Shown here: piece by piece, positions 1-64,000 of the stretch | How the letters are laid out: each line of letters starts with the position of its first letter | Numbering within the stretch: position 1 is the first letter of the stretch | Virus record (IMG/VR): IMGVR_UViG_3300029922_000003 | Origin: a virus | Length of the DNA stretch: 64,000 nt | Reading direction: 5' to 3' (one strand) | Notes under the pieces: generated by a model | Database searches by the model: none | What the model was told of the DNA's origin: nothing | The model's input: only the letters and a program-made list of their open reading frames with translations | Made by a program: the position numbers and the translations under genes

Positions 1-949
1 CAGAAGCTAGTTTGAAGAAGTTTTTAAATGATAGTATGGACCCACTCTTTGCAAGAGCCCCAAACATTTCCTTCGGTGATTTATCCTGGAGTTCTCGCAC
101 AGCAGACTCAGAAAGGTCAATGTGATCCACTGGACTGTTGATGGACTTAACCCCAATAGCATCAATACGCTTTTGCATCTCAGATAGTTTCTGTGCAATA
201 GCCAACTTAGAAGTAGAGAGGATTCTATTCTCCAATAGCTCGGCAAGATCAGCCCCACCTAGTACCTCAGAGGAGTCAATTCCTGCAACCTTTGCAAGAT
301 CCATAGCAATCATGTCTGCGCCACGGTCAACCTTAGAGATATCATTCCAATATCCAGATTCGTTGATCATGTAGCACTTACGTCCATCAGGTAAAATTCT
401 GTTTCTTCCAAAGGGAGCGCTGGCCTTCTTCTTGAGGTGCTCACAATACTGACTAGCGGTCTTACTGATGTTCCCACAAATACTGCACGTGTCGTGATCG
501 CAATGCCAACCCATACTGAACTTCGCCTCTCCCCCTTTCTCTAGGTTTCCAAGCCAATCAGCACACTTGTCGTGGCTTGCAGCGATTAGGAGTTCGACTC
601 TACCCATCTTTTCGTTGTAGGCAGATCTGATCACATCTCCGTCCCTCTGCTCACGCGGGATCTTGCTGTTGTGGTTGCGATAAAGATTTGCCTTCTTAAC
701 AAAAGTGTCGTGAGAATTACGGCAGATAGCTTCTGGGAAAAAATCTGCATTAAGGTTTGACCCAGTTTTCTCGCCAGCACCAAGTGCAATCAGGTGAATT
801 AGTGTATGATCCTTGATGGGAGTAATCTCACCCCACGAATCCGTAACAGCACTAGCGATCTTACGACGGTCCTTAGGGTCGTCGACAATCTTTACAAGAT
901 GCTCTGCCTCTGGATAATCAAAGGAATCGTTGAATACTAATTTTCTCAT
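1..949 (-). CDS. prohead (capsid maturation) protease, 3'-truncated by the window edge; absent from the ORF track
   Basis: Manual translation from ATG 949 (TAATG overlap with the upstream gene) is open to base 1: MRKLVFNDSF...NADFFPE...LYRNHNSK...RVELLI...FSMGWHCDHDTCSICGN...YCEHL...NDISKVDRGAD. The His (RNHN), Ser (SMG) and CxxC layout resembles HK97-type phage prohead proteases. Confidence 0.7.
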   Translation of the reverse strand, partial: MRKLVFNDSFDYPEAEHLVKIVDDPKDRRKIASAVTDSWGEITPIKDHTLIHLIALGAGEKTGSNLNADFFPEAICRNSHDTFVKKANLYRNHNSKIPREQRDGDVIRSAYNEKMGRVELLIAASHDKCADWLGNLEKGGEAKFSMGWHCDHDTCSICGNISKTASQYCEHLKKKASAPFGRNRILPDGRKCYMINESGYWNDISKVDRGADMIAMDLAKVAGIDSSEVLGGADLAELLENRILSTSKLAIAQKLSEMQKRIDAIGVKSINSPVDHIDLSESAVRELQDKSPKEMFGALAKSGSILSFKNFFKLAS

Positions 950-1797
950 TATGAGTTCTGAAAGGCGGGACGATTGGCAAACGCCTGATAAAGAAATGTT
1001 GTCAGAGCGGCTCCACCCAATCCACCAACAAGGTGTTTACTCACTCCTCCAAGGGATTTAATCCCTGGGCGATATCTGGTAGCAGCCTGAACGTCTGCAG
1101 CCATTGAGTTGTTTTTAGTAGCCTTAGCTAGAAGATCTTTTAATTCCTTAAGCCTATCCTCTCCTTCTCCCTGATTCATTGCTTTGTCGTAATTGTCAGC
1201 AGCAGCAGTTAGTCCAACACCAGCTCCTTGGGCAGCAGTTCCAGCGGCTGCATAATTCTTCATTGCAATGTTTTTATCAAGGTGAGCCAATCCAGCACCA
1301 CCAAGAGCACCAGCACCAGCTACAGCGCTAGTTGGGTTGATCGAGAAAGACTTAATTTTGTCCCATACACTAGGAACTGGATCAGGGCCAGCCCCTACCA
1401 TCTTAGCAACAGAAGAGACGGCAGCAGGAGCAGCTAGTCCAGCAACGCCTCCAGCGGCAGCTCCAGTGAGCATTGAGTTTCTCTTGCGAGACTTGAAGTC
1501 GTCGTCAGTTTCAAATTCCCCCTGAGAACCGGTCTGGCTACCAATAGCAGCACCTAGCCCAGCTCCGGCAAGTCCAGTAGCAGCAGGTACTAGTGATGGA
1601 TTCTTTTGGAAAGCAGTAGAGGCAGTGTCTGTAGCTTTCCCAAGAGCGTTGAGGATCTCATCTTTGATACCAGCGTTCTTCACGCAAGTAAGAGCAAGAT
1701 CTCCAATCTGTGCATCGAAGCACTGAAGCAAGAGCTTCTCATTTGGCTGAGATGCAAGTTTTTGGTCTACTCGTTTAAAAAGTTCAGTGAAGTCCAT
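949..1797 (-). CDS. Gly/Ala-rich glycine-zipper protein, probably virion-associated
   Basis: 282 aa; GLAGAGLGAAIG-type segments; N-terminus ending QKLAS. Confidence 0.55.
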   Translation of the reverse strand: MDFTELFKRVDQKLASQPNEKLLLQCFDAQIGDLALTCVKNAGIKDEILNALGKATDTASTAFQKNPSLVPAATGLAGAGLGAAIGSQTGSQGEFETDDDFKSRKRNSMLTGAAAGGVAGLAAPAAVSSVAKMVGAGPDPVPSVWDKIKSFSINPTSAVAGAGALGGAGLAHLDKNIAMKNYAAAGTAAQGAGVGLTAAADNYDKAMNQGEGEDRLKELKDLLAKATKNNSMAADVQAATRYRPGIKSLGGVSKHLVGGLGGAALTTFLYQAFANRPAFQNS

Positions 1798-1800
1798 AAA

Positions 1801-2166
1801 TTATACGTTGGTAACAGCCTCTCCAGAAAATGTATCAGACAGTGCCCTAAGAGTTGTTAGTGCTGTAGTGATTCTAGTCACTAGGATAGCAGCTAGAGCA
1901 GAGGACCTGGCAGCAGCGTTGGAATATGTTCCTCCATCAAAGGAGAATGTAAATGGCTGAAACCCTTTGCGAATATATACATACCTATCTGGAAGGGTCC
2001 AGGTGCTTGTAGTGTCATCATCTACGTTGCCATAGAATCCACCAACATCAACCTGGGGCTCTCCGAACTTCTGCATTGCAGCAAGATCGTCCTGGGAAAA
2101 CTCTTCGTTCTTGATATCTACAAAGAACTTGTCGTCAGCTACATATTTAATAACTCTGATTTTCAT
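1801..2166 (-). CDS. hypothetical protein in late operon
   Basis: 121 aa, tightly packed between co-oriented genes. Confidence 0.6.
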   Translation of the reverse strand: MKIRVIKYVADDKFFVDIKNEEFSQDDLAAMQKFGEPQVDVGGFYGNVDDDTTSTWTLPDRYVYIRKGFQPFTFSFDGGTYSNAAARSSALAAILVTRITTALTTLRALSDTFSGEAVTNV

Positions 2167-2168
2167 GA

Positions 2169-3602
2169 TTATTTACCTTGGGTAGCAGAAAAGTTTTTGG
2201 TCTTCAGGAGATTGTGCTCCAACTCCACAAGGGAGTTGGCAAAGTGAGGATCAATAGTTTGGGCAGTCCCCTGACGGAGAACCGAGCGAACAACATCCTT
2301 GATCATACTTGCGTGAGGAGCAAGTTCTGACATTGCATTGTAAGCATTAGCTACCTCTGCAGGATCCTGCTGAGAGATAATCTCGTCATGCATAAGCTCG
2401 CGGAGGATGGCTTCTCTCTTGATGTTTTCAACATCGTGGTCAGCCTGGGCTTTGATCTTGGGATGAGAATTGCCCTTTAGCTTAAGCTCATAGCCCTTAC
2501 TGGCAAGATCGTCCTCAGAGCTGTGAGCGGGAACCAAACCAGAAACTCCAGAGATAGTCTTAGCTGGTCCATCCACTAGGGTATCAAGGATACCTGGGAT
2601 CTTAGGGGCTTTAAATCCACCACTAGATGGCTTTGGTTTCGCAGGGGCATCTTCTGCCCCTTCTTTTTCAAAAAAAAGGGAATACGAGATATCACTAACC
2701 AAATCAACTGGGAATTCAGCAAACTTGTGAGATGCGACCTTCTTGTTGGATGATCCACCCCAAAGAAGATCAGAAGCATTGGATTTTTGCTCTACGATAT
2801 TTCCAGCCTTCCTTACCAAAGACTTTAATTCTGCCTGCTTAGAATTAACCTCTTCCAGGGAGTTATTGAACTGAGCAGAATGCGTGGAGTACCTAGAGTC
2901 AGCCTCTACCATTTTCTCAAAAGCATCCATAAATGACGTAACCTTGTATGGTACGTGAGCAGCAATCTTGGGTGTCATCTCTGACATAGAGATCCCGTTA
3001 CATTTGGCTACCAAGCCAAGGATCTTTCCGGCCCTTGGTGTATCAGAGTACTCTGAGAAAATCTGAGCTGCATAGTCTGCAATTTTTTCTCTCTCGTGAG
3101 TGTACTGTAGAAGGTCGGTTGCTTCCTTCAGGGCCGAGGTAAAATTTTCTTTAGCCTCCACGACAGAATCACGAGCTTCAGACAGTTCCCTGTCCTGCTC
3201 ACCAATGGCGTGGTAAGCCTCTTTAATTCGAGAAGCTAGTGGCCTCTCAGAAGTGCTGGATACAGAGTAATTATCCTCAACAACATTACCAGTGAATACT
3301 GCGTTAAAGTCGTCATCAAAAGACTGGAAAGATGCTGTTTTATCCTGCTTAGTAGTTGGAGCAAATGATTGCTTGATGATCTCCTTCTTGTCAGCAATAT
3401 CAAAGTCAGCTGTCTTATCAGAAGCCAGTTTTACATAAGCCTTTGTCTTAGCAATATTAAAGGCTTCAACAACTCTGCTAATTGTCTCTGGGTTGAGCTC
3501 CTGCTCCTGGGCTACCTTAACAATGCTCTCGTTTGCAGAGAGTCCACTGTTGTGTAGCTTGATAGCACTATTTAGTGCGTTTTCGATGCGCTCGTAGATC
3601 AT
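2169..3602 (-). CDS. coiled-coil protein with multiple KxA motifs, probably virion-associated
   Basis: 477 aa; KVAQ, KLAS, KTAD, KTAS, KIAA, KVAS. Confidence 0.6.
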   Translation of the reverse strand: MIYERIENALNSAIKLHNSGLSANESIVKVAQEQELNPETISRVVEAFNIAKTKAYVKLASDKTADFDIADKKEIIKQSFAPTTKQDKTASFQSFDDDFNAVFTGNVVEDNYSVSSTSERPLASRIKEAYHAIGEQDRELSEARDSVVEAKENFTSALKEATDLLQYTHEREKIADYAAQIFSEYSDTPRAGKILGLVAKCNGISMSEMTPKIAAHVPYKVTSFMDAFEKMVEADSRYSTHSAQFNNSLEEVNSKQAELKSLVRKAGNIVEQKSNASDLLWGGSSNKKVASHKFAEFPVDLVSDISYSLFFEKEGAEDAPAKPKPSSGGFKAPKIPGILDTLVDGPAKTISGVSGLVPAHSSEDDLASKGYELKLKGNSHPKIKAQADHDVENIKREAILRELMHDEIISQQDPAEVANAYNAMSELAPHASMIKDVVRSVLRQGTAQTIDPHFANSLVELEHNLLKTKNFSATQGK

Positions 3603-3621
3603 GTTTCAAATATACCTTATG

Positions 3622-4518
3622 TTATAGGGCTTGTGGAGCAGAATATTCAATTTGTTTAACTTCCTGCTTGTCCTTTAATGACAACTCCCTCTCTTTATCT
3701 CCAATCATTTTCCTCACTGGATCATTATAGTCAAGACTAGAAGACACTTCCTTGATCCCACCCCAAAGAGCTTTTCTGAAGTAATCCCCATTTGCGATAG
3801 CACCCTCTGCTGTTTTGTTTTGTTCAGCAATACTCATGGCATTGGTGAGAGAGATGTGCCGCTCAAAGTCACAAGGCCTCGCCTTCATAGTCATTCTTGC
3901 ACCAAGTACAAACTCACTAGCCTGCATTTCAAGAGACTGCCTCATTGATTCAGATATCTTCTTTGAAACATCCGTAGCCACATTCATTCTCCTCTGTAGC
4001 AGGTTCCTTGAAATCTGCCACCCAAAGGCATACGAAAGTCCCAACCAAAGACAAGTAGCTGCAACATCTTCAGTAAGCTGCTCAGACTTATTGTATGGAG
4101 AAATAAGGGAGTAAATAAGTGTATCGCAATCCAAATACTCTTCTACATCAAAAAATAGCTTCAGGTAGCAATCAATATTCTTTCGTTTAGTCCTAAAGCT
4201 TTTTGCTATGTCTTCTATATTTTTACCGCCAAGAAACATAGCCTGTATTGTAGTCCCAAGCCCATTGTTAACATTGCCACAAAAACAGGAATATGCGTAC
4301 CTGACCTCTGGGTAGTGACACGCACCATGTACAAGCAGTGAATAAAAATCTATGACATACTTGTCGTCTTCCGATAGTGGTATTACAGATGGATTTTGCT
4401 CCCCACGCTGCTGAGCCTCTTGGTAAGCACGACGATACTCTAGCGCCTGCTGCGCCCTCCATGCTGGTGTATAATTGGGGTCGGAACTAAAGTCCCGAGA
4501 GTACATCTTTATGCTCAT
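3622..4518 (-). CDS. hypothetical protein
   Basis: 298 aa, co-oriented, globular composition. Confidence 0.6.
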   Translation of the reverse strand: MSIKMYSRDFSSDPNYTPAWRAQQALEYRRAYQEAQQRGEQNPSVIPLSEDDKYVIDFYSLLVHGACHYPEVRYAYSCFCGNVNNGLGTTIQAMFLGGKNIEDIAKSFRTKRKNIDCYLKLFFDVEEYLDCDTLIYSLISPYNKSEQLTEDVAATCLWLGLSYAFGWQISRNLLQRRMNVATDVSKKISESMRQSLEMQASEFVLGARMTMKARPCDFERHISLTNAMSIAEQNKTAEGAIANGDYFRKALWGGIKEVSSSLDYNDPVRKMIGDKERELSLKDKQEVKQIEYSAPQAL

Positions 4519-4527
4519 ACTAATTCG

Positions 4528-4765
4528 GATATTTATATGCGAAAACTGCGGCGAGCATTTGGACAGAGATCAGAATGCCGCGAAAAACATTCTTCAATTT
4601 GCCGGTGGACAGCCGGTTAAAGGACATGGAGAGCATATCAGTCACGCCAAGGCTTCGGCCTCGGCGCGCAATGCTCGTCGAAGTGTCAACCAACCTAGCT
4701 CTGCAAATGTCTAGCATATTTGTATTCAAGGAATCCCCGCGCCTTCAGGCCGGTGAGGATGTCAA
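4528..4765 (+). mobile_element. tnpB: IS200/IS605-family remnant: tnpB 3' end, putative omegaRNA region and right end
   Basis: RIFICENCGEHLDRDQNAAKNI (Zn ribbon plus RuvC-III DRDxNAAxNI), followed by the typical right end GAATCCCCGCGCCTTCAGGCCGGTGAGGATGTCAA; the rest of tnpB and the left end are absent. Confidence 0.85.
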
Positions 4766-6588
4766 CCGTGATTAGAATCATAGTACTTCTGATCCAGATC
4801 TGCAAGCTGAGTTGTTGCCCCATTATCTTTTAGCTTTCTATAAACATTCAACTTGTCTGCTGGAGACAACCCCTGAACCTGATTAGAGAAGCTATCTCCA
4901 AAGTATTTATTTAAGACTGGGCTCTGTGCAATCTGATCCATACGGCCACTGTCGCTAGTGTCGTACATATGGTCTCCCGCAATATTTAGGCCCTGTGTAG
5001 CAATAATATTGGGGGCATAATTGCCCACATGTTTAATCCCCCTAGTAAAAGCCCCATCAGCTGCATTTGGGGGGACCAGCTTGTGCTCTCCAATTATATG
5101 CCCAATACCTGGGGTGTTGTTTACATAATCCTTGGGCATATTAAGGACTCCTTTTGCAACCCTTCCAGCAGCTTCAATCCCCTCACCAGCTCTATCCAAA
5201 TTCATCAACCTAGCTCCGGCACCAATTGCTTTGGCACCAAGACCAAGCCCCTTACCCAACACACCAGCACCTGGAATGAAGTTGGCAATACCAAACGCAG
5301 CATCACCAGCGGCAGAAACTAACTTTCCAGCTCCACCTTGATAATCTCCTGAAGCAAGTAGTCCCATGGAGTTCTTTGCCTCTTGTCCTGCATTTAGGAA
5401 TGGGTCAACGAACCACATCTTAGCCCCATCTCCAACTAGGGAGCCAGTGTCTTTTACTGCCTGCCAGGGGTCGTTAACAACTTCACTGCCGAAATTTCCT
5501 ATGCTGGAACCTATGTTCTTCACGCCACTCCCGAGCATGCTCATAATCCCATGATCAGCAATCTTTTCCTCTCCATACTTACCAGCAAAGTGTTTGGTCT
5601 CAAAATCTCTCCCGATAGCAGTTCCTGCAGCTGAACCAGCAGATGCTGCTAGAAGGGATTGAAGTAAAAATCCCTTTAGCCCGGCTTTGGTTGTTGGAGC
5701 TTTTCCCTCCAGAAACATTCTTTTTAGCCCATTCTTTACACTCGAGGATCTTCCAATCAAGTGAGCAATTGGACCAGCGGCAGTTCCACCAATAGAATAT
5801 GGCTTAAGCTTGTTCTCGCTCTCCATCGAGCTCTCTCCATTCATAGGGGACCAAGACCCAGAAAGAGCACCACCCATCATGGGGATAGCAGATAGGCCTG
5901 AACCGATAAAATCAGATTGTTTGGTCATTGGATTGGCAGTATCTAGGGGAGGTGGCGTAGCTGGCTTTGGTAACATTGCATTGTGCTTGGCAATGTTTCT
6001 GGCTCCGTTAATGTCATTTAGATGCTCTTGGGAATCAAACATGGCCCTAGGCCCTTCCTCATTTTGCTTTGTAATAGCATTCAATCCATTATAAATTCTA
6101 ACACCCTTTCCAACAACATCTCCCACACCACTCCCGAAAGCACCTACTACTGCACCATATGGACCACCAGTAGTATATCCACCAGCAGCACCAGAAATAA
6201 CGCTTTTGCCAAAACCCTTCATTTCGTCAACGAAGCTAGATCCATCTCCCTTGGTTGGCACAACATAGTCCAGCCCTTTTTGAGCAAGATACTGAGCCCC
6301 TATGCCAGCACCAATTCCCACTCCACCACGGACAAGTCCACTAGTGTTTTTCAATAGATTTGATCCTAAAACACCTCCACCACCATTTTGGAACGCTGAA
6401 TTAATCGCTGAGCTTCCGGATACATTTGGCTTGTACTTAGCCGCAACAACATCTGAAATAATGTTTGCACCGGCTCCAATAAGTTGGGCACTAGTACTCG
6501 ATGCTTCTGTGCCTAGTGGGGCAACTTGACCTGGAGAGAGGGCGATCTTTTTAATCCCCTCAATATAGACTCTAGTTAGTCTGTCCAC
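4762..6588 (-). CDS. Gly-rich multi-glycine-zipper protein, candidate ejection/inner-head protein
   Basis: 608 aa, GTG start, N-terminus MDRLTRVYIEGIKKIA; its TGA stop is the reverse complement of the IS end TCAA. Confidence 0.55.
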   Translation of the reverse strand: MDRLTRVYIEGIKKIALSPGQVAPLGTEASSTSAQLIGAGANIISDVVAAKYKPNVSGSSAINSAFQNGGGGVLGSNLLKNTSGLVRGGVGIGAGIGAQYLAQKGLDYVVPTKGDGSSFVDEMKGFGKSVISGAAGGYTTGGPYGAVVGAFGSGVGDVVGKGVRIYNGLNAITKQNEEGPRAMFDSQEHLNDINGARNIAKHNAMLPKPATPPPLDTANPMTKQSDFIGSGLSAIPMMGGALSGSWSPMNGESSMESENKLKPYSIGGTAAGPIAHLIGRSSSVKNGLKRMFLEGKAPTTKAGLKGFLLQSLLAASAGSAAGTAIGRDFETKHFAGKYGEEKIADHGIMSMLGSGVKNIGSSIGNFGSEVVNDPWQAVKDTGSLVGDGAKMWFVDPFLNAGQEAKNSMGLLASGDYQGGAGKLVSAAGDAAFGIANFIPGAGVLGKGLGLGAKAIGAGARLMNLDRAGEGIEAAGRVAKGVLNMPKDYVNNTPGIGHIIGEHKLVPPNAADGAFTRGIKHVGNYAPNIIATQGLNIAGDHMYDTSDSGRMDQIAQSPVLNKYFGDSFSNQVQGLSPADKLNVYRKLKDNGATTQLADLDQKYYDSNHG

Positions 6589-6591
6589 GGA

Positions 6592-7971
6592 TTATGCTCC
6601 TGGCAAGAATGATGTATTTCTATAATCTTGGTGCTGGCCTAAGGTCCCCTGAAAAAGATGCTTCATGGAATCACCAGCTCTTCCAATTGCATTGGAGGCA
6701 GTACCCTCTACCCCACCATACTGACTATTGGGCCTCACATTCTGCTGAGGGGGAGGGGCAATCTGGGACTGAGGGGCAAGAGTTGGTCTAGTAGATTCTA
6801 TTGGAGCAGAGGATCGAGGCTTGTTCAGCAAGGCTCTTGCTTGATCGTTCTGTGCCTGAGAGTCGGCAAGTAATTTACTTAGCCCATTATCTCCAGCAGG
6901 AGCAGCAGGCTGAGTAACCCCTTGATTAAATGGCTTACTAAAAGGATTTTCTCCAAACGATCCACCTGGTGTTCCACCGGCTTGTGATGTGGCAGGATTA
7001 GGGGCTAGATTGGGAATTGAACCATCGGATAGAGCAGTGGCACCAGCAATACCAGCAATACCAGCAACTGGCAGTGCCGAAACACCTTTGCCAAGAATCC
7101 CCTTGTTGGGCATAGGCTTGGCACCAGTTTGAGGTTCTGGAGCGGTTGCCTTGGGGGCGGTAGGATCTGGAGCGGTTGCCTTGGGGGCGGTAGGATCTGG
7201 AGCTGCTGCTACTTCAGGAGCTGCTGGCCTAGCATTAGGGTCAAGCGTTGGCTTAAATGGACGACCTGCAATCGCGGCCTCTCTCTCTGACCCAGGATGA
7301 ACATATTCAGGCAATGAGCTACCAGATTCCTGTAATTGCTTCAACTTAGTAGCAGCAGCGTTAGCACCAGAGGCCCTATTGATTCCAGTCCCAGTCGTAA
7401 GACCAGAGTTGGGCATCTCTAGTAGTTCCCCAGGGGTCATGATGGCGTTTGGCATATGCTGACTCGCAGGAACACCCCACTCTGAAGCACGAGTACTCAG
7501 AAATGGAGTTTTGGGTAGTGGCCTACCAGCAGATGGAGATATAGACGCAACAGATGGAGCCGGAGCAGCAGCGGCGGCTGGGGCTGCAGGAGCAGGAGCA
7601 GGCTTCGCTCCTCCAGCTCCCATCTCTGGCGAGGCAGCGAATGGAGCAGGTTTTACTGCGCCGGTTGCTACTGCTGGTGCAGCATCTGGTACCAAACTAT
7701 CTGCGGCGGCGGTAAGTGGCTTTATCTTATTGGCTATTGCATTAGCCCCCCAATTAATCACCCCCTTTGAGTTGTTCCAAATGGAATGTCCAACATCACT
7801 AGCTAGTCCACCAAAACCCTTAGTGGCTGCTCCAACCCACTTAGAGGTCTGTGGAAGATGACTAAGCGCATACCTGCCAGCCACCTCCGCTCCGTCCGCT
7901 AATGCAGTACCCAGACCAGCGGCAACTTTGTTGTGTACTTCACCAAAATATAGTTTTGCGTATTTATTCAT
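6592..7971 (-). CDS. Ala/Pro-rich protein with MNKYA leader peptide
   Basis: Start revised to ATG 7971, 1 nt after the upstream stop; MNKYAKLYFGEVHNKVAA. Confidence 0.6.
   Translation of the reverse strand: MNKYAKLYFGEVHNKVAAGLGTALADGAEVAGRYALSHLPQTSKWVGAATKGFGGLASDVGHSIWNNSKGVINWGANAIANKIKPLTAAADSLVPDAAPAVATGAVKPAPFAASPEMGAGGAKPAPAPAAPAAAAAPAPSVASISPSAGRPLPKTPFLSTRASEWGVPASQHMPNAIMTPGELLEMPNSGLTTGTGINRASGANAAATKLKQLQESGSSLPEYVHPGSEREAAIAGRPFKPTLDPNARPAAPEVAAAPDPTAPKATAPDPTAPKATAPEPQTGAKPMPNKGILGKGVSALPVAGIAGIAGATALSDGSIPNLAPNPATSQAGGTPGGSFGENPFSKPFNQGVTQPAAPAGDNGLSKLLADSQAQNDQARALLNKPRSSAPIESTRPTLAPQSQIAPPPQQNVRPNSQYGGVEGTASNAIGRAGDSMKHLFQGTLGQHQDYRNTSFLPGA
7136..7203. repeat. 30-bp tandem repeat (~2.3 copies) encoding APDPTAPKAT
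   Basis: tctggagcggttgccttgggggcggtagga repeated exactly. Confidence 0.9.
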
Positions 7972-7972
7972 A

Positions 7973-10216
7973 TTATTCGAGAACGTCAGTCTGTCCTGTG
8001 GAGCTTTCAACAGCCTTCTGTTTCAAGAACAGAACAACCTTGGAGGTAGACTTGATGGTAGACAGAATCAGATCCTCGAAGTCGGCCATTTCGTCAATTC
8101 CATACTCGTCAGCAAATTCAGCATTGTGCCAATAGAACAGAAGAATGAGTCGGCACATACGGTCAAGGTTATCAACCAGCTCTGGGATGTAATCCGCAAC
8201 AATCGCTTGAGAGCGAGAAGTACGAACCATCACACCGATCATAGCTGGATCAAAGACCTGACGGGAGTTGCTGTCGCTTGCTCTCTGTAGGAAGTCGATG
8301 TCGTCAGCAGATGGTTGATTCCAGTCTCCGATGCCCTGCTCTGTGGCAGGCTGAGGCCCTGTGCTGGCTGGTATCATCTCCTGACGTTCAGCCTGTTCTG
8401 TCTGCTCTGGAGTCCCATCTCGCCCAGCGCCCATGTACCCCTGAGGGTCCATCATGTCTGGATAAGCAAACTTAACTTGAGAGCGGGGTAGGGTCCATCC
8501 TGTAGCTCTTCCAGCTTTCTTTTCAAAAATTTCAGCGGCAAACTTTTCAGCAGCACTCTCTGAGAGGTTGGCTCGGCTCATGAGGTCTAGGACAACTTCT
8601 CCGCGCTCACGGAAGGTCTTGCTCACATCATAGAGACAAACCTTAACATCGAAGCTGGCGGACTTCTCAATAACCACCATTGCTCCGTCATTGGAGGATA
8701 GGGCAGAATATAGAGCAGCGTCGCAACCTGGCTCAACAAGGTCTGTAATCTCATGCCCCTGCTCCATGCTAGAGAAGTCATGTGCGTTCTTAAGTTCAAC
8801 AACCTTTGCGTCCTTAGGAACATAAACGATGTGCCTGGAGTATTCAACTGGGCCTGTTTCTCTGTCTACAAGCTTAATAGAGATTTTGCTGTCGTGGTCC
8901 TCATCAGAATAATCTTCTGAGTAGCATCCATAACTAGGGCTACCTGCATCTCTAAGTAGCCAATGAGATGGATAGCTGATGTGCTCCTGACGACCAACAA
9001 AAGTAACCTTACCCTTGTCTGTAGTCTTGTTGATAACCTTAAATGGGCCGTAGACTCCAAGCTTTGAATCAATGATCACATAGGTTTTGCCAACCTCTGC
9101 GTCTTTGACCTTTTCTCCACTCTTGTCCAAAATCTCGGACTTTGCATCCTCTTCGATCTTATCTGTTGAAACTCCACTTCGGAAATAAACTGGCTGCTTA
9201 GACCAGTTATGTGCCCCGGTCTTAGGGTCAATTACAAGCTGGGGCTCAAACCCCTTGGAGTTGTGAACGCGGCGACCACTAATAGGTGATACATTAACAA
9301 ACACCAGGGCTTTAACAAGCTGGGAGTTTTTGTTGAGAATCTGATAGTAACCACTCTCTGTGACTTGGTTGAATTCCTTTCGGAAGTCTCCGAGGTAGAG
9401 GTCGCTCTTCTCCTCTTCTGCACGCAAATCTTTGATGGAGTAGCCCTTAGAGACAACCTTCTCCTTTTCTTTGCTGTCCATGTCGCAATAGTCTTCTGGG
9501 CAACCCATTATGTCACTAGAGCTAACAAGGGTGATAGTTTTAACACTGCGCTTGTTTGTCTCAACGCCTGACTGATTGGCAGCAATCTTGTCTGCGGGGA
9601 ACTGAATTTTTAGATCATCAAGATTGTAGATGTTAGATACAGCCTGGAAGATCCTTGGCTCATCCGTAGCCATCTTTACAAAATTCTTATATGTATTCCA
9701 ACCAGCCTGCTTGAGGAAGTCAACCAGATCGTGCTCTGGTTTAGATAGAGCAATCTTGGTGTCGATGAAGTCTTCGACAGAGAGATCGAACATGTTCTCG
9801 ACAGAAGCAGCCTTGCTGTTTGCACTAGCAGGAGGGCGGGAGAAGATACGAAGGGAGTTGTTTGTTTCTCCGCTAGTGTTCTTGCTCTTGCTGTCAGAAG
9901 GGCCTCCGATGTCGGTTGGGTTCTGAGAAGCAATGTAGTTCACCCACTGTTCGTTGTTAGCAACAAAGGTGTCGGTATTTTTAAGATACATAACCTCCAT
10001 GCCGCGAACCTTGCCATTTAGGAAGAATACTGGAATATAAATTAACTGGCCACCGATCTTAAACCCCATAATTCCAGCAGCCCTAGTCCCATCATCGTTC
10101 TTGTCGATGAGATCGAAACCGAGGTAGTAATTAAGAAGATTAGGATTCTTTTCTGAGACCTGAGAAACCGCAATTTCTGCTAGGTTTGTTTCGACTTGTT
10201 GGAGTGGAGATGGCAT
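7973..10216 (-). CDS. large multidomain protein, probably structural, function unknown
   Basis: 747 aa; domains separated by KxA motifs (KAAS, KIAL, KIAA, KSAS, KKAG, KFAY). Confidence 0.6.
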   Translation of the reverse strand: MPSPLQQVETNLAEIAVSQVSEKNPNLLNYYLGFDLIDKNDDGTRAAGIMGFKIGGQLIYIPVFFLNGKVRGMEVMYLKNTDTFVANNEQWVNYIASQNPTDIGGPSDSKSKNTSGETNNSLRIFSRPPASANSKAASVENMFDLSVEDFIDTKIALSKPEHDLVDFLKQAGWNTYKNFVKMATDEPRIFQAVSNIYNLDDLKIQFPADKIAANQSGVETNKRSVKTITLVSSSDIMGCPEDYCDMDSKEKEKVVSKGYSIKDLRAEEEKSDLYLGDFRKEFNQVTESGYYQILNKNSQLVKALVFVNVSPISGRRVHNSKGFEPQLVIDPKTGAHNWSKQPVYFRSGVSTDKIEEDAKSEILDKSGEKVKDAEVGKTYVIIDSKLGVYGPFKVINKTTDKGKVTFVGRQEHISYPSHWLLRDAGSPSYGCYSEDYSDEDHDSKISIKLVDRETGPVEYSRHIVYVPKDAKVVELKNAHDFSSMEQGHEITDLVEPGCDAALYSALSSNDGAMVVIEKSASFDVKVCLYDVSKTFRERGEVVLDLMSRANLSESAAEKFAAEIFEKKAGRATGWTLPRSQVKFAYPDMMDPQGYMGAGRDGTPEQTEQAERQEMIPASTGPQPATEQGIGDWNQPSADDIDFLQRASDSNSRQVFDPAMIGVMVRTSRSQAIVADYIPELVDNLDRMCRLILLFYWHNAEFADEYGIDEMADFEDLILSTIKSTSKVVLFLKQKAVESSTGQTDVLE

Positions 10217-10275
10217 GGTTTGAGATTATTGTGCACTAACAGTGATCGGCATAAAAGGTATTTCTTTTCCTATCT

Positions 10276-10288
10276 TAGCTGGCAGCTA
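10276..10288. promoter_or_regulatory. palindrome TAGCTG-G-CAGCTA (copy 1 of a junction motif)
   Basis: Perfect inverted repeat abutting a terminator; variants at 24611 and 61846. Confidence 0.5.
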
Positions 10289-10326
10289 AAAAAAAGCAAG
10301 CGAGAAAACCTCGCTTGCTCTTTTTT
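10288..10326. terminator. bidirectional intrinsic terminator
   Basis: A8-GCAAGCGAG-AAAAC-CTCGCTTGC-TC-T6. Confidence 0.85.
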
Positions 10327-10330
10327 GAAC

Positions 10331-10555
10331 CTACTCCTCCTTCTTGGCTCCCTTTCGGTTGCCGAAGTGGCCCATCCTCATGGGGGTCTTTCCTTGAACG
10401 CCAGATTTCTCAAGTCGCTCGTTCATCTTTTCCTTCATCTTAGTGGTATCTACACCCCCACGGCGATCAGGAGCATACCCCTCCTCGATTGCTATGGAAA
10501 CGCAGGATCCATTTTGCTTTCGTGCACCAAGTTGGTTTAGCTCGTCGTATTCCAT
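10331..10555 (-). CDS. small basic hypothetical protein
   Basis: 74 aa in small-gene block. Confidence 0.45.
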   Translation of the reverse strand: MEYDELNQLGARKQNGSCVSIAIEEGYAPDRRGGVDTTKMKEKMNERLEKSGVQGKTPMRMGHFGNRKGAKKEE

Positions 10556-10560
10556 AATGG

Positions 10561-10746
10561 TTATCGACGGTTTGCCCTCTTGGACATCTTGGCCATCTTA
10601 CGACGACCTTTTTCGTATCGCTTGGTCTTAGTGACCGACTTGCCGGAGCCATAACCTCCGGTATTCGACCACCTCTTAGCGACCTTGATGCCGGGGACTG
10701 ATGCGGATGCTGCCAATCCAAATATGACTGCGAGTAGTTTACTCAT
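10561..10746 (-). CDS. small highly basic protein
   Basis: 61 aa, K/R-rich C-terminus. Confidence 0.45.
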   Translation of the reverse strand: MSKLLAVIFGLAASASVPGIKVAKRWSNTGGYGSGKSVTKTKRYEKGRRKMAKMSKRANRR

Positions 10747-10957
10747 TTGTGCTTGTTGGGTTGTTTGTTGTGTTTTTGTTTAGTAGAGCTGCACCCGCAG
10801 CTCCCAATGCATAGATTGCTATCAATATAACTACACCGAACGCCACCATGGCTAATCCGGCTACGATGTTTATAAAGGCAGTGATGACTATACCGACTAC
10901 GTAGATCGCAAGAATCACTAGTCCGATGCTTGTTGCGATTTTTACTAATGTATTCAC
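10739..10957 (-). CDS. small two-TM membrane protein
   Basis: Start revised to GTG 10957 (GTGA overlap); two hydrophobic helices. Confidence 0.55.
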   Translation of the reverse strand: MNTLVKIATSIGLVILAIYVVGIVITAFINIVAGLAMVAFGVVILIAIYALGAAGAALLNKNTTNNPTSTNE

Positions 10958-11211
10958 TTTTTTGTTATGTAGTGGATGTTTATACCGATTGATGTTGCCA
11001 ATACGATAGGTAGAATGACGCAAAAAGCAATGACATTGATTTTCACGTAATCCATTCCACCTGGAGTATATGGGTCCAAAATTTCTGCAGTTCTCTGTAG
11101 CCCTCTCACACACATATCAAATGGTGTGTCGAATGGCCCAGCAACAGATTCATCATCTTCCTTGACCGGCTTCCTTTTTGCTATTGGCTTCTTAGCCTTT
11201 TTTGTTGCCAT
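10954..11211 (-). CDS. small membrane-anchored protein
   Basis: Start revised to ATG 11211 (MATKKAKKP); C-terminal TM helix. Confidence 0.5.
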   Translation of the reverse strand: MATKKAKKPIAKRKPVKEDDESVAGPFDTPFDMCVRGLQRTAEILDPYTPGGMDYVKINVIAFCVILPIVLATSIGINIHYITKK

Positions 11212-11414
11212 TTTTATTTTTAGGGTTAGACGGTTCGATCCCAGGAATATGGGGGCAAGAAACAAAGACAGCGGAAATGATTACGCCCCCTATCGCGAGG
11301 GCAAGTGCTGACATACCAATAAGTATTCTCATATAATGGTGGTTGTTAGTAGCTATTCAAATAATAGCTATATCCATTATATTATGCCCGAAAGTGGGCT
11401 TAAATTACCTACCC

Positions 11415-12788
11415 TTACTTGTCAGCCCAATCATCTATCTCTTGGGTCTCACTAGGGTCTTCTAGCAAGTCATCTTCTGGAGAAGTGTAAATTCTCTTGC
11501 CCAAGTTGATCCCTTTGGGGTCAAAATCTTTTTTCCCGAGCATTGATACGAGCTGCGCCCTGATCTTAGCCTTCCTGCCTGCATTACCAGTCATATCTAT
11601 ATTAGAGATATAATTGTTTACATTTGTACGATCAGTATTGTTTGATTTGGCTATTAGGTCCCTAATGTCTGTGCCGTCAGATGGGTTCTTATAGAACGAA
11701 TCATCAAGTGATCCAAGCTCCCCTTTGTACTTAGAGAGTGCCTCACCCTGGGAAATAGTTTTGCCCTCTATGGCACTTGGCTGAGTAAACATATTGGCAA
11801 TTCCTCTAAGGAGATTTGTCCCACTGTCTATCTTATTGCCGTCCCCCAATCCAATATCCCATTCGTCTCTGTAGGTGCCATCTGGGGCGATGTGATATCC
11901 CCCCATCGTAGACTGTGTCGCAAATAGCGGATTGCCTGCTACGGCCTTGTTACCAACGTAATCTCTCGTACCATGTGCTGTGCCGAACCCTTCCTGCAGA
12001 TTCTCTTTCACCTCATTTATTGCATACCTTCCTCTTGGGTCATTAGGATTAAATCCGTACACCTTACTACCACTAGGCTCCACCCTACTCAGATTTAATG
12101 CGCCAAGCGATTGTTCTCTAGCCGGAAGGTCGAACATGTCTCTATACATCTGATGCCTAGCCCCCATTCTGTAGATAGAATCCTTGTCACCATACCCAGC
12201 AGATCCAAAGTTCCATGCACCACTCTCTGGGCTATTCACTACATGATCCATTGGCTGATCTTTTAAAAAGGCCCTTAGGTAATCCATGGGCTTTGATCCA
12301 GCAACATTCTTGGCGTGCTCCTCCGCCTCATAGGAAATAGGTACAATGGAGTTGGTCATAGCCCTTCCAATGCCACGCTGGATCACCTTTGGTAAGAATC
12401 TACCAGCCAGAGCGCCAGGAACTGCCCCCTCAGCAAATCCACTTCCAATAGATTGACTTATGGACTTTGCCTTGCTCATTGTGTCTTCATCGCTAGAAAG
12501 TATACTTGGGGTATTTGCCACTCCAGATATACCAGCCCCAAGGGTGCCCATGCCCACAGCCCCACCAATTGTATTTTTTAGCTGATTGGTCTTGTCTACC
12601 AAACTGTATTGACTAATTCCCCTAAGCTTCTGCTCTAGTCCTGGGTTTTCCCCAATCGCCCTACCCACAGAATCAAATGCCTTAAATCCTCCAGAGGTAA
12701 TAGCGGGAATGGCTTTTGATAAAATCTCTGCGACCCCCGCCAACTTTGTAGTCACCTCACTGAAGTAGGTATGGGCGTATTTGTTCAT
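11415..12788 (-). CDS. MNKYA-leader protein with glycine zipper and unknown C-terminal domain
   Basis: 457 aa; MNKYAHTYFSEVTTKLAG. Confidence 0.6.
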   Translation of the reverse strand: MNKYAHTYFSEVTTKLAGVAEILSKAIPAITSGGFKAFDSVGRAIGENPGLEQKLRGISQYSLVDKTNQLKNTIGGAVGMGTLGAGISGVANTPSILSSDEDTMSKAKSISQSIGSGFAEGAVPGALAGRFLPKVIQRGIGRAMTNSIVPISYEAEEHAKNVAGSKPMDYLRAFLKDQPMDHVVNSPESGAWNFGSAGYGDKDSIYRMGARHQMYRDMFDLPAREQSLGALNLSRVEPSGSKVYGFNPNDPRGRYAINEVKENLQEGFGTAHGTRDYVGNKAVAGNPLFATQSTMGGYHIAPDGTYRDEWDIGLGDGNKIDSGTNLLRGIANMFTQPSAIEGKTISQGEALSKYKGELGSLDDSFYKNPSDGTDIRDLIAKSNNTDRTNVNNYISNIDMTGNAGRKAKIRAQLVSMLGKKDFDPKGINLGKRIYTSPEDDLLEDPSETQEIDDWADK

Positions 12789-12821
12789 GGATTTTTAAAT
12801 ATTATCTATTAATATAGAGAA

Positions 12822-13154
12822 ATGCAAACCAGTTTTCTTCCTAGCGATCCAGATCCTTATATACCCCAAAGAGAAAATGCTGAAAATGCCCTAAAAGTAT
12901 TCAAAGATTCAGTTCAGGCATTTTACCACCCAACCCCATCTGCCACTCTCCATAACATAGATCAGATATCAACAGGGGGACACTCTTCCCTTCAGTTCCT
13001 AGAGGAAGCAGCTAGACACGCCCATACATATATCTCTCACCTAGAGAAGAACTTCCCTCAGTTCAACTATCCAGAAACTAGATCTAATGCTGTTCTTAGG
13101 GCAAAATTCGAGGAAAGCCTCCCGTCTGCCATAGCCCACTTGTTTAAGGCTTAG
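12822..13154 (+). CDS. hypothetical protein, rare plus-strand gene
   Basis: 110 aa fills the gap between 12788 and 13151; AT-rich divergent spacer; 4-nt tail-to-tail overlap with rpoC-C. Confidence 0.5.
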   Translation: MQTSFLPSDPDPYIPQRENAENALKVFKDSVQAFYHPTPSATLHNIDQISTGGHSSLQFLEEAARHAHTYISHLEKNFPQFNYPETRSNAVLRAKFEESLPSAIAHLFKA

Positions 13155-15511
13155 TACCCTACTGTACCTTTGGGTGGCTTTCCAAACTCTTTCCCGTACG
13201 CGAGGGCAGGGATTGGGTTTGTCCCGTGGATGTCTGAGTAGACATCGCCACTGATGACGTTCTTCTTGAGATTCTTCTGCACATAGGACGTACCCATCTG
13301 GGACATCCAATCCTTGTCGTGGGATGGGTTTTCCATCAGTCGAACCATGTGAGGCTCAAAGGCTGGCTTGTGATGGCTAACTAGAACCTGATCCTCACCC
13401 ATGTCTCCAAGATTCTTGGCAACACTAGGAGTAATCCTTGTACCGATGCTGTAGTGCATCACAGGAGCCTCTAGATAGTGATTGAGTGCTTTGGTTGGGT
13501 GCATGACAACAGAATCCCTGTGGGGCTTGTAGTCCTTGCTGAAGGCACTGTACTCAACTGTCTCATCGGGCAGATAGGAGTTTGTCTCGTCAGAGTCGTT
13601 GATCCTGACGTGATCTACAATGCCACGAACCAACACCTCAGCATTCCTTCTGAGCATAGGAATTCCACTCTCGCTGAAAGTGTCTTGTACCTGCTTTAAG
13701 AGATTTAAACGTCCCGCTCCGATCCCCTTCAGTCGAACAACATCAGATGGATTAATTGTACCGGTAGAAATTCTGTCCCCAGCCTCTAACTTATCACCAT
13801 GCTTTACCAGAACCTGGTGGTCTGGAGATACATAGTGCTTGTGCCCACCAATAGATACATTGAACCCACCCTGTGGCATCGTTTCGATCTTGTCAACCTG
13901 TCCATCGTGTTCCGACAGAGAGGCTTTGTCTGGGAAAGTGTCTGGGACTTGAAACAAAGCATTGATAGCCTTGAATCCTGTAGCTTTGGACGAGTTGGCA
14001 ACGCCTGCTGAATTAGAAACAACAAGTCCATTTGCAAGAACAAATAGGTGATCTGGGTGACCCACTTCTATATCAAATGTAGGTACACTACCCATCTCCT
14101 CAATGCCAACGCGCCTGAGCTTTCTGCAATCTACCACACAATCAAATGGTTCATCTCTCAATCCGACAGAAGTAAATCCCATTGGTAATACTCCATAAAA
14201 CTTATTGGTCTTAGTACCAATAGGCAAAACTTGATTTGTCCAATTTAGGTCATCCCCAGCACACATACTTTTGTACCAACGAGATAGAATCTTGTGGTCA
14301 GCCGTACAAACAACACTTGTCCTTCCGAGATTGTTTATGCTGAACGTGTACCGCTGGCACACTCTATTCCCATTATCAAAAACATTTAGCACCTCAGATG
14401 GGAATGTATTGCCATTAATATCAGATCCAAGGACAAAATCCCCAGTCCGAACGTCTTGTATTTCTTTTGTTGTCCAATCTGCCATCCTAACCAATGTTCC
14501 TTTTGATAAACAGTGCTTTTTAGATAGTTGCATTTGGCTTAAAGGCTCCGATGCAGAAGATCCAGCAGACAGCCCAACTGCTTCTCCAAGGGCAGGGAAC
14601 CCACCTCTCTCTCTTGTCCCAGCACACTTTGCGCATATTCCATTAGGTGACTCACAGGTCAAGGTAGATCTTACAACAATTCTATCCTTACCCGATTTTT
14701 TTATGTCACCAATAATCTTTGAAGTTAGTAAGGTACCAGCCTTATGCCCAGACGTATCTTTGGCTAGTACTGACCCTATGTTATCACCGTCATCTATATC
14801 TACTGGAATCCCAGTCTTGGTGCCGCAATCATGCTGCGTCACTATAAGATCTAACATTGAAGAATTGAGTTGTTTACTCAAAAATCCTGAATGCATTGTT
14901 GAGAATTTCGTTGATATTAGGCCAGCACGAGTTCCATATGACGCAGCAAAGTATTCAGCAGGGTTCAATCCCTCTGTGTAGGAATTCTTAATACCAATAG
15001 GTACTGGCTTGTTGTTTTGATCAACCACCAAGAAATCGGATCCAATATTACTATTGAGCTGGGCTTTATTACCACGAGCACCTGATGCAACCATCCTAGC
15101 AAGGTTTGATCCCTTTGCCATAGATGCATCAAAGATCATCCCTGGCATCTTGTTGGAGTAGTGATCGTAGAGCTTTACGAGGGCTTGCTCTCTTTTGTCC
15201 TGATCCAGACCTTTGTCTCCAAAGATACCACGCTCCTTCTGGGACACCTCATCCATCAACTTGTCTTTGTCGATGGGGGATGCAAGGTCGTTCATAGAGA
15301 ACGAGCTGCCAGTCTCAACCGCACCCTTTGACCCAAGGCGCAAGAGCTTGAAAGAAATGTCCCGATACTTATCAGGATCCTGCTCAGCTACTTGCTGAAG
15401 GATATCTTTGACCTCTTTGCTCCCGATGGGCTGATCGGGGGGTAGATCAGCCCTATACTTCTCGGGAACAATAGAGTCAAAAATTAGTCGTGCAACAGTA
15501 GTCGAGGCCAT
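13151..15511 (-). CDS. rpoC: DNA-directed RNA polymerase beta' subunit, C-terminal part, with mini-intein
   Basis: TTVARLIF, SGARG, SYTEGL..AEYF..SYGTR.GL..T (bridge helix), DCGT, C-x6-C-x2-C Zn site, GEAVG...SEP..Q (trigger loop). Confidence 0.95.
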   Translation of the reverse strand: MASTTVARLIFDSIVPEKYRADLPPDQPIGSKEVKDILQQVAEQDPDKYRDISFKLLRLGSKGAVETGSSFSMNDLASPIDKDKLMDEVSQKERGIFGDKGLDQDKREQALVKLYDHYSNKMPGMIFDASMAKGSNLARMVASGARGNKAQLNSNIGSDFLVVDQNNKPVPIGIKNSYTEGLNPAEYFAASYGTRAGLISTKFSTMHSGFLSKQLNSSMLDLIVTQHDCGTKTGIPVDIDDGDNIGSVLAKDTSGHKAGTLLTSKIIGDIKKSGKDRIVVRSTLTCESPNGICAKCAGTRERGGFPALGEAVGLSAGSSASEPLSQMQLSKKHCLSKGTLVRMADWTTKEIQDVRTGDFVLGSDINGNTFPSEVLNVFDNGNRVCQRYTFSINNLGRTSVVCTADHKILSRWYKSMCAGDDLNWTNQVLPIGTKTNKFYGVLPMGFTSVGLRDEPFDCVVDCRKLRRVGIEEMGSVPTFDIEVGHPDHLFVLANGLVVSNSAGVANSSKATGFKAINALFQVPDTFPDKASLSEHDGQVDKIETMPQGGFNVSIGGHKHYVSPDHQVLVKHGDKLEAGDRISTGTINPSDVVRLKGIGAGRLNLLKQVQDTFSESGIPMLRRNAEVLVRGIVDHVRINDSDETNSYLPDETVEYSAFSKDYKPHRDSVVMHPTKALNHYLEAPVMHYSIGTRITPSVAKNLGDMGEDQVLVSHHKPAFEPHMVRLMENPSHDKDWMSQMGTSYVQKNLKKNVISGDVYSDIHGTNPIPALAYGKEFGKPPKGTVGY
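14012..14512 (-). mobile_element. mini-intein (167 aa, no endonuclease)
   Basis: CLSKGTLV start, CTADH block B, TFDIEV..PDHLF..NGLVVSN end, +1 Ser; exteins SKKH|SAGVA correspond to bacterial RTFH|TGG. Confidence 0.92.
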
Positions 15512-15542
15512 CGTCTAATGTTGCACTAATAACAATCAAAAA

Positions 15543-16049
15543 TCAAGAGATGAACTTAGCATCGCCTTTCTTGATCATACTTACTGTGAGCGTGGAGGTC
15601 TTCCCGTTGTCCCAGTGGACTTCACCACTGTCCTGTAACGTACCCTCGATACAGCGCCATCTGGAATAAACACGGCATCCTACCTTATGGGGGAAAACAT
15701 CAACAACCTCAGACACATCATCAATGGGATCAGATTGCTGAGTAAATAGCTCAACCTCTGGTTCCTCCTCTGACTCTGCCCAATCTGGGCTAATGACAAC
15801 ATCTCCAGATATTGCGGGATTCTCTTTGTAAAAGGTCTTTCTAACAACCCTAGCGGTTCTTTCATCCCAAATTGGGAATGTTTTTGTTAGGATATCCCCG
15901 CTCTTGATTGCATAAGAAAGTATCTCAGATACCTTATTGCAGGGGCACTGCAATTCACTTGCTACAACCTCTTGAGAGTCCCACCCCTCTGGTGCAGTAA
16001 ATTGCTTGGAGGACTGGCTCTCGTATATTTTAACCCATTTCTTTGTCAT
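15543..16049 (-). CDS. hypothetical protein with possible winged-HTH N-terminus
   Basis: WDSQEVVASELQCPCNKVSEILSYAIKSG. Confidence 0.45.
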   Translation of the reverse strand: MTKKWVKIYESQSSKQFTAPEGWDSQEVVASELQCPCNKVSEILSYAIKSGDILTKTFPIWDERTARVVRKTFYKENPAISGDVVISPDWAESEEEPEVELFTQQSDPIDDVSEVVDVFPHKVGCRVYSRWRCIEGTLQDSGEVHWDNGKTSTLTVSMIKKGDAKFIS

Positions 16050-16070
16050 GTGTGTGTATTGTGTTTGTGT

Positions 16071-17087
16071 TTACTGTTCCTCTCTGTTCTTCAATAGAAG
16101 ACCAGCGAAGGATTCGCCATTGTTGATCGTGACATTCATCATTTGAAAGTTCCCAGTAGATCTGGAAATAACTCGTACTAGATACCCGTGTGTCCAGGTG
16201 GTCGGATTGGTGTTTGCGTAGTGGGGCTGACGTTTGCACAAGCACCCAGGATTCCATGCGGCGATAAGCCCAACATTGGGCAAAAACTTTGGCTTGAATG
16301 TAGCCCTGTGTGAATCGAAGAATACAATATTCCCTGCAGCCTTGGAAAGGGCAACCTCAGCGGCGTCAGTAGCATTGCTGATTTTGTGAACAAAAGACAC
16401 CTTATCAAACTTAACCCAACCAGGTGTAATACAGTCTCCGTGAGTCATACCTTGCCGATAATACTGGATACCCCTTTCCTTAAGACCCAGGACATGCTCT
16501 GCACAAAATGTGTTGCGTAGAAGCTCTACGTCTTTATGATGGGCTAGCTTTTGATTAACGGCCCAGCGCTCTACACGCCACTCATGATTACCCTCAATAT
16601 AGTGGATATCTTCACACGAAGAGTGTTTTTGGATTTGATCCAACAATATATTGGTTACCTTTACGTCGTCCTCGTATGAGTCCTCAGTCTCAGCGAGATA
16701 CCCGAGCGTATGATGTTCTGCAAGAAATCCCGAGCAGTCTAGAAGGTCACCGCCGATAATAATTCTATCCGGCCTGATCGTTTTTAGATCTCCTAGTAGT
16801 GCCGAAAAAGCCAGTGGGTCATGTTTGTTGCCGTGAACATCCGAGAAGATTACCTCGACTATATCACCCTTGCTAGCCAAAGTCTTTTTGGGTCTTGGAG
16901 CGACCACCACACTTTCGCTCGAAGATCGAGCAGACTTTAGGGCTTTTGCTGTTTGTTCGTGAGCTTTTCGCTCCGCTTGTAAAGCCAACTTAAGGGCTTT
17001 GATTTCATTGCTGTGCTCAGCTTCTGAACTTCTGTGGGCGATCTGGCCCCAATTAGAACTGACAGGTTTTTTGTCTATGTTGCTCAT
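16071..17087 (-). CDS. calcineurin-like metallophosphoesterase
   Basis: SDVHG, GGDLLD, EGNHE, VH and FDSHR motifs; coiled-coil N-terminus. Confidence 0.85.
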   Translation of the reverse strand: MSNIDKKPVSSNWGQIAHRSSEAEHSNEIKALKLALQAERKAHEQTAKALKSARSSSESVVVAPRPKKTLASKGDIVEVIFSDVHGNKHDPLAFSALLGDLKTIRPDRIIIGGDLLDCSGFLAEHHTLGYLAETEDSYEDDVKVTNILLDQIQKHSSCEDIHYIEGNHEWRVERWAVNQKLAHHKDVELLRNTFCAEHVLGLKERGIQYYRQGMTHGDCITPGWVKFDKVSFVHKISNATDAAEVALSKAAGNIVFFDSHRATFKPKFLPNVGLIAAWNPGCLCKRQPHYANTNPTTWTHGYLVRVISRSTGNFQMMNVTINNGESFAGLLLKNREEQ

Positions 17088-17139
17088 ATGAAGTTCAATT
17101 CTTACGCTGCCAGAATCGATTGTGCAAGTACTTTTTGCG

Positions 17140-17370
17140 TCAATCCTTAATTTTTAAGGCAAAGCCCATATTGGCAGCGAACGAAGAGAAGTCATCTTGC
17201 TCACTTTTTGAGACAATCCACACAGGATGTCCTGGGACCATTATTACAAGCGCCACAAGATTACCATCGGTGTCCCGTAGCTCCAGACTAGTTACCTCCC
17301 TGGAGTCGAGGAGTGGTTCGGACAATGGTCCATTTCTGGCAATAACCCTCAATGAATTGTCTGTTGCCAT
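17140..17370 (-). CDS. hypothetical protein
   Basis: 76 aa, TAATG-coupled to the upstream gene. Confidence 0.55.
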   Translation of the reverse strand: MATDNSLRVIARNGPLSEPLLDSREVTSLELRDTDGNLVALVIMVPGHPVWIVSKSEQDDFSSFAANMGFALKIKD

Positions 17371-17924
17371 TACCCCTGTGGCGGCTGCTGAGAAGGATCT
17401 GGAGCTGTCTGTCCGGCAGCGGCAGGATCTTGGCCCTGACTAGGATCTTGCGGAGCTTGCTGAGAGGGATCTGGGGGTGGCTGCTGTTGTGCACTTGGGT
17501 CGCCACCAGGAGATGGAGCACCACCGCCGCCCATAGCCTGCTGCACTAGCTGTTCCAGTTTGTTGATTCGCTCTGTAACACTCAGCTTCTTTTCTTTCTT
17601 CTCTCCCCCACCCTCACCACCTTCTGCTGGGGCAGATGCTGCAGCCTGCTGCTGAGCAAGTTGGATCTGCTGGAGCATTTGAGCTAATTGCTGCAATCCC
17701 TGATCTATGCTCTGGAACCCTTGATTTAGCATCTGAGAAATTTCTGGAAACCCAATTACTGGCTGCTCGTCCGAGCCTGGAGGTGGAGGAGGAGGCTGGG
17801 GGATCTGTCCAGATTGCTGGGCTGTGGATACAGCTACTTGAGTGGCGGGAGAAGCAACGAATGCTTTCTTGCTTAGGTTTCCCATCACTTCAGCGAGGAG
17901 GGCTTTGTTAAAGGATTCTTTCAT
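17370..17924 (-). CDS. Gln/Pro-rich coiled-coil protein
   Basis: 184 aa; SKKAF motif; QQPPPDPSQ-type repeats. Confidence 0.55.
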   Translation of the reverse strand: MKESFNKALLAEVMGNLSKKAFVASPATQVAVSTAQQSGQIPQPPPPPPGSDEQPVIGFPEISQMLNQGFQSIDQGLQQLAQMLQQIQLAQQQAAASAPAEGGEGGGEKKEKKLSVTERINKLEQLVQQAMGGGGAPSPGGDPSAQQQPPPDPSQQAPQDPSQGQDPAAAGQTAPDPSQQPPQG

Positions 17925-17933
17925 GAGGATCTA

Positions 17934-18557
17934 TTATTCTGAGGTATTAAACAGTAAACGGCAAGACAAGAACTCACCTGGCTCAGTAGTTCCTACTGAA
18001 GACAAGATTAGTGCCCAAGAAGTGTTGGGTGTCATTGTTATCGGCTGAAAAAAGATTGAACTTACAGAAAGGGAGTTTTGTGTTAGACGGAAGCTCGTAG
18101 ACTGAACCTGTGGGATCCCACTAACAATCTGGACAAGATACACAACAATATCTGCGCCAGTTGATGGAGTAAACACACTAGCCTGAGCCCCATAACAAGA
18201 GAGAGTAGTCCCGCTTGGAACCTGAAAGTACCCAAATTGATTTCCAGTAGATAGTGCTGCTGGATATTGGAACTCAGCCCAGGACTGAGTCGTACCACCA
18301 GATGTTTGGGTAGGTATGCCAATCAGAGATGAAATAGGCTTCCACACAATGCTGTTAATACCATCCCATGTTGGTACCCAACCAGCGCCAACACCAGAGG
18401 GTGGCTGAGCAGCCATCTGCCCCCACGTATTCCCACCATCTGTACTAAACTGTGTAGAAAGCAACCCGGACACTGGGTCTCTAAAAAACCTAGAGATGTA
18501 ATTGGGAGTCAGAGCGTTTGGTACAAACTGCTGATCTCCTAAAATTGGTGCACCCAT
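17934..18557 (-). CDS. beta-rich protein, probably virion-associated
   Basis: 207 aa; VPTWDG..IVWKP motif typical of fibre/decoration proteins. Confidence 0.45.
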   Translation of the reverse strand: MGAPILGDQQFVPNALTPNYISRFFRDPVSGLLSTQFSTDGGNTWGQMAAQPPSGVGAGWVPTWDGINSIVWKPISSLIGIPTQTSGGTTQSWAEFQYPAALSTGNQFGYFQVPSGTTLSCYGAQASVFTPSTGADIVVYLVQIVSGIPQVQSTSFRLTQNSLSVSSIFFQPITMTPNTSWALILSSVGTTEPGEFLSCRLLFNTSE

Positions 18558-18559
18558 AT

Positions 18560-19180
18560 TTACCAGTGAAGTAGTCGACTAATCAGACCTGGCTTCTTCT
18601 CTGGAGCAGGAGGAGCCTCCTCGACCACAATAGGTACCTGTGGGTCCGTGTCGGCTGGATCGTCGTTGTGATTCTTGTTGTGTCGTACGCTTGTGCTAAC
18701 TCTGACAGCGTGACCACTACCAATTCTCTTGGCAGCAGAACTGATGTTCATGAGGGCTGGAATAGCAGCAGTGGTTGCCGCAGCACCCCCTCCGACAAGT
18801 AGGTCTCTCTGGAGTGGAGAAAATCCCTTTCCGACTGGATTCTCCTTCATGTACCTGCTGGCATCTCTAGATGTTGCAGCAATGTTAACAGCCATGTCTT
18901 TTAGGGGGGCTCCTGCAATCACCTCAATACCATGCATATTGCCTTTAGATAGCATATGACTACCAGCTCCACCCAATCCAGCATTAAGGGCAAGGTTCAC
19001 TAATCTGCCAGTATCGAAGTTTTTGTAATTACCATTGTTCTGTACAGCATCCAGGGCTCCAGCAGTACCAACTGCTCCAATAGCAGCAGGAGCCGCTTTA
19101 CCTAAATGATCCAAGATGCTCTTTATAATCTCTGGAGAAGCAGCTTTCTTGTCAAACAAAATGGTTTTGGGTGTGTCCAT
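18560..19180 (-). CDS. glycine-zipper protein with KAA leader
   Basis: Start revised to ATG 19180; MDTPKTILFDKKAAS. Confidence 0.55.
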   Translation of the reverse strand: MDTPKTILFDKKAASPEIIKSILDHLGKAAPAAIGAVGTAGALDAVQNNGNYKNFDTGRLVNLALNAGLGGAGSHMLSKGNMHGIEVIAGAPLKDMAVNIAATSRDASRYMKENPVGKGFSPLQRDLLVGGGAAATTAAIPALMNISSAAKRIGSGHAVRVSTSVRHNKNHNDDPADTDPQVPIVVEEAPPAPEKKPGLISRLLHW

Positions 19181-19193
19181 ATCTCTCTGAATA

Positions 19194-22100
19194 TTACCCA
19201 ATATCAACTTGACTGTCGATATTTAAGTCCCCTCTTCTATAGGCAGCAATAACATCTTCGGCGCTCTTGAACTTAGTCTTGGGTTTCTTATGATCCACAG
19301 CAGTAGTGTTGTACAACCCGAGGACGAACTCCTGAGATGGTGTATAGTGGGCATCTCTTCCTTTAATGGAGAGAAGGTTCTGAGATGGCATGAGCCTGTC
19401 TTTAATCTCTTTCACTGCGTCATCAGATACAGGGACGTGTACATTCATGGTGTTAGATAGAATAACTCCATCAGCGGCCATGAAGGTCTCATATCCTGGA
19501 ACCGTTAGGTCGTATCCATCTTCTAACACTCCAGTCTTTTCTACAGAGTCGACGGGGGACCAATTGATAGATTTGTTCTCTAGGAACCTCTCAGACCATT
19601 CCAGGAATTCAGGAGTGTCCACGTAGCATTGAGGGCGCTCAGTTTCGGCCAGGAATTTGATAATGCGATCAGCAGTGGACTCTGGCAACTTACCAGTCTT
19701 GATTGGCCTGTCCAGTCCGCTATACACATTCTTCACCAATTTGTAGTTGGGGGTTCCAGCTGGAGCAACCCGAACGATTCCAGCCCTAATCTGCTGAGCG
19801 GACTTCATATCCAGCTTGCCAGAATCACGGCACTTATTGGCTACCTCAAGAGCGATTTCTATGATTGCTCCGTCGCGACGATAGGTCTCCCTAATCTGAT
19901 CAATTGCCCTGTAGGCGGAATTCCTAGAGACAGCTCCTCTGGCAATTCCTCCCCAAATATTTCTGTAAACGGCCTTCTTATCAAGAGTCTCTTCGAGAGC
20001 AGCCCCACCAATCTTTTTAAGGTCAGAGGTAATCTGTGGGCTACCAAGTTGCCTCGAAAACTCCTTCGCAAGACTATGCGGTATAAATACTGTATCGTAC
20101 TTACCAAGCACAGGGGAGTCATCTCTGACAGGCGTGGTCAAAAATGCCTCTTTCTTCCAGGGGCACTCAAGATTCACAAAAATATTGTGTCTCTTACAGT
20201 CAACAGAGGAAAATGCCAGTATCCACGAATCATTTCCTGCGGTAGTGGTTTTGGACCAGGTGATTGTAGAATTAATCCCAAGAGTAGATGCAAGAAATTT
20301 AACATCGCGAACAAGCCTGAGTGACGTGCTAGAAAAAGCACATAGTAGCTGTGGCTTTTCCTTTGCGTGCGACACCGAGCAGGATCCATCAGTATCGACC
20401 AGTCCACAAAGAAGTCCCTCTCGGAACTCCCGTGGAGCTTGATACATAAACCCAGATAGGTGCTTGTTGCCAGAACCAGCGGTATTTTCGTCCCCCTCGC
20501 CACCCAAGTGAGTAGAAAGAAATTCTGCAAACAACTCGCTGTGCTTGAAGTTAAAAGTGTGCTTGACGGTATCTCCGTATCTGGATGGGTTGTTTGCTTT
20601 GAGCGTCTCTATCGAATAATGATAAAGAGGCCCAGACTTTAAAAACAAGTCTGTCAATATTTTCTTTATAGATAAGGCATTATACCCCTTTAGATCTGCC
20701 ATATTAATATTTCTAGAACCAAACATATCTGTTCGCTTGTGGTAATATTCATAATCTTTTTTGTCCCACCACCCATCACCACATAGGGCACCAAGCAAAT
20801 ACCCTAATTCCCTAGTGAGTGGGAGTTTCTTGAAGATACAATCCTCTCGATCTGTTATTGTGATCTCAGAAATTTCTGGCAACTGGCTCACAGCAGCTCC
20901 AGCGTGGGGGGAATATGGTACACAAATCTTACGGTTTAGCGCTTCAGTTGGAGTGCAGCGAATAAGGCCGTCTTCTGGTCTTGATGGATCCATTCCATAA
21001 ACAGCGCGAGGGTCGTCGTCTGTAATGATCTGCCTACCAGCCAGCAAATTTACAATCTCTATTTTCCTTTGGTAATGCTTGCTATAAAACGCAACTTGCG
21101 CCCATACAGGCTTGTTTGTCTTTTCGTCGAGTGCTAAGACCATTATATCCTCTGGGACAGAAAAGAAATCTATTGGACCATTCTTACCGTTCTCGTTGCG
21201 ATTCGTAAACTCTCCGCGAGGAAAGTCCTCTAGGTCAACAACTGATACTTCATGAGTGGTGGGATTGTAATGTGGTAGTGTGATATCCTTGAACATGTCT
21301 TCACTACCGCACAATAGTGATGGATGTGTCAAATGATTTTTACTATTTGTGCATTTTTTTTGCAAACTCCTTAAAATAAGCACTTTACCAACCTGTTCGT
21401 CGCCGTCAAAGTCCGCAGTGAAGGGCTTTACAACTAATGGACTGATCCTAATTGAATCGCCAGTCACAATCTGTGGCTCTGCTCCCATTATGTTGAACCG
21501 GTGCAAAGATGGAGCTCGACTATACATGACCGGCCTAGCCTTCATCTCCTCCAACAAAAACCTCTTTGCATAATCGGTCTTTCTCTCCACATTCAGAGCT
21601 GCCTGACTAGATGGCATTCCGTGCTTTACCAAGCGCCTCATGACAAACGGAGAATACATCTTCCACGCCATCTTTTCTGGGACCCCGATCTGATCCATAT
21701 CTAGCTCATCGCTCGGGATAATTGCCCCCCTCCCAACAGTCCCCACTGTATGACCAATAACCTTCCCCAGGAGAGATCCCGTCTTGGGTCCTCCACTCCC
21801 CGCTAGCTGGCGAATAAACCCTTTAACTCCCTTCTGCACAAGCTTGGGATGAAGCGGGTCACCAAGCCCCATAACAGCAGCAAGCGAGTCGTACACAGCA
21901 AGTCTCTCATTGCCAGCCTCTTGATCACCAAAATCTTGTTTTGATTTTTCGTGAAGATCCCTGGCTGTCATTAGGTCTTTGTATAGATAATTGGAGTCAG
22001 CACTCAGCATCATCCTCCCAGCCATAGAAATAGGGCGATATGCGGCGGGTAAAACCGGAACCTTAGTCATAAAGAAATCTTCCTTCCCAATACCCTGTTT

Positions 22101-24206
22101 CTTGATTCCAGAAATAATATTTAGCTTCTGTACGGCGCTATTCCTAGTCGTGCTAGATCCATTGCGAATCTTGCTTCTAAGGTCTTGCTCCTCCTTGTCT
22201 AGATCAAGAGACCCCAAGGCATCAATCAACGCTTTGGGCCCAGTATTGCCATTGATCTGTCCCTTGTTGGATAGAATGTCGCGCATCTCGCTCTCAGTCA
22301 GCCCAAGTATCTTCCTAAGTGGCTCCTCAAGGATCGGATTTGGTACTGGCTCCCCAAGATTAATATAGCTCCATCTCTTTCCATCAATTCCATGCAGAGA
22401 TTGATCCATTAATCCACCTGGTATGGGTTGGCCACTACTAGGGTCAATAGTCTCAGAATTCTTTACCTCTCTCTGTCCAACCAATTCATCAATATCCTTA
22501 GCTTTTAGCGCTTTGATAAAAATCTTTGATCCCTTCCTCTCTGTATTAATACCAGCCCCCTTAAGCGTATTAATAAACTTATCATACACAAATGGGACCT
22601 TTGGGGCGGGAAGTGGGTGACCCATACGGATTGCACGCCAAAGATCTGGGTCGCCTCCAGTACGATAGTTTTGGATATCATACAAGTTCTTTACTGCGCC
22701 ATGAGACAGTAAGGCAGTTACGTCAAGGTTTCCGATTCTTTTTGCGCTACTCGTTCCGCCTGGCTTTGTGGGCTGAAAATTTTGATCCACCCCACCCTCA
22801 TCAATAGCACTCCACTTAGTATCAGCTGTGTGCTCTAGTTTGTAAAACGCCTGAATACCAGTAAGAACATTGGGAATTTTTTTGCCAGTCTCTGGATCAA
22901 ATAGATCTTCTGTATCGGATACGCCGTGCTTCTTTAGTTCCCCCGAGACGAACTTGTGGAATGAATCAGTGGAGAAGGAGGGCATTACATACTTTTGTCC
23001 AGTCTTGTGGGCTATCTTACCAAGCATTGCCTCGAAAACCATCATGGGATTCTTTCTGCCGATTAGGGCCGCTGGGTTAATTAAAATATCAATAGGGTTC
23101 CCATCACTATCCCTAAACATCTTGTGATCTGGAACAATAGACCCAATTACGCCTTTTGCCGCAGCCCTAGAAGAAATCTTATCAGCCTGACTTAGTGGGA
23201 AGTCAGCAGAAATATTTGCAGATAGACCATGCCTAGTCTCTACGGCATCTGCCACCACACCAGGAACCGACTTTTCCCAGGTCTGACTCTTATCAGAGAA
23301 TGACTTTTTAAGAATCTTGTGTAGATTGCCCTTGGCGCGGTCCTCAGCCCTAAGTACCCTAGGAGACAAAGACAAAAATATTGGATCTCCAGTTTGCAAT
23401 GTTACGCCCTTTCTGGCCATTCCATTCTCTCCGATCTTATCCAATTGATCTTTTGTGTACCTGTTTGGGAACAGTTGCATAAACTTCGACTTGTCCGACA
23501 CAACACCCCCCTTATGGTCGACATCAAATCCAATCATGTGATTAGACGTAAGTTTCTTAGCAGCACCTTCACTCACTGTAATGGCATCCTCAAATGTACC
23601 ACCACCCTTTCCTGGCATGAACGCTACCCTGAGGTTCTTACTTAGAGCTAGAGTGCCATCCGGCATCACATAATTAGAGTGAGCCAATGACTGACCAGGC
23701 TTAACAACATCCCCCTCCTTCACCAAGGGAGTATCGGTAGTTTGAGTTTTCCTGTTATGGCTATAGAAGTTCCTCAGTTCTACGTTGTGCTCTTTGCCGT
23801 CAGCGCCAGCTATTAGTACATTTTCTTTGTCTACCCTCTTTATAGTCCCATGCACAGGAGACTTGACTAAGCCAACCTTAGATCCAATCACTTGTTCTAG
23901 CGGCTTGCCTGTATCATCATCCAATACCTGGACTAGCGCAGCCTCTGGATCCTTGAGCGGCAGAGCTTGATTTACGTACTTCGACCCCATGAACAATCTA
24001 GCGCCTGCCATGGTACTCCCCATTGGAGACAAATTAGAGGCCTCAGTATACAAATGACTAGGAGACATGATCTCGTAGTCTACCTCCTTGGGGGAGGCAT
24101 AGGTCAGCTTGCCCCGTCTCATTGCAGGGATAAACTCTGCAGAGTGCGCATCAAAAGCTCCAGCCTCTTTTAGGAGGCCAGGGAACATCTGTTCAAAAAG
24201 ATCCAT
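19194..24206 (-). CDS. rpoB-rpoC: RNA polymerase beta C-terminal part fused to beta' N-terminal part (catalytic DFDGD), with LAGLIDADG intein
   Basis: beta motifs: RLFMGS...QALPL, LALSKNLRVAFMP..FEDAI, DKISSRAAAKG, INP, KLEH, QP..GG..KRIG. beta' motifs: PVLP..YRP, GR..I, RAPSLHR, ADFDGD|TMNVHVP, PSQEFVLGLY. Confidence 0.95.
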   Translation of the reverse strand: MDLFEQMFPGLLKEAGAFDAHSAEFIPAMRRGKLTYASPKEVDYEIMSPSHLYTEASNLSPMGSTMAGARLFMGSKYVNQALPLKDPEAALVQVLDDDTGKPLEQVIGSKVGLVKSPVHGTIKRVDKENVLIAGADGKEHNVELRNFYSHNRKTQTTDTPLVKEGDVVKPGQSLAHSNYVMPDGTLALSKNLRVAFMPGKGGGTFEDAITVSEGAAKKLTSNHMIGFDVDHKGGVVSDKSKFMQLFPNRYTKDQLDKIGENGMARKGVTLQTGDPIFLSLSPRVLRAEDRAKGNLHKILKKSFSDKSQTWEKSVPGVVADAVETRHGLSANISADFPLSQADKISSRAAAKGVIGSIVPDHKMFRDSDGNPIDILINPAALIGRKNPMMVFEAMLGKIAHKTGQKYVMPSFSTDSFHKFVSGELKKHGVSDTEDLFDPETGKKIPNVLTGIQAFYKLEHTADTKWSAIDEGGVDQNFQPTKPGGTSSAKRIGNLDVTALLSHGAVKNLYDIQNYRTGGDPDLWRAIRMGHPLPAPKVPFVYDKFINTLKGAGINTERKGSKIFIKALKAKDIDELVGQREVKNSETIDPSSGQPIPGGLMDQSLHGIDGKRWSYINLGEPVPNPILEEPLRKILGLTESEMRDILSNKGQINGNTGPKALIDALGSLDLDKEEQDLRSKIRNGSSTTRNSAVQKLNIISGIKKQGIGKEDFFMTKVPVLPAAYRPISMAGRMMLSADSNYLYKDLMTARDLHEKSKQDFGDQEAGNERLAVYDSLAAVMGLGDPLHPKLVQKGVKGFIRQLAGSGGPKTGSLLGKVIGHTVGTVGRGAIIPSDELDMDQIGVPEKMAWKMYSPFVMRRLVKHGMPSSQAALNVERKTDYAKRFLLEEMKARPVMYSRAPSLHRFNIMGAEPQIVTGDSIRISPLVVKPFTADFDGDEQVGKVLILRSLQKKCTNSKNHLTHPSLLCGSEDMFKDITLPHYNPTTHEVSVVDLEDFPRGEFTNRNENGKNGPIDFFSVPEDIMVLALDEKTNKPVWAQVAFYSKHYQRKIEIVNLLAGRQIITDDDPRAVYGMDPSRPEDGLIRCTPTEALNRKICVPYSPHAGAAVSQLPEISEITITDREDCIFKKLPLTRELGYLLGALCGDGWWDKKDYEYYHKRTDMFGSRNINMADLKGYNALSIKKILTDLFLKSGPLYHYSIETLKANNPSRYGDTVKHTFNFKHSELFAEFLSTHLGGEGDENTAGSGNKHLSGFMYQAPREFREGLLCGLVDTDGSCSVSHAKEKPQLLCAFSSTSLRLVRDVKFLASTLGINSTITWSKTTTAGNDSWILAFSSVDCKRHNIFVNLECPWKKEAFLTTPVRDDSPVLGKYDTVFIPHSLAKEFSRQLGSPQITSDLKKIGGAALEETLDKKAVYRNIWGGIARGAVSRNSAYRAIDQIRETYRRDGAIIEIALEVANKCRDSGKLDMKSAQQIRAGIVRVAPAGTPNYKLVKNVYSGLDRPIKTGKLPESTADRIIKFLAETERPQCYVDTPEFLEWSERFLENKSINWSPVDSVEKTGVLEDGYDLTVPGYETFMAADGVILSNTMNVHVPVSDDAVKEIKDRLMPSQNLLSIKGRDAHYTPSQEFVLGLYNTTAVDHKKPKTKFKSAEDVIAAYRRGDLNIDSQVDIG
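19452..21398 (-). mobile_element. 649-aa intein with LAGLIDADG homing endonuclease and atypical N-terminus
   Basis: Removal restores ADFDGD-TMNVHVP; LLGALCGDG and LLCGLVDTDG motifs; C-end GYDLTVPGYETF...GVILSN with +1 Thr; first residue is Glu. Confidence 0.88.
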
Positions 24207-24562
24207 TAGGCGATTGGTTGTGGTGGCAGGGCATTAGATACACTATCAAACACATGAGGGTTTTTGTCGATAAACTTCTTTAGAGTGTCTTGGGGAATCT
24301 TTGTCTTCAGCAACTCCATGTAGTGGGGTTGATTGGTCTTAATCCCAGAAATTACTGCAGGCTTAAGAGCATTTGCCACTAATGGACTAAGACCTGGGAC
24401 ATTGAGATGAGAGTGGCTAGCATTATCTAGCATCTTATTTACATCAACATTTCCTTCGTAAAGTCTTTTAATCAAGTGGGTTGCATCTTCTCCCTGTATA
24501 TTAGTCTGAAGATCTGATTGCTTCTCAAGCGTGTCAAAATAAATAGAGGCGTACTTGTTCAT
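24206..24562 (-). CDS. small MNKYA-leader protein
   Basis: 118 aa; MNKYASIYFDTLEKQS; TAATG-coupled to the RNAP fusion gene. Confidence 0.6.
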   Translation of the reverse strand: MNKYASIYFDTLEKQSDLQTNIQGEDATHLIKRLYEGNVDVNKMLDNASHSHLNVPGLSPLVANALKPAVISGIKTNQPHYMELLKTKIPQDTLKKFIDKNPHVFDSVSNALPPQPIA

Positions 24563-24572
24563 GTCCTTTTAA

Positions 24573-24601
24573 AGTCTAGCTTGACCATATTATAAAGACA
24601 A
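24573..24601 (-). promoter_or_regulatory. sigma70-like promoter for the RNAP operon
   Basis: TTGTCT-17-TAGACT, 10 nt before ATG 24562. Confidence 0.5.
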
Positions 24602-24610
24602 GAGCGTACA

Positions 24611-24623
24611 TAGCTGGTAGCTA
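24611..24623. promoter_or_regulatory. TAGCTG-G-TAGCTA junction motif (copy 2)
   Basis: 1 mismatch to the 10276 palindrome; lies between terminator and promoter. Confidence 0.5.
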
Positions 24624-24649
24624 AAAAAACGGGAATTGTTAGTTCCCGC
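24623..24649 (-). terminator. intrinsic terminator ending the accessory block
   Basis: GCGGGAA-ctaacaa-TTCCCGT followed by a T-run on the minus strand. Confidence 0.8.
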
Positions 24650-24657
24650 CTCTTGTA

Positions 24658-25038
24658 TTACTCAGTAACCTTCTCTAGGAATATAATGCCGCCATTATTC
24701 CCCAGAGCAATTACTTCCAGCTCTGGCTTGCCATCCCCTTTTAGACGAGCCGAATACTCATCAAGCATTTTGCTGACCTCTGCGTGAACCTGTTCCATAT
24801 TCTTCCATATGGAATCTAACTCTTCAGCAGGAATATCCCTTCCATCTTGCAGTCTAATCAAGACTGACTTGAGCTCCAGATTGGCATCCGTCACTTGGCT
24901 GACGTTTCTATCGATCAGCCCCATGGTTTCAAAATCACCCTGATGCTCAGCTAGGGTTTGGAGGAGTCCTTGCGCAGCAATGAATGCTTCGCTAGAACTA
25001 TCCAGCCCCCGAATTTGCTCTTCATATTTGCAATTCAC
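24658..25038 (-). CDS. hypothetical helical protein
   Basis: 126 aa, GTG start, leader shared with 25761-26033. Confidence 0.55.
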   Translation of the reverse strand: MNCKYEEQIRGLDSSSEAFIAAQGLLQTLAEHQGDFETMGLIDRNVSQVTDANLELKSVLIRLQDGRDIPAEELDSIWKNMEQVHAEVSKMLDEYSARLKGDGKPELEVIALGNNGGIIFLEKVTE

Positions 25039-25084
25039 TTTGTTTGTGCCTATTTACTGTTTGGCTTCAGTTTTGTTGTTTACC

Positions 25085-25113
25085 AAAAAGCCATGGGGGA
25101 AAGCCCCCATGGC
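25085..25113 (-). terminator. intrinsic terminator
   Basis: Perfect 10-bp stem GCCATGGGGG/CCCCCATGGC, T5 on minus strand. Confidence 0.85.
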
Positions 25114-25124
25114 AATTTGTGTTG

Positions 25125-25517
25125 TTATTGATCCATTATGGTTTTTGCCAATAATGCTGAGCTTTCTAGCTCAGCTAGATATTGCGTCTCGATCCGCATC
25201 CTGTAAGAATGCAACTGTGGGTGATCCCCATATTCCATCCTCACAAGGGCAATAACCCCAGCCAGAGCAGCGAGCCCTGGTTTTGTTTTTGCTAGATCTA
25301 TATAGACCGTCCCAGATTCATCAGCACGCAATATAGCGTGCAAGATTAAAACATTCTTATAGTTGAGAGAGTTTATATCAACCTCTCCGCTGTCCCATCG
25401 AGAGACCGTAGCCTGAGACACATTCATCAGATTTGCAAATTGTACCTGATTCAACCCGATACTATCTCTTACCTCCCTGGGACTTGGTGGGCTATGCTTC
25501 AGTTCAAGTATGTTCAC
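25125..25517 (-). CDS. XRE-family helix-turn-helix protein
   Basis: VRDSIGLNQVQFANLMNVSQATVSRWDSG. Confidence 0.85.
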   Translation of the reverse strand: MNILELKHSPPSPREVRDSIGLNQVQFANLMNVSQATVSRWDSGEVDINSLNYKNVLILHAILRADESGTVYIDLAKTKPGLAALAGVIALVRMEYGDHPQLHSYRMRIETQYLAELESSALLAKTIMDQ

Positions 25518-25536
25518 TATTGTTCTCCTTTGTTAG

Positions 25537-25585
25537 TTGTTTACCGAAAATTATCCTGGTTTTAAAGATCCAGGAACTTTGATTA
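25537..25585. repeat. intergenic hairpin/leader repeat, copy 1 of 3
   Basis: TTGTTTACCGAAAATTRTCCTGGTTTTAA...CCAGGAAC. Confidence 0.9.
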
Positions 25586-25709
25586 TCCGACGTAGAGCAG
25601 TGGTGATTGCTCTCTACTTTGAACTGATGTCCGACTTCCACTCTGCAGTGGAAATAACGGAACCATCGTTCAGGATAACATAGTTCATATGTGTGTCTCC
25701 TTTTGTTTG

Positions 25710-25750
25710 TTGTTTACCGAAAATTGTCCTGGTTTTAAGAACTCCAGGAA
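25710..25750. repeat. intergenic hairpin/leader repeat, copy 2 of 3
   Basis: Near-identical to copies 1 and 3. Confidence 0.9.
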
Positions 25751-25760
25751 ACTAAATCTA

Positions 25761-26033
25761 CTAATCCTCAGATACCAGATCACTAAGGATCTTCTTGATC
25801 TCATTGGGGGTTGCCGATTCCCAATCAAATTGTGCAGAGCGCTGACGCAGATTATCTATCTTCTCCTTCAGGTCGATTTGAAGTTGCTTAGCTCCGTCTA
25901 CCTCCTCTTGCTTGACTGGGTCGCTATAGGTAGCGACCTTTAGCGAGAAACTAGACACCAGCTCTGCTATCTCTTCGATCTTGTCGATAAGCTTCAGCCC
26001 ATCGTCCCTGATCTCTTTTACTTTTTCGTTCAT
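25761..26033 (-). CDS. coiled-coil hypothetical protein
   Basis: 90 aa between repeats. Confidence 0.6.
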   Translation of the reverse strand: MNEKVKEIRDDGLKLIDKIEEIAELVSSFSLKVATYSDPVKQEEVDGAKQLQIDLKEKIDNLRQRSAQFDWESATPNEIKKILSDLVSED

Positions 26034-26070
26034 TTTGTTTGTGCCTCTTTACTGTTTGGCCTCAGGTTGT

Positions 26071-26119
26071 TTGTTTACCGAAAATTGTCCTGGTTTTAAA
26101 GACCCAGGAACTTTGATTA
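26071..26119. repeat. intergenic hairpin/leader repeat, copy 3 of 3
   Basis: Near-identical to copy 1, including CTTTGATTA. Confidence 0.9.
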
Positions 26120-26533
26120 GAGACTATCCTGAAGACTCCACTCACCATCCCTAACCAGCTTCATTGGTTTGACCAAGAAGGCTGTGAGGAGTATCGCCAT
26201 AACTATGGCTCCTGGGATAATCGTGGATATCAGCACCCCAAATGCTATTGGGACGCTCAGGAAGCTTATGATAGCTGCTCCTGGGATAATCCCCACAAGA
26301 GAGTACATGGCGTTCGCCCATTGCATCTCGAAGAGCTCGCCTGGATAAGAGAAGCCACCAAGCGCCTTAAATGTCCATACCAAGGATGTTATGGACAAAA
26401 CTAGCACAATACTCCCAATCACAGCAGTGCCTACTATGACACTGCCGGCTACCAAACTAGCAGCCCAAATCACCATACCCCAAATTAGGGTAAGGAACAT
26501 GGACGTTGATATACTCATCATTCTATAGTTCAT
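26117..26533 (-). CDS. four-TM membrane protein
   Basis: 138 aa, almost entirely hydrophobic helices. Confidence 0.7.
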   Translation of the reverse strand: MNYRMMSISTSMFLTLIWGMVIWAASLVAGSVIVGTAVIGSIVLVLSITSLVWTFKALGGFSYPGELFEMQWANAMYSLVGIIPGAAIISFLSVPIAFGVLISTIIPGAIVMAILLTAFLVKPMKLVRDGEWSLQDSL

Positions 26534-26602
26534 ATTTCAATTGCTCGGCTTTGGTCTGTTGAGCATCAGGTTGTTTGTTTGTTGGTCGATACTAAAAATA
26601 AC

Positions 26603-26631
26603 TTAATAATCGACTCATAATATTATGGCAA
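26603..26631 (-). promoter_or_regulatory. sigma70-like promoter overlapping palindrome CATAATATTATG
   Basis: TTGCCA-17-TATTAA; perfect 12-bp palindrome at 26616-26627. Confidence 0.45.
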
Positions 26632-26655
26632 AAAGGGGGGTATTTTATACCCCCC
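26630..26655 (-). terminator. intrinsic terminator
   Basis: GGGGGGTAT/ATACCCCCC stem plus T5. Confidence 0.75.
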
Positions 26656-26765
26656 TCCCCACCGTGATTACTCCCCACACCAGTCTTGCAAGTCTTTCTC
26701 CGTTGCTTAATCCCATAAGTCTCCTTTTGTTTGTTGTTGTTTTACCAAGTCGAATATTATCTTAA

Positions 26766-27422
26766 TCAGTACCCGCACTTTTTATGAGCTACGTACTGGA
26801 CACTAACGACGTCACCATCATTAAAGAGATAGTCCTCAGCAGGCTTTACCCCATTAATGAGATACTCAACACGTTCTGGGCTATACCCCAATGCAGCCGC
26901 TATGTTGCGATTTTTTCTAATCGCATCGAGTCCAGCTTCACGAGGCAAACTACGGACTAGCAAAGAAGTCCCATGAAAGCTCACGTTAATGGAGGGGAAG
27001 TTCTCTTTTTGATAAGCGTCTGCATCCCTTTTGGCTTTACTAAAATGCCCTATTAGAGAATCCAGCGAATCCCTATCTACCCCCCAGCAACTATATGCTG
27101 GGTCTGTCTTGGGGATCAACAACACGCTAAACCCACGGACCTCAAGAACCCCTCTTAGGTGATACACTAGCTCCGTTATAGTGGCGCTACCCACACCAGC
27201 AATTGCCTTCAACCCATGCTCCTGCAGGACTATCCCGCTTGGCCCAAACCTCCCAATTACACTGGTGTGTTTTGGAACTAGTCGTCTGCGACGTCCAATC
27301 GCAATCTTACCATCCCCCTCTATTGTTGTAGTCCAGGTAAGACCCCACAACGCAGCAAGTGTGCGAATGGGGTTATCCTCACTTAAAATCGCCTTTATCG
27401 GCGGTATGATTCCTTTTTTCAC
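26766..27422 (-). CDS. hypothetical protein with possible C-terminal ThiS/ubiquitin-like beta-grasp domain
   Basis: VEYLINGVKPAEDYLFNDGDVVSVQ resembles the ThiS/MoaD vNG....d..L.dGD.v pattern. Confidence 0.45.
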   Translation of the reverse strand: MKKGIIPPIKAILSEDNPIRTLAALWGLTWTTTIEGDGKIAIGRRRRLVPKHTSVIGRFGPSGIVLQEHGLKAIAGVGSATITELVYHLRGVLEVRGFSVLLIPKTDPAYSCWGVDRDSLDSLIGHFSKAKRDADAYQKENFPSINVSFHGTSLLVRSLPREAGLDAIRKNRNIAAALGYSPERVEYLINGVKPAEDYLFNDGDVVSVQYVAHKKCGY

Positions 27423-27446
27423 AATTCCTCCTTTTGTTTGTTGTTT

Positions 27447-27785
27447 TTACCAGTCGAATCCAACATCAATTTGACTCCCATGATAGGGGTCGTCTATTGA
27501 GTTTATGCTGGATCCAAGTGTCCTGATGATATTGTCAGCATATGATTCTGGTTTCTCTTTGAGGACCTTGCTGACCCTTTTGACTTTCGCCCTACACAAA
27601 GCTGCCTTCCCCTTAGCAGACTTGAAGTACCTCTTCGCGCTCTTCTTCCCAGACTCGGACTGCCTCCAGTCTTTGATGTACTTCTTGCCAGCTTCTGTAG
27701 CACTCCACCACTTTCTGTAAGCAGGATTTGGCTTCCCATTTATTCTGGATGGTGGTCTCTCTGTTGTAGCCTCAGTTTGTTTCAC
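27447..27785 (-). CDS. basic helical-repeat protein
   Basis: Three [WY]..S/T..GK units; GTG start with strong SD. Confidence 0.6.
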   Translation of the reverse strand: MKQTEATTERPPSRINGKPNPAYRKWWSATEAGKKYIKDWRQSESGKKSAKRYFKSAKGKAALCRAKVKRVSKVLKEKPESYADNIIRTLGSSINSIDDPYHGSQIDVGFDW

Positions 27786-27805
27786 TTTTACCTCCTTGTT
27801 TGTTG

Positions 27806-28372
27806 TTATACTACCGCTATCTGTTCGTACTCTTTAATTGCAGACAGGTCCCATACGCAACCCCCAGTGACATCCCACCCCCAAAATGGAGATATATAGT
27901 CACCAGTATCTGAAGAGTGCAAAAGCTTGGGATTTGCCACAACTATTCCTTTGTGTTGGGCTGCTACCCTACTCCAATCAGTTATTCCAACTCGAGCCGC
28001 AAAGTCTTGCTCACTACACCCATCTTTGTCAGCTTTATCCCATTCAAATGGATCTACCATGAATTCCCGGACAAAATCACTTACATCCTCAATTGTATTG
28101 AGTACCAAGAAGTCTTGTTTGTGGAACTCAAAAAGTAGAACCCTTTTGTATATAGATAACCTTTCTTCCCCCCAGTCATCGTCTTTGATTCCAACTAGGA
28201 AGTCGAACCACTCGGTTCCGTGTGAGAACCAAATCCCCCTGGGCTTTCTTCTGGTCTTTTGCTCATAGGGATAATTGAGATTAAGGTGTTCTATCCTAGT
28301 TAGAGAAACTGGCTTGTCTTGATACATCGACAAGCTGTCCCTAATCTTAGCCCAATACCGCTTATCAAACAT
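27806..28372 (-). CDS. phage hypothetical protein
   Basis: Start revised to ATG 28372 (SD GGAGG); KPRGIWFS...GWDV..GCVWD pattern. Confidence 0.6.
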   Translation of the reverse strand: MFDKRYWAKIRDSLSMYQDKPVSLTRIEHLNLNYPYEQKTRRKPRGIWFSHGTEWFDFLVGIKDDDWGEERLSIYKRVLLFEFHKQDFLVLNTIEDVSDFVREFMVDPFEWDKADKDGCSEQDFAARVGITDWSRVAAQHKGIVVANPKLLHSSDTGDYISPFWGWDVTGGCVWDLSAIKEYEQIAVV

Positions 28373-28449
28373 ATGCCTCCTCTTGTTGTTTGTTGTTAAC
28401 CTCCAATAGCTGCCCACCCCTATAGGGATGAGCAGACTTGATTGTTACT

Positions 28450-28926
28450 CTACTGGGGGGGGCGACCCATTGGAAGACCAGCAGGAGAGGGAGTTGTCCT
28501 TCTCGACTCATCCTTCGCTTTTTGTGTCATCTTGGGGATCGCTTTACCTTTTAGACGACGTATGTCGAAGTCTGCAGGGTCGATCATCTCGCCAGTCTTT
28601 GGGATTGTACCCTTGGGCTGAACAAGTACGTGAACGCACCCATTGGTGTGTTCGGTGAGGCCGATTGCCATTCCTTTGAAGCCGCTAGCCTCATCCTCGA
28701 CCTCTGTGCCTAGGATTTGACGTGGCATCAAATCTTCCTCAAGGGTGCCACCATTGATCCTGGAGGCAGCAATGTACTCGGGTTTCAGAGGCTGAAGGGT
28801 CTCGGGGTTTAGCCCCTTTGGCTGAAAGATATAGCTTTCATTTCCACTCAGGCTCACATGCTTGTGAGTCAAGCGCCCCTTGATACCAGTTGCTTTGTCC
28901 GTTACTGATGTGTTTAGTTTAAACAT
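28450..28926 (-). CDS. phage protein with an internally duplicated small domain
   Basis: V.D..TG.KG......G......QPKG occurs twice. Confidence 0.65.
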   Translation of the reverse strand: MFKLNTSVTDKATGIKGRLTHKHVSLSGNESYIFQPKGLNPETLQPLKPEYIAASRINGGTLEEDLMPRQILGTEVEDEASGFKGMAIGLTEHTNGCVHVLVQPKGTIPKTGEMIDPADFDIRRLKGKAIPKMTQKAKDESRRTTPSPAGLPMGRPPQ

Positions 28927-28956
28927 TTTCGTTTTCCTTTGTTTGTTGTTTTTGTG

Positions 28957-29256
28957 TTAGACGAGATCCTGCTGTTGTGGCAGGTCGTCTGCGTGTAGTC
29001 CTCTCGATATGGCATCTCGCAAGATATCTCCAATGGAAACATCCTCCTGAATGGATTGTGAAATCAGCTTTCTGAGTTGCACAATAGTTAAAGCATCAAG
29101 GTTAATCTCAACCGGCACCCAAGGCACCAGAGTTATTGACCCATCCTGATTAGCTCGAATGGTGAACTTATCCCCACATTCGATTCCCAATTCTGCCACT
29201 TCTTCATCACTGAACTGGATGAAGTATTCTTCTTTGGACTGCACAACCTTCTTCAT
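28957..29256 (-). CDS. AbrB/SpoVT-like DNA-binding protein
   Basis: Start revised to ATG 29256; YFIQFSDEEVAELGIECGDKFTIRANQDGSITLVP. Confidence 0.6.
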   Translation of the reverse strand: MKKVVQSKEEYFIQFSDEEVAELGIECGDKFTIRANQDGSITLVPWVPVEINLDALTIVQLRKLISQSIQEDVSIGDILRDAISRGLHADDLPQQQDLV

Positions 29257-29287
29257 TTTTGTTTGTTTGCTTGTTTTGGTTTGTTGT

Positions 29288-29659
29288 TTACTGACTGATC
29301 TTTTGATCTGATAACCACTTGATCTGCGCATGATCGTTGACACACTTACTGTACCTATTGACCACCCCGGCTGTAGACAATAGCGCTAGCGCACCAAACA
29401 CCACTGTAAGGATAGCGGCAATCATTACTAAAGTGTCTCTCTGTTGCTGGGATGTCGTGACCCTTTTAACCATGCTTGGCCGCGCATTTTCAATAAGCGA
29501 AATGACACTCCCCACAGCTAGCCATCCAAATAGCATAACCCCAGAGAATGCAAACAACGCTACAATCAGGTCTGTGTAAAACGCGAACTCGAACTGGTTT
29601 ATGTAGAACTGCCTACTGGTCTCATCAAGTGCTGCACTGTATTCGATAATTGGATTCAA
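29288..29659 (-). CDS. two-TM membrane protein
   Basis: TTG start right after the upstream stop, with AGGAGG. Confidence 0.55.
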   Translation of the reverse strand: MNPIIEYSAALDETSRQFYINQFEFAFYTDLIVALFAFSGVMLFGWLAVGSVISLIENARPSMVKRVTTSQQQRDTLVMIAAILTVVFGALALLSTAGVVNRYSKCVNDHAQIKWLSDQKISQ

Positions 29660-30013
29660 TTATTCCTCCTTTTTGATTTTGTATTTGAAGACATTAACTG
29701 TTGAAGTTTTGTCCTCCTGAAGGACATGGACAAGGACCAAAAAGTGTGTTTTGTCTAATGAGTAAACAGGGTTAGTGCTGGAAATAGTGACTTTTGTATC
29801 TTTCTCTTCAGCAGCTTCCGTCATACCATCTACAGCCTCTTTCTGAAAGGCATACACTTCGGGGTACTTGCCCTCGTCAACTTCCTCACCATGTGAGATG
29901 CTGTCGTCATCAAAGAGTAAATCCATGTCAAAGACATTGGGATCTATCACCTTGATAGCTTCTACCATCTTGAGCCTGGTGGGCTCAATTAGTATTTGTC
30001 TTAGTATATCCAT
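29660..30013 (-). CDS. acidic hypothetical protein
   Basis: 117 aa. Confidence 0.6.
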   Translation of the reverse strand: MDILRQILIEPTRLKMVEAIKVIDPNVFDMDLLFDDDSISHGEEVDEGKYPEVYAFQKEAVDGMTEAAEEKDTKVTISSTNPVYSLDKTHFLVLVHVLQEDKTSTVNVFKYKIKKEE

Positions 30014-30026
30014 TCTTGTTGTTAGT

Positions 30027-30101
30027 TGGTGTGCCCGACAGGACTCGAACCTATAACCAGCTCTTTAGAAAAAAGCTGCTCTTCCATTGAGCTACGAGCA
30101 C
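30027..30101 (-). tRNA. tRNA-Arg(UCU)
   Basis: GTGCTCG acceptor, GCTC D-stem, GCTTT-TTTCTAA-AGAGC anticodon arm, TTCGAGT T-loop, encoded ACCA. Confidence 0.9.
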
Positions 30102-30113
30102 ACTAAAAACTAA

Positions 30114-30398
30114 TTAAGCGTCGATATCCGGCGCTTCGTTCTGGCCCTTCCACATTGCTGTGGTTTGGGGTGCAGACTGATCTGAGGCTGGTTGGTGGAG
30201 TGGCTCATCGGAGAAAATTCCGATCACCGCCTCAATAACCTTTTCCTCATCCTTGGTCTGTCCTGCACCACAGACGGCATTGCCAATGGCAGTGACGGTT
30301 GTAGCAAGGGCAAGCCCCTCCTTCGCTCCCATCTGGGACTCGATGAATTCTGCCATTTCCTTGGCGGCATACGCCAAGTCTTCTTTTGATTTAATCAT
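30114..30398 (-). CDS. hypothetical protein
   Basis: 94 aa. Confidence 0.55.
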   Translation of the reverse strand: MIKSKEDLAYAAKEMAEFIESQMGAKEGLALATTVTAIGNAVCGAGQTKDEEKVIEAVIGIFSDEPLHQPASDQSAPQTTAMWKGQNEAPDIDA

Positions 30399-30415
30399 TG
30401 TTGGTGTGTTTGTTG

Positions 30416-30685
30416 TTACTTGGACTGAGCTGGAATTTTTCCCAGATCAGCCAATCGTTTGTTCTCTCGCTCTTCCTCACTAACACTGGCAATAGCCAGC
30501 TTTAGCTTGCTTGTGTCCTCTTCCAAGGACTCCCTTGCTAATATCAAATACCTCGTTGAGTCATTTGGTAAATTCAAGAGGTGTTTTTTGTTCAGCTCGT
30601 TGATGCCAGCTAGTGCAGCCTCGAAATTCTTCAAGTGCCTATGCATCCTCTCGAGCCTCGACTCTTCTTCTTCTGTTGTTGCCAT
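30416..30685 (-). CDS. coiled-coil hypothetical protein
   Basis: Start revised to ATG 30685 with GGAGG. Confidence 0.55.
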   Translation of the reverse strand: MATTEEEESRLERMHRHLKNFEAALAGINELNKKHLLNLPNDSTRYLILARESLEEDTSKLKLAIASVSEEERENKRLADLGKIPAQSK

Positions 30686-30692
30686 TTTCCTC

Positions 30693-30884
30693 CTATAGTG
30701 TGAACTTTGATTTACTGTCGTTATCTGGCCCAAGTAGTTCGTCCATTATTCCCTCTTCTTCGAGGTAACGTATGACGGCCTCCTTGTCCAGCTCGGGTGG
30801 GCACTCTACCTCAATGGTATCAGCAAATTCCAATACCGAGACTACGTGCCCACCCTGATAGATGAAGCGCTTAAGGATCCTCAC
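30693..30884 (-). CDS. hypothetical protein
   Basis: 63 aa. Confidence 0.45.
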   Translation of the reverse strand: MRILKRFIYQGGHVVSVLEFADTIEVECPPELDKEAVIRYLEEEGIMDELLGPDNDSKSKFTL

Positions 30885-31152
30885 CTAGCATTTCTCCTGT
30901 AATTGGATTTATGAATACAGACTTAGGCAGTGGTACCCTCAATAGAGAGTAAACCATCGCCTTGCCTTTGTCGGTGAGATAGAACTTCGTTCCCGTTTTG
31001 TCCCCCGCCATAGCAGCGATAAGATCCTGTCCTATTAGCTGATGCGAGGAATGTTTCCATGCCACCTTTTGGGACTCTGAGGGTTCTTCATTGGAATAGT
31101 ATATATGTAGCAAAAGCTCTATATCAGCTGGGCTCCATCTTCTATCTTTCAT
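30871..31152 (-). CDS. small winged-helix-like protein
   Basis: LLHIY...LIGQDLI......FYLTDKGKAMV pattern. Confidence 0.5.
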   Translation of the reverse strand: MKDRRWSPADIELLLHIYYSNEEPSESQKVAWKHSSHQLIGQDLIAAMAGDKTGTKFYLTDKGKAMVYSLLRVPLPKSVFINPITGEMLGEDP

Positions 31153-31409
31153 GATCCACCTCCTTCTGAGTACTCATCCCCCCGGTCGCAGAAGTAGTTG
31201 TGAGCAGCCTTTAGGTCTCGGACAGTTTTCTCTGTCTCTGCGATATCCTCCTTGTCCAACTTGGTCTTCCCCTTTGCTTTGGATGCATCCTTGATCCACT
31301 CCTCAAGGTCTTCAATCTCTGCCTTTAGCAAAGCTGCAGTCATTGCTGTTGTATCGAAGAAGTCTGCAAACCTCTCTCCAAAACTTTTTCTTCTTTTCTT
31401 TCCACTCAT
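31149..31409 (-). CDS. hypothetical protein
   Basis: 86 aa, SD AAAGGAG, ATGA overlap. Confidence 0.6.
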   Translation of the reverse strand: MSGKKRRKSFGERFADFFDTTAMTAALLKAEIEDLEEWIKDASKAKGKTKLDKEDIAETEKTVRDLKAAHNYFCDRGDEYSEGGGS

Positions 31410-31427
31410 CGTTTTTCTCCTTTGTTG

Positions 31428-31643
31428 TTATACAACGGCATTTGCCGCGTATTTGGGTTCTAGTGGTCTGTACTCCTCTGGAGGAGCTATCTCGCCACAC
31501 TTTTCGCACTTCATCTTTGGAATGACGTGCCTGTGGAAGTGGTGGTCATCATAACCACCGCCTTCCTGCTCGTAACCGCAGTGACATATGTACACTGCTG
31601 TAAAATCACGACGATACTGACTCTTGATGTCTTTTATTTTCAT
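31428..31643 (-). CDS. small Zn-ribbon protein
   Basis: CHCG...CEKCG. Confidence 0.65.
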   Translation of the reverse strand: MKIKDIKSQYRRDFTAVYICHCGYEQEGGGYDDHHFHRHVIPKMKCEKCGEIAPPEEYRPLEPKYAANAVV

Positions 31644-32122
31644 TCTGCTATTTCAAAAGGGTCTACCCCTTCTATGAATTCCGGTGTGTACCGACAATAT
31701 GATATTGGAGGGGTACTGATTAAATAAACAGGAGTTATCTTGTCTACTGCATACCCAAACAAAAACCCAAGCACTTGCTGGGCCATAGCACAGTTCTTTT
31801 CTTCTTTATCTAAATCTGTCGAGAATGGATCAATACGGTAAAAACAGTCTTTGAACAATTCAAACACCCAGTCATGTTTATAGATAATAATATCCATAAG
31901 CCCCATTTCACTATCAGAAAACCAGTTTCCTATTCTAGCCTTTACTGGTACATCTAGACGGAATGAGAGTATAGTCTTAAGCTGCTGCTTGAAGTACTTA
32001 GACTGATACACATGAATTGGGATAATACAGTGTGCCATCGCTTTCGCTCCGCCATCCACAGACATTATCATTGCATTTTGAATTACTGTGATTATTGAAC
32101 TAATTTGATCTCGCTGCTGCAT
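31640..32122 (-). CDS. hypothetical protein
   Basis: 160 aa; LGFLFGY motif. Confidence 0.55.
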   Translation of the reverse strand: MQQRDQISSIITVIQNAMIMSVDGGAKAMAHCIIPIHVYQSKYFKQQLKTILSFRLDVPVKARIGNWFSDSEMGLMDIIIYKHDWVFELFKDCFYRIDPFSTDLDKEEKNCAMAQQVLGFLFGYAVDKITPVYLISTPPISYCRYTPEFIEGVDPFEIAE

Positions 32123-32432
32123 CTTGTTCTTTTAGTTTCTTTGTATGAAAGGAGCTCGATATGTGCCAGTGTGAACAATGCTCACACATGTACACTCTCA
32201 GAGCTGATGTATTTCCTTTCTTTGTTCTTAGTAAGTGATTCTTACTATCATTTGCCCCACCTTCCGATGGATACATTGTTTTTCCCGTAGTTGGGCATTT
32301 CTTCTTCTTCTCGAACTTAGGTCCGAGAGATTCGATCAGCTCAATGGGGACATCTTTGGGTGGTAGTCCAATTTCCTTTAGGATCTTGTCTACTACCCCA
32401 TTTGTTGGGCCGAGGCCCTTGACTCCTTTCAT
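32100..32432 (-). CDS. phage Zn-finger protein
   Basis: CPTTGK..Y...LRVYMCEHCSHWHISS. Confidence 0.7.
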   Translation of the reverse strand: MKGVKGLGPTNGVVDKILKEIGLPPKDVPIELIESLGPKFEKKKKCPTTGKTMYPSEGGANDSKNHLLRTKKGNTSALRVYMCEHCSHWHISSSFHTKKLKEQDAAARSN

Positions 32433-32467
32433 AAATTACTCAATTTTAACCAAATTGATTTTTCTCC

Positions 32468-32517
32468 TGTTGATTGTTAAAAATAACCACAAAGCCCCTC
32501 CATGCGGAGGGGATGTG
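32468..32517. repeat. ~50-bp direct repeat with terminator-like hairpin, copy 1
   Basis: TGTTGATTGTTAAAAATAACCACAA-GCCCCTCCATGCGGAGGGG. Confidence 0.9.
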
Positions 32518-32569
32518 ATGATTGACTATTACACAAGAATCTATTCTGTGTGCCTACCTTTAATTTTTA

Positions 32570-33325
32570 TCAGGACTCCTTTTTTACACCACATTCCACG
32601 ACAAATAGTCCCTCTGATATTAAGAATTGTTTCAGCTGCATAGCAAATAGATAGGCAGTATGGGGGGCAAACCTCAAATCAACAGCAAAGCTCTCACGAG
32701 ATGGAGAATAGATCCTGTAAACCAGCTTCCCCTCCAAAACATTAAGATTAATAGCCAAGTGCCTCATTACCAGACGCCCCCCGACACCAGCAATAATAAA
32801 ATCAACCACCCTCGACCAATGCTTGCCAGGCGCTGAAGCTATCCATCGCTCCCCAGTACCCGAATAAAACTTAATCATAGCAAAAAGCCCTACTTCTTTT
32901 TTATATCCACTACGATAAAACCTAAAAGCACGAGTAGTATAAAGATTTTCTGCATAAAAACTCTTACGACTTTTTTGTAACTCCTTTAGCTGAATTTTAA
33001 AATTTGCAATTCCAGTTGGGGAATTTATGTAAAACTTTTTGTTGTAAAATTGTTTTATAAAACTAATGCCCTCCCTTAAATATCTTAGTGCAGTACGGTG
33101 GGGGAACCCGCAATGCCTATAAACCTCTGAGATAGGAATTGGCGGCATTTCTCCAAGTCCATACACCATAGACAAAACCGTGGCTTGATTCTTAGATAAC
33201 TTACATAAGCACATCTTTAAAAAATCCAGCTCAAGTTTGTCCTCTAGATCTTGCCACGGAGGTGGACAGTTGTCCGCAACACCATGCGCCTTTTCTATTT
33301 GTACCACGGTAAAGTTCATTTTCAT
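32570..33325 (-). CDS. sigma70 region-4-like HTH domain fused to unknown domain
   Basis: LCKLSKNQATVLSMVYGLGEMPPIPISEVYRHCGF...ALRYLREGISFIK; no sigma region 2; AT-rich. Confidence 0.6.
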   Translation of the reverse strand: MKMNFTVVQIEKAHGVADNCPPPWQDLEDKLELDFLKMCLCKLSKNQATVLSMVYGLGEMPPIPISEVYRHCGFPHRTALRYLREGISFIKQFYNKKFYINSPTGIANFKIQLKELQKSRKSFYAENLYTTRAFRFYRSGYKKEVGLFAMIKFYSGTGERWIASAPGKHWSRVVDFIIAGVGGRLVMRHLAINLNVLEGKLVYRIYSPSRESFAVDLRFAPHTAYLFAMQLKQFLISEGLFVVECGVKKES

Positions 33326-33334
33326 TTTCCTTTT

Positions 33335-33384
33335 TGTTGATTGTTAAAAATAACCACAATGCCCCTCCATACGGAGGGGCTGTG
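33335..33384. repeat. ~50-bp direct repeat, copy 2
   Basis: TGTTGATTGTTAAAAATAACCACAA-GCCCCTCCATACGGAGGGG. Confidence 0.9.
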
Positions 33385-33397
33385 TGTATTTAGTTAA

Positions 33398-34018
33398 TTA
33401 CTCCTCCTTGAGACTGACACCCATCTCATTAAGCATCCTTACCAACTGCTTTGGTGTTAACCTAGTTGATGCGTAGTGGATGATGACAGACTTGCCATCG
33501 ATACTGTAGGGAGAGGGATTCCCTGGAGTTGCATTGCGAATGGCCTTTGCCTTTTGGCTTTCGATCCAAGCTCTTTGGGCAGGGATGTCACGGACCTTAT
33601 TCCTATCAAATACCTGGCGGCACTGATCGAACGTAAGGTTCTCTGCGTCAATCTGCAGGATAGATACTTCATCGTTTTTGCCGACGATTAATACCTCAAG
33701 TGGACCACTCAGCAATCGGTCCTGATCACTCTTCGCAATGCGAGTCATGTATGAACAGGCTGGGTAGTTCACCGTCAATAGGATTGGGTTGAGCTGCTTG
33801 CGTCCAATCCTCTCGAGCTGGATGATTACATCCTTACCTCCACCAGACTGTTCAGCAACTTCCTGTGCGCTCATCCCAAGATTGTCCATCATATGGACAC
33901 AGACGTTTCCTGCCTCTGCAAGATTTCTAACAGCTTGGGACAGTAATTGCCTAAACTGTGTGATGGCTTTTTGCCGAGCCTCATCCATTGTTTCTGCTAC
34001 TTCTACTACTTCATTCAT
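33398..34018 (-). CDS. hypothetical protein
   Basis: 206 aa. Confidence 0.65.
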   Translation of the reverse strand: MNEVVEVAETMDEARQKAITQFRQLLSQAVRNLAEAGNVCVHMMDNLGMSAQEVAEQSGGGKDVIIQLERIGRKQLNPILLTVNYPACSYMTRIAKSDQDRLLSGPLEVLIVGKNDEVSILQIDAENLTFDQCRQVFDRNKVRDIPAQRAWIESQKAKAIRNATPGNPSPYSIDGKSVIIHYASTRLTPKQLVRMLNEMGVSLKEE

Positions 34019-34514
34019 TTCGGTTGTTTGGTTGTGCCATTTCTGGCGGGTTGTTTTCTGACACTAATGCGCTGGACTGAAAGAATACTTTGACGCATAG
34101 CTCTGAGTGTTTTTTAGCTCTAGCCTTGGCATTTAAAGCTATTTGATGCTCCCGAGCCCTCTCAGGGTTTTGGGCTCTCCATTTGATTGAGTGCATTTTT
34201 TGCATTTCCCGAAACCTCTCAGGATTTTCAGCCTTAAGCTTGTCGCAGTATCTCCTTCGTCTCTCTCGACGCTCCTTCCGAAGCTTCTCAGGATTTTCAG
34301 CTTTCTTTTTTTTCCACCACCTTCTATATGCCTCCCTTCTCCTCTCTAAGAACTTCTCAGGATCTCTAGCTTTACTTTTTTCGTAATGTACTCGAGCCAT
34401 CTGGATCATCTCCCGAAATTTCTCGGGATTTTCAGACTTAAGTTTGTAGTAGCGTTTCCTGGAGTTCTCACTTTTCCTCTCCTTACGCTCTTCCTCAGTA
34501 AAAACTTTTCTCAT
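34011..34514 (-). CDS. basic ENPEK-repeat protein, paralog B
   Basis: Start revised to ATG 34514 (ATGA overlap, SD GGAGG); ENPE[KR] units. Confidence 0.7.
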   Translation of the reverse strand: MRKVFTEEERKERKSENSRKRYYKLKSENPEKFREMIQMARVHYEKSKARDPEKFLERRREAYRRWWKKKKAENPEKLRKERRERRRRYCDKLKAENPERFREMQKMHSIKWRAQNPERAREHQIALNAKARAKKHSELCVKVFFQSSALVSENNPPEMAQPNNRNE

Positions 34515-34930
34515 GTTACCTCCGTTGGTTGAATGTTTCCTGACACTAATAGAGATGATTGGAAGAATACTTTGACACAAAGAGCTGAGTGTTTTTTAGC
34601 TCTAGCCTTGGCATTAAAAGCTATTTGATGCTCACGGGACTTCTCAGGGTTTTGGGCTCTCCATTTGACTGAGTTTATTTTTAGCATTTCCCGAAACCTC
34701 TCAGGATTTTCAGCCCTAAGCTTGTCGGAGTATCTCCTTTGGGACTCTCGAGCTTGCTTCAAAAGCTTCTCAGGGTTTTTAGCCTTAAGCCTGTAGTAGG
34801 TCTCTCTCCCTATCTCCCTTCTCCTCTCTAAAAATTTCTCGGGATTTTCAGCCACCCCTTTGTGGTAGTATCTCCTATAACTCTCTCTTCTCCTCTCCTT
34901 ACGTTCTTCCTCAGTAAGAACTTTTTTCAT
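34511..34930 (-). CDS. basic ENPEK-repeat protein, paralog A
   Basis: Tandem duplicate of 34011-34514 with an identical 23-bp leader. Confidence 0.7.
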   Translation of the reverse strand: MKKVLTEEERKERRRESYRRYYHKGVAENPEKFLERRREIGRETYYRLKAKNPEKLLKQARESQRRYSDKLRAENPERFREMLKINSVKWRAQNPEKSREHQIAFNAKARAKKHSALCVKVFFQSSLLVSGNIQPTEVT

Positions 34931-35066
34931 GTTACCTCCGTTGGTTGAATTTTACGGATGGATAAAGAATCCATTCCATTACATTATGGCGAAAACAAGC
35001 CCTCTTTTGACCCACCCATAAATGCACACTAGCGCACAGCTAGTATCTAAAGAAAACACTAAAGGA

Positions 35067-36497
35067 CTATACCTTTAGGAGCGACGCTGCACCAACAGGA
35101 GCAGGGATAGCATTGTGCTCAGGGATCTTATTGCCCCTAGGGAATGCAACAACCGACTGGCTCATCTGGATAGCATTGATGTACTCAGGCTTTCCAGTGC
35201 GCTTGTTCATTACTGGGAAGTAGATGTTTCCATCACTTCCTTTTTTAGCTACTGAGGAGTAGCGCTGATCGACACCAATGTTCTTGGACTCAGAGGATCT
35301 AATAGGATCCAGCACCATTGCTTGAGATGGGGACACTGCCCTACTGGACATCGGCACCGCATCCATTGAAGTAATAGCTCCCTCACCTGTCTGCACAACT
35401 CTCTTCTGGTAGTCGTAGATCTCCATAGGATTAATCCCAGAGATGTGGTTGCTCAAGCTATTGCCGACAATTAATCCATCTAGTTGCGGAGTAAAGTATC
35501 CAGGACGAATTCCCTTCAATGTCCTATTGTAAGTAGAGCGATGCAGAAGTGTCCTTGCTAGTTGGCCGGCATCCTTCTTAACCCTTTCTTCAAAGAGATC
35601 CTCTGGGCCCATGAAGTTCTTGTTGGCCATGCTATCACGGTCATCCTCCTCCTCAAGCCCCTTATTGATGTTGAGCAGCTTCTGGCTAGCCCTAAGAATC
35701 AACCTAGGACTAAGGTTCTTATCAGCGACGCCAAGCGTCCTTTGAGTAACCTCAGGATCAACCTCACCTCTGCCAAGCTCTTCGAGGAGCTCTTTCTTTT
35801 TTTGCTTGTCGTCTGCGCCAGGCGTTGCCTTTCGGCCCATGAGTTTATCATAGAATTTGCCAAATGACTTGTCGTCATCATGGCTCTTATTGGCGTCCAA
35901 AAGTTGTGGACCCCAATACTTCATAATCTCCCCATCATCCATACCCATTCCCTTAAGGACTGGATATAGCTTAATGCGGCTTTTACCGATCATGACTCTA
36001 TAAACACCAGTATCTGGCTCCATAAAAAGTCGCATTCCTTGGCCCGTGCCGCTAATTGTATTTATGTGACTTTCTATTTCGCCACTGTCTTTGCGCCTAG
36101 CGTAGATACCTGGCTTCAGGCGTTGTTGTCCAGCCACAAGGCTGTACTCACTACCCCCGTTGATAAAAGTCCCCCTGTGGGTCATCCAGGGCACCCTAGA
36201 AACCACCCCCTTAAATTCATCAAGCTTCTGACCGGTTAGCTTGTCGTGCAAAGTAATTGTCCCACTAATGGGTACAGATAGCTTACCTCCTGTTAGGAGT
36301 GCTTTCTTTTCGTCGTGCACACCATATGGCTTCTTCTGGTCGTAGTGCAGATCCTTGGCACTAATAACAACCTTTTCATTCTCCATGGGGAACTTAGCCT
36401 GATAGGCACCAAGAGTCCTGTCCAGAATGTCCTGCCTCAGCCCCTCTGGATCGTCAAACCCACGGAGGGTAACTCCTTTGGGGGATGGGATGTCCAC
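35067..36497 (-). CDS. rpoB: RNA polymerase beta subunit, N-terminal part
   Basis: PWMTHRGTFINGGSE...QQRLKPG, DDRDSMANK, NPMEIYDYQKR, DPIRSSESKNIGV. Confidence 0.92.
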   Translation of the reverse strand: MDIPSPKGVTLRGFDDPEGLRQDILDRTLGAYQAKFPMENEKVVISAKDLHYDQKKPYGVHDEKKALLTGGKLSVPISGTITLHDKLTGQKLDEFKGVVSRVPWMTHRGTFINGGSEYSLVAGQQRLKPGIYARRKDSGEIESHINTISGTGQGMRLFMEPDTGVYRVMIGKSRIKLYPVLKGMGMDDGEIMKYWGPQLLDANKSHDDDKSFGKFYDKLMGRKATPGADDKQKKKELLEELGRGEVDPEVTQRTLGVADKNLSPRLILRASQKLLNINKGLEEEDDRDSMANKNFMGPEDLFEERVKKDAGQLARTLLHRSTYNRTLKGIRPGYFTPQLDGLIVGNSLSNHISGINPMEIYDYQKRVVQTGEGAITSMDAVPMSSRAVSPSQAMVLDPIRSSESKNIGVDQRYSSVAKKGSDGNIYFPVMNKRTGKPEYINAIQMSQSVVAFPRGNKIPEHNAIPAPVGAASLLKV

Positions 36498-37531
36498 TAT
36501 TGTGTATTTGCTCCGAGAGCAAAGCTCTTGAGGATTTGTTCTTTGTGCTTCTCGAGAGCAGCAAGGGCTTGGGGATCAAGTGCGTCAAGTTGGACATCTC
36601 CACCATTAGTCTGCAGAACAGTAGTCTGTGGGCTAATCTCAGTCACATCTCTATCCGAGAAGATTGGGCGCTTGTGGGGATTTGTTTCAGTTGGGTCTGC
36701 TCCCACAGCGGGTTCGGGTTTGTGCCCCTTACCCATAAGAGAGGCGGCGATAGCCCCCTCAAGGATTCCACCCTCTTCTCCAGCCATCTTTGGTTGATTC
36801 GGGTCTGAGAGCTGGTCGGGCTGTTGAGGTGCAGACACAATCTTAACATACTGTGGAGTCTTCTGCATCTTTTTAGCCTCTTCGTCCTCAATGGCGCGAT
36901 CAACGTCCTTCTGGCGACTGTAGTAGTATTGATGGGCAGCAACTGCAGCCAGTAGAGCTGGTACAGTAGAAAGTGAGGCAAACATCGTGCCGGCAGTAGG
37001 CTGGCTAACTGCTGTCTTTTTAAGAATGTTGAGAGCAGCTTCCTTGCGAGTAGGCTCAACTGGAGCATCCTTAATCTGCTCAGTTACAGCCAAAAGTATT
37101 CCATCAAGTGTCGGATATTCAGAAGCCTGCTTGGGAGCGAGTTCCTGACCAAGATACCCAGCATACTGTTTCTTAACCGAACCAAGCTCATCATCCATCT
37201 GCTTCTGTCGGTACTTCTTCAGGATAGAGTCAATAACTGCATATCCAGCACCACCAGCAGCCATAGCAGAACCAACGACAAGAGGGGCATCCCATGCGTA
37301 CTGTCCAAAAGATGGTCCGGCAGTTTTCTGAGGGATCTGAATGACCAGAGTGTTATCCTTCTTCTGAGCGTCCTGCTGATCAACGGCATTGCTATGAAGA
37401 GACATCAAGTGAGACACAGCTGCAAGACCAGCTCCAGTTGCAAAGGCTGGAGGTCCAAATCGCATAAGTCGATCCTTGATGAGATCCAGCGTCAAGCCAG
37501 GGACTATAGTGTCAGCAGAAAGTTTGTTCAT
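36497..37531 (-). CDS. protein with three hydrophobic helices and KxA motifs, probably virion-associated
   Basis: 344 aa; KTAG, KQAS, KTAV, KMAG. Confidence 0.55.
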   Translation of the reverse strand: MNKLSADTIVPGLTLDLIKDRLMRFGPPAFATGAGLAAVSHLMSLHSNAVDQQDAQKKDNTLVIQIPQKTAGPSFGQYAWDAPLVVGSAMAAGGAGYAVIDSILKKYRQKQMDDELGSVKKQYAGYLGQELAPKQASEYPTLDGILLAVTEQIKDAPVEPTRKEAALNILKKTAVSQPTAGTMFASLSTVPALLAAVAAHQYYYSRQKDVDRAIEDEEAKKMQKTPQYVKIVSAPQQPDQLSDPNQPKMAGEEGGILEGAIAASLMGKGHKPEPAVGADPTETNPHKRPIFSDRDVTEISPQTTVLQTNGGDVQLDALDPQALAALEKHKEQILKSFALGANTQ

Positions 37532-37537
37532 GGTTAC

Positions 37538-37566
37538 AGTATAAGAAAACTACTAGAGCAAGTCTA
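37538..37566 (-). promoter_or_regulatory. sigma70-like promoter predicting a leaderless mRNA
   Basis: TAGACT-17-TATACT, 6 nt before ATG 37531, no SD. Confidence 0.5.
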
Positions 37567-37570
37567 TCAC

Positions 37571-38122
37571 TTACTTCTGCGTCTCGGAAGCTTTTTTGAC
37601 CACATTATATCCAGTACCCTTCCTAACCACATAATCCACAGGCTTAGTGGTTTTAACCACAACAATGGCTCTATATCCAAGAGGGGCCTTTTCGTCTATG
37701 TGGACAGTAGGGTCCTTTAGTGGTTCTGCTAACTTAATGCCAGACTCTGGATCAAATGCCTTATCTATGATTTGCTCATACCTATCTAGATCATCTTTGT
37801 TGGTGAGATCAAATACATAGATCTTGTTCTTGGTGAGTTTTATCTTTTGCTCAACAGGATCCTTCCTTTTAATAAACTCTTGCTGAGCAGACTCACCAGC
37901 AAATCCAGCACCAGTAAATGTCTGATCCTTGGATACTTTGTTTTTGGGGTCTACCTGACCTGTAAACTCTTGGGCAAAAGATGTTGGCTTGTGCCCCATA
38001 ACAACCCTCAAGGATTCCATCACGTCATCTGGGACGAGATCATCCAGTGGATTAGGGACTGGCTCTTTTGGGGGTAGTGCTGGATTTGGGGCCGCAGCGG
38101 CCTTAGTAGATTTTCTTGGCAT
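37571..38122 (-). CDS. hypothetical protein
   Basis: 183 aa. Confidence 0.6.
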   Translation of the reverse strand: MPRKSTKAAAAPNPALPPKEPVPNPLDDLVPDDVMESLRVVMGHKPTSFAQEFTGQVDPKNKVSKDQTFTGAGFAGESAQQEFIKRKDPVEQKIKLTKNKIYVFDLTNKDDLDRYEQIIDKAFDPESGIKLAEPLKDPTVHIDEKAPLGYRAIVVVKTTKPVDYVVRKGTGYNVVKKASETQK

Positions 38123-38133
38123 TGTTCAGTGGA

Positions 38134-38499
38134 TTACACAGCGCCGTCACTGGCTTGCTGGTTACCATTGAATATCTGCTGATCCTGAGCGTTTGCAAGC
38201 ATTTTTTTGTACGTATCTACTTTTGCTCTTGTTGCTCTCATCTGAGGGGACTCTGACTCATCAGCTGTCTGTTCCATCTTGTGACGAAGCATAGCGGAAC
38301 CAACTCCAAGTCCAGCTCCACTAGCGATGCCAAGCATCATCAGCTCTTTAGAGATGTCCACTCCACCCTGAATAAAACCCTCTGCTGTTTTAGGAGAGAG
38401 TCCAAACTCGCTCATAGCCTTACAAAATCCAAGCTTAACCGCCTGGAATGCTTGTTCGGTGTCGTCTCCTTTGATAATTAGTTCTGCAATCTTGTCCAT
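38134..38499 (-). CDS. small glycine-zipper protein
   Basis: LGIASGAGLGVG; KTAE. Confidence 0.55.
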   Translation of the reverse strand: MDKIAELIIKGDDTEQAFQAVKLGFCKAMSEFGLSPKTAEGFIQGGVDISKELMMLGIASGAGLGVGSAMLRHKMEQTADESESPQMRATRAKVDTYKKMLANAQDQQIFNGNQQASDGAV

Positions 38500-38529
38500 T
38501 GTTTGATTATAGTTAGTTTTTAAAAAGTT

Positions 38530-40011
38530 TCAATAGGTCATATACCCATCATTGTTCCAGATAGGTCCAGAGTTATTGTTCCCCATGCTGCTGCCTAGTG
38601 CACCACCAATAGCCATAGAAGCAATTGTTCCAGCTCCACCAAATCCCATACACTTAGACAGAACATATCCAGAAAGCATTCCTAGGCCAAGATTTTCAAT
38701 CCTACTGACAGATGTCTGTCCACCAGAAGAGTTCATTGCTGTACGGGCTTGCTGAAGCAGAATGTTCCTGTCCCCAGGAGTAAGACTCGGGTCAGCACCA
38801 AGAATTCCCTGAAGTGAAATTAGATCAACGGTCTGGTTTGCCTCCTTCTCCATCTTCTCTTTCAAGCTGTGCTCGATAGCAGACTCTTGTGCATACGCTC
38901 CGTGAGCATCTGCATGGGTTCCAAGAACTCTCTTCCCATCCTTTGTGTACAACTTCCACTTGCCATCCTCTTTCCTGATGATGGCAGACTTGGTTAATTC
39001 CTCCTCGTCAGAACCTATCTTGTCTGGAGTAGGAGCAGCATTGACAACGTCTAGTGTCGTTGGATACTTAGAATAAGAGGATGGGATCTGGGGCATAACC
39101 CCAGGTTTCCATCCATTAGCATAGATCTTCCTGTCTTGTGGAGACAATCCAGATGTATTCCCAAGAGCATGATACAAACCTGAGATGCCAGCACCACCAG
39201 CACCACCAAGGAACATGTCGCTAGCAAGAGCGTTGTGATTCTGTCCAAAGAGCCTCTGGATGATATTCCTCAGCCCCATCACCCCAGCCCCAATACCTCC
39301 AGCAATTCCAACTGACTTCAACATACTCCCGTTGTCATCAGTCCCACCAAGTGGGTATAGGAGCTTCTCTGGGGCCGGCACAATAGACTTTAACTTATCT
39401 TCATATCCAGAAGCTACTGTAGGGATGTTGCTACCCTGTAGGTTTGAGCCAAGATTCTGACTCTCTTGATTAGCCAATCCCTGTATTGATGTTAGGTCAA
39501 ACGCCTTTTTCTTGTGTGTGTCCATAATAGAACTCACAAAAGTGTCCACATCGTGCTCGGGGTTCTTTCGAGGAACAATGTGCCAATCTTCTTCGTTGTC
39601 CGAAGCTTTGGCTATGTCGAAAGTTGTATTGGTCTTGCCAGTCTGGAATGTACCGGTAATCTTACCTGAATCAGCTTTGTGTATCTGTGCCCTTCCCTTT
39701 GTGGAGTTTCCTCCCACTCCAAAGTCTTGAGATTCTGAATCTGGCAATCTTTTTGCCTTAATAGGAGCTCCCTCTTTCTCTGGCTTCTCCAGGCGGAAAT
39801 TGACAGCTCTATTGTCCAGCAAGAATGATAGGATGCGTCTCTTGTCACTATCCTCAGTCATTGCATAGTCCCACATCTTGGACTTGTCGATCTTAGGGAT
39901 GCCACTAAAGCTCTGTCTCGACCCCTGCATCGGAGAAACGACAAATGACCCCATATTGACTGGGGCCAGGAGAGATCCTACATCTTTGTCGCTTAGGAGG
40001 GGGCTTGGCAT
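38530..40011 (-). CDS. multidomain glycine-zipper protein, probably head-associated
   Basis: KKAF, KSAI and KEAN separate modules; includes IRKEDGKWKLYTKDGKRVLGTH module. Confidence 0.55.
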   Translation of the reverse strand: MPSPLLSDKDVGSLLAPVNMGSFVVSPMQGSRQSFSGIPKIDKSKMWDYAMTEDSDKRRILSFLLDNRAVNFRLEKPEKEGAPIKAKRLPDSESQDFGVGGNSTKGRAQIHKADSGKITGTFQTGKTNTTFDIAKASDNEEDWHIVPRKNPEHDVDTFVSSIMDTHKKKAFDLTSIQGLANQESQNLGSNLQGSNIPTVASGYEDKLKSIVPAPEKLLYPLGGTDDNGSMLKSVGIAGGIGAGVMGLRNIIQRLFGQNHNALASDMFLGGAGGAGISGLYHALGNTSGLSPQDRKIYANGWKPGVMPQIPSSYSKYPTTLDVVNAAPTPDKIGSDEEELTKSAIIRKEDGKWKLYTKDGKRVLGTHADAHGAYAQESAIEHSLKEKMEKEANQTVDLISLQGILGADPSLTPGDRNILLQQARTAMNSSGGQTSVSRIENLGLGMLSGYVLSKCMGFGGAGTIASMAIGGALGSSMGNNNSGPIWNNDGYMTY

Positions 40012-40703
40012 TATGCGTTAGCAATAGCTGCTGAGTTTTGACCGCGAAGCTTTTCTTGAACAGCCTGCCATGCGCTACCTAGGTCTTTTCCACCATTCAT
40101 TGTGTACATACCAAGGAGTCCACCAGCACCAGCTCCAACAACTGACTGACCAGTCCCACCACCCCATAGTTTAGGAATGAGACTTCCGGCAACACTACCA
40201 GCCACAAGTCCAGCAATTGGCTTGTAGTGCTCTGGCTGCTTGAGCCAATCCCAAGCCTTTTCAGCCTGATTGGCAACACCACTGGACTGAAGCCACTTTC
40301 CAACTCCAGTATTGTTCATAAAATTCTGTCCCTCTCCAGATGCAAACCCCTGAGCTGCACCCTGTTGCATAGAAGTAGGTCCTTTGCTTGCCAACCAACC
40401 CATCCCCTTGCCAATGCCACCCACTATATTGTTGTACCAATCAGCGATCTTATCCATGTCCTCTGATGCGCTCTTTGTGAGTCCTTCGCGCTCCTGCCAA
40501 TTGGCCCCCTCTTCAGCCAGGTAGCGGATAAACCCGACAGCCATGAAGGGATCCATGTTTGCTTCTTTGTGTAGATAATCAATAAATCCAACACAGAAGT
40601 CTGATTGCTGCTGGGGAGTTGAAAGATCAAAGTCTGTCTTGGAGAGTGCTCCAACCTTTTCAAAGACCTTAGCAGAAAATTCGGGAGTGAGTTCGAGTCG
40701 CAT
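40011..40703 (-). CDS. glycine-zipper protein
   Basis: Probable start ATG 40703; GFIDYLHKEA, KSAS. Confidence 0.55.
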   Translation of the reverse strand: MRLELTPEFSAKVFEKVGALSKTDFDLSTPQQQSDFCVGFIDYLHKEANMDPFMAVGFIRYLAEEGANWQEREGLTKSASEDMDKIADWYNNIVGGIGKGMGWLASKGPTSMQQGAAQGFASGEGQNFMNNTGVGKWLQSSGVANQAEKAWDWLKQPEHYKPIAGLVAGSVAGSLIPKLWGGGTGQSVVGAGAGGLLGMYTMNGGKDLGSAWQAVQEKLRGQNSAAIANA

Positions 40704-40745
40704 ATACCTTATATGATAAACCGACACAGAGTAAATTCAACAAAA

Positions 40746-40991
40746 TTAAAATATTTCCTCATCTGGGACTTCAATAACCCTTGGAGGATTTAACTCCTTT
40801 AGTTTAAATGGATAGAATGCAAGATCTGGATCAACCATGGACAAGCAGTAGTTCCTGAACTCCTGGAGTAGCATGGCTACCTCCAGGACAAAGTGCAGCT
40901 TGTGCTTAGGATATACAAAGTTGTCCTGCATACGAAAGTACACAGGACAGAACAAGAACCACCCTTCGTGATCAAACTCTACCTTCATCAT
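40746..40991 (-). CDS. hypothetical protein
   Basis: 81 aa. Confidence 0.5.
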   Translation of the reverse strand: MMKVEFDHEGWFLFCPVYFRMQDNFVYPKHKLHFVLEVAMLLQEFRNYCLSMVDPDLAFYPFKLKELNPPRVIEVPDEEIF

Positions 40992-42811
40992 TGTGGTGGT
41001 GGAGCAGGAGTCCCCTGTTGAGGAGTTGCTCCATCTGTCTCTGGTTGTACAGATGGGTCTCCTCCACCAGCTGGGATTGCACCATTCTGTACAATACTAG
41101 GAAGAGCTTGCTCTCCACCAACCGAGCGAGCTTGATTGCGAAGCTGCTCCATCTTCTTAAGGACGAGAGCATGCAGCGTATCGTTGCTGCTTCGGATAGA
41201 TGTGAGTTGGCGGCGACGTTCTGAGTCAGGCATCTGGAGAAGCTTGCGAGCCATGTCATCGGCCTCTTGATTGACGTTCTCTGGAGTAGCTCCACCACCT
41301 TGCTGATCCTGACCATTTGGGTCTTGAGGATTGATAAGCCCCATCTGAGACATCTGGGCCTCTTCTTGAGTCTCTTTGGAAAGTTCCTGCTCTTTGCTTT
41401 GCTCCTCGAGGATTTTCTTGTACTCCTCTTCTGGATCGGAAATGCCCATCGGGCCCATAGCAGTTGCCTTGCTGATTAGGTTGGCCTGCATGGCCTGGAG
41501 TCTCCAAGCCTTGTTTTCCAGATCGTCGATGATCTTGACACTTTCGAGCTCGCACTCGTAGTCGCCACTACCCATATAAGAGGAAATCTTGGATACCGAC
41601 TCTTGAGCAAGTAGATTGAGCCCACGCACTAGATGCGACCATCCACGCTCAAATACACGCAAGCTAACTGGAGCAGCTTGTAGTGTCATAGATGAGCGAT
41701 ACAACTCTGGAGGTATACCGCGCCCATTGAGCATTCGGTCCTCTTCATCCTTGATCATCTCAGTAGGAGCTAGCTGAGTCCCTTCTCCACCGATTGGCTG
41801 GTATTCCACAGGGAATGGGAAGAAGTTCCAATCAGTTCCATCAGATCGGTGTCTAACCACTGCATTCTGCATCTCATTAGTCCAGGTACGCATCATATTG
41901 TTATAGATGCTATTCCCGTCCTGATATGACCCCTGCTTGGGAGAGATGATACGAATGGGAACAATGTAATCCATCATCAGTACCTCGTTGTAGCGACGAA
42001 GAACCTGAAGCCTAAAGAAGTTCTTAAAGGAAGATAGAATAGATGGGAGACCCCAACCACCAAGCCAAAGACCAGCAAGGTGGGGCTCTTTCATGTGAAA
42101 TAGATGCCCTTCTTTGAACTTAAACTGGGTGTCCTTCTTGATGGCCTGAAGGAATGGAAGAGGGGTTGTCCTTACGTAGAATGGATCACCAGTGGTAATT
42201 CCAGACTTGATCTCATGAGGAATGTCAGTCCAATACTCAGTATTGTGGGTCAGGCGATTGGCCTTGATTGTAATAAACTTTGGATTCCATCGTACCAACT
42301 CAATTCCCTTTGAATCCTTCTTCTTATAGTCTTTTACAAAGTGTCGCTTATCCACCTTGCACTTGGGGCAATAGGTGGAAAACGTAGCCTCACTTGAATT
42401 ATACTTAAATGGGATGTGCTCGATATTCGTCTCTCTTTTGCACTCACCACATATCAGCACACGAGTAAATGGCATGGAGATAGTTGTAAAACTATTCCCG
42501 TATGTCATTAGATCATTGCCAGCAGCCTGCATATTACCAATTAGATCAACATCGTTCTTGATAAGGTCCTCAAACTTTTTACGCTCTTCGTCAGCCTGAC
42601 CCATGAACTTCAGTTCGGACAGGAAATAACTCACAATGCGCTCAGAGGCCATTTTGTATGTAGAGTCGTTGACATACAGAAATTCACTTAGCTCAAGGGC
42701 GCTAACTATAGTCCTAGGGGCATAGGTAGATGCAAGGTCAATCCATGGGTTCATGAATCCAGACGGATCTGAAGACCCCCCGGACAGGGATGAAATAATA
42801 TCTAAATTCAT
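40988..42811 (-). CDS. probable portal protein with Zn-ribbon insertion
   Basis: 607 aa; F.MKE....G..GWGLP.I...F, IVPIRII, RGIPPEL pattern and Q-rich tail; CGEC...CPKC insertion; recognition by eye only. Confidence 0.5.
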   Translation of the reverse strand: MNLDIISSLSGGSSDPSGFMNPWIDLASTYAPRTIVSALELSEFLYVNDSTYKMASERIVSYFLSELKFMGQADEERKKFEDLIKNDVDLIGNMQAAGNDLMTYGNSFTTISMPFTRVLICGECKRETNIEHIPFKYNSSEATFSTYCPKCKVDKRHFVKDYKKKDSKGIELVRWNPKFITIKANRLTHNTEYWTDIPHEIKSGITTGDPFYVRTTPLPFLQAIKKDTQFKFKEGHLFHMKEPHLAGLWLGGWGLPSILSSFKNFFRLQVLRRYNEVLMMDYIVPIRIISPKQGSYQDGNSIYNNMMRTWTNEMQNAVVRHRSDGTDWNFFPFPVEYQPIGGEGTQLAPTEMIKDEEDRMLNGRGIPPELYRSSMTLQAAPVSLRVFERGWSHLVRGLNLLAQESVSKISSYMGSGDYECELESVKIIDDLENKAWRLQAMQANLISKATAMGPMGISDPEEEYKKILEEQSKEQELSKETQEEAQMSQMGLINPQDPNGQDQQGGGATPENVNQEADDMARKLLQMPDSERRRQLTSIRSSNDTLHALVLKKMEQLRNQARSVGGEQALPSIVQNGAIPAGGGDPSVQPETDGATPQQGTPAPPPQ

Positions 42812-42829
42812 GGTGTGTTAAGTTCTAGA

Positions 42830-43015
42830 TTATTCGGACGCCTTGCCGTCGACGCCATCTACCTCTAAAAGTCTGATAAAAATCTTTTCTGTACCGCGAT
42901 TAACTGTACCAGCCTGACTGATCTTGAAGGATGGAGAGTCAGAAGCGGTTTTGTCATTTCCCTCAAATTCCTCTTCGGGGGTTAGGTCTTCTCTTATGAT
43001 GGCAAGTTTGTCCAT
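42830..43015 (-). CDS. small acidic protein
   Basis: 61 aa; DKTAS. Confidence 0.45.
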   Translation of the reverse strand: MDKLAIIREDLTPEEEFEGNDKTASDSPSFKISQAGTVNRGTEKIFIRLLEVDGVDGKASE

Positions 43016-43016
43016 A

Positions 43017-43322
43017 TTATTGTTTTGGTTGTTCTGGTTCTACCATTCCAAGTTGTTTAGCTTTCTCCTCTTTCTCCTCGTGCTTGCCATCTGGCTTTTT
43101 TTGCGTAAGGAAAGATTCCAGGTTTTGACTAAAGTCTCCACCACCCTCGTTTAAGTCTTGGAGCTCTAACTCAGGACCACCGTGGTTTTCCCCCTGATGT
43201 TCTTTATTAACGGTGTCTGGAGTGTTGGTATCAGAAAGTACATCTGCTTCCTTTTGTGTAGGAAAAGCTAGTTTATCCAGTATTTCGACAGAAAACGGGA
43301 ATTTTTGAAGTGTTTCGTTCAT
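43017..43322 (-). CDS. acidic hypothetical protein
   Basis: 101 aa. Confidence 0.5.
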   Translation of the reverse strand: MNETLQKFPFSVEILDKLAFPTQKEADVLSDTNTPDTVNKEHQGENHGGPELELQDLNEGGGDFSQNLESFLTQKKPDGKHEEKEEKAKQLGMVEPEQPKQ

Positions 43323-43349
43323 TTTTTAATGATAATTGGTATTTTCTAT

Positions 43350-43640
43350 TTAGTCCACTAATTCCTCATACGTCTCAAGAAAGATCTCATTCCTGATTGC
43401 ATAGAACTCACCTTGGACACCTTTAATGATCCAGTCGCCCTCAGTAGCAATGTGTGCAACCTTTAGGACTGCTCCATCTTCAAGAGTCTTGATCTGTGCC
43501 TCTCCCTTAGCAGTTGGATGTCTTGCCTTCACGACATTGCCAAGAGCTTCTCCACAGAACTCCTTGAGCTCCTTTATTCCTTTGGGAGAGTATACAAATC
43601 TCACTGCTTCAATAATTACTGGTTTCTTTCTATATTTCAT
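43350..43640 (-). CDS. widespread phage protein (YRKKPVxIEA...GDWIIKGVxGEFY family)
   Basis: Characteristic N- and C-terminal motifs. Confidence 0.8.
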   Translation of the reverse strand: MKYRKKPVIIEAVRFVYSPKGIKELKEFCGEALGNVVKARHPTAKGEAQIKTLEDGAVLKVAHIATEGDWIIKGVQGEFYAIRNEIFLETYEELVD

Positions 43641-44395
43641 TTCTTTCTTTTTGGTTTAAATGGTTTTGTTTTCCTGCCCCACCAGTTGTGCCCGAGGTTA
43701 GCAATCTCGCTAGACAAGTGGAATACTACGGCCTGGTCTAAAATCTGTCTCTGCTCCATGGGCCACAAAAGGGCAAATTCTACGTCACTCCACTCAGCAC
43801 CAGTACGCAACTCTGGATATCTGATCTTTGACTTAATCATGTAGTTGTAATGAAACAACTGCAAAAATCCTAGTGGTACATCTCCGTTTATCCCCCTAAC
43901 CTGGAATCTAGGCATCACTGGATACGGGAGCTTAACAAAGTTCTGCCACTCCTGGATCTCATACCACCAATAGAGCCTATCCAGATCTCCAGACTCTAGC
44001 AGCTTTTCATACTGATCATATCCAGTAATGTCAAATCTATCGAATCCATATAGGGTGCTCGTGTCGCTCACTTTCTCAAACAGCTTAGATTTTAGTCCAG
44101 TCGGAAGAAGGATGTCTGCATCCAAGCACATAATCCAATCATTGTACTTTATGTTCTGAATCCCAAGGTTTGTAGCAGCGCCCTTATTAAATACTGCACC
44201 ATTTCTAGTGAATTTGTCTGTGACTAGAAAGTCTACCCCAAGATCCTGACACACTAGTTGGGTGGCTTTATCCCTAGGCGACGTTACAACAGTCACGTGA
44301 TCAAGCTCCTTCTTGGCAACAGGTAGTGTTACTTTAAGAAAGTCTGGATAATCGACACAAGTAATGATTGCGTCTATTTTGGGTTCGTACTTCAT
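43637..44395 (-). CDS. GT-A fold glycosyltransferase (GT2-like)
   Basis: CVDYPDFL, FNKG.A.NLG, WIMCLDADILLP (DxD motif). Confidence 0.8.
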   Translation of the reverse strand: MKYEPKIDAIITCVDYPDFLKVTLPVAKKELDHVTVVTSPRDKATQLVCQDLGVDFLVTDKFTRNGAVFNKGAATNLGIQNIKYNDWIMCLDADILLPTGLKSKLFEKVSDTSTLYGFDRFDITGYDQYEKLLESGDLDRLYWWYEIQEWQNFVKLPYPVMPRFQVRGINGDVPLGFLQLFHYNYMIKSKIRYPELRTGAEWSDVEFALLWPMEQRQILDQAVVFHLSSEIANLGHNWWGRKTKPFKPKRKK

Positions 44396-44955
44396 GCTTG
44401 TTCAGGCGTAACAATAAAGAACACAGACAGAACAGCTCCCAGTTCAGACACTGGGATATAAATACCAGAGGCGTAGATATCAATCGTCTCCCCCCTATAC
44501 TTTACCTCAAGTGTAGCTCCTCTTTTGGGTCGTACCTTAACCCTGTCCTCTTCTGGAGTGATAATAGAGAATACATTGGCGTCCCTATAGATCTCAAGAG
44601 TAGCTATAGACACTTCTGTCCATGGGGTGACAAACACAACATCCTCCATAGGATTAAGTAGCCTTCTCTTTTTTTCAAATGTGACCTCGTCGCTTGTATC
44701 TAGAGATACATCCTCTGTATATTCTTCAGGAAGGGATGGAGAGATCACAGGTTGTGGTTTCCTCTTCCTTCTCGCCCTAGTAGTGGGCAGTAGTTCTGGT
44801 GGAGGAGTTGGAGCTTCAATAGTCTCTCTAGTCCCCTTAGTTACATCCCAAACCTCAAACTCACTAACCCCAGCGTTTTGCATTTCTGCAATCTGTTGGT
44901 TTGCCGGTTTGATTTGGGCATATCCCTCCATTGGTGATTTTGATACTGAAGACAT
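44392..44955 (-). CDS. hypothetical protein
   Basis: 187 aa. Confidence 0.6.
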   Translation of the reverse strand: MSSVSKSPMEGYAQIKPANQQIAEMQNAGVSEFEVWDVTKGTRETIEAPTPPPELLPTTRARRKRKPQPVISPSLPEEYTEDVSLDTSDEVTFEKKRRLLNPMEDVVFVTPWTEVSIATLEIYRDANVFSIITPEEDRVKVRPKRGATLEVKYRGETIDIYASGIYIPVSELGAVLSVFFIVTPEQA

Positions 44956-45208
44956 GTGTGTGTTGTGTTGTTACCATCCCCAGACCTGTACGCCAGTGGC
45001 GGAAGTATTGGGTCGGTTGTAATTCTGTGGATTTTCTATCTGGTGACTTGTTATCACAATAGGTGTACTTTTGTAGTAGAACTTGATAGGAGAGTCAATC
45101 CCATTCTCACCCGTTGCGACTCTTCTTTGGTAATCAGGATCGTGGTCCCCCATCATTCCATACTGGAAGTTGACGTGGGACAAAATAGAAAATATCGCAA
45201 ATAGGGTT

Positions 45209-46081
45209 TTAAAGATCAATGTGTCTAGGTTGTTCTTCTTCTAGGTCTTCAGAAGTCGGCATCTTAATACTAGATGCCATAGCAAAAGCAAATGGGATAT
45301 CGTTCCTACCTAGTACCTCCAAGAGGGGCTTGGATGGGATAAAGAAGAACATTGTTTTGTCCCAGTCCATTGTGCCATTGCCACCCATCTCTCCAAGTGT
45401 AGTCCAGATGTCTAATCCAATTGGAACTACCTCAAATATATTGTTCACATCCTTGGTGTCGATCTTGGATGTACCATCCACAGAGGAATTGACATAGACT
45501 ATCCTGCTGAATCTAAACTTAGTAGGCTCGAACATCCTGGATGCCCAATACTTTACTCTCTTCTTAGAGTCCTGATGAGTTTGATGTACCTTGAATTCTC
45601 CAGTAGAGAGGAAGGACCTCACAAAGCCCTTTATGCCACTCATGAACGACTCAAAGGCATTACTCCTGTTCCGCACAACCATGCCTGGAGCTTCGATCTC
45701 AGTAGAGCCAGCATTGGCACTTTTCTTTAGCTCTTGGAACCAAGTACCAGAATGGGTTTGTTGTATTGGGACTTGTTGCATAGTAGGGTAGATCTCAGCA
45801 TTTGACGCAGCGATCCTCCACAGCCCCGTAGTACTTCCTTGTTGCAAGGAAGCAAAGTCAAGTAGGCGCTGATAGTCAATAGGCTGAAATTGTGCATTAT
45901 CTATCGCAAGGGAGAGTTGTGGTAATCTCACGTCATCTTGTGAAAGAGCTGCCGATAGATTCCCCATACTATCTATGTACGTATTATTACCGGCAAATGA
46001 AGCCCATCCGTCTATGTCATATGGAGTATCAACTACAGATGCCCTCTGTACAGCATCCCTGATATCTTGCGCTAGTGACAT
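45209..46081 (-). CDS. hypothetical protein
   Basis: 290 aa; KKSA motif. Confidence 0.6.
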   Translation of the reverse strand: MSLAQDIRDAVQRASVVDTPYDIDGWASFAGNNTYIDSMGNLSAALSQDDVRLPQLSLAIDNAQFQPIDYQRLLDFASLQQGSTTGLWRIAASNAEIYPTMQQVPIQQTHSGTWFQELKKSANAGSTEIEAPGMVVRNRSNAFESFMSGIKGFVRSFLSTGEFKVHQTHQDSKKRVKYWASRMFEPTKFRFSRIVYVNSSVDGTSKIDTKDVNNIFEVVPIGLDIWTTLGEMGGNGTMDWDKTMFFFIPSKPLLEVLGRNDIPFAFAMASSIKMPTSEDLEEEQPRHIDL

Positions 46082-46773
46082 TAGATTAGTTTTCTATCCT
46101 GCATCCTCTTGATGATGCAGGCAACTCCAATCTGGTCAGACACAAGGGATGGGTCGAAGTGACCATCAGATCCGTACTTTCCAGCTTTGTAGTATTGAGT
46201 ACCACACCAGAGATATGGAGAAAAAATAGAATGATATAGTCTATATCCCCAGCCATTGTACGCCTCCATCTTGTAGAGTCCACCAGGGATAGACCAATCA
46301 GACCATGTGTCCCAATGATCCTCAATGAGTGCGCTCTTTGCACTAAATAGCCAGCTATACCCATTTGGTGTGTCAGGAGGAGCGATGGGTCGTCCAACTG
46401 GCTCGTCTACCGTGCGAGCGGTGAGTGGATCCCCGTTGTACAGGTGAGCAGTAAAGTCCTGATCGCACTCCATGTGATGGAGACATCCAACAAAGTACCA
46501 AGGGGCAATACCTACCTCTTCGTAGATACTTTTATACTTTACGATTTTATCTACAACCACATCAGCTCCATCTGGGTCTGCAACAACAGCTGTGTTGAAT
46601 AGGTTGATGTACTCAGTACTTGTCTGAGAATAGATAATAGATCTGATTGGGATTTGAGCAGGCACTGTAGTAGGGACTTGAGGTGTAGGTTGAATTGTAG
46701 CCTGAGGTGTTGACTCAGTATTCTTACCAAAGATATTTAACCCAGCCAGTAAGTTTGTCCAGAAATTATTCAT
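46081..46773 (-). CDS. lysozyme-family peptidoglycan hydrolase (COG5526-like)
   Basis: Start revised to ATG 46773; PWYFVGCLHHME, HLYNGDPL, EAYNGWGY, SPYLWCGT, GKY..DG.FD. Confidence 0.75.
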   Translation of the reverse strand: MNNFWTNLLAGLNIFGKNTESTPQATIQPTPQVPTTVPAQIPIRSIIYSQTSTEYINLFNTAVVADPDGADVVVDKIVKYKSIYEEVGIAPWYFVGCLHHMECDQDFTAHLYNGDPLTARTVDEPVGRPIAPPDTPNGYSWLFSAKSALIEDHWDTWSDWSIPGGLYKMEAYNGWGYRLYHSIFSPYLWCGTQYYKAGKYGSDGHFDPSLVSDQIGVACIIKRMQDRKLI

Positions 46774-47240
46774 ACGATTTTCCCCCACTTGTCAATTGGG
46801 CACTTTTCAGTAGCCATTTTTAGTTTTGCTTTAGTAGAGCATCCACACTTCTTGCAGCGTCCAGTTCCAGATAAAGCTTCAGCATCCCAGAACTCACACC
46901 CCTTGCAGATTTCCAGTCTAGCCTGGTACTCCTCAGGAGTAGTAAGCCTAAATCCAGAAGTTGCCCAATTAGCAACACTTGTTGCAGCACTCTTAGCTTG
47001 GGTAGTAATTGCTGGGTACTTTGGTGGTATATTTGACACCACAGGAGCGGCTTGAGTCGCACTCGCAATCTTTGGAGGTGGTACGGCACCAGAATTATAT
47101 TTCTGGTACATTATGGCATAATTCTCTTCAGTTAGAATTACGTGATCACCATCTCTTGTTCCCAAGGACAGAATCTCCTCAAGATACCCAGGAGGCCTTG
47201 ATTCGGCTTTTTTAACTAATGCTGCGTATGAAAATTTCAT
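46770..47240 (-). CDS. protein with C-terminal Cys-rich domain
   Basis: RLEICKGC...CKKCGC..KAK......CPIDKW. Confidence 0.7.
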   Translation of the reverse strand: MKFSYAALVKKAESRPPGYLEEILSLGTRDGDHVILTEENYAIMYQKYNSGAVPPPKIASATQAAPVVSNIPPKYPAITTQAKSAATSVANWATSGFRLTTPEEYQARLEICKGCEFWDAEALSGTGRCKKCGCSTKAKLKMATEKCPIDKWGKIV

Positions 47241-47262
47241 ATATATCGTGGTTTAAATAAGA

Positions 47263-48699
47263 CTATGGAGGGCAGAATGCGTCTAAAGGAACACCATCAG
47301 GATATGGTGTCCACGTACCACCAACTGCCATACAGCCAGCGAATGAATTATCGTCGCTCGTATCAGGGTCGTCCGTACAACACAATCCAATAACACAGTT
47401 ATAAGTGTCGATCGGGCCAAATGCAGAAACGTCTGGGGTATAAGAAATTCCTCCAGTCCCACTACACGGAGTAACCAGCAAGCTCATTATTTTCACCAGT
47501 TCGTTCCATTGGCAGGCACATATATCTGTAGAAGAGGATGGATGTCCTTCAGCACAAGTAGAACAAATCGAACCAGCCCCTGTCCCAGAACTCCACCTCT
47601 GTGCAAGATCTGATAACCCTATATAAGCCCCGTACAAAAAAAGATAACGGGGATCAAGGGCAATAACATCAGGGTCAGTATAATAGTCGTCTGAGTCAGA
47701 TAAAAGATAGGACTCACCAACACACGTCAGTAGGGCTGGATTCCTTAGCTGACCACCAGCTCCAGATAGCCCATCCCAAATATCTCCAAGATGAGCGGCT
47801 TTTATTTCTTGGGTGACAACACCAACGAATGCGGCATCAGCTCCGATGTTCACAAACTCAACCCACCTATAAACACTTCCTGTTGGACAAGTCGCTGGTG
47901 GAGTACCAGATATCGCTTCTGTTAATATCCCAGTGGCAGAAACTGAGCCACCACAACCAAATGGCTCTTCTGGTGTAAAACTGCTATCCCCTAAGGGATA
48001 GCACTTTGAATACTTTTGGGCTATAGCTACAGCAGTCTTACTCATAGCATCTAGCTCATCTGGTGTTGCCCCCCAGTCAACATTCATATTACATATGCTA
48101 CCGCTATTTGTAAGTGGTGGTGCGGGAACGGATGAAGAGGTGATGGGTTGAACTCTATATGTAGTAGGATCACTAATCTCCTCACCGTTGTACTGCACTG
48201 TTCTGGGGTATGTTGGCACCACTTGATTAAATTTAAATCCAGTGCAACCAAAGCAAGGGTCATTTAGGTAGACGATCCAATCGCCAAAGATCCCACCAGA
48301 CACGTAAGAATAATTAGTCCCAATTTCATCTATCCTGTCTAAAATAGTCCCACCAGTGATGATGAAGTATACCTCTTGCACTGTATGAGTGATGTCCAGT
48401 TTTACACTAAAGAAACCCTTTATGGTGGCAAGCTCTTCTATCTGCTCTTGATTGCCAGCAGATCCATACTTCACATGCGTTCCATTTCTTCCAGCTCCGG
48501 TCTCGTTATTTAGTAGATCCCAAACCTCATTATACATCACTCTAAGCAACATCAGTCCGGTTCCACCCCCTGTATCATATATAAAATGACCTGATCCGGG
48601 GATACCCCATTTTACACAATCTCCAACGTTTGCCTCGTAGAACGAAGATGAACTAAATAAAGTTCGCCAGGGCCAAAGCTGATCATTTGTGCAGCTCAT
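47263..48699 (-). CDS. Cys/Gly-rich protein, probably virion surface
   Basis: 478 aa, many Cys. Confidence 0.5.
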   Translation of the reverse strand: MSCTNDQLWPWRTLFSSSSFYEANVGDCVKWGIPGSGHFIYDTGGGTGLMLLRVMYNEVWDLLNNETGAGRNGTHVKYGSAGNQEQIEELATIKGFFSVKLDITHTVQEVYFIITGGTILDRIDEIGTNYSYVSGGIFGDWIVYLNDPCFGCTGFKFNQVVPTYPRTVQYNGEEISDPTTYRVQPITSSSVPAPPLTNSGSICNMNVDWGATPDELDAMSKTAVAIAQKYSKCYPLGDSSFTPEEPFGCGGSVSATGILTEAISGTPPATCPTGSVYRWVEFVNIGADAAFVGVVTQEIKAAHLGDIWDGLSGAGGQLRNPALLTCVGESYLLSDSDDYYTDPDVIALDPRYLFLYGAYIGLSDLAQRWSSGTGAGSICSTCAEGHPSSSTDICACQWNELVKIMSLLVTPCSGTGGISYTPDVSAFGPIDTYNCVIGLCCTDDPDTSDDNSFAGCMAVGGTWTPYPDGVPLDAFCPP

Positions 48700-48700
48700 C

Positions 48701-48952
48701 TTACTTCTTGATTATACGATAACTCCGCTCAATGTAGATAGTACCACCACTAATAGAGTCTTTGAACTCTACCTCCCCAATGGAGTCGTCGTAGGTGATA
48801 GACCCAGTTACTGGATGCCACACCCTAAGTACATTGCCGTGATTGTCCATCTCCTGGATGTCTGCATTGTACTTTACCCTCTCTACATCTGACGCACATG
48901 CTCCTAGGGCTAGTAGTGAAATTAGTGCTATTGTGATTTTGATGCCGCGCAT
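48701..48952 (-). CDS. predicted lipoprotein
   Basis: Signal peptide with lipobox LGAC. Confidence 0.65.
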   Translation of the reverse strand: MRGIKITIALISLLALGACASDVERVKYNADIQEMDNHGNVLRVWHPVTGSITYDDSIGEVEFKDSISGGTIYIERSYRIIKK

Positions 48953-49605
48953 ACCTGTGCTCCCTGTTGTAGCAACTTGTCGAAGTCGCTGAATTTAACG
49001 AAAAATCTCCCATTCTTCCCATAGGTAGTCCCCCAGCTGTTCACAGCAAAGAATGTCTCCCACTGTACATCTACACCATAGATAAGCCAAGCATGTCCAC
49101 CCTCAAACGTAGATGTAGGTCTAGCAAATCCATCAGATCCTGGAGAGGACATTCCTGTGTACCAGTTGGTGCCTGCAACAACTGGCCCATTCTCAAAGAT
49201 ATACTTGGCTACGTCCTCTACGGTTGTTCCCCACACATATGTTGGGATAAATCCCTTTTTTAGCAGAATATCTGCAGCTGCCTTTACTGTAGTACCGTAG
49301 TGGGTTGGTTCAGCCCCTTCCATGCCGTCAGTTGCCTGAGCATCTGCATATAGATCAGCTGGAGTCAGTAGGTTAGACTCAGCCCAGGGAGAGGTCTGTA
49401 GGGCTTGAGTCCATGCATAGGCTACACACTGGCTGCTCTGACCTTGATTGAGTACTGGACCAATTGCCCAGGATTGTCTCATGTCGTCGCTGAGCTTGGG
49501 TTGCATAGCGTACATAGGAAACGCATTGTTTCTGATGTCGCTCTTAAAGATCAGCCCTTTTCCCACTAATGGGTGTTCGGATTTGCCAGTATTGTCTTGT
49601 GCCAT
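48928..49605 (-). CDS. papain-like cysteine peptidase (C1 family)
   Basis: NQG...QCVAY, GPVV, GGHA, NSWG..YGKNG. Confidence 0.9.
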   Translation of the reverse strand: MAQDNTGKSEHPLVGKGLIFKSDIRNNAFPMYAMQPKLSDDMRQSWAIGPVLNQGQSSQCVAYAWTQALQTSPWAESNLLTPADLYADAQATDGMEGAEPTHYGTTVKAAADILLKKGFIPTYVWGTTVEDVAKYIFENGPVVAGTNWYTGMSSPGSDGFARPTSTFEGGHAWLIYGVDVQWETFFAVNSWGTTYGKNGRFFVKFSDFDKLLQQGAQVCAASKSQ

Positions 49606-49678
49606 GGTATGTATATTAAAACTACTTCAACAATTTATAGTTGACCCAGAGCAAAGGTCAAGACATGATTTAATCCTT

Positions 49679-50149
49679 ATGAAGAAACAACTCATCATCA
49701 CATTACTAATGGTTACTGCACTTATCTCCTTCACCGGATGCGCAGAACTCCAGAAACTCAATACCACAGAAGGATCGGTTGGTCAGACTGTTCAGGCTAG
49801 TCTCCCGTACATCTCTACTGCCACCTATGTTGCAGTTGATGTTGTACTAAACGAAGCAACAAGCCCTGCAGACAAGATTCAGAAAGCTAAGATCATCAGT
49901 GGCGTTGGAGCAGCCCTCTACAAACTATCCACCGGTACAGCGCCTACAGTAGCAGATGTAAATACTGCCCTGAATAACGCAGTCCCAGCTGGAGTATCAC
50001 ATTGGAGTTTTTTGATCGACAGCATCACTTCACTGTACAGTGGCTATTTCGCCCAGGCTGGTGGAGACACAAAAGTGCTTATCCAAGTCGTGAATACTAT
50101 TGCTGAGTCCCTGCAGTCTTCTACTGCATCGACAATCGCTGGTAACTAA
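49679..50149 (+). CDS. predicted lipoprotein, isolated plus-strand gene
   Basis: Start revised to ATG 49679; MKKQLIITLLMVTALISFTGC lipobox; own terminator. Confidence 0.7.
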   Translation: MKKQLIITLLMVTALISFTGCAELQKLNTTEGSVGQTVQASLPYISTATYVAVDVVLNEATSPADKIQKAKIISGVGAALYKLSTGTAPTVADVNTALNNAVPAGVSHWSFLIDSITSLYSGYFAQAGGDTKVLIQVVNTIAESLQSSTASTIAGN

Positions 50150-50168
50150 TCTAAAAGTAAAAACAAAT

Positions 50169-50198
50169 GGCCCAGGTAGAAATACCTGGGCCTTTTTT
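50169..50198 (+). terminator. intrinsic terminator
   Basis: GGCCCAGGTA-GAAA-TACCTGGGCC-T6. Confidence 0.9.
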
Positions 50199-50200
50199 GT

Positions 50201-50276
50201 TGGAGCGCCGTGTAGGAATCGAACCTACAAAATCCTGTTTTGCAAACAAGTTCCTTTACCACTCGGACAACGAAGC
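50201..50276 (-). tRNA. tRNA-Cys(GCA)
   Basis: Cloverleaf, loop TTGCAAA, U73 discriminator, encoded CCA; one U:C mismatch in the acceptor stem. Confidence 0.85.
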
Positions 50277-50403
50277 TAAATAGAAAGCTGCTCCCCAATC
50301 TCTCAGGGAGCAGCCCACACACACGAACACTACACCAACAAACAACACAACCGAAAACTGAAGGAGAGATTGTGTCCGCACTCTCCAATGTAAATTTATT
50401 ATT

Positions 50404-50889
50404 TTAGGCTTTGTTAGTCAAGTGCAAAACCAGGGGTTCTGCCATAGATGTCTCAGTAGCGATAAGAGGGAGTGGGGGATGCCAAGTAACCATTACAAGA
50501 CCACGTATCTCTGTACAATGTACTTCGTTGGGGGCGTGGGTAATAGTCATCCCAGAGTAGTAGACTCGACCAGAAGCAACGTCTACAGCCTCACCAGTAA
50601 GAACATTCAGTGTCTCAGAAAATGTGTGGTAGTGTTCTGGAAGGGATCCAGATCCTTCAACCAATGCCCTTGTCCCAGAGGAAGAATCATCAATTAACAT
50701 GATATTCAAACCTGACACTAGCTCAACCCAAGAACCGCGATACAAATAACGCTCAACAATATCCGATGGGTCCCCCTCATGGGAACGCATAACACGGATA
50801 TCCTTAGTAATCTCAATGGCCGTATTGTGGGCAGAAGCCCTCAACCTGGCGTGTGCATCTGATAGATCTTGCTTTAGTTTATTGATCAC
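50404..50889 (-). CDS. cupin-domain protein
   Basis: LPEHYHTFSETLNVLTGE...PNEVH. Confidence 0.7.
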   Translation of the reverse strand: MINKLKQDLSDAHARLRASAHNTAIEITKDIRVMRSHEGDPSDIVERYLYRGSWVELVSGLNIMLIDDSSSGTRALVEGSGSLPEHYHTFSETLNVLTGEAVDVASGRVYYSGMTITHAPNEVHCTEIRGLVMVTWHPPLPLIATETSMAEPLVLHLTNKA

Positions 50890-51244
50890 CTCTGCGCCTC
50901 CCGCCTATAGCAGTTTTTAATATTTCAGTACTGGCAGTAATATGTTCTTTCAGTCTCTCAACCCCTGCATCAATCTGGTGACGGGTTTCCTGAGTACTAG
51001 CTGATAGGGCTGGTGCTATAGCTTCAATCAAATTGGTCATTGAAGTCATGGTCTCGATGTTTTCTTTGATAATTTCTAAAAGATCTTCTGCCTGTTTCTT
51101 TTCCCTTATTTTATATTCAGCTATGTCCTTTAGCAAAGAAAAAAGCCAGAATAGCAAAACAGCTATGCCCAACCCGAAGGTCTTAGCGAACTCAAGTACA
51201 TTAAGTGATAAGTATGGCAACATAGTGCACTTATTAAACAGCAT
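50879..51244 (-). CDS. single-TM plus coiled-coil protein (holin/spanin-like topology)
   Basis: N-terminal TM helix then coiled coil. Confidence 0.45.
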   Translation of the reverse strand: MLFNKCTMLPYLSLNVLEFAKTFGLGIAVLLFWLFSLLKDIAEYKIREKKQAEDLLEIIKENIETMTSMTNLIEAIAPALSASTQETRHQIDAGVERLKEHITASTEILKTAIGGRRRGDQ

Positions 51245-51275
51245 TTACAGATAAAACTCAATCCTTTAAAGAGAA

Positions 51276-51307
51276 AAGGTGTAGTTCTACAGAGAGAACT
51301 ACACCTT
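51276..51307. terminator. 13-bp perfect hairpin, probable terminator
   Basis: AAGGTGTAGTTCT-ACAGAG-AGAACTACACCTT. Confidence 0.7.
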
Positions 51308-51346
51308 ACTCTTAACGGCTTATACGTCCGACTCTACACCTGATAA

Positions 51347-51700
51347 TTATTCGTGGCAACAACCACAGCCATCACAATAGCTTTCACCTTCTGGACACTC
51401 TTCTTCATCCTCTTCGTCCTCTCCAAAGAGATACTCTTCCTCTTCTATTAGATCCTGAACTTCTTCGTCGATAGGATCCTCCTCTTCTCCAACAATAGGC
51501 CCCCCTGAGTCGTCTGTGAGATCTTGGACTTGGTATGAAGATGAATAGGTGCGACCACTCTTCTCAACACCAATGTGATCTGGGAATACTCCCAGACCTG
51601 ATGCAGCTAGAGTAGCCTCGTGCTCGTCTGCTGCTCCATATACAGTAAAGAACTCCGAAGAGTTGATCTCTACTAGAACCTGAAATACTTTTCCTTCCAT
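51347..51700 (-). CDS. acidic protein with Cys-rich tail
   Basis: C-terminal CPEGESYCDGCGCCHE. Confidence 0.6.
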   Translation of the reverse strand: MEGKVFQVLVEINSSEFFTVYGAADEHEATLAASGLGVFPDHIGVEKSGRTYSSSYQVQDLTDDSGGPIVGEEEDPIDEEVQDLIEEEEYLFGEDEEDEEECPEGESYCDGCGCCHE

Positions 51701-51712
51701 ATTGTTTGGGTA

Positions 51713-52072
51713 TTAGAGGGTGATAATGCCAAGCAAATGAGATAGCCGATCATTGTTGTTACGAGACAGATCGTCTACCTCCCTAATAAGACAAGAAAAG
51801 GGTGGATACCAATTCTGCACTGTAGCCTCAGGGGCACTGAGTGGTGGCTCAGTAGCATCCAAGATTGGGCTAAGCCTTTCATAAAGGGATGTGATTAGCT
51901 CGTCTGTTAGCTTTGCGCTACTAAAAGATTCTGCCAGCAGCTCTGAGGCTGTAGGGAAGGAATTCTTCTGTGATAGCTTAACTGACTGAGTTACAGGCCC
52001 TATACCTGCTGCATTGGATCCAATGGATGGACGGGACATTTTCTTTTCTGATAGTGCGACGTTTGCTGACAT
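51713..52072 (-). CDS. hypothetical protein
   Basis: 119 aa. Confidence 0.55.
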   Translation of the reverse strand: MSANVALSEKKMSRPSIGSNAAGIGPVTQSVKLSQKNSFPTASELLAESFSSAKLTDELITSLYERLSPILDATEPPLSAPEATVQNWYPPFSCLIREVDDLSRNNNDRLSHLLGIITL

Positions 52073-52086
52073 AGTTTGTATTTGTG

Positions 52087-52473
52087 CTATTTACCGAGTG
52101 CAGTCTGGATCACTCCAGGTGGAACTGCGGGAGCCTCTGCCGTAGCAACGACAGCGGCGGTTGTGTTTGAAAGAGCGAGACCATCAACCTTGATGTTCGC
52201 TCCAGCACTAACAAGTACAGTCTGAATCTCAGTGTTGTACTTCTTAATAATAGTGTTTGGGATGGCATTGAGGCCAGCATCAACGATTGTCCAGATTACT
52301 CCAATGAGTACTGGGGTATTGATGTACTGGTCAATGCCAGGGATTTCCTTCGCAAGGAGGGTGGCGATAGCGGCAGCTGCAAAAGCAACTCCTTTCTGGA
52401 TAATGGGTCCACTCTTAGAGAGAGCAGCCTTGACGATAGCAGTTTCAACTGCTGGTGGTAGGGACAGGGACAT
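52087..52473 (-). CDS. two-TM protein, possible holin
   Basis: Two hydrophobic helices. Confidence 0.4.
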   Translation of the reverse strand: MSLSLPPAVETAIVKAALSKSGPIIQKGVAFAAAAIATLLAKEIPGIDQYINTPVLIGVIWTIVDAGLNAIPNTIIKKYNTEIQTVLVSAGANIKVDGLALSNTTAAVVATAEAPAVPPGVIQTALGK

Positions 52474-52477
52474 GGTT

Positions 52478-52687
52478 TTATTTTTGGGTTACTGACTTGG
52501 GTTTGGGTTGAGCTACGCCAAACATGGATGACAATGACGAATCCGATGCTGGAGAGTAGGTTACTTGAATATTGATCTTTCCAAGTGATCCAGGATTGCT
52601 TCCTGTTGGCGGTATGGGAATGCTGATACAGCTAATCAATGAGAGTGCCAGGATAGCAATAGCGGAGCCGAGAATGAACGTCTTCAT
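52478..52687 (-). CDS. small lipoprotein, possible o-spanin
   Basis: LISC lipobox, Pro-rich. Confidence 0.5.
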   Translation of the reverse strand: MKTFILGSAIAILALSLISCISIPIPPTGSNPGSLGKINIQVTYSPASDSSLSSMFGVAQPKPKSVTQK

Positions 52688-52726
52688 CTCTCGAAAATAT
52701 ACCTTTTGTGATAGTAGTCAACAAAA

Positions 52727-53368
52727 TTATCCGTGCCAATAGACCCCATTATATTGAGGAATAGCAATATCCTGCCACCTAGACTCTGTATCAGATTCGT
52801 TAACCCTTTGACCCACAAGGTTGTAGTTCGGACAGTACATCATCAACTTCTTATCATCTGTAAAGATATTATCCAGGACAGTAGGAGTATCTGACTTGTC
52901 ATTCTCTTCTATCTTATCAATGATGTAGTCGTAGGCAGTATCCCTGATCGCCCAGAAGTGACAGCAAGGATTGAACAGCGTCCTATAGAGATGCATGTAC
53001 TCTGGAGGGGAGAATTGGTTTTTGTTGTCCCAACAGTATCCATAGAGTATATCCCATGGCTTGCTCTTCACCTCTCTGAGTAGATCCTTCCAATACGCAC
53101 TGAAGTCGTTCCTGAAGACAACGTCGTCCTCCATGATAAGTACACTCTTGTATCTCTTGGCACTGGCTATGTAGAGAGCCCTGAGGTGAGTCAGGAGGCA
53201 AGCCCTAGCTCCAGCAGAGTGATAGTTACCCTTTTCTTTAGTTTCTATCCCTCTGAGTACTTGTGCCTGTATCCCAACTCTGTGTAGCTCCACCTGAGCC
53301 TGCTGCAGCCGGTCAGGTCTCTTCTCTAGGTTGATGAGAAAAGCTTGGTCGAAAGTGTCGAGTATCAT
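52727..53368 (-). CDS. glycosyltransferase family 25-like
   Basis: FLINLEKRPDRL, ACLLTHL, VLIMEDDVVF. Confidence 0.8.
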   Translation of the reverse strand: MILDTFDQAFLINLEKRPDRLQQAQVELHRVGIQAQVLRGIETKEKGNYHSAGARACLLTHLRALYIASAKRYKSVLIMEDDVVFRNDFSAYWKDLLREVKSKPWDILYGYCWDNKNQFSPPEYMHLYRTLFNPCCHFWAIRDTAYDYIIDKIEENDKSDTPTVLDNIFTDDKKLMMYCPNYNLVGQRVNESDTESRWQDIAIPQYNGVYWHG

Positions 53369-53370
53369 TC

Positions 53371-55290
53371 TTAGGCGAGTAAAGTGCCTTTCCAGTATAA
53401 ATGTGTTCCATCAGAGGTCAAACCTCCAATTCCAGAAGATCCTCCACCAACGTCAATAGAGCCATCTGATTGGATCGTAGCAGCGCCGCCATTAATGCTG
53501 AGGCTTCCAAACCCCGCCGAATCCCCTGTATTCAACGACTGGTCGAAAATGTTGTACTCCGTCGTCAGATACCCCATGTCATTAGCAAAGTTGGAAACAT
53601 TCATTCCCACCATTGCCACGGACTGAGAACCGTATTGAAGTCCACCATCGTCGTAGAGGGCATTGCTGCCACCGCCCAAGAAACCAGCACTTCTAAATAA
53701 CGCATTACCATTACCATCTACTTCCGCCTGCCCATTAGAAAGATAAATAGAACCGTCGTTGTTTATAGTAGCGTAGCCAGATGAAAAGCTGGCTGATCCA
53801 TCTAGGTTGAGCTGAGCTGCTGGTAGTACCAATGGGGAGTCTAGATATAGTGGTTCTGGTGAACCAGAAGAATCTCCCTGTAGAATATTCTTTAAGTGAC
53901 CTCCCTGCCAGTTGAGTTCATATCCAACTGTGCAGATTAGACCTAGTCCATTAGCTCCACCAGTACTATTGTCAAAGCTACCAACCCTAAGAGAAGTCCC
54001 GTTAGGTAGGGAAAAATTTTCCCCACTGACATTTCCATATAAATCAACCCCAGCGTTACCCCAAGCAAAAACAGCACTGCCGTAATAGCCATCAAATACA
54101 ATACCGCCAAGCCCATCACCGGTATCTCCAAGAGAGATCATTCCAATATTGTTGTACCCATCCCACCTAGAATAAATACTTACCATTCCATATGCAAATG
54201 AAGGGCTGTCTGTAGTATTTAAGGACTGATCGAAGGGATTCCCACCGCCAGTTGAGTATCCTGCATCATTATAGAAACTACTGACATTCATACCAACCAT
54301 CGCTACTGACTGACTCCCGTACTGCAAGCCAGAGTCATCATAGAGTGATGCTCCGCCATCAGCCCCAGGGAAGCCAAGGGAAGCAAGGATGGTATTACCG
54401 TATAAATCGATAGTAGCCCCTTCGTTAGCAAAACTAGCAGAGCCATCAGGATTAAGGGAGATTAATCCTGCTATCCCAACAACTCCAGAAGTGCTAATTT
54501 CAACAGATCCTCCTGCAAACTGAGCAGAACCATCTGAGTTTAGTCCACCACCTGGGACATAGACGCCATTGTCGATCCACAAGGCATCCGTCTGCATATA
54601 GAAGATGCCAGGCCAAGGAGCAGTAAGAATAGATCCCCCGAGAGTTAGAGTGGGCTGTCCAGATTCTCCATTATCCAGGATAGCATTCCCATTTAGAAAT
54701 GATGCAGTGCCATCAGCGTTGAGATCTATAAAGAAGTCTCCAACCCCATTAGAGATGAGATGTACAGATCCATCAGTATTGACTTGAAGGTCCCCTCCAG
54801 CAAATAGGGCTGACCCATCGTAGCTAAGTTGAGTGTAAAACCCTGATTCTCCGTTAGTCCCTACCAGTACAGCACCATTACTGTAGATACCAGAGCTACC
54901 AGCTATTGTGAGATTTCCACTGGCGTCGAAGTTGGTACCTCCACCAAAATTAGCGGCGTTCTCTACATTGAGTGCATAAAACCATCCAGTTCCTGTTGGG
55001 TCGATATTGCCGGCTCCACCACCAAAGATAATTTCTCCATACCTATTAACGTGGACAATTCCACCAGCCAAGTCTATGGACAAAAACTCAACGCTGTTGG
55101 TTGTATTTAGGGATTGATTGTAAGATTCCCCAGATCCACTAGGACCAGTTGGGCCGGTTGGTCCTGGATCCCCATCAGGTGGTCCTGTTGGCCCCCTTGG
55201 TCCTGTTGGACCCCTACCACCAGCTATCCCCTGTGGTCCAGGGGACTCAATCTGGATTATATCTCCTGAAATTTCAATTACGTCAGCCAT
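53371..55290 (-). CDS. Gly-rich fibre/adhesin-like protein with short collagen-like segment
   Basis: GPQ/GPT triplets; NDAGY..FDQSLNTTDSP modules; LNxDGSASF repeats. Confidence 0.65.
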   Translation of the reverse strand: MADVIEISGDIIQIESPGPQGIAGGRGPTGPRGPTGPPDGDPGPTGPTGPSGSGESYNQSLNTTNSVEFLSIDLAGGIVHVNRYGEIIFGGGAGNIDPTGTGWFYALNVENAANFGGGTNFDASGNLTIAGSSGIYSNGAVLVGTNGESGFYTQLSYDGSALFAGGDLQVNTDGSVHLISNGVGDFFIDLNADGTASFLNGNAILDNGESGQPTLTLGGSILTAPWPGIFYMQTDALWIDNGVYVPGGGLNSDGSAQFAGGSVEISTSGVVGIAGLISLNPDGSASFANEGATIDLYGNTILASLGFPGADGGASLYDDSGLQYGSQSVAMVGMNVSSFYNDAGYSTGGGNPFDQSLNTTDSPSFAYGMVSIYSRWDGYNNIGMISLGDTGDGLGGIVFDGYYGSAVFAWGNAGVDLYGNVSGENFSLPNGTSLRVGSFDNSTGGANGLGLICTVGYELNWQGGHLKNILQGDSSGSPEPLYLDSPLVLPAAQLNLDGSASFSSGYATINNDGSIYLSNGQAEVDGNGNALFRSAGFLGGGSNALYDDGGLQYGSQSVAMVGMNVSNFANDMGYLTTEYNIFDQSLNTGDSAGFGSLSINGGAATIQSDGSIDVGGGSSGIGGLTSDGTHLYWKGTLLA

Positions 55291-55352
55291 AGTGTTGAGT
55301 CCCTATTATTGCAGGACTCAACAGCTATGCCAAGTATCTTAGTCCAATTATT

Positions 55353-55541
55353 CTACACCCTAGCTGCCCTACTTACTTCAAATTTCTGAATCTTGCCAAA
55401 CTGCCTATTGGCCTTTAGGGTGAATACCAGCTTATCTCCAGTATCCACAACAATACCCCTCTTAATGAGGGCTGTGTACTCTGGCTTGGTAAGTGGGCGC
55501 TCACCACTCTTTAGGATATTTCTGATTTTTTTAGATTTCAT
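55353..55541 (-). CDS. small basic protein
   Basis: 62 aa. Confidence 0.5.
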   Translation of the reverse strand: MKSKKIRNILKSGERPLTKPEYTALIKRGIVVDTGDKLVFTLKANRQFGKIQKFEVSRAARV

Positions 55542-55544
55542 GGG

Positions 55545-55799
55545 TTATTCAACAGGTACTGGGGTGAAGTCTACATAGAAGGTATCCTCTGGATTGAACT
55601 TCCCAGCTGGTGCTGGATTAGTAACAGTCATCTTCAAGGATACTGATGGAGAGTATGTGGCAAGTGTATTGTCCTCATCCGTCCCATCAGCTGGGTATGT
55701 CCCCTTCTTACAGACACCACAGAAGTTAAGTACCTCGTGGCCTCCAGCATATTTTTCAACAGAGGTGATTCGTAGTTTTGCTCTCATGTGTGCACTCAT
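55545..55799 (-). CDS. phage hypothetical protein
   Basis: RAKLRI...SPS..LKMTVTNP...GKFNP.D.FYVDF. Confidence 0.65.
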   Translation of the reverse strand: MSAHMRAKLRITSVEKYAGGHEVLNFCGVCKKGTYPADGTDEDNTLATYSPSVSLKMTVTNPAPAGKFNPEDTFYVDFTPVPVE

Positions 55800-55809
55800 A
55801 TATTTATAA

Positions 55810-56436
55810 TTAAAATGTCCTAGTGAACCAGTACCCTACATCGTTGACAGAAGATCCAGCCTTTAGGATCAACCTACTGATCTTTTGTACCGACTTCCTG
55901 TATCCACCGAACGTAACCTTGTTCAAAATGTTTCTAGTTTTAGTCCAGGGATGATTCTCGTGGTCAGATATCATCTTTCTGAGCCTAGAGTGGCTCTCTT
56001 CTACCTCAGCCTTGGTAGAGTGGATCTCTGCCTTTAACAACTCTACGGATTTTAGCTCTCCGGTAACAAGTGTGGCACGAAACTCAATCCACCACTCATT
56101 GCCATCCTTATCTTTCTTAAGATCATAGAAGTCTACAGTAGCAGTTATGTGCTCTCTCATAGTCTCCCTGCTAGATTCTACAAAGTGTCTTGGCCAATAG
56201 AATCTATCCTTCTTTCTTCTCTCAGTCTGAACCTCTGGAGAATCCTCAATGTATTCTCCGTGGACAACCTCAGTGTACAGATTTCCATCCTCTTCGATAG
56301 TGTACTTCGACATAGTGTTGTCGAAGTCCTTGGTCTGGAATTTTACTTCTTTCCAGTCTGTATCGGGAAAAGATGACCGGATCTCATCTGTGAGTGGTAA
56401 ATCTTTCTTGAAGTAAAAATAGTCGAACATTCCCAT
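55810..56436 (-). CDS. phage hypothetical protein (MGMFD...FQTKD family)
   Basis: Start revised to ATG 56436. Confidence 0.65.
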   Translation of the reverse strand: MGMFDYFYFKKDLPLTDEIRSSFPDTDWKEVKFQTKDFDNTMSKYTIEEDGNLYTEVVHGEYIEDSPEVQTERRKKDRFYWPRHFVESSRETMREHITATVDFYDLKKDKDGNEWWIEFRATLVTGELKSVELLKAEIHSTKAEVEESHSRLRKMISDHENHPWTKTRNILNKVTFGGYRKSVQKISRLILKAGSSVNDVGYWFTRTF

Positions 56437-56495
56437 AGTGTGCATTTGTTGAACAAGAGTATTAACACTGGTGTTTATACAGTGCAATAGGAAAG

Positions 56496-56570
56496 TGGAG
56501 CTTCCGGCAGGATTTTAACCCGCGACATCTGCCATACAAAGGGAGTGCTCTAACGCTGAGCTACGGAAGC
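56496..56570 (-). tRNA. degenerate tRNA-Thr(UGU)-like element
   Basis: Perfect 7-bp acceptor stem plus CCA; D-loop lacks GG, T-loop TTAAAAT, C:C mismatch in the anticodon stem. Confidence 0.65.
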
Positions 56571-56571
56571 A

Positions 56572-56976
56572 TTAAACCCATGATGGATACTCTGTCCTAG
56601 TTGGACGAGGCTCCAGGCGATAGTCGATAAACAACTCTTCACCCTCAGGGATATCTACACTAGCAACAACCAATCTATCTTGCAAGAGCCATAAACAGTT
56701 TGGATTCCTAGAGTGATTTATATATGAGAACTTACTCCACCGATCACAGGTGACGCACCACTCATTATCAATCATCACATACCAACTCTTCCTAATCTGC
56801 TCTTCAGTAAGATCTGTGTATTTTAGTTTATACCAACCATCTTGGAACAGATTGTAATCAATAATAGTCTCGCCAACAGCAAAGTTGCGACCTGCAAATA
56901 AGCCCCACCCCTCAATAGAGGACGGCTTAACTACCGCATCTGGGGCATTGTCATCCTCTATGATAGGGGAGTCCAT
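56572..56976 (-). CDS. SET-domain protein (lysine methyltransferase fold)
   Basis: Start revised to ATG 56976; GWGLFA, YINHSRNPN, DIPEGEELFIDY. Confidence 0.9.
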   Translation of the reverse strand: MDSPIIEDDNAPDAVVKPSSIEGWGLFAGRNFAVGETIIDYNLFQDGWYKLKYTDLTEEQIRKSWYVMIDNEWCVTCDRWSKFSYINHSRNPNCLWLLQDRLVVASVDIPEGEELFIDYRLEPRPTRTEYPSWV

Positions 56977-56981
56977 ATCTA

Positions 56982-57113
56982 TTATTGGCAACTCTCGCAG
57001 ACCTCTCCACTACATCTCTCAGTAGCTTCTGGTCGCTCACCCAACTCAAAGTCAAACTCTGACTGGTCTTTACTTACTTCTTCTGTGGGTTCTTGGTTTG
57101 GTTCTGTACTCAT
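56982..57113 (-). CDS. 43-aa acidic peptide ending CSGEVCESCQ; not in the ORF track
   Basis: Manual translation MSTEPNQEPTEEVSKDQSEFDFELGERPEATERCSGEVCESCQ. Confidence 0.45.
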   Translation of the reverse strand: MSTEPNQEPTEEVSKDQSEFDFELGERPEATERCSGEVCESCQ

Positions 57114-57406
57114 AAATTTGATCGTCTCTCCCGATAGTCACTAGTTCTTCTGTCTTGTCATGAATTCCAGCCGAAGGTCTAGTCATCGCTGTAAGTTCTT
57201 TAAAATCTCCCAACTCTATCCTAGGTATAGGAAAGCACCGCATACGCAATACGATTCGAGTTGAGACCTCCCCCAGGATCTCCCAGAAGAGGAATTGGTC
57301 CTATCCAGGGAGAACCCAAGATAGGAAAACGGCTAGTGACCAATTCATCCGGTCACCGGAAACACACATGCGAGCAAGGAGATGATTCCGAACGCAAGTG
57401 CTACAT

Positions 57407-57482
57407 TGGTGACAGGTAGGATAATCGAAATCCTGACACGACAGTATGAGCGTCGTCGGAGCACCAGCCCCAGCCACCTGTG
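57407..57482 (-). ncRNA. 76-nt tRNA-like element with CAU anticodon
   Basis: CACAGGT/ACCTGTC acceptor (C1:C72 mismatch), CGACG-CTCATAC-TGTCG arm, AGGAT-TTCGATT-ATCCT T-arm, ACCA end; lacks U8 and G53:C61. Confidence 0.6.
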
Positions 57483-57638
57483 ATAAAAGCTGCACTACTT
57501 ATCGGGCGAGTGCACAACCACAGTTTTCAGAATGTAAAAGAGCGGCCCCCAGGTTTGAGCATTGTTAATAAGCTTTGGGGGCTCTGTTGCTACTACTTTC
57601 TTACATTTCCTAATGCTCGTCAACACTAAAAAGAAAAA

Positions 57639-57668
57639 GGACCCAACCTGGGGTATCAGGCTGGGCCC
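57639..57668 (-). terminator. intrinsic terminator
   Basis: 12-bp stem with G:U pairs on the minus strand, followed by a T-run. Confidence 0.75.
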
Positions 57669-57690
57669 AAATGATTTCTAACCTAAAGTA

Positions 57691-57951
57691 TTAGGCAAGA
57701 GCTGCAAGAGCAGCAGCGAGCTTGGTAGCGTCTGTAGCGTTAGCAGAGGCAACGATGAGGTTGATCTGAGCGACAGCAAGGGTACCGAGAGCTGTAGCGA
57801 TGTCAGCAGCAGCAACAGCTGGGTTTGGGCCCTGAGCTGGTACACCATTAGCAAGGACACCACTAGCATTGGTAGCGATTCCACTAATTTGGTTTGCAAG
57901 GCTGGCGGCGGTGTTGGCTGCACGAGCAGCGGCGGTAATTGCGATTGGCAT
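57691..57951 (-). CDS. small Ala-rich protein
   Basis: 86 aa, apparently monocistronic. Confidence 0.55.
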   Translation of the reverse strand: MPIAITAAARAANTAASLANQISGIATNASGVLANGVPAQGPNPAVAAADIATALGTLAVAQINLIVASANATDATKLAAALAALA

Positions 57952-58017
57952 TGTTTTTTTTGACTCTTTGATCGGTAGTCTTCCGGGTTACTTTCTAAAT
58001 TCTGAGTTCTTTGTAAC

Positions 58018-58037
58018 TCCCAATTGATCAATTGGGA
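58018..58037. repeat. perfect 20-bp palindrome
   Basis: TCCCAATTGATCAATTGGGA. Confidence 0.9.
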
Positions 58038-58138
58038 TAACTAAAGAGTTGTCAGGTTTAAATAAGATCTTCAACTAGTTTGAGAAAACAACCATATATT
58101 GTCAAGTGCTTTTGTGTATCGAGTAGATGGTTGGTTTA

Positions 58139-61100
58139 CTATGATATAAATTGTGCGGGAATCTTGTAGGTGCTGCCACCCACAACTATTTCGATGGTGC
58201 TGTCGCAGGTAATCGTTTCTGTGACTACTGAGTTGTTGCAATAGAGAGAGCCTCCAGAATCAAAACCGCCTTCACCGCCAGCGAACGAAGCACTTGGAGC
58301 TTGAAGGGCTAGGCCTGAGCCGTCATCGACGGTGCTGCCAACAATAAAGTTTCCAGGGGTGTAGAGTCCTCCAGCGTAGGCTCTGCCAAAAAAGGTATCA
58401 GCCACATTGTTGTTGTTCGTCCACGATGAAAACGAGAAAATATAATCAGCAGGAACCCTGACCTGCTTGATGTCGTCGGTGATGTTTAAGGCTAAAGTGG
58501 AACCCGTATAGAAACTAAGGTTGTTTCCATCGGTGGCAAATCCAACATTAGTGTTTTCGGTAAAAGAGTACCCAAGGCCACCATAGGACACGCTCCCGCT
58601 TTGAGCATAGACCGTGCCGTTTCCATCCACTCCTGCCCCACCTGAAGCAAACCCAGCACTGCCGTCTGCATTTAGAGAGATCGCACCCACATTGACTCCA
58701 AGGCTCGCGAAGGTAGGGGAGTCGGTGGTATTCAGCGACTGGTCGAATGGGTCACCACCACCAGTTGAATACCCCGCATCATTGTAGAAGCTGGATACAT
58801 TCATTCCCACCATTGCCACGCTCTGAGAACCATACTGCAACCCGCTGTCATCAAAGAGGGTGTTGGATGTTCCCGCAAACCCGAGACTAGGGACTACCGT
58901 GTTACCATACGGGTCAATGATTGCCTGCCCTGAGGAGAAGCTTGCTGATCCATCACTCCCGATAACCGATTGTCCTACTGCGAAAGAAGCCGAGCCATCA
59001 ACATTTATAGTGGCTGCATAACCACTAAACACAGCCGACCCGTCCGCATTTAAGACCCAGTTCGAAGCAGGCCCAATCATATTGCAGGAAGGGTCTATAT
59101 TAACCTTACTGCCGTAGTAGTTACCTATGTAGATATTGCCATCATCTGCAAGCTGCTGGCAAGCTAGGGAGCTGGCGTTGTAGTAATTGAATAACCCGAG
59201 AGAATCATCAAAAGATAATGATGCTCTGTGCGTACCGCTGACACTTACAGCGATCTCCCCGCCACTATTCATGGCCCAAACTTGGGGATGTCCTCCATTT
59301 GATGTAGAATGAACTTCAACATCAGTAAAAGAGGTGGTTCCACTTACAGTTAATCCACCAAATGAAGGGGAAGAGGTTGTATTCAGAAGTTGATTGAAAT
59401 AATTATATTCAGTAGTGAGATAGCCAGAGTCATTTGTGAAGTGACTTAGCCCGATTCCCTGCATTGCAATAGTTGAAGTTCCGTACTTCAACCCACTAGA
59501 ATCATGTAGCTCACTTCCTCCGTTTAAATAAACTCCTGCAAAGGTGGGAGAAGAGGTTGTTCCCACTGCCTGATTCATGGAGTAGAAATTAGTGGCGGAG
59601 AGGTGACCAAGCGCATCAATAGTAGCCCCGCCTCCAAAGGTAGAGATGCCTGTGACAGTTAGCCCTGCAAAGCTGGGAGAATCGGTCGTGTTGAGAGACT
59701 GGTCAAAAATGTTGTACTCGCTAGTGAGATACCCCATGTCATTAGCAAAGTTGGAAACATTAATCCCAACCATAGCTACACTCTGAAATCCGTATTGCAG
59801 ACCACCATCGTCATAGAGGGTCGCTCCATCACTCTCAGGGAAAGCTAGGCTAGATACCACAGTATTTCCTGATGAATCGATAGTTGCTCCGGTATTGCCA
59901 AAAGAGGCAGAGCCATCTAGGTTAAGCTGCGAGTAAGGGAGTATTAATGGAGAGTCAAGATATAGGTTTTGCGGCGTACCGGTTGAATCTCCTCCAGTAA
60001 TACTTATGAGCCTTCCACCCTGCCAGTTGAGCTCGTAACCTGGACTATCATCAATGAGGTCCCGATAAGAGAACAAGCTAACGCCATTTTCGCCTGAATA
60101 ATCGGTACCATTAAAAAAACTCCCTGTGCCAACATAAGAAAACTGTGAAACATAGAGTGATGGGGCATAAATTATTCCAGTAAATTCGGCAGAAACTTCT
60201 CCGGAAATAGAACTAGAATAGTGGGTGCCTAGTATTACCCCAGAATCTACATAGACAGGGACATGGAAAAGTGCCTCACCCCCACCACTAACAACATAAA
60301 ATTGAATAGCGTTGCTACCAAATGAAGCGTTCCCAGAGCTGCCTAGAGTAGTAGCTCCATCAGCAAAAGAGGCAGAACCATCATTATTTAAAACTGTGTT
60401 ATAGCTAGTACCATTCCAACCAATACCAGCGTCATGGGCATAAAGATGGCTAGTCGCGGTAACAGTCCCAGTGCTAAAACTAGGTACACTAATACCAGAG
60501 AACGTACCAAGACCTGCAGCAGATATGGTAGCAGTCCCAGCAGCAAAGGAGGCAGATCCATCAGATGCATGGATTACTGCCTTTGTCGGACCTGTTCCTA
60601 CAGATAGATTTCCATAGGAAAAGAGAGATACAGCCGAAACGTTACCACTGCTATCAACCTCAGTCCCAGATCCCGTACCTAATCTTCCTCCTAGATAAGT
60701 AATCCCCTCAAAGTAAGAAGTGCCAGTCTGATCTAGAGTTCCTGACATTGACAGTCCTCCAGTTATAACGGCACCATTTCCTATAGCTGCACCGGAGGCA
60801 GAAGCTATATATGCTGTGGTTATTTGCGCAGAATGGAGGATCCCATTATTGGATATAGTAGCAGCACCATTGGCAAAAGAGGCAGATCCATCAGCATTGA
60901 GGTGTGTAAACCCACCCGTAGTCCCAAGAGTAAGGTTTCCATAAGCATCAATAATAAACTCTCCGACAGTCAGTCCAGCGAAAGTCGGTGAACTTCCTGT
61001 ATTGAGAAGTTGATTGAAATAGTTATATTCAGTAGTGAGATAGCCAGCGTCATTAGAAAAATAACTAACTCCAATACCCTGCATGGCTACCGTGCTTGAA

Positions 61101-61510
61101 CCATACTTTAGTCCACTGGAATCATGAAGTTCACTTCCTCCACTTAAATAAACTCCCGCAAATGTAGGGGAATTGGTTGTATTGAGAAGTTGATTGAAAT
61201 AGTTATATTCAGTAGTGAGATAACCAGAGTCATTAGAAAAATGACTAACTCCAATACCCTGCATGGCTACGACTTGCGATCCATAGTGGAGTCCGCTCGA
61301 GTCGTGGAGTGTATCGCTACCACCGCCTGTAAGTCCTACGCTTGGAAGAACTATGTTCCCATAGGAATCAACAACAAGCCCTCCAACAGTCAGTCCACCG
61401 AAGGTAGGGGAACTGGTCGTACTTAAGGGTTGATTGGGGGGAGTATATGTAAACTCCTTGTATGAACCATCAGACTGAAGCTCCTGTACTGTAAAATCAC
61501 CTGTTGCCAT
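58139..61510 (-). CDS. large Gly/Ser-rich modular fibre/adhesin-like protein
   Basis: Start revised to ATG 61510 (TAATG overlap); five ~53-aa L[HY]DxxGLxYG..AM.G..VS.F.NDxGY...F.Q.LNTT.SP.F modules. Confidence 0.7.
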   Translation of the reverse strand: MATGDFTVQELQSDGSYKEFTYTPPNQPLSTTSSPTFGGLTVGGLVVDSYGNIVLPSVGLTGGGSDTLHDSSGLHYGSQVVAMQGIGVSHFSNDSGYLTTEYNYFNQLLNTTNSPTFAGVYLSGGSELHDSSGLKYGSSTVAMQGIGVSYFSNDAGYLTTEYNYFNQLLNTGSSPTFAGLTVGEFIIDAYGNLTLGTTGGFTHLNADGSASFANGAATISNNGILHSAQITTAYIASASGAAIGNGAVITGGLSMSGTLDQTGTSYFEGITYLGGRLGTGSGTEVDSSGNVSAVSLFSYGNLSVGTGPTKAVIHASDGSASFAAGTATISAAGLGTFSGISVPSFSTGTVTATSHLYAHDAGIGWNGTSYNTVLNNDGSASFADGATTLGSSGNASFGSNAIQFYVVSGGGEALFHVPVYVDSGVILGTHYSSSISGEVSAEFTGIIYAPSLYVSQFSYVGTGSFFNGTDYSGENGVSLFSYRDLIDDSPGYELNWQGGRLISITGGDSTGTPQNLYLDSPLILPYSQLNLDGSASFGNTGATIDSSGNTVVSSLAFPESDGATLYDDGGLQYGFQSVAMVGINVSNFANDMGYLTSEYNIFDQSLNTTDSPSFAGLTVTGISTFGGGATIDALGHLSATNFYSMNQAVGTTSSPTFAGVYLNGGSELHDSSGLKYGTSTIAMQGIGLSHFTNDSGYLTTEYNYFNQLLNTTSSPSFGGLTVSGTTSFTDVEVHSTSNGGHPQVWAMNSGGEIAVSVSGTHRASLSFDDSLGLFNYYNASSLACQQLADDGNIYIGNYYGSKVNIDPSCNMIGPASNWVLNADGSAVFSGYAATINVDGSASFAVGQSVIGSDGSASFSSGQAIIDPYGNTVVPSLGFAGTSNTLFDDSGLQYGSQSVAMVGMNVSSFYNDAGYSTGGGDPFDQSLNTTDSPTFASLGVNVGAISLNADGSAGFASGGAGVDGNGTVYAQSGSVSYGGLGYSFTENTNVGFATDGNNLSFYTGSTLALNITDDIKQVRVPADYIFSFSSWTNNNNVADTFFGRAYAGGLYTPGNFIVGSTVDDGSGLALQAPSASFAGGEGGFDSGGSLYCNNSVVTETITCDSTIEIVVGGSTYKIPAQFIS

Positions 61511-61803
61511 TACCAAGATCCTAGGATAGTCCTCTTCCACACGTTGGTACCAACGCATATGTAGAGATAGTTGTTTGTATAAGAGAGGGCACCTGGAAGT
61601 CCGGTAGAGTTAGTAGCGCTGGGAGGGGTTACCCATCCAAGCGCATTGAATCCAGATAATGCATTGGACCTGAGGTAGTTGAGCGTGTTGGTACTGAAGT
61701 TAGTTGTATTTACCGAAGAGTTAGCACCAAGATTATACTTTGGGGCAGTCTGGGGAAAAGCAGTTCCAACTAAAAATAGGAATAGCGCTAGTGTTGTTCT
61801 CAT
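61510..61803 (-). CDS. secreted/fibre-associated small protein
   Basis: Signal-peptide-like N-terminus; NYLYICVGTNVWKR...W motif of phage fibre C-termini. Confidence 0.6.
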   Translation of the reverse strand: MRTTLALFLFLVGTAFPQTAPKYNLGANSSVNTTNFSTNTLNYLRSNALSGFNALGWVTPPSATNSTGLPGALSYTNNYLYICVGTNVWKRTILGSW

Positions 61804-61814
61804 TCGTGTTCTCT

Positions 61815-61843
61815 ATAATATGAGTAAGGTTAAGGTAAGTCAA
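61815..61843 (-). promoter_or_regulatory. sigma70-like promoter
   Basis: TTGACT-17-TATTAT. Confidence 0.65.
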
Positions 61844-61845
61844 GA

Positions 61846-61858
61846 TACCTGGTAGCTA
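61846..61858. promoter_or_regulatory. TACCTG-G-TAGCTA junction motif (copy 3)
   Basis: Shares CTGGYAGCTA plus A-run with copies 1 and 2. Confidence 0.45.
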
Positions 61859-61915
61859 AAAAAAGCCAACCTGAGCGAGGAACTCCCTAAAGGGAGTTCC
61901 CCGACAGGGGCTTTT
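61858..61915 (-). terminator. long nested hairpin / terminator
   Basis: AAAAGCC..CCTG..GGAACTCCCT-AA-AGGGAGTTCC..CAGG-GGCTTTT. Confidence 0.65.
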
Positions 61916-61920
61916 GATCT

Positions 61921-62394
61921 CTACTGAGAAGGGGATTGAAGCTCGAGCATAATCTCGCGCTCCCTCTCTGCTTTCCTAAGCTTCTGGTTAGTTTTCCTCA
62001 GGGCATTGTTCTCGACCCTCAGCACAGCCATCTTGCCAAGCATCCTTGTGAAGTTCTCCCTGGCGAGTTTGCTTCTGTGATCTTCCCGAGACAATGCAAG
62101 CCTGAGAGCCTCTTTGTAGCCCTCTAGCCTTTCATCTACGGAGATAGCTTTGCAATCTAGTGCATGATATCCCCAGTAGTGACATGCTGCACACCTGGAA
62201 CCAGGTGGCCTCACTGCCTCAGGCTTTGTCTGTAAACTTTCGTTCTTTGCTTCCATGAGTTCTTTGTAGGTGTGATTGCTGTGGCAGTCATTGCCCTGAA
62301 GCCAAACCAATCGTTGGTAATAGTTCATCCAGGACTTGCATCCACACTTGTGTTGAGTCCTAGTGCCTATCGGTTTCTGTACTTGTGTCTCCAT
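61921..62394 (-). CDS. hypothetical protein, Cys motifs plus coiled coil
   Basis: 157 aa. Confidence 0.55.
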   Translation of the reverse strand: METQVQKPIGTRTQHKCGCKSWMNYYQRLVWLQGNDCHSNHTYKELMEAKNESLQTKPEAVRPPGSRCAACHYWGYHALDCKAISVDERLEGYKEALRLALSREDHRSKLARENFTRMLGKMAVLRVENNALRKTNQKLRKAEREREIMLELQSPSQ

Positions 62395-62752
62395 TGGGTT
62401 TGGGTGTTTTTACTTTAGCTAGTGCATAGGAACAGACCCTCTGAATACTTCCCGCTGGGGCAGGATTCATGAGGGAGAGTTCATACACTCTTTCCAAAGC
62501 AGCGATGGCGTCAGGAACCCTATCAAGGTTGAGATCACTCATCTTTATTTCTTTCAGCAAGTAGTCTTCGTCGTACTCATTGCATGAAGGCTTAATGGGC
62601 ACACTTGGCTTTATGTCCTCGAGAAACCAATGCGCTGAGGTACATCCGTGGACACGCTTCCCAACAACCTTGTTGTGTTTGTTTACGGAGAATTTGCAAC
62701 CGCATTCCCTGCATATCCCAGCCGTAGGTGGTGGATAGATACTTTTTTGCAT
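62360..62752 (-). CDS. hypothetical protein with Zn-ribbon-like N-terminus
   Basis: CRECGC...HGC. Confidence 0.55.
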   Translation of the reverse strand: MQKSIYPPPTAGICRECGCKFSVNKHNKVVGKRVHGCTSAHWFLEDIKPSVPIKPSCNEYDEDYLLKEIKMSDLNLDRVPDAIAALERVYELSLMNPAPAGSIQRVCSYALAKVKTPKPNGDTSTETDRH

Positions 62753-62755
62753 ATG

Positions 62756-63022
62756 CTATTCCTTCTTAGAGTCAACCAGCAGGATTGAGACAACCTCAAA
62801 GCTGTAGATCTTCATCTGAGCTCCTTCCTTGTCCAATCTCTCCATTGTCGTCTTAATGGCGTTACACACTCTTTCGCTATCGACCTGCTCGCCAGGCTTG
62901 TAGTCGATAATAAAGAGTTCCCTTTTTGCAGCATACTCAATACCTAGTCCTGCATTCTTGAGCATGCCACTGAGTAGACGGTTGCCCGTCATTACCTCTA
63001 CTTTTGCTTGGTAGTGTTTCAT
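62756..63022 (-). CDS. hypothetical protein
   Basis: 88 aa, SD AAAGGAGG. Confidence 0.65.
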   Translation of the reverse strand: MKHYQAKVEVMTGNRLLSGMLKNAGLGIEYAAKRELFIIDYKPGEQVDSERVCNAIKTTMERLDKEGAQMKIYSFEVVSILLVDSKKE

Positions 63023-63037
63023 TGTTCCTCCTTTGTT

Positions 63038-63544
63038 TTAGTTGTTATTTGTAAACATATTTTCATTTCTTTCATATATTCTATCTATCATTTGGATATC
63101 AAACCTAGTGAGGTCTCTGTACTGACTTGGAAAAATTTGCAACTCTCTAGTCCTTGGAAACACTGATAGTATATAACAATCTTCACCGTGTGGATTATAA
63201 GATACCATAGTAATATTCTCATTAATTATGGCTGCTAATCTGGTCATTACTTTGTGTGGGGTTCCACCACTGGTAATAAACCCATACATATTTCGATTGG
63301 CAGAACACTGACTATCAATAGGGAGAGATTCACACCCCCATGCGTTAAAGCATACCTCTCGTATATGTTCGATATTATCTGCGGTAAATGATATTGGCTT
63401 TATTCTACTAAAATCAAGACCACCTTGTATTCCAAACAAGCCATGTGGCACCGTAAGGTAAAAATCAAGAGGGCGGTGCGTAATATCTATAATCTGTAAG
63501 GTATTGATATATGGATTATTCATTCTTGTTGAGTTCGTCCGCAA
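63038..63544 (-). CDS. hypothetical AT-rich protein
   Basis: 168 aa. Confidence 0.5.
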   Translation of the reverse strand: MRTNSTRMNNPYINTLQIIDITHRPLDFYLTVPHGLFGIQGGLDFSRIKPISFTADNIEHIREVCFNAWGCESLPIDSQCSANRNMYGFITSGGTPHKVMTRLAAIINENITMVSYNPHGEDCYILSVFPRTRELQIFPSQYRDLTRFDIQMIDRIYERNENMFTNNN

Positions 63545-63839
63545 ATCGCTTGGCTTCTTTTATATCAATGCAATGAGCAAATAGAGTCTTCTCGTTTTTG
63601 TAAACTATGTCCTCGTTTAATCCCTTATACCCAGCCGTATAAACATCCCTCTTCCCCTGCTGGCTATTGAGGAATTCTGCGATTGCTGTGCAGAAGATGG
63701 AGCGAACCACCTCTCGTTCATCCGCTATGGTTAAGATGAGGTTTCCGTTGCTGTCTGTAATCTGCCCCTCGCCACATGATATGAATGGGTCTGTGTATTC
63801 TGATAGTGCGGTTTGCAGGGGTGTTTTTTCTAGGTTCAT
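63516..63839 (-). CDS. hypothetical protein
   Basis: 107 aa. Confidence 0.55.
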   Translation of the reverse strand: MNLEKTPLQTALSEYTDPFISCGEGQITDSNGNLILTIADEREVVRSIFCTAIAEFLNSQQGKRDVYTAGYKGLNEDIVYKNEKTLFAHCIDIKEAKRFADELNKNE

Positions 63840-63842
63840 AAA

Positions 63843-64000
63843 TTACTTTCCTTGGTTGAGGGCTTCGAGTTTGGCTTTTGCGCTCCTCCACTTGGTATAA
63901 TTCTCATCTGCTGGATGAGCGGGGCTTGGGATAATCGGCATTGCCTCTACCAACTCCTCCGCAACCTTCCGGTATGCCTCGGCGCGTTCGTTCGCGGCGG
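63843..64000 (-). CDS. C-terminus of a gene entering from the right edge
   Basis: Open frame ...AYRKVAEELVEAM...KLEALNQGK*. Confidence 0.5.
   Translation of the reverse strand, partial: AANERAEAYRKVAEELVEAMPIIPSPAHPADENYTKWRSAKAKLEALNQGK

Follow-up and report, generated by a model that had tools for sequence, protein, structure and literature searches.

The locus considered here raises the question of how a phage comes to carry the core of a bacterial-type RNA polymerase (RNAP) in pieces, and whether this arrangement is an invention of its genome. The DNA analysed (the window) is a 64-kb stretch from an uncultured phage with a genome of ~190 kb which, judged from its sequence, encodes its bacterial-type multisubunit RNAP core as three chains. 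These are β-N (35067..36497; 476 aa; Pfam Rpb2_2, 3.9e-10), a β-C/β'-N fusion (19194..24206; 1670 aa; Pfam Rpb2_6 and Rpb1_1/Rpb1_2) and β'-C (13151..15511; 786 aa; Pfam Rpb1_5, with a Hint domain inside); all window features given here lie on the minus strand. An earlier, sequence-only reading had described pieces that are collinear with rpoB/rpoC and break cleanly. BLASTP against Salmonella RpoB/RpoC and PDB matches bear this out, placing the breaks at E. coli β ~623/626 and β' ~550/569 (the Salmonella RpoB reference annotation has 38 surplus N-terminal residues). The same reading was correct on four other aspects of the layout: β runs into β' in one stop-free frame, with Rpb2_6 (119-474) followed by Rpb1_1/Rpb1_2 (684-938); the N-terminal zinc cluster of β' is missing, the fusion exteins containing zero Cys; the genes are dispersed, with gaps of 10,860 bp (~22 ORFs) and 3,682 bp (six ORFs); and most active-site parts are on one chain, both catalytic barrels residing in the fusion. 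All catalytic motifs are intact across the three genes, whose open frames are long at 45% GC.

β-N comprises the protrusion, lobe and fork of β up to ~E. coli β 623. Its residues 238-451 correspond to positions 350-572 of the NCBIfam rpoB model, its PDB match covers E. coli β 422-623, and it is 29% identical to residues 12-472 of gp206 of phage Arash. The C-terminal end reads ...PEYINAIQMSQSVVAFP and is followed by a 19-residue tail whose last residues are PAPVGAASLLKV. The GTG start codon shares one base with the stop of an upstream 344-aa gene (36497..37531), an overlap that points to translational coupling; this gene, whose homologues sit directly upstream of β-N in the relatives L006 and L008, matched nothing in family and atlas searches and may encode an accessory or virion protein. 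Homology to β restarts in the fusion at ...KEVDYEIMSPS. The β-C part (residues 1-560; 22527..24206; Pfam Rpb2_6, 1.6e-33; NCBIfam rpoB model 527-1093 of 1096) has a 25-residue N-terminal extension, followed by homology from E. coli β ~626 to the C-terminus. On Arash gp206 the β break falls between residues 472 and 478, and conserved tails have been acquired on both sides of it.

The features of a bacterial-type core are readily located in the fusion, which possesses the β barrel with its two conserved lysines (K343/K351, within DKISSRAAAKG at fusion residues 342-352) and the hybrid-binding domain. The β'-N part (residues 561-936; 21399..22526; Pfam Rpb1_1/Rpb1_2; RpoC 160-494) retains the clamp helices and lid region, and terminates in the catalytic ADFDGD (931-936), equivalent to the NADFDGD Mg loop of bacterial-type RNAPs and broken here only by an intein. 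Beyond this intein lies an 85-aa C-extein (19194..19451; TMNVHVP...NIDSQVDIG, then stop), equivalent to E. coli β' 465-550 and matching Thermus β' 745-827 and cyanobacterial γ 472-556 in the PDB; the fusion thus ends in ...AAYRRGDLNIDSQVDIG. β'-C starts at the TTVARLIF motif (first residues MASTTVARLIF), at E. coli β' ~569, and matches TIGR02386 rpoC (9.2e-67, model 549-1068) and RpoC 569-936 and 1186-1283. It carries the bridge helix, the trigger loop with its His kept, the C-terminal regions and the second zinc site (C229, C286, C293, C296).

The two gaps differ in content. Six genes separate the fusion from β'-C (15543..19207 in the ORF list), the first two being conserved in L006; one encodes a metallophosphoesterase (16071-17087), and the other five have no assigned function. 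Between β-N and the rest of β, the ORF list contains a hypervariable block of ~22 small genes (24207..35066) that matched no Pfam or PHROG families. When these were compared with the equivalent 5.2-kb gap of L006, a 76%-identical relative, only the last ORF matched, and weakly. The distance from β-N to the fusion is 0 bp with a TAATG overlap in L004, 1 kb in L010, 5.2 kb in L006 and 10.9 kb in the window. Opened by the fission of β, the gap has expanded to as much as 10.9 kb, filling with unrelated, non-conserved small genes.

Two inteins interrupt the catalytic chains. Intein 1 (19452..21398; 649 aa, with a LAGLIDADG endonuclease) is located directly after DFDGD of the fusion, its boundaries being derived from the translation and a family alignment. 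It matches Pfam LAGLIDADG_3 and Intein_splicing, the TIGR01443 C-terminus and DnaB-intein blocks F/G. It opens with E-Q-V-G-K, without Cys/Ser, and carries TDDD in block B; its last residues, ...GYDLTVPGYETFMAADGVILSN, keep the terminal Asn and are followed by Thr+1. It therefore departs from class 1 inteins (Cys/Ser/Thr at position 1, block-B TxxH), and in the family alignment a variable first residue occupies the Cys1/Ser1 column. With neither a conventional nucleophile at its N-terminus nor the His of block B, it may not splice the catalytic chain in the normal way. Intein 2 (14012..14512), a 167-aa mini-intein in β'-C (Pfam Hint/Hom_end_hint; TIGR01443 at 478-501), sits in the trigger loop immediately C-terminal to its His (...SQMQLSKKH / SAGVA...) and has the class 1 hallmarks of Cys1 (CLSKGT...), TADH, a ...VVSN end and Ser+1.

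Is this architecture, then, an invention of this genome, as the claim of an independent origin implied? For the fusion and the β' break it is not, as both are also found in Arash and in Vibrio phages D69, D181 and D148. In gp206 of Arash and in D69_0261, β-N, β-C and β'-N form a single ORF, with β'-C separate. Among 150 representative metagenomic homologue clusters (E <= 1e-189), 138 have β-N fused in, and β'-C is included in none (0/150). Split points identical to those of the window phage thus already exist in sequence records of a known phage clade for the fusion and the β' break, but not for the β break; no published description of the fusion-plus-β'-break layout was found in the literature. 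In a tree rooted on Salmonella RpoB+RpoC (LG+gamma, 158 tips, 903 columns), the split forms group in one clade amid fused forms. Support is 1.0 for a 15-tip core and a moderate 0.785 when the clade is enlarged by two tips, P0086 and P0099 (17 tips); one of its members, P0061, is re-fused and retains the β-N tail motif. In the Arash-type clade, a very large group of phages, the fusion with the β' break is ancestral. The β break is restricted to one nested subclade, that of the window phage's lineage, and is therefore a later, derived fission.

The closest known systems are Arash (OQ632216; gp206, 1525 aa; gp216, 606 aa; sigma gp10/gp196) and the three Vibrio phages, in which the β C-terminus is likewise fused to the β' N-terminus. 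The β' break of Arash coincides with the one here, the fusion and gp206 ending at aligned positions and residue 5 of β'-C pairing with residue 7 of gp216. Arash and D69 further share the missing β' zinc cluster, the lack of an alpha or omega gene, a genome of ~180-190 kb, the portal-then-RNAP gene order and an orthologous sigma of 234-236 aa. Unlike the window phage, they keep β undivided in one chain (~1450-1530 aa without inteins) and have no inteins in their RNAP genes, and identity to the window RNAP is only 28-33%, the values for Arash being 28-32%.

The phiKZ/AR9-type RNAPs are also phage-encoded, lack alpha and omega, and have β in N and C parts. The statement that they are split at other positions stands as far as the exact residue is concerned, but the β' break shares the post-barrel linker with that of phiKZ, 18 residues away: it falls 85 residues after DFDGD here, 67 in phiKZ gp55 and ~154 in cyanobacterial γ. 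The linker after the β' double-psi barrel has been treated as one shared split site (Sokolova 2020 review, PMC7598289). The DFDGD codons are invaded by a mobile element in both cases, phiKZ gp55 having a group I intron with HNH and the window phage an intein. On the other hand, phiKZ-type enzymes have β and β' on separate chains, occur as two sets (virion and non-virion), use gp68/gp226 instead of a sigma-70 factor, and are too diverged for HMMER linkage, whereas the window phage has a sigma-70-family gene and a plainly bacterial-like RNAP.

Cellular enzymes offer partial parallels. The Helicobacter and Wolbachia rpoB-rpoC fusions (NCBIfam PRK09603 and PRK14844, both matched by the window proteins) likewise join the β C-terminus in frame to the β' N-terminus, but are full-length, with alpha, omega, a zinc cluster and no further breaks. 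The split β' of cyanobacteria and plastids (γ or RpoC1, plus RpoC2) is also interrupted between the catalytic barrel and the bridge helix, and β'-C residues 43-54 align to RpoC2 residues 30-38; however, that break follows a TTxGR-like motif, ~15-70 aligned residues further C-terminal (γ extends ~68 residues past the fusion end), whereas here it precedes TTxGR. For the split archaeal subunit B (B''/B'), extrapolation over 140-250 residues on the PRK09606 and TIGR03670 models would put the β-N end near the end of the 496-position B'' model and the fusion start near that of the 599-position rpoB_arch model, so within a few tens of residues of the archaeal junction, although those enzymes are archaeal-type and the window RNAP is otherwise bacterial-type. 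Finally, the mReC phages, Cobetia Carin-5 and Rhizobium RHph_Y65 are medium-to-large tailed phages with recognisably cellular-like β and β', and Carin-5 has a sigma beside these genes; their β and β' are nevertheless separate and undivided (927-1127 aa), and neither a fusion nor splits nor inteins come up in the mReC paper (Weinheimer and Aylward 2020, PMC7481178).

Family searches of the window agree that it holds no sigma or alpha gene. Extending the search to the whole 103.6-kb record (~54% of the genome) yielded a sigma gene, though neither alpha nor omega. The former (L013:2127-2837; 236 aa), in a baseplate module 22 kb outside the window, is of the sigma-70 family, matching PHROG 351 'RNA polymerase sigma factor' (4.5e-14) and SigA/RpoD regions 2-4; over its full length it is 26% identical (2e-17) to Arash gp10, the virion sigma. 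Pfam searches for alpha and omega (PF01000, PF01193, PF01192), which scored in 14/14 control genomes, found neither in this record nor in the complete Arash and D69 genomes. One set of RNAP genes is present in the record, and Arash and D69 each have theirs in one place; the rest of the window phage's genome may yet contain alpha, omega or another polymerase set. Upstream of the RNAP genes lies a portal-protein homologue (40988..42811; tblastn to Arash gp204 'portal protein', 5e-48; D69, 1e-61).

These observations suggest how the enzyme may work. Chain 1 (β-N) provides the β lobes and fork; chain 2 (the fusion) contributes both double-psi barrels, with the Mg-binding DFDGD loop and the pair of barrel lysines; and chain 3 (β'-C) brings the bridge helix, trigger loop and jaw. 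After removal of the two inteins, the three chains would assemble without phage alpha or omega, the β-β' tether perhaps taking over part of the assembly role of the alpha dimer, and the phage sigma would direct the enzyme. In Arash, mass spectrometry ranks gp206, gp216 and gp10 with the most abundant proteins of the virion (PMC10585845), and by analogy the virion of the window phage may carry both enzyme and sigma, to be injected for early transcription. We consider this explanation as a whole, with an ancestral fusion clade, a derived β fission and a virion-packaged, sigma-directed enzyme, to be likely.

Could the breaks and the fusion instead be assembly, frameshift or gene-calling artefacts, or mark decaying pseudogenes? 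An apparent split in a distant relative (L005/P0125) does coincide with a run of N in its scaffold and is probably an artefact. However, 7, 10 and 14 independently assembled contigs (JGI, ENA and Logan assemblies; longest 186,740 bp) encode exactly the same 1670-, 786- and 476-aa proteins, respectively, so that the assembly error envisaged at the outset is not borne out. Stand-alone β-N homologues form 59 clusters with proper ends and identity down to ~33%, and the conserved tails flanking the break, the long frames and the intact motifs likewise argue against decay, leaving this explanation scarcely credible. A different concern is that maturation leaves the enzyme with over three chains, intein 1 being unable to splice and either only cleaving at its C-terminal Asn or staying in place, with a break right after DFDGD. 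Its Glu-Gln start, TDDD for TxxH and retained Asn and Thr+1 favour this, as does the occurrence of the same type in ~24/151 family members. Yet a 649-residue domain left on the buried Mg loop would, from known RNAP structures, be hard to square with a working active site. Furthermore, this intein type persists across lineages ~40% identical, so the host gene arguably still works; we regard the additional break as improbable.

Somewhat more weight, though still on the unlikely side, is due to an enzyme that is not a virion polymerase but an unpackaged middle/late one, or that joins host alpha (and omega) in a hybrid. Virion packaging is known from Arash only, and bacterial-like β and β', closer to bacterial enzymes than the phiKZ-type are, could in principle bind host alpha. 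Against this, both the orthologous RNAP chains of Arash and its orthologous sigma are abundant in virions, and the RNAP genes are placed among portal and structural genes on the strand of the late genes; the lack of an alpha gene in the complete Arash and D69 genomes also counts on this side, while saying nothing on the use of host alpha.

Returning to the three-chain, sigma-directed virion enzyme, the family as a whole may, tentatively, be one of self-sufficient, sigma-dependent, alpha-less RNAPs. In such enzymes the covalent β-β' tether would replace the alpha-dimer platform and permit cuts near the archaeal B''/B' and cyanobacterial/phiKZ sites, and the DFDGD inteins would mature by an undescribed chemistry (without a nucleophile at residue 1, or with Asn and Asp exchanged at junctions beside the Mg-binding aspartates); we find this possible rather than probable. 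The β' break shares its linker site with phiKZ and cyanobacteria, and on sequence grounds the independence of its origin from phiKZ-type or cellular splits may go either way. The polymerase family is large, has cultured members and is barely described in print; what is new here is a further-split version of the Arash-type layout, in which β itself is divided.

The window corresponds to bases 1-64000, reverse-complemented, of a 103,653-bp viral record with an estimated completeness of 54%; its GC content is ~45%, and its RNA polymerase genes are all located on the minus strand. The beta-N ORF (35067-36497, minus strand, 476 aa) carries the Pfam domain Rpb2_2. In the fusion ORF (19194-24206, minus strand, 1670 aa), Rpb2_6 at residues 119-474 and Rpb1_1/Rpb1_2 at residues 684-938 lie one after the other in a single reading frame, and the Pfam/NCBIfam domain search also revealed the C-terminal block of an intein and a LAGLIDADG domain. 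The beta'-C ORF (13151-15511, minus strand, 786 aa) harbours Rpb1_5 with a Hint domain inside. All three chains produce collinear matches to bacterial beta/beta', both in the NCBIfam rpoB/rpoC models and in PDB chains. Proteins identical to the 1670-aa, 786-aa and 476-aa products occur on 7, 10 and 14 contigs, respectively, across three independent assembly collections (longest contig, 186,740 bp), and stand-alone beta-N proteins of ~450-500 aa form 59 clusters. Because of this recurrence and these clusters, the three-chain layout is not an artefact; together with domain content and collinearity, they confirm the three-piece polymerase described in the sequence-only reading. The enzyme belongs to a large phage polymerase family that is essentially undescribed, of which it represents a real, conserved variant with three chains.

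The breaks were mapped by BLASTP against Salmonella RpoB and RpoC and are expressed in E. coli numbering (the RpoB annotation carries 38 surplus N-terminal residues). Since a profile derived from 27 beta-N proteins stops at beta 620-623 and fusion residues 19-556 correspond to beta 626-1338, the beta break is placed at ~623/626, with no loss of beta sequence and with a short tail gained on each side. Fusion residues 636-963 correspond to beta' 160-494, the fusion's C-extein (the part after its intein) to beta' 464-550, and beta'-C residues 1-333 to beta' 569-936; a variable hairpin is absent at the beta' break (~550/569). The fusion exteins contain zero cysteines, and the beta' N-terminal zinc cluster is therefore gone. 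The second zinc site is retained in beta'-C, and the chains also keep the barrel lysines K343/K351, the ADFDGD motif (931-936), the bridge helix and the trigger-loop His.

Fission has also generated new conserved ends, namely the beta-N tail (35067-35126, minus strand) and the N-terminal extension of the fusion (24132-24206, minus strand). The tail motif, P-x-P-(V/M)-(G/S)-A-A-(S/D)-(L/M)-L, reads PAPVGAASLLKV in the window and PPPVGAASMLTI in the related locus L008, and is also found internally in the re-fused homologue P0061; the extension reads MDLFEQMFPGLLKEA... in the window and MKKDLFSELFPDFVQKNA in the related locus L006. Docking and capsid targeting are possible roles for these tails. 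Trans-splicing of beta-N to beta-C by a split intein was considered and rejected: the tails comprise only 19 and 25 residues without a Hint motif, and, among fused relatives, the 40 representatives with a listed junction carry no intein there.

Within the phage collection, beta-N matched only Salmonella phage Arash and Vibrio phages D69, D181 and D148, all of which encode beta-N, beta-C and beta'-N in a single ORF of ~1525 aa, with a separate beta'-C of ~606 aa a few genes downstream. When 1.84 billion representatives were searched exhaustively, the best 150 matches (all E <= 1e-189) had beta-N as part of the same chain in 138 cases and lacked it in 12, with beta'-C in none. When the shared region was used to build an LG+gamma tree with a Salmonella RpoB+RpoC root (158 tips, 903 columns), nearly all split forms grouped with the window in one clade nested among fused forms, with support of 1.0 for a 15-tip core and 0.785 for the 17-tip clade. 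P0061 lies within this clade, fused again, with the split-type tail motif retained. The sole split form elsewhere in the tree, an 'adjacent split' at locus L005, was discounted, as it coincides with a scaffold gap. This nesting, the P0061 tail and the L005 gap show that the beta break arose by a single later fission in a family whose ancestor already had the fusion and the beta' break. The earlier proposal of an independently invented architecture with different split sites is only partly right: the layout of fusion and beta' break is ancestral, and only the beta break is lineage-specific. A scan of viral contigs with beta-N patterns matched no relatives, the patterns being too specific.

The distance between the beta halves varies from a TAATG overlap (locus L004) through 1 kb (L010) and 5.2 kb (L006) to 10.9 kb in the window. 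The window and L006 are collinear for the portal and four other genes upstream of beta-N, and for genes downstream of the fusion; the content of the gap is not conserved between the two. The beta break is now a hypervariable accessory site. A gene for a 344-aa protein (36497-37531, minus strand) is translationally coupled to beta-N, the TAG/GTG codons having one base in common, and its position is kept in L006 and L008. This protein belongs to no known family, an atlas look-up returned no match for it, and it could be a virion protein or an accessory to the polymerase. The interval from the fusion to beta'-C contains a metallophosphoesterase gene (16071-17087, minus strand; PHROG 221, 1.5e-20), and D69 likewise possesses one near its polymerase genes. 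Almost no matches emerged when 20 neighbouring and large genes were scanned against PHROG and Pfam.

From DFDGD, the fusion extends for a further 85 residues, compared with 67 for phiKZ gp55 (reading through the gp56 intron of its record) and ~154 for cyanobacterial gamma, and RpoC2 starts ~15-20 residues into the window's beta'-C. All three beta' breaks fall in the linker from the catalytic barrel to the bridge helix, which the Sokolova review (PMC7598289) regards as a split site common to cyanobacterial and phiKZ-type enzymes. The suggestion that phiKZ polymerases are split at other positions accordingly holds for the exact residue but not for the linker, which is the same. The beta break would fall near the archaeal B''/B' junction, an approximate placement by extrapolation on NCBIfam archaeal models. 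A PDB profile search with the 27 beta-N sequences did not reach the phiKZ/AR9 chains. In the phiKZ record (NC_004629, 2923-5600), gp55 is annotated as 420 aa and its DFDGD exon is found on the far side of the gp56 HNH gene, so that a group I intron sits a few codons ahead of the very Mg-loop codons at which the window carries its intein.

Two inteins interrupt the chains. That of beta'-C (14012-14512, minus strand, 167 aa) is a standard mini-intein directly after the trigger-loop His. That of the fusion (19452-21398, minus strand, 649 aa, LAGLIDADG) directly follows DFDGD, starts with Glu-Gln, has TDDD as block B, and ends in ...VILSN before Thr. A start at Cys970, with a degenerate second copy of the C-extein ahead of it, was rejected: no DNA similarity was found, and in the family alignment the conserved first strand starts immediately after DFDGD. 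The DFDGD site was surveyed in 151 sequences (the window and 150 representatives, P0061-P0210). No insertion follows the Mg triad in 87, all of which read DxDGD, and a homologous intein lies exactly at this site in 57, in three classes. The class resembling the window (~24) has DxDGD, next a variable residue, next Gln in most cases, and SN then T at its end, and thus no nucleophile at residue 1 (Glu-Gln in the window). A second (22-23) has DxDGN then Cys1, ends in (Y/W/F)D before T or S, and carries Asn for the third catalytic Asp; the third (6) has DxNGD then Ser1, ends in HN before T, and carries Asn for the second. None of the 87 intein-free alleles has Asn in the triad. If splicing were canonical, an Asn would remain in the Mg triad in the second and third classes; ideas that may account for the pattern are flank co-conversion, deamidation, and chemistry at the junction via the neighbouring Asp/Asn. 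Inteins are rampant across the family (L004 5450-7870, L008 10001-12469, L010 12420-17297): P0088, P0089 and P0184 reach 2900-3040 aa, and beta-N proteins of 806-822 aa and fusion chains of up to 3038 aa match in three or four separate stretches.

No Pfam alpha or omega domain was detected in the window's record, Arash or D69, with positive controls. A sigma-70-family gene of 236 aa is located in the baseplate region (G000:C1:86127-86837; L013:2127-2837), 22 kb outside the window. Its product matches PHROG 351 (4.5e-14) and SigA/RpoD regions 2-4, and is a full-length homologue of the Arash virion sigma gp10 (2e-17). It escaped a six-frame Pfam Sigma70_r2 search, a sensitivity failure given that this diverged sigma is present. 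A 251-aa ORF (32570-33325) is unsupported as a sigma region-4 protein, with no Pfam match and PHROG 0.042 only. In the Arash virion, gp206, gp216 and gp10 rank among the most abundant proteins (PMC10585845); from this proteome and the common portal-then-RNAP order, we infer that the window's polymerase is probably packaged in the virion.

A description of this fused and split layout was not found in the literature searched. The Arash paper names gp206 beta and gp216 beta' (PMC10585845), and that on the mReC phages describes separate beta and beta', with fusion, split and intein unmentioned (PMC7481178); Carin-5 and RHph_Y65 have the same ordinary separate layout. The subunit layout of a cellular-type polymerase is plastic, one fusion and two breaks being combined in one working lineage, each with its own precedent in cells or phages (for the beta break, by extrapolation only). 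The split subclade provides a dated series from gene fission to a landing site for accessory genes, and the Mg-loop and trigger-loop inteins pose a separate question on protein-splicing chemistry. Finally, as the parent family is large (the best 150 representative clusters all at E <= 1e-189), has cultured members and its own sigma, and lacks alpha, it constitutes a natural experiment that asks whether the alpha platform can be replaced by a beta-beta' tether, and a tractable target, undescribed in the literature searched, for structure and biochemistry.
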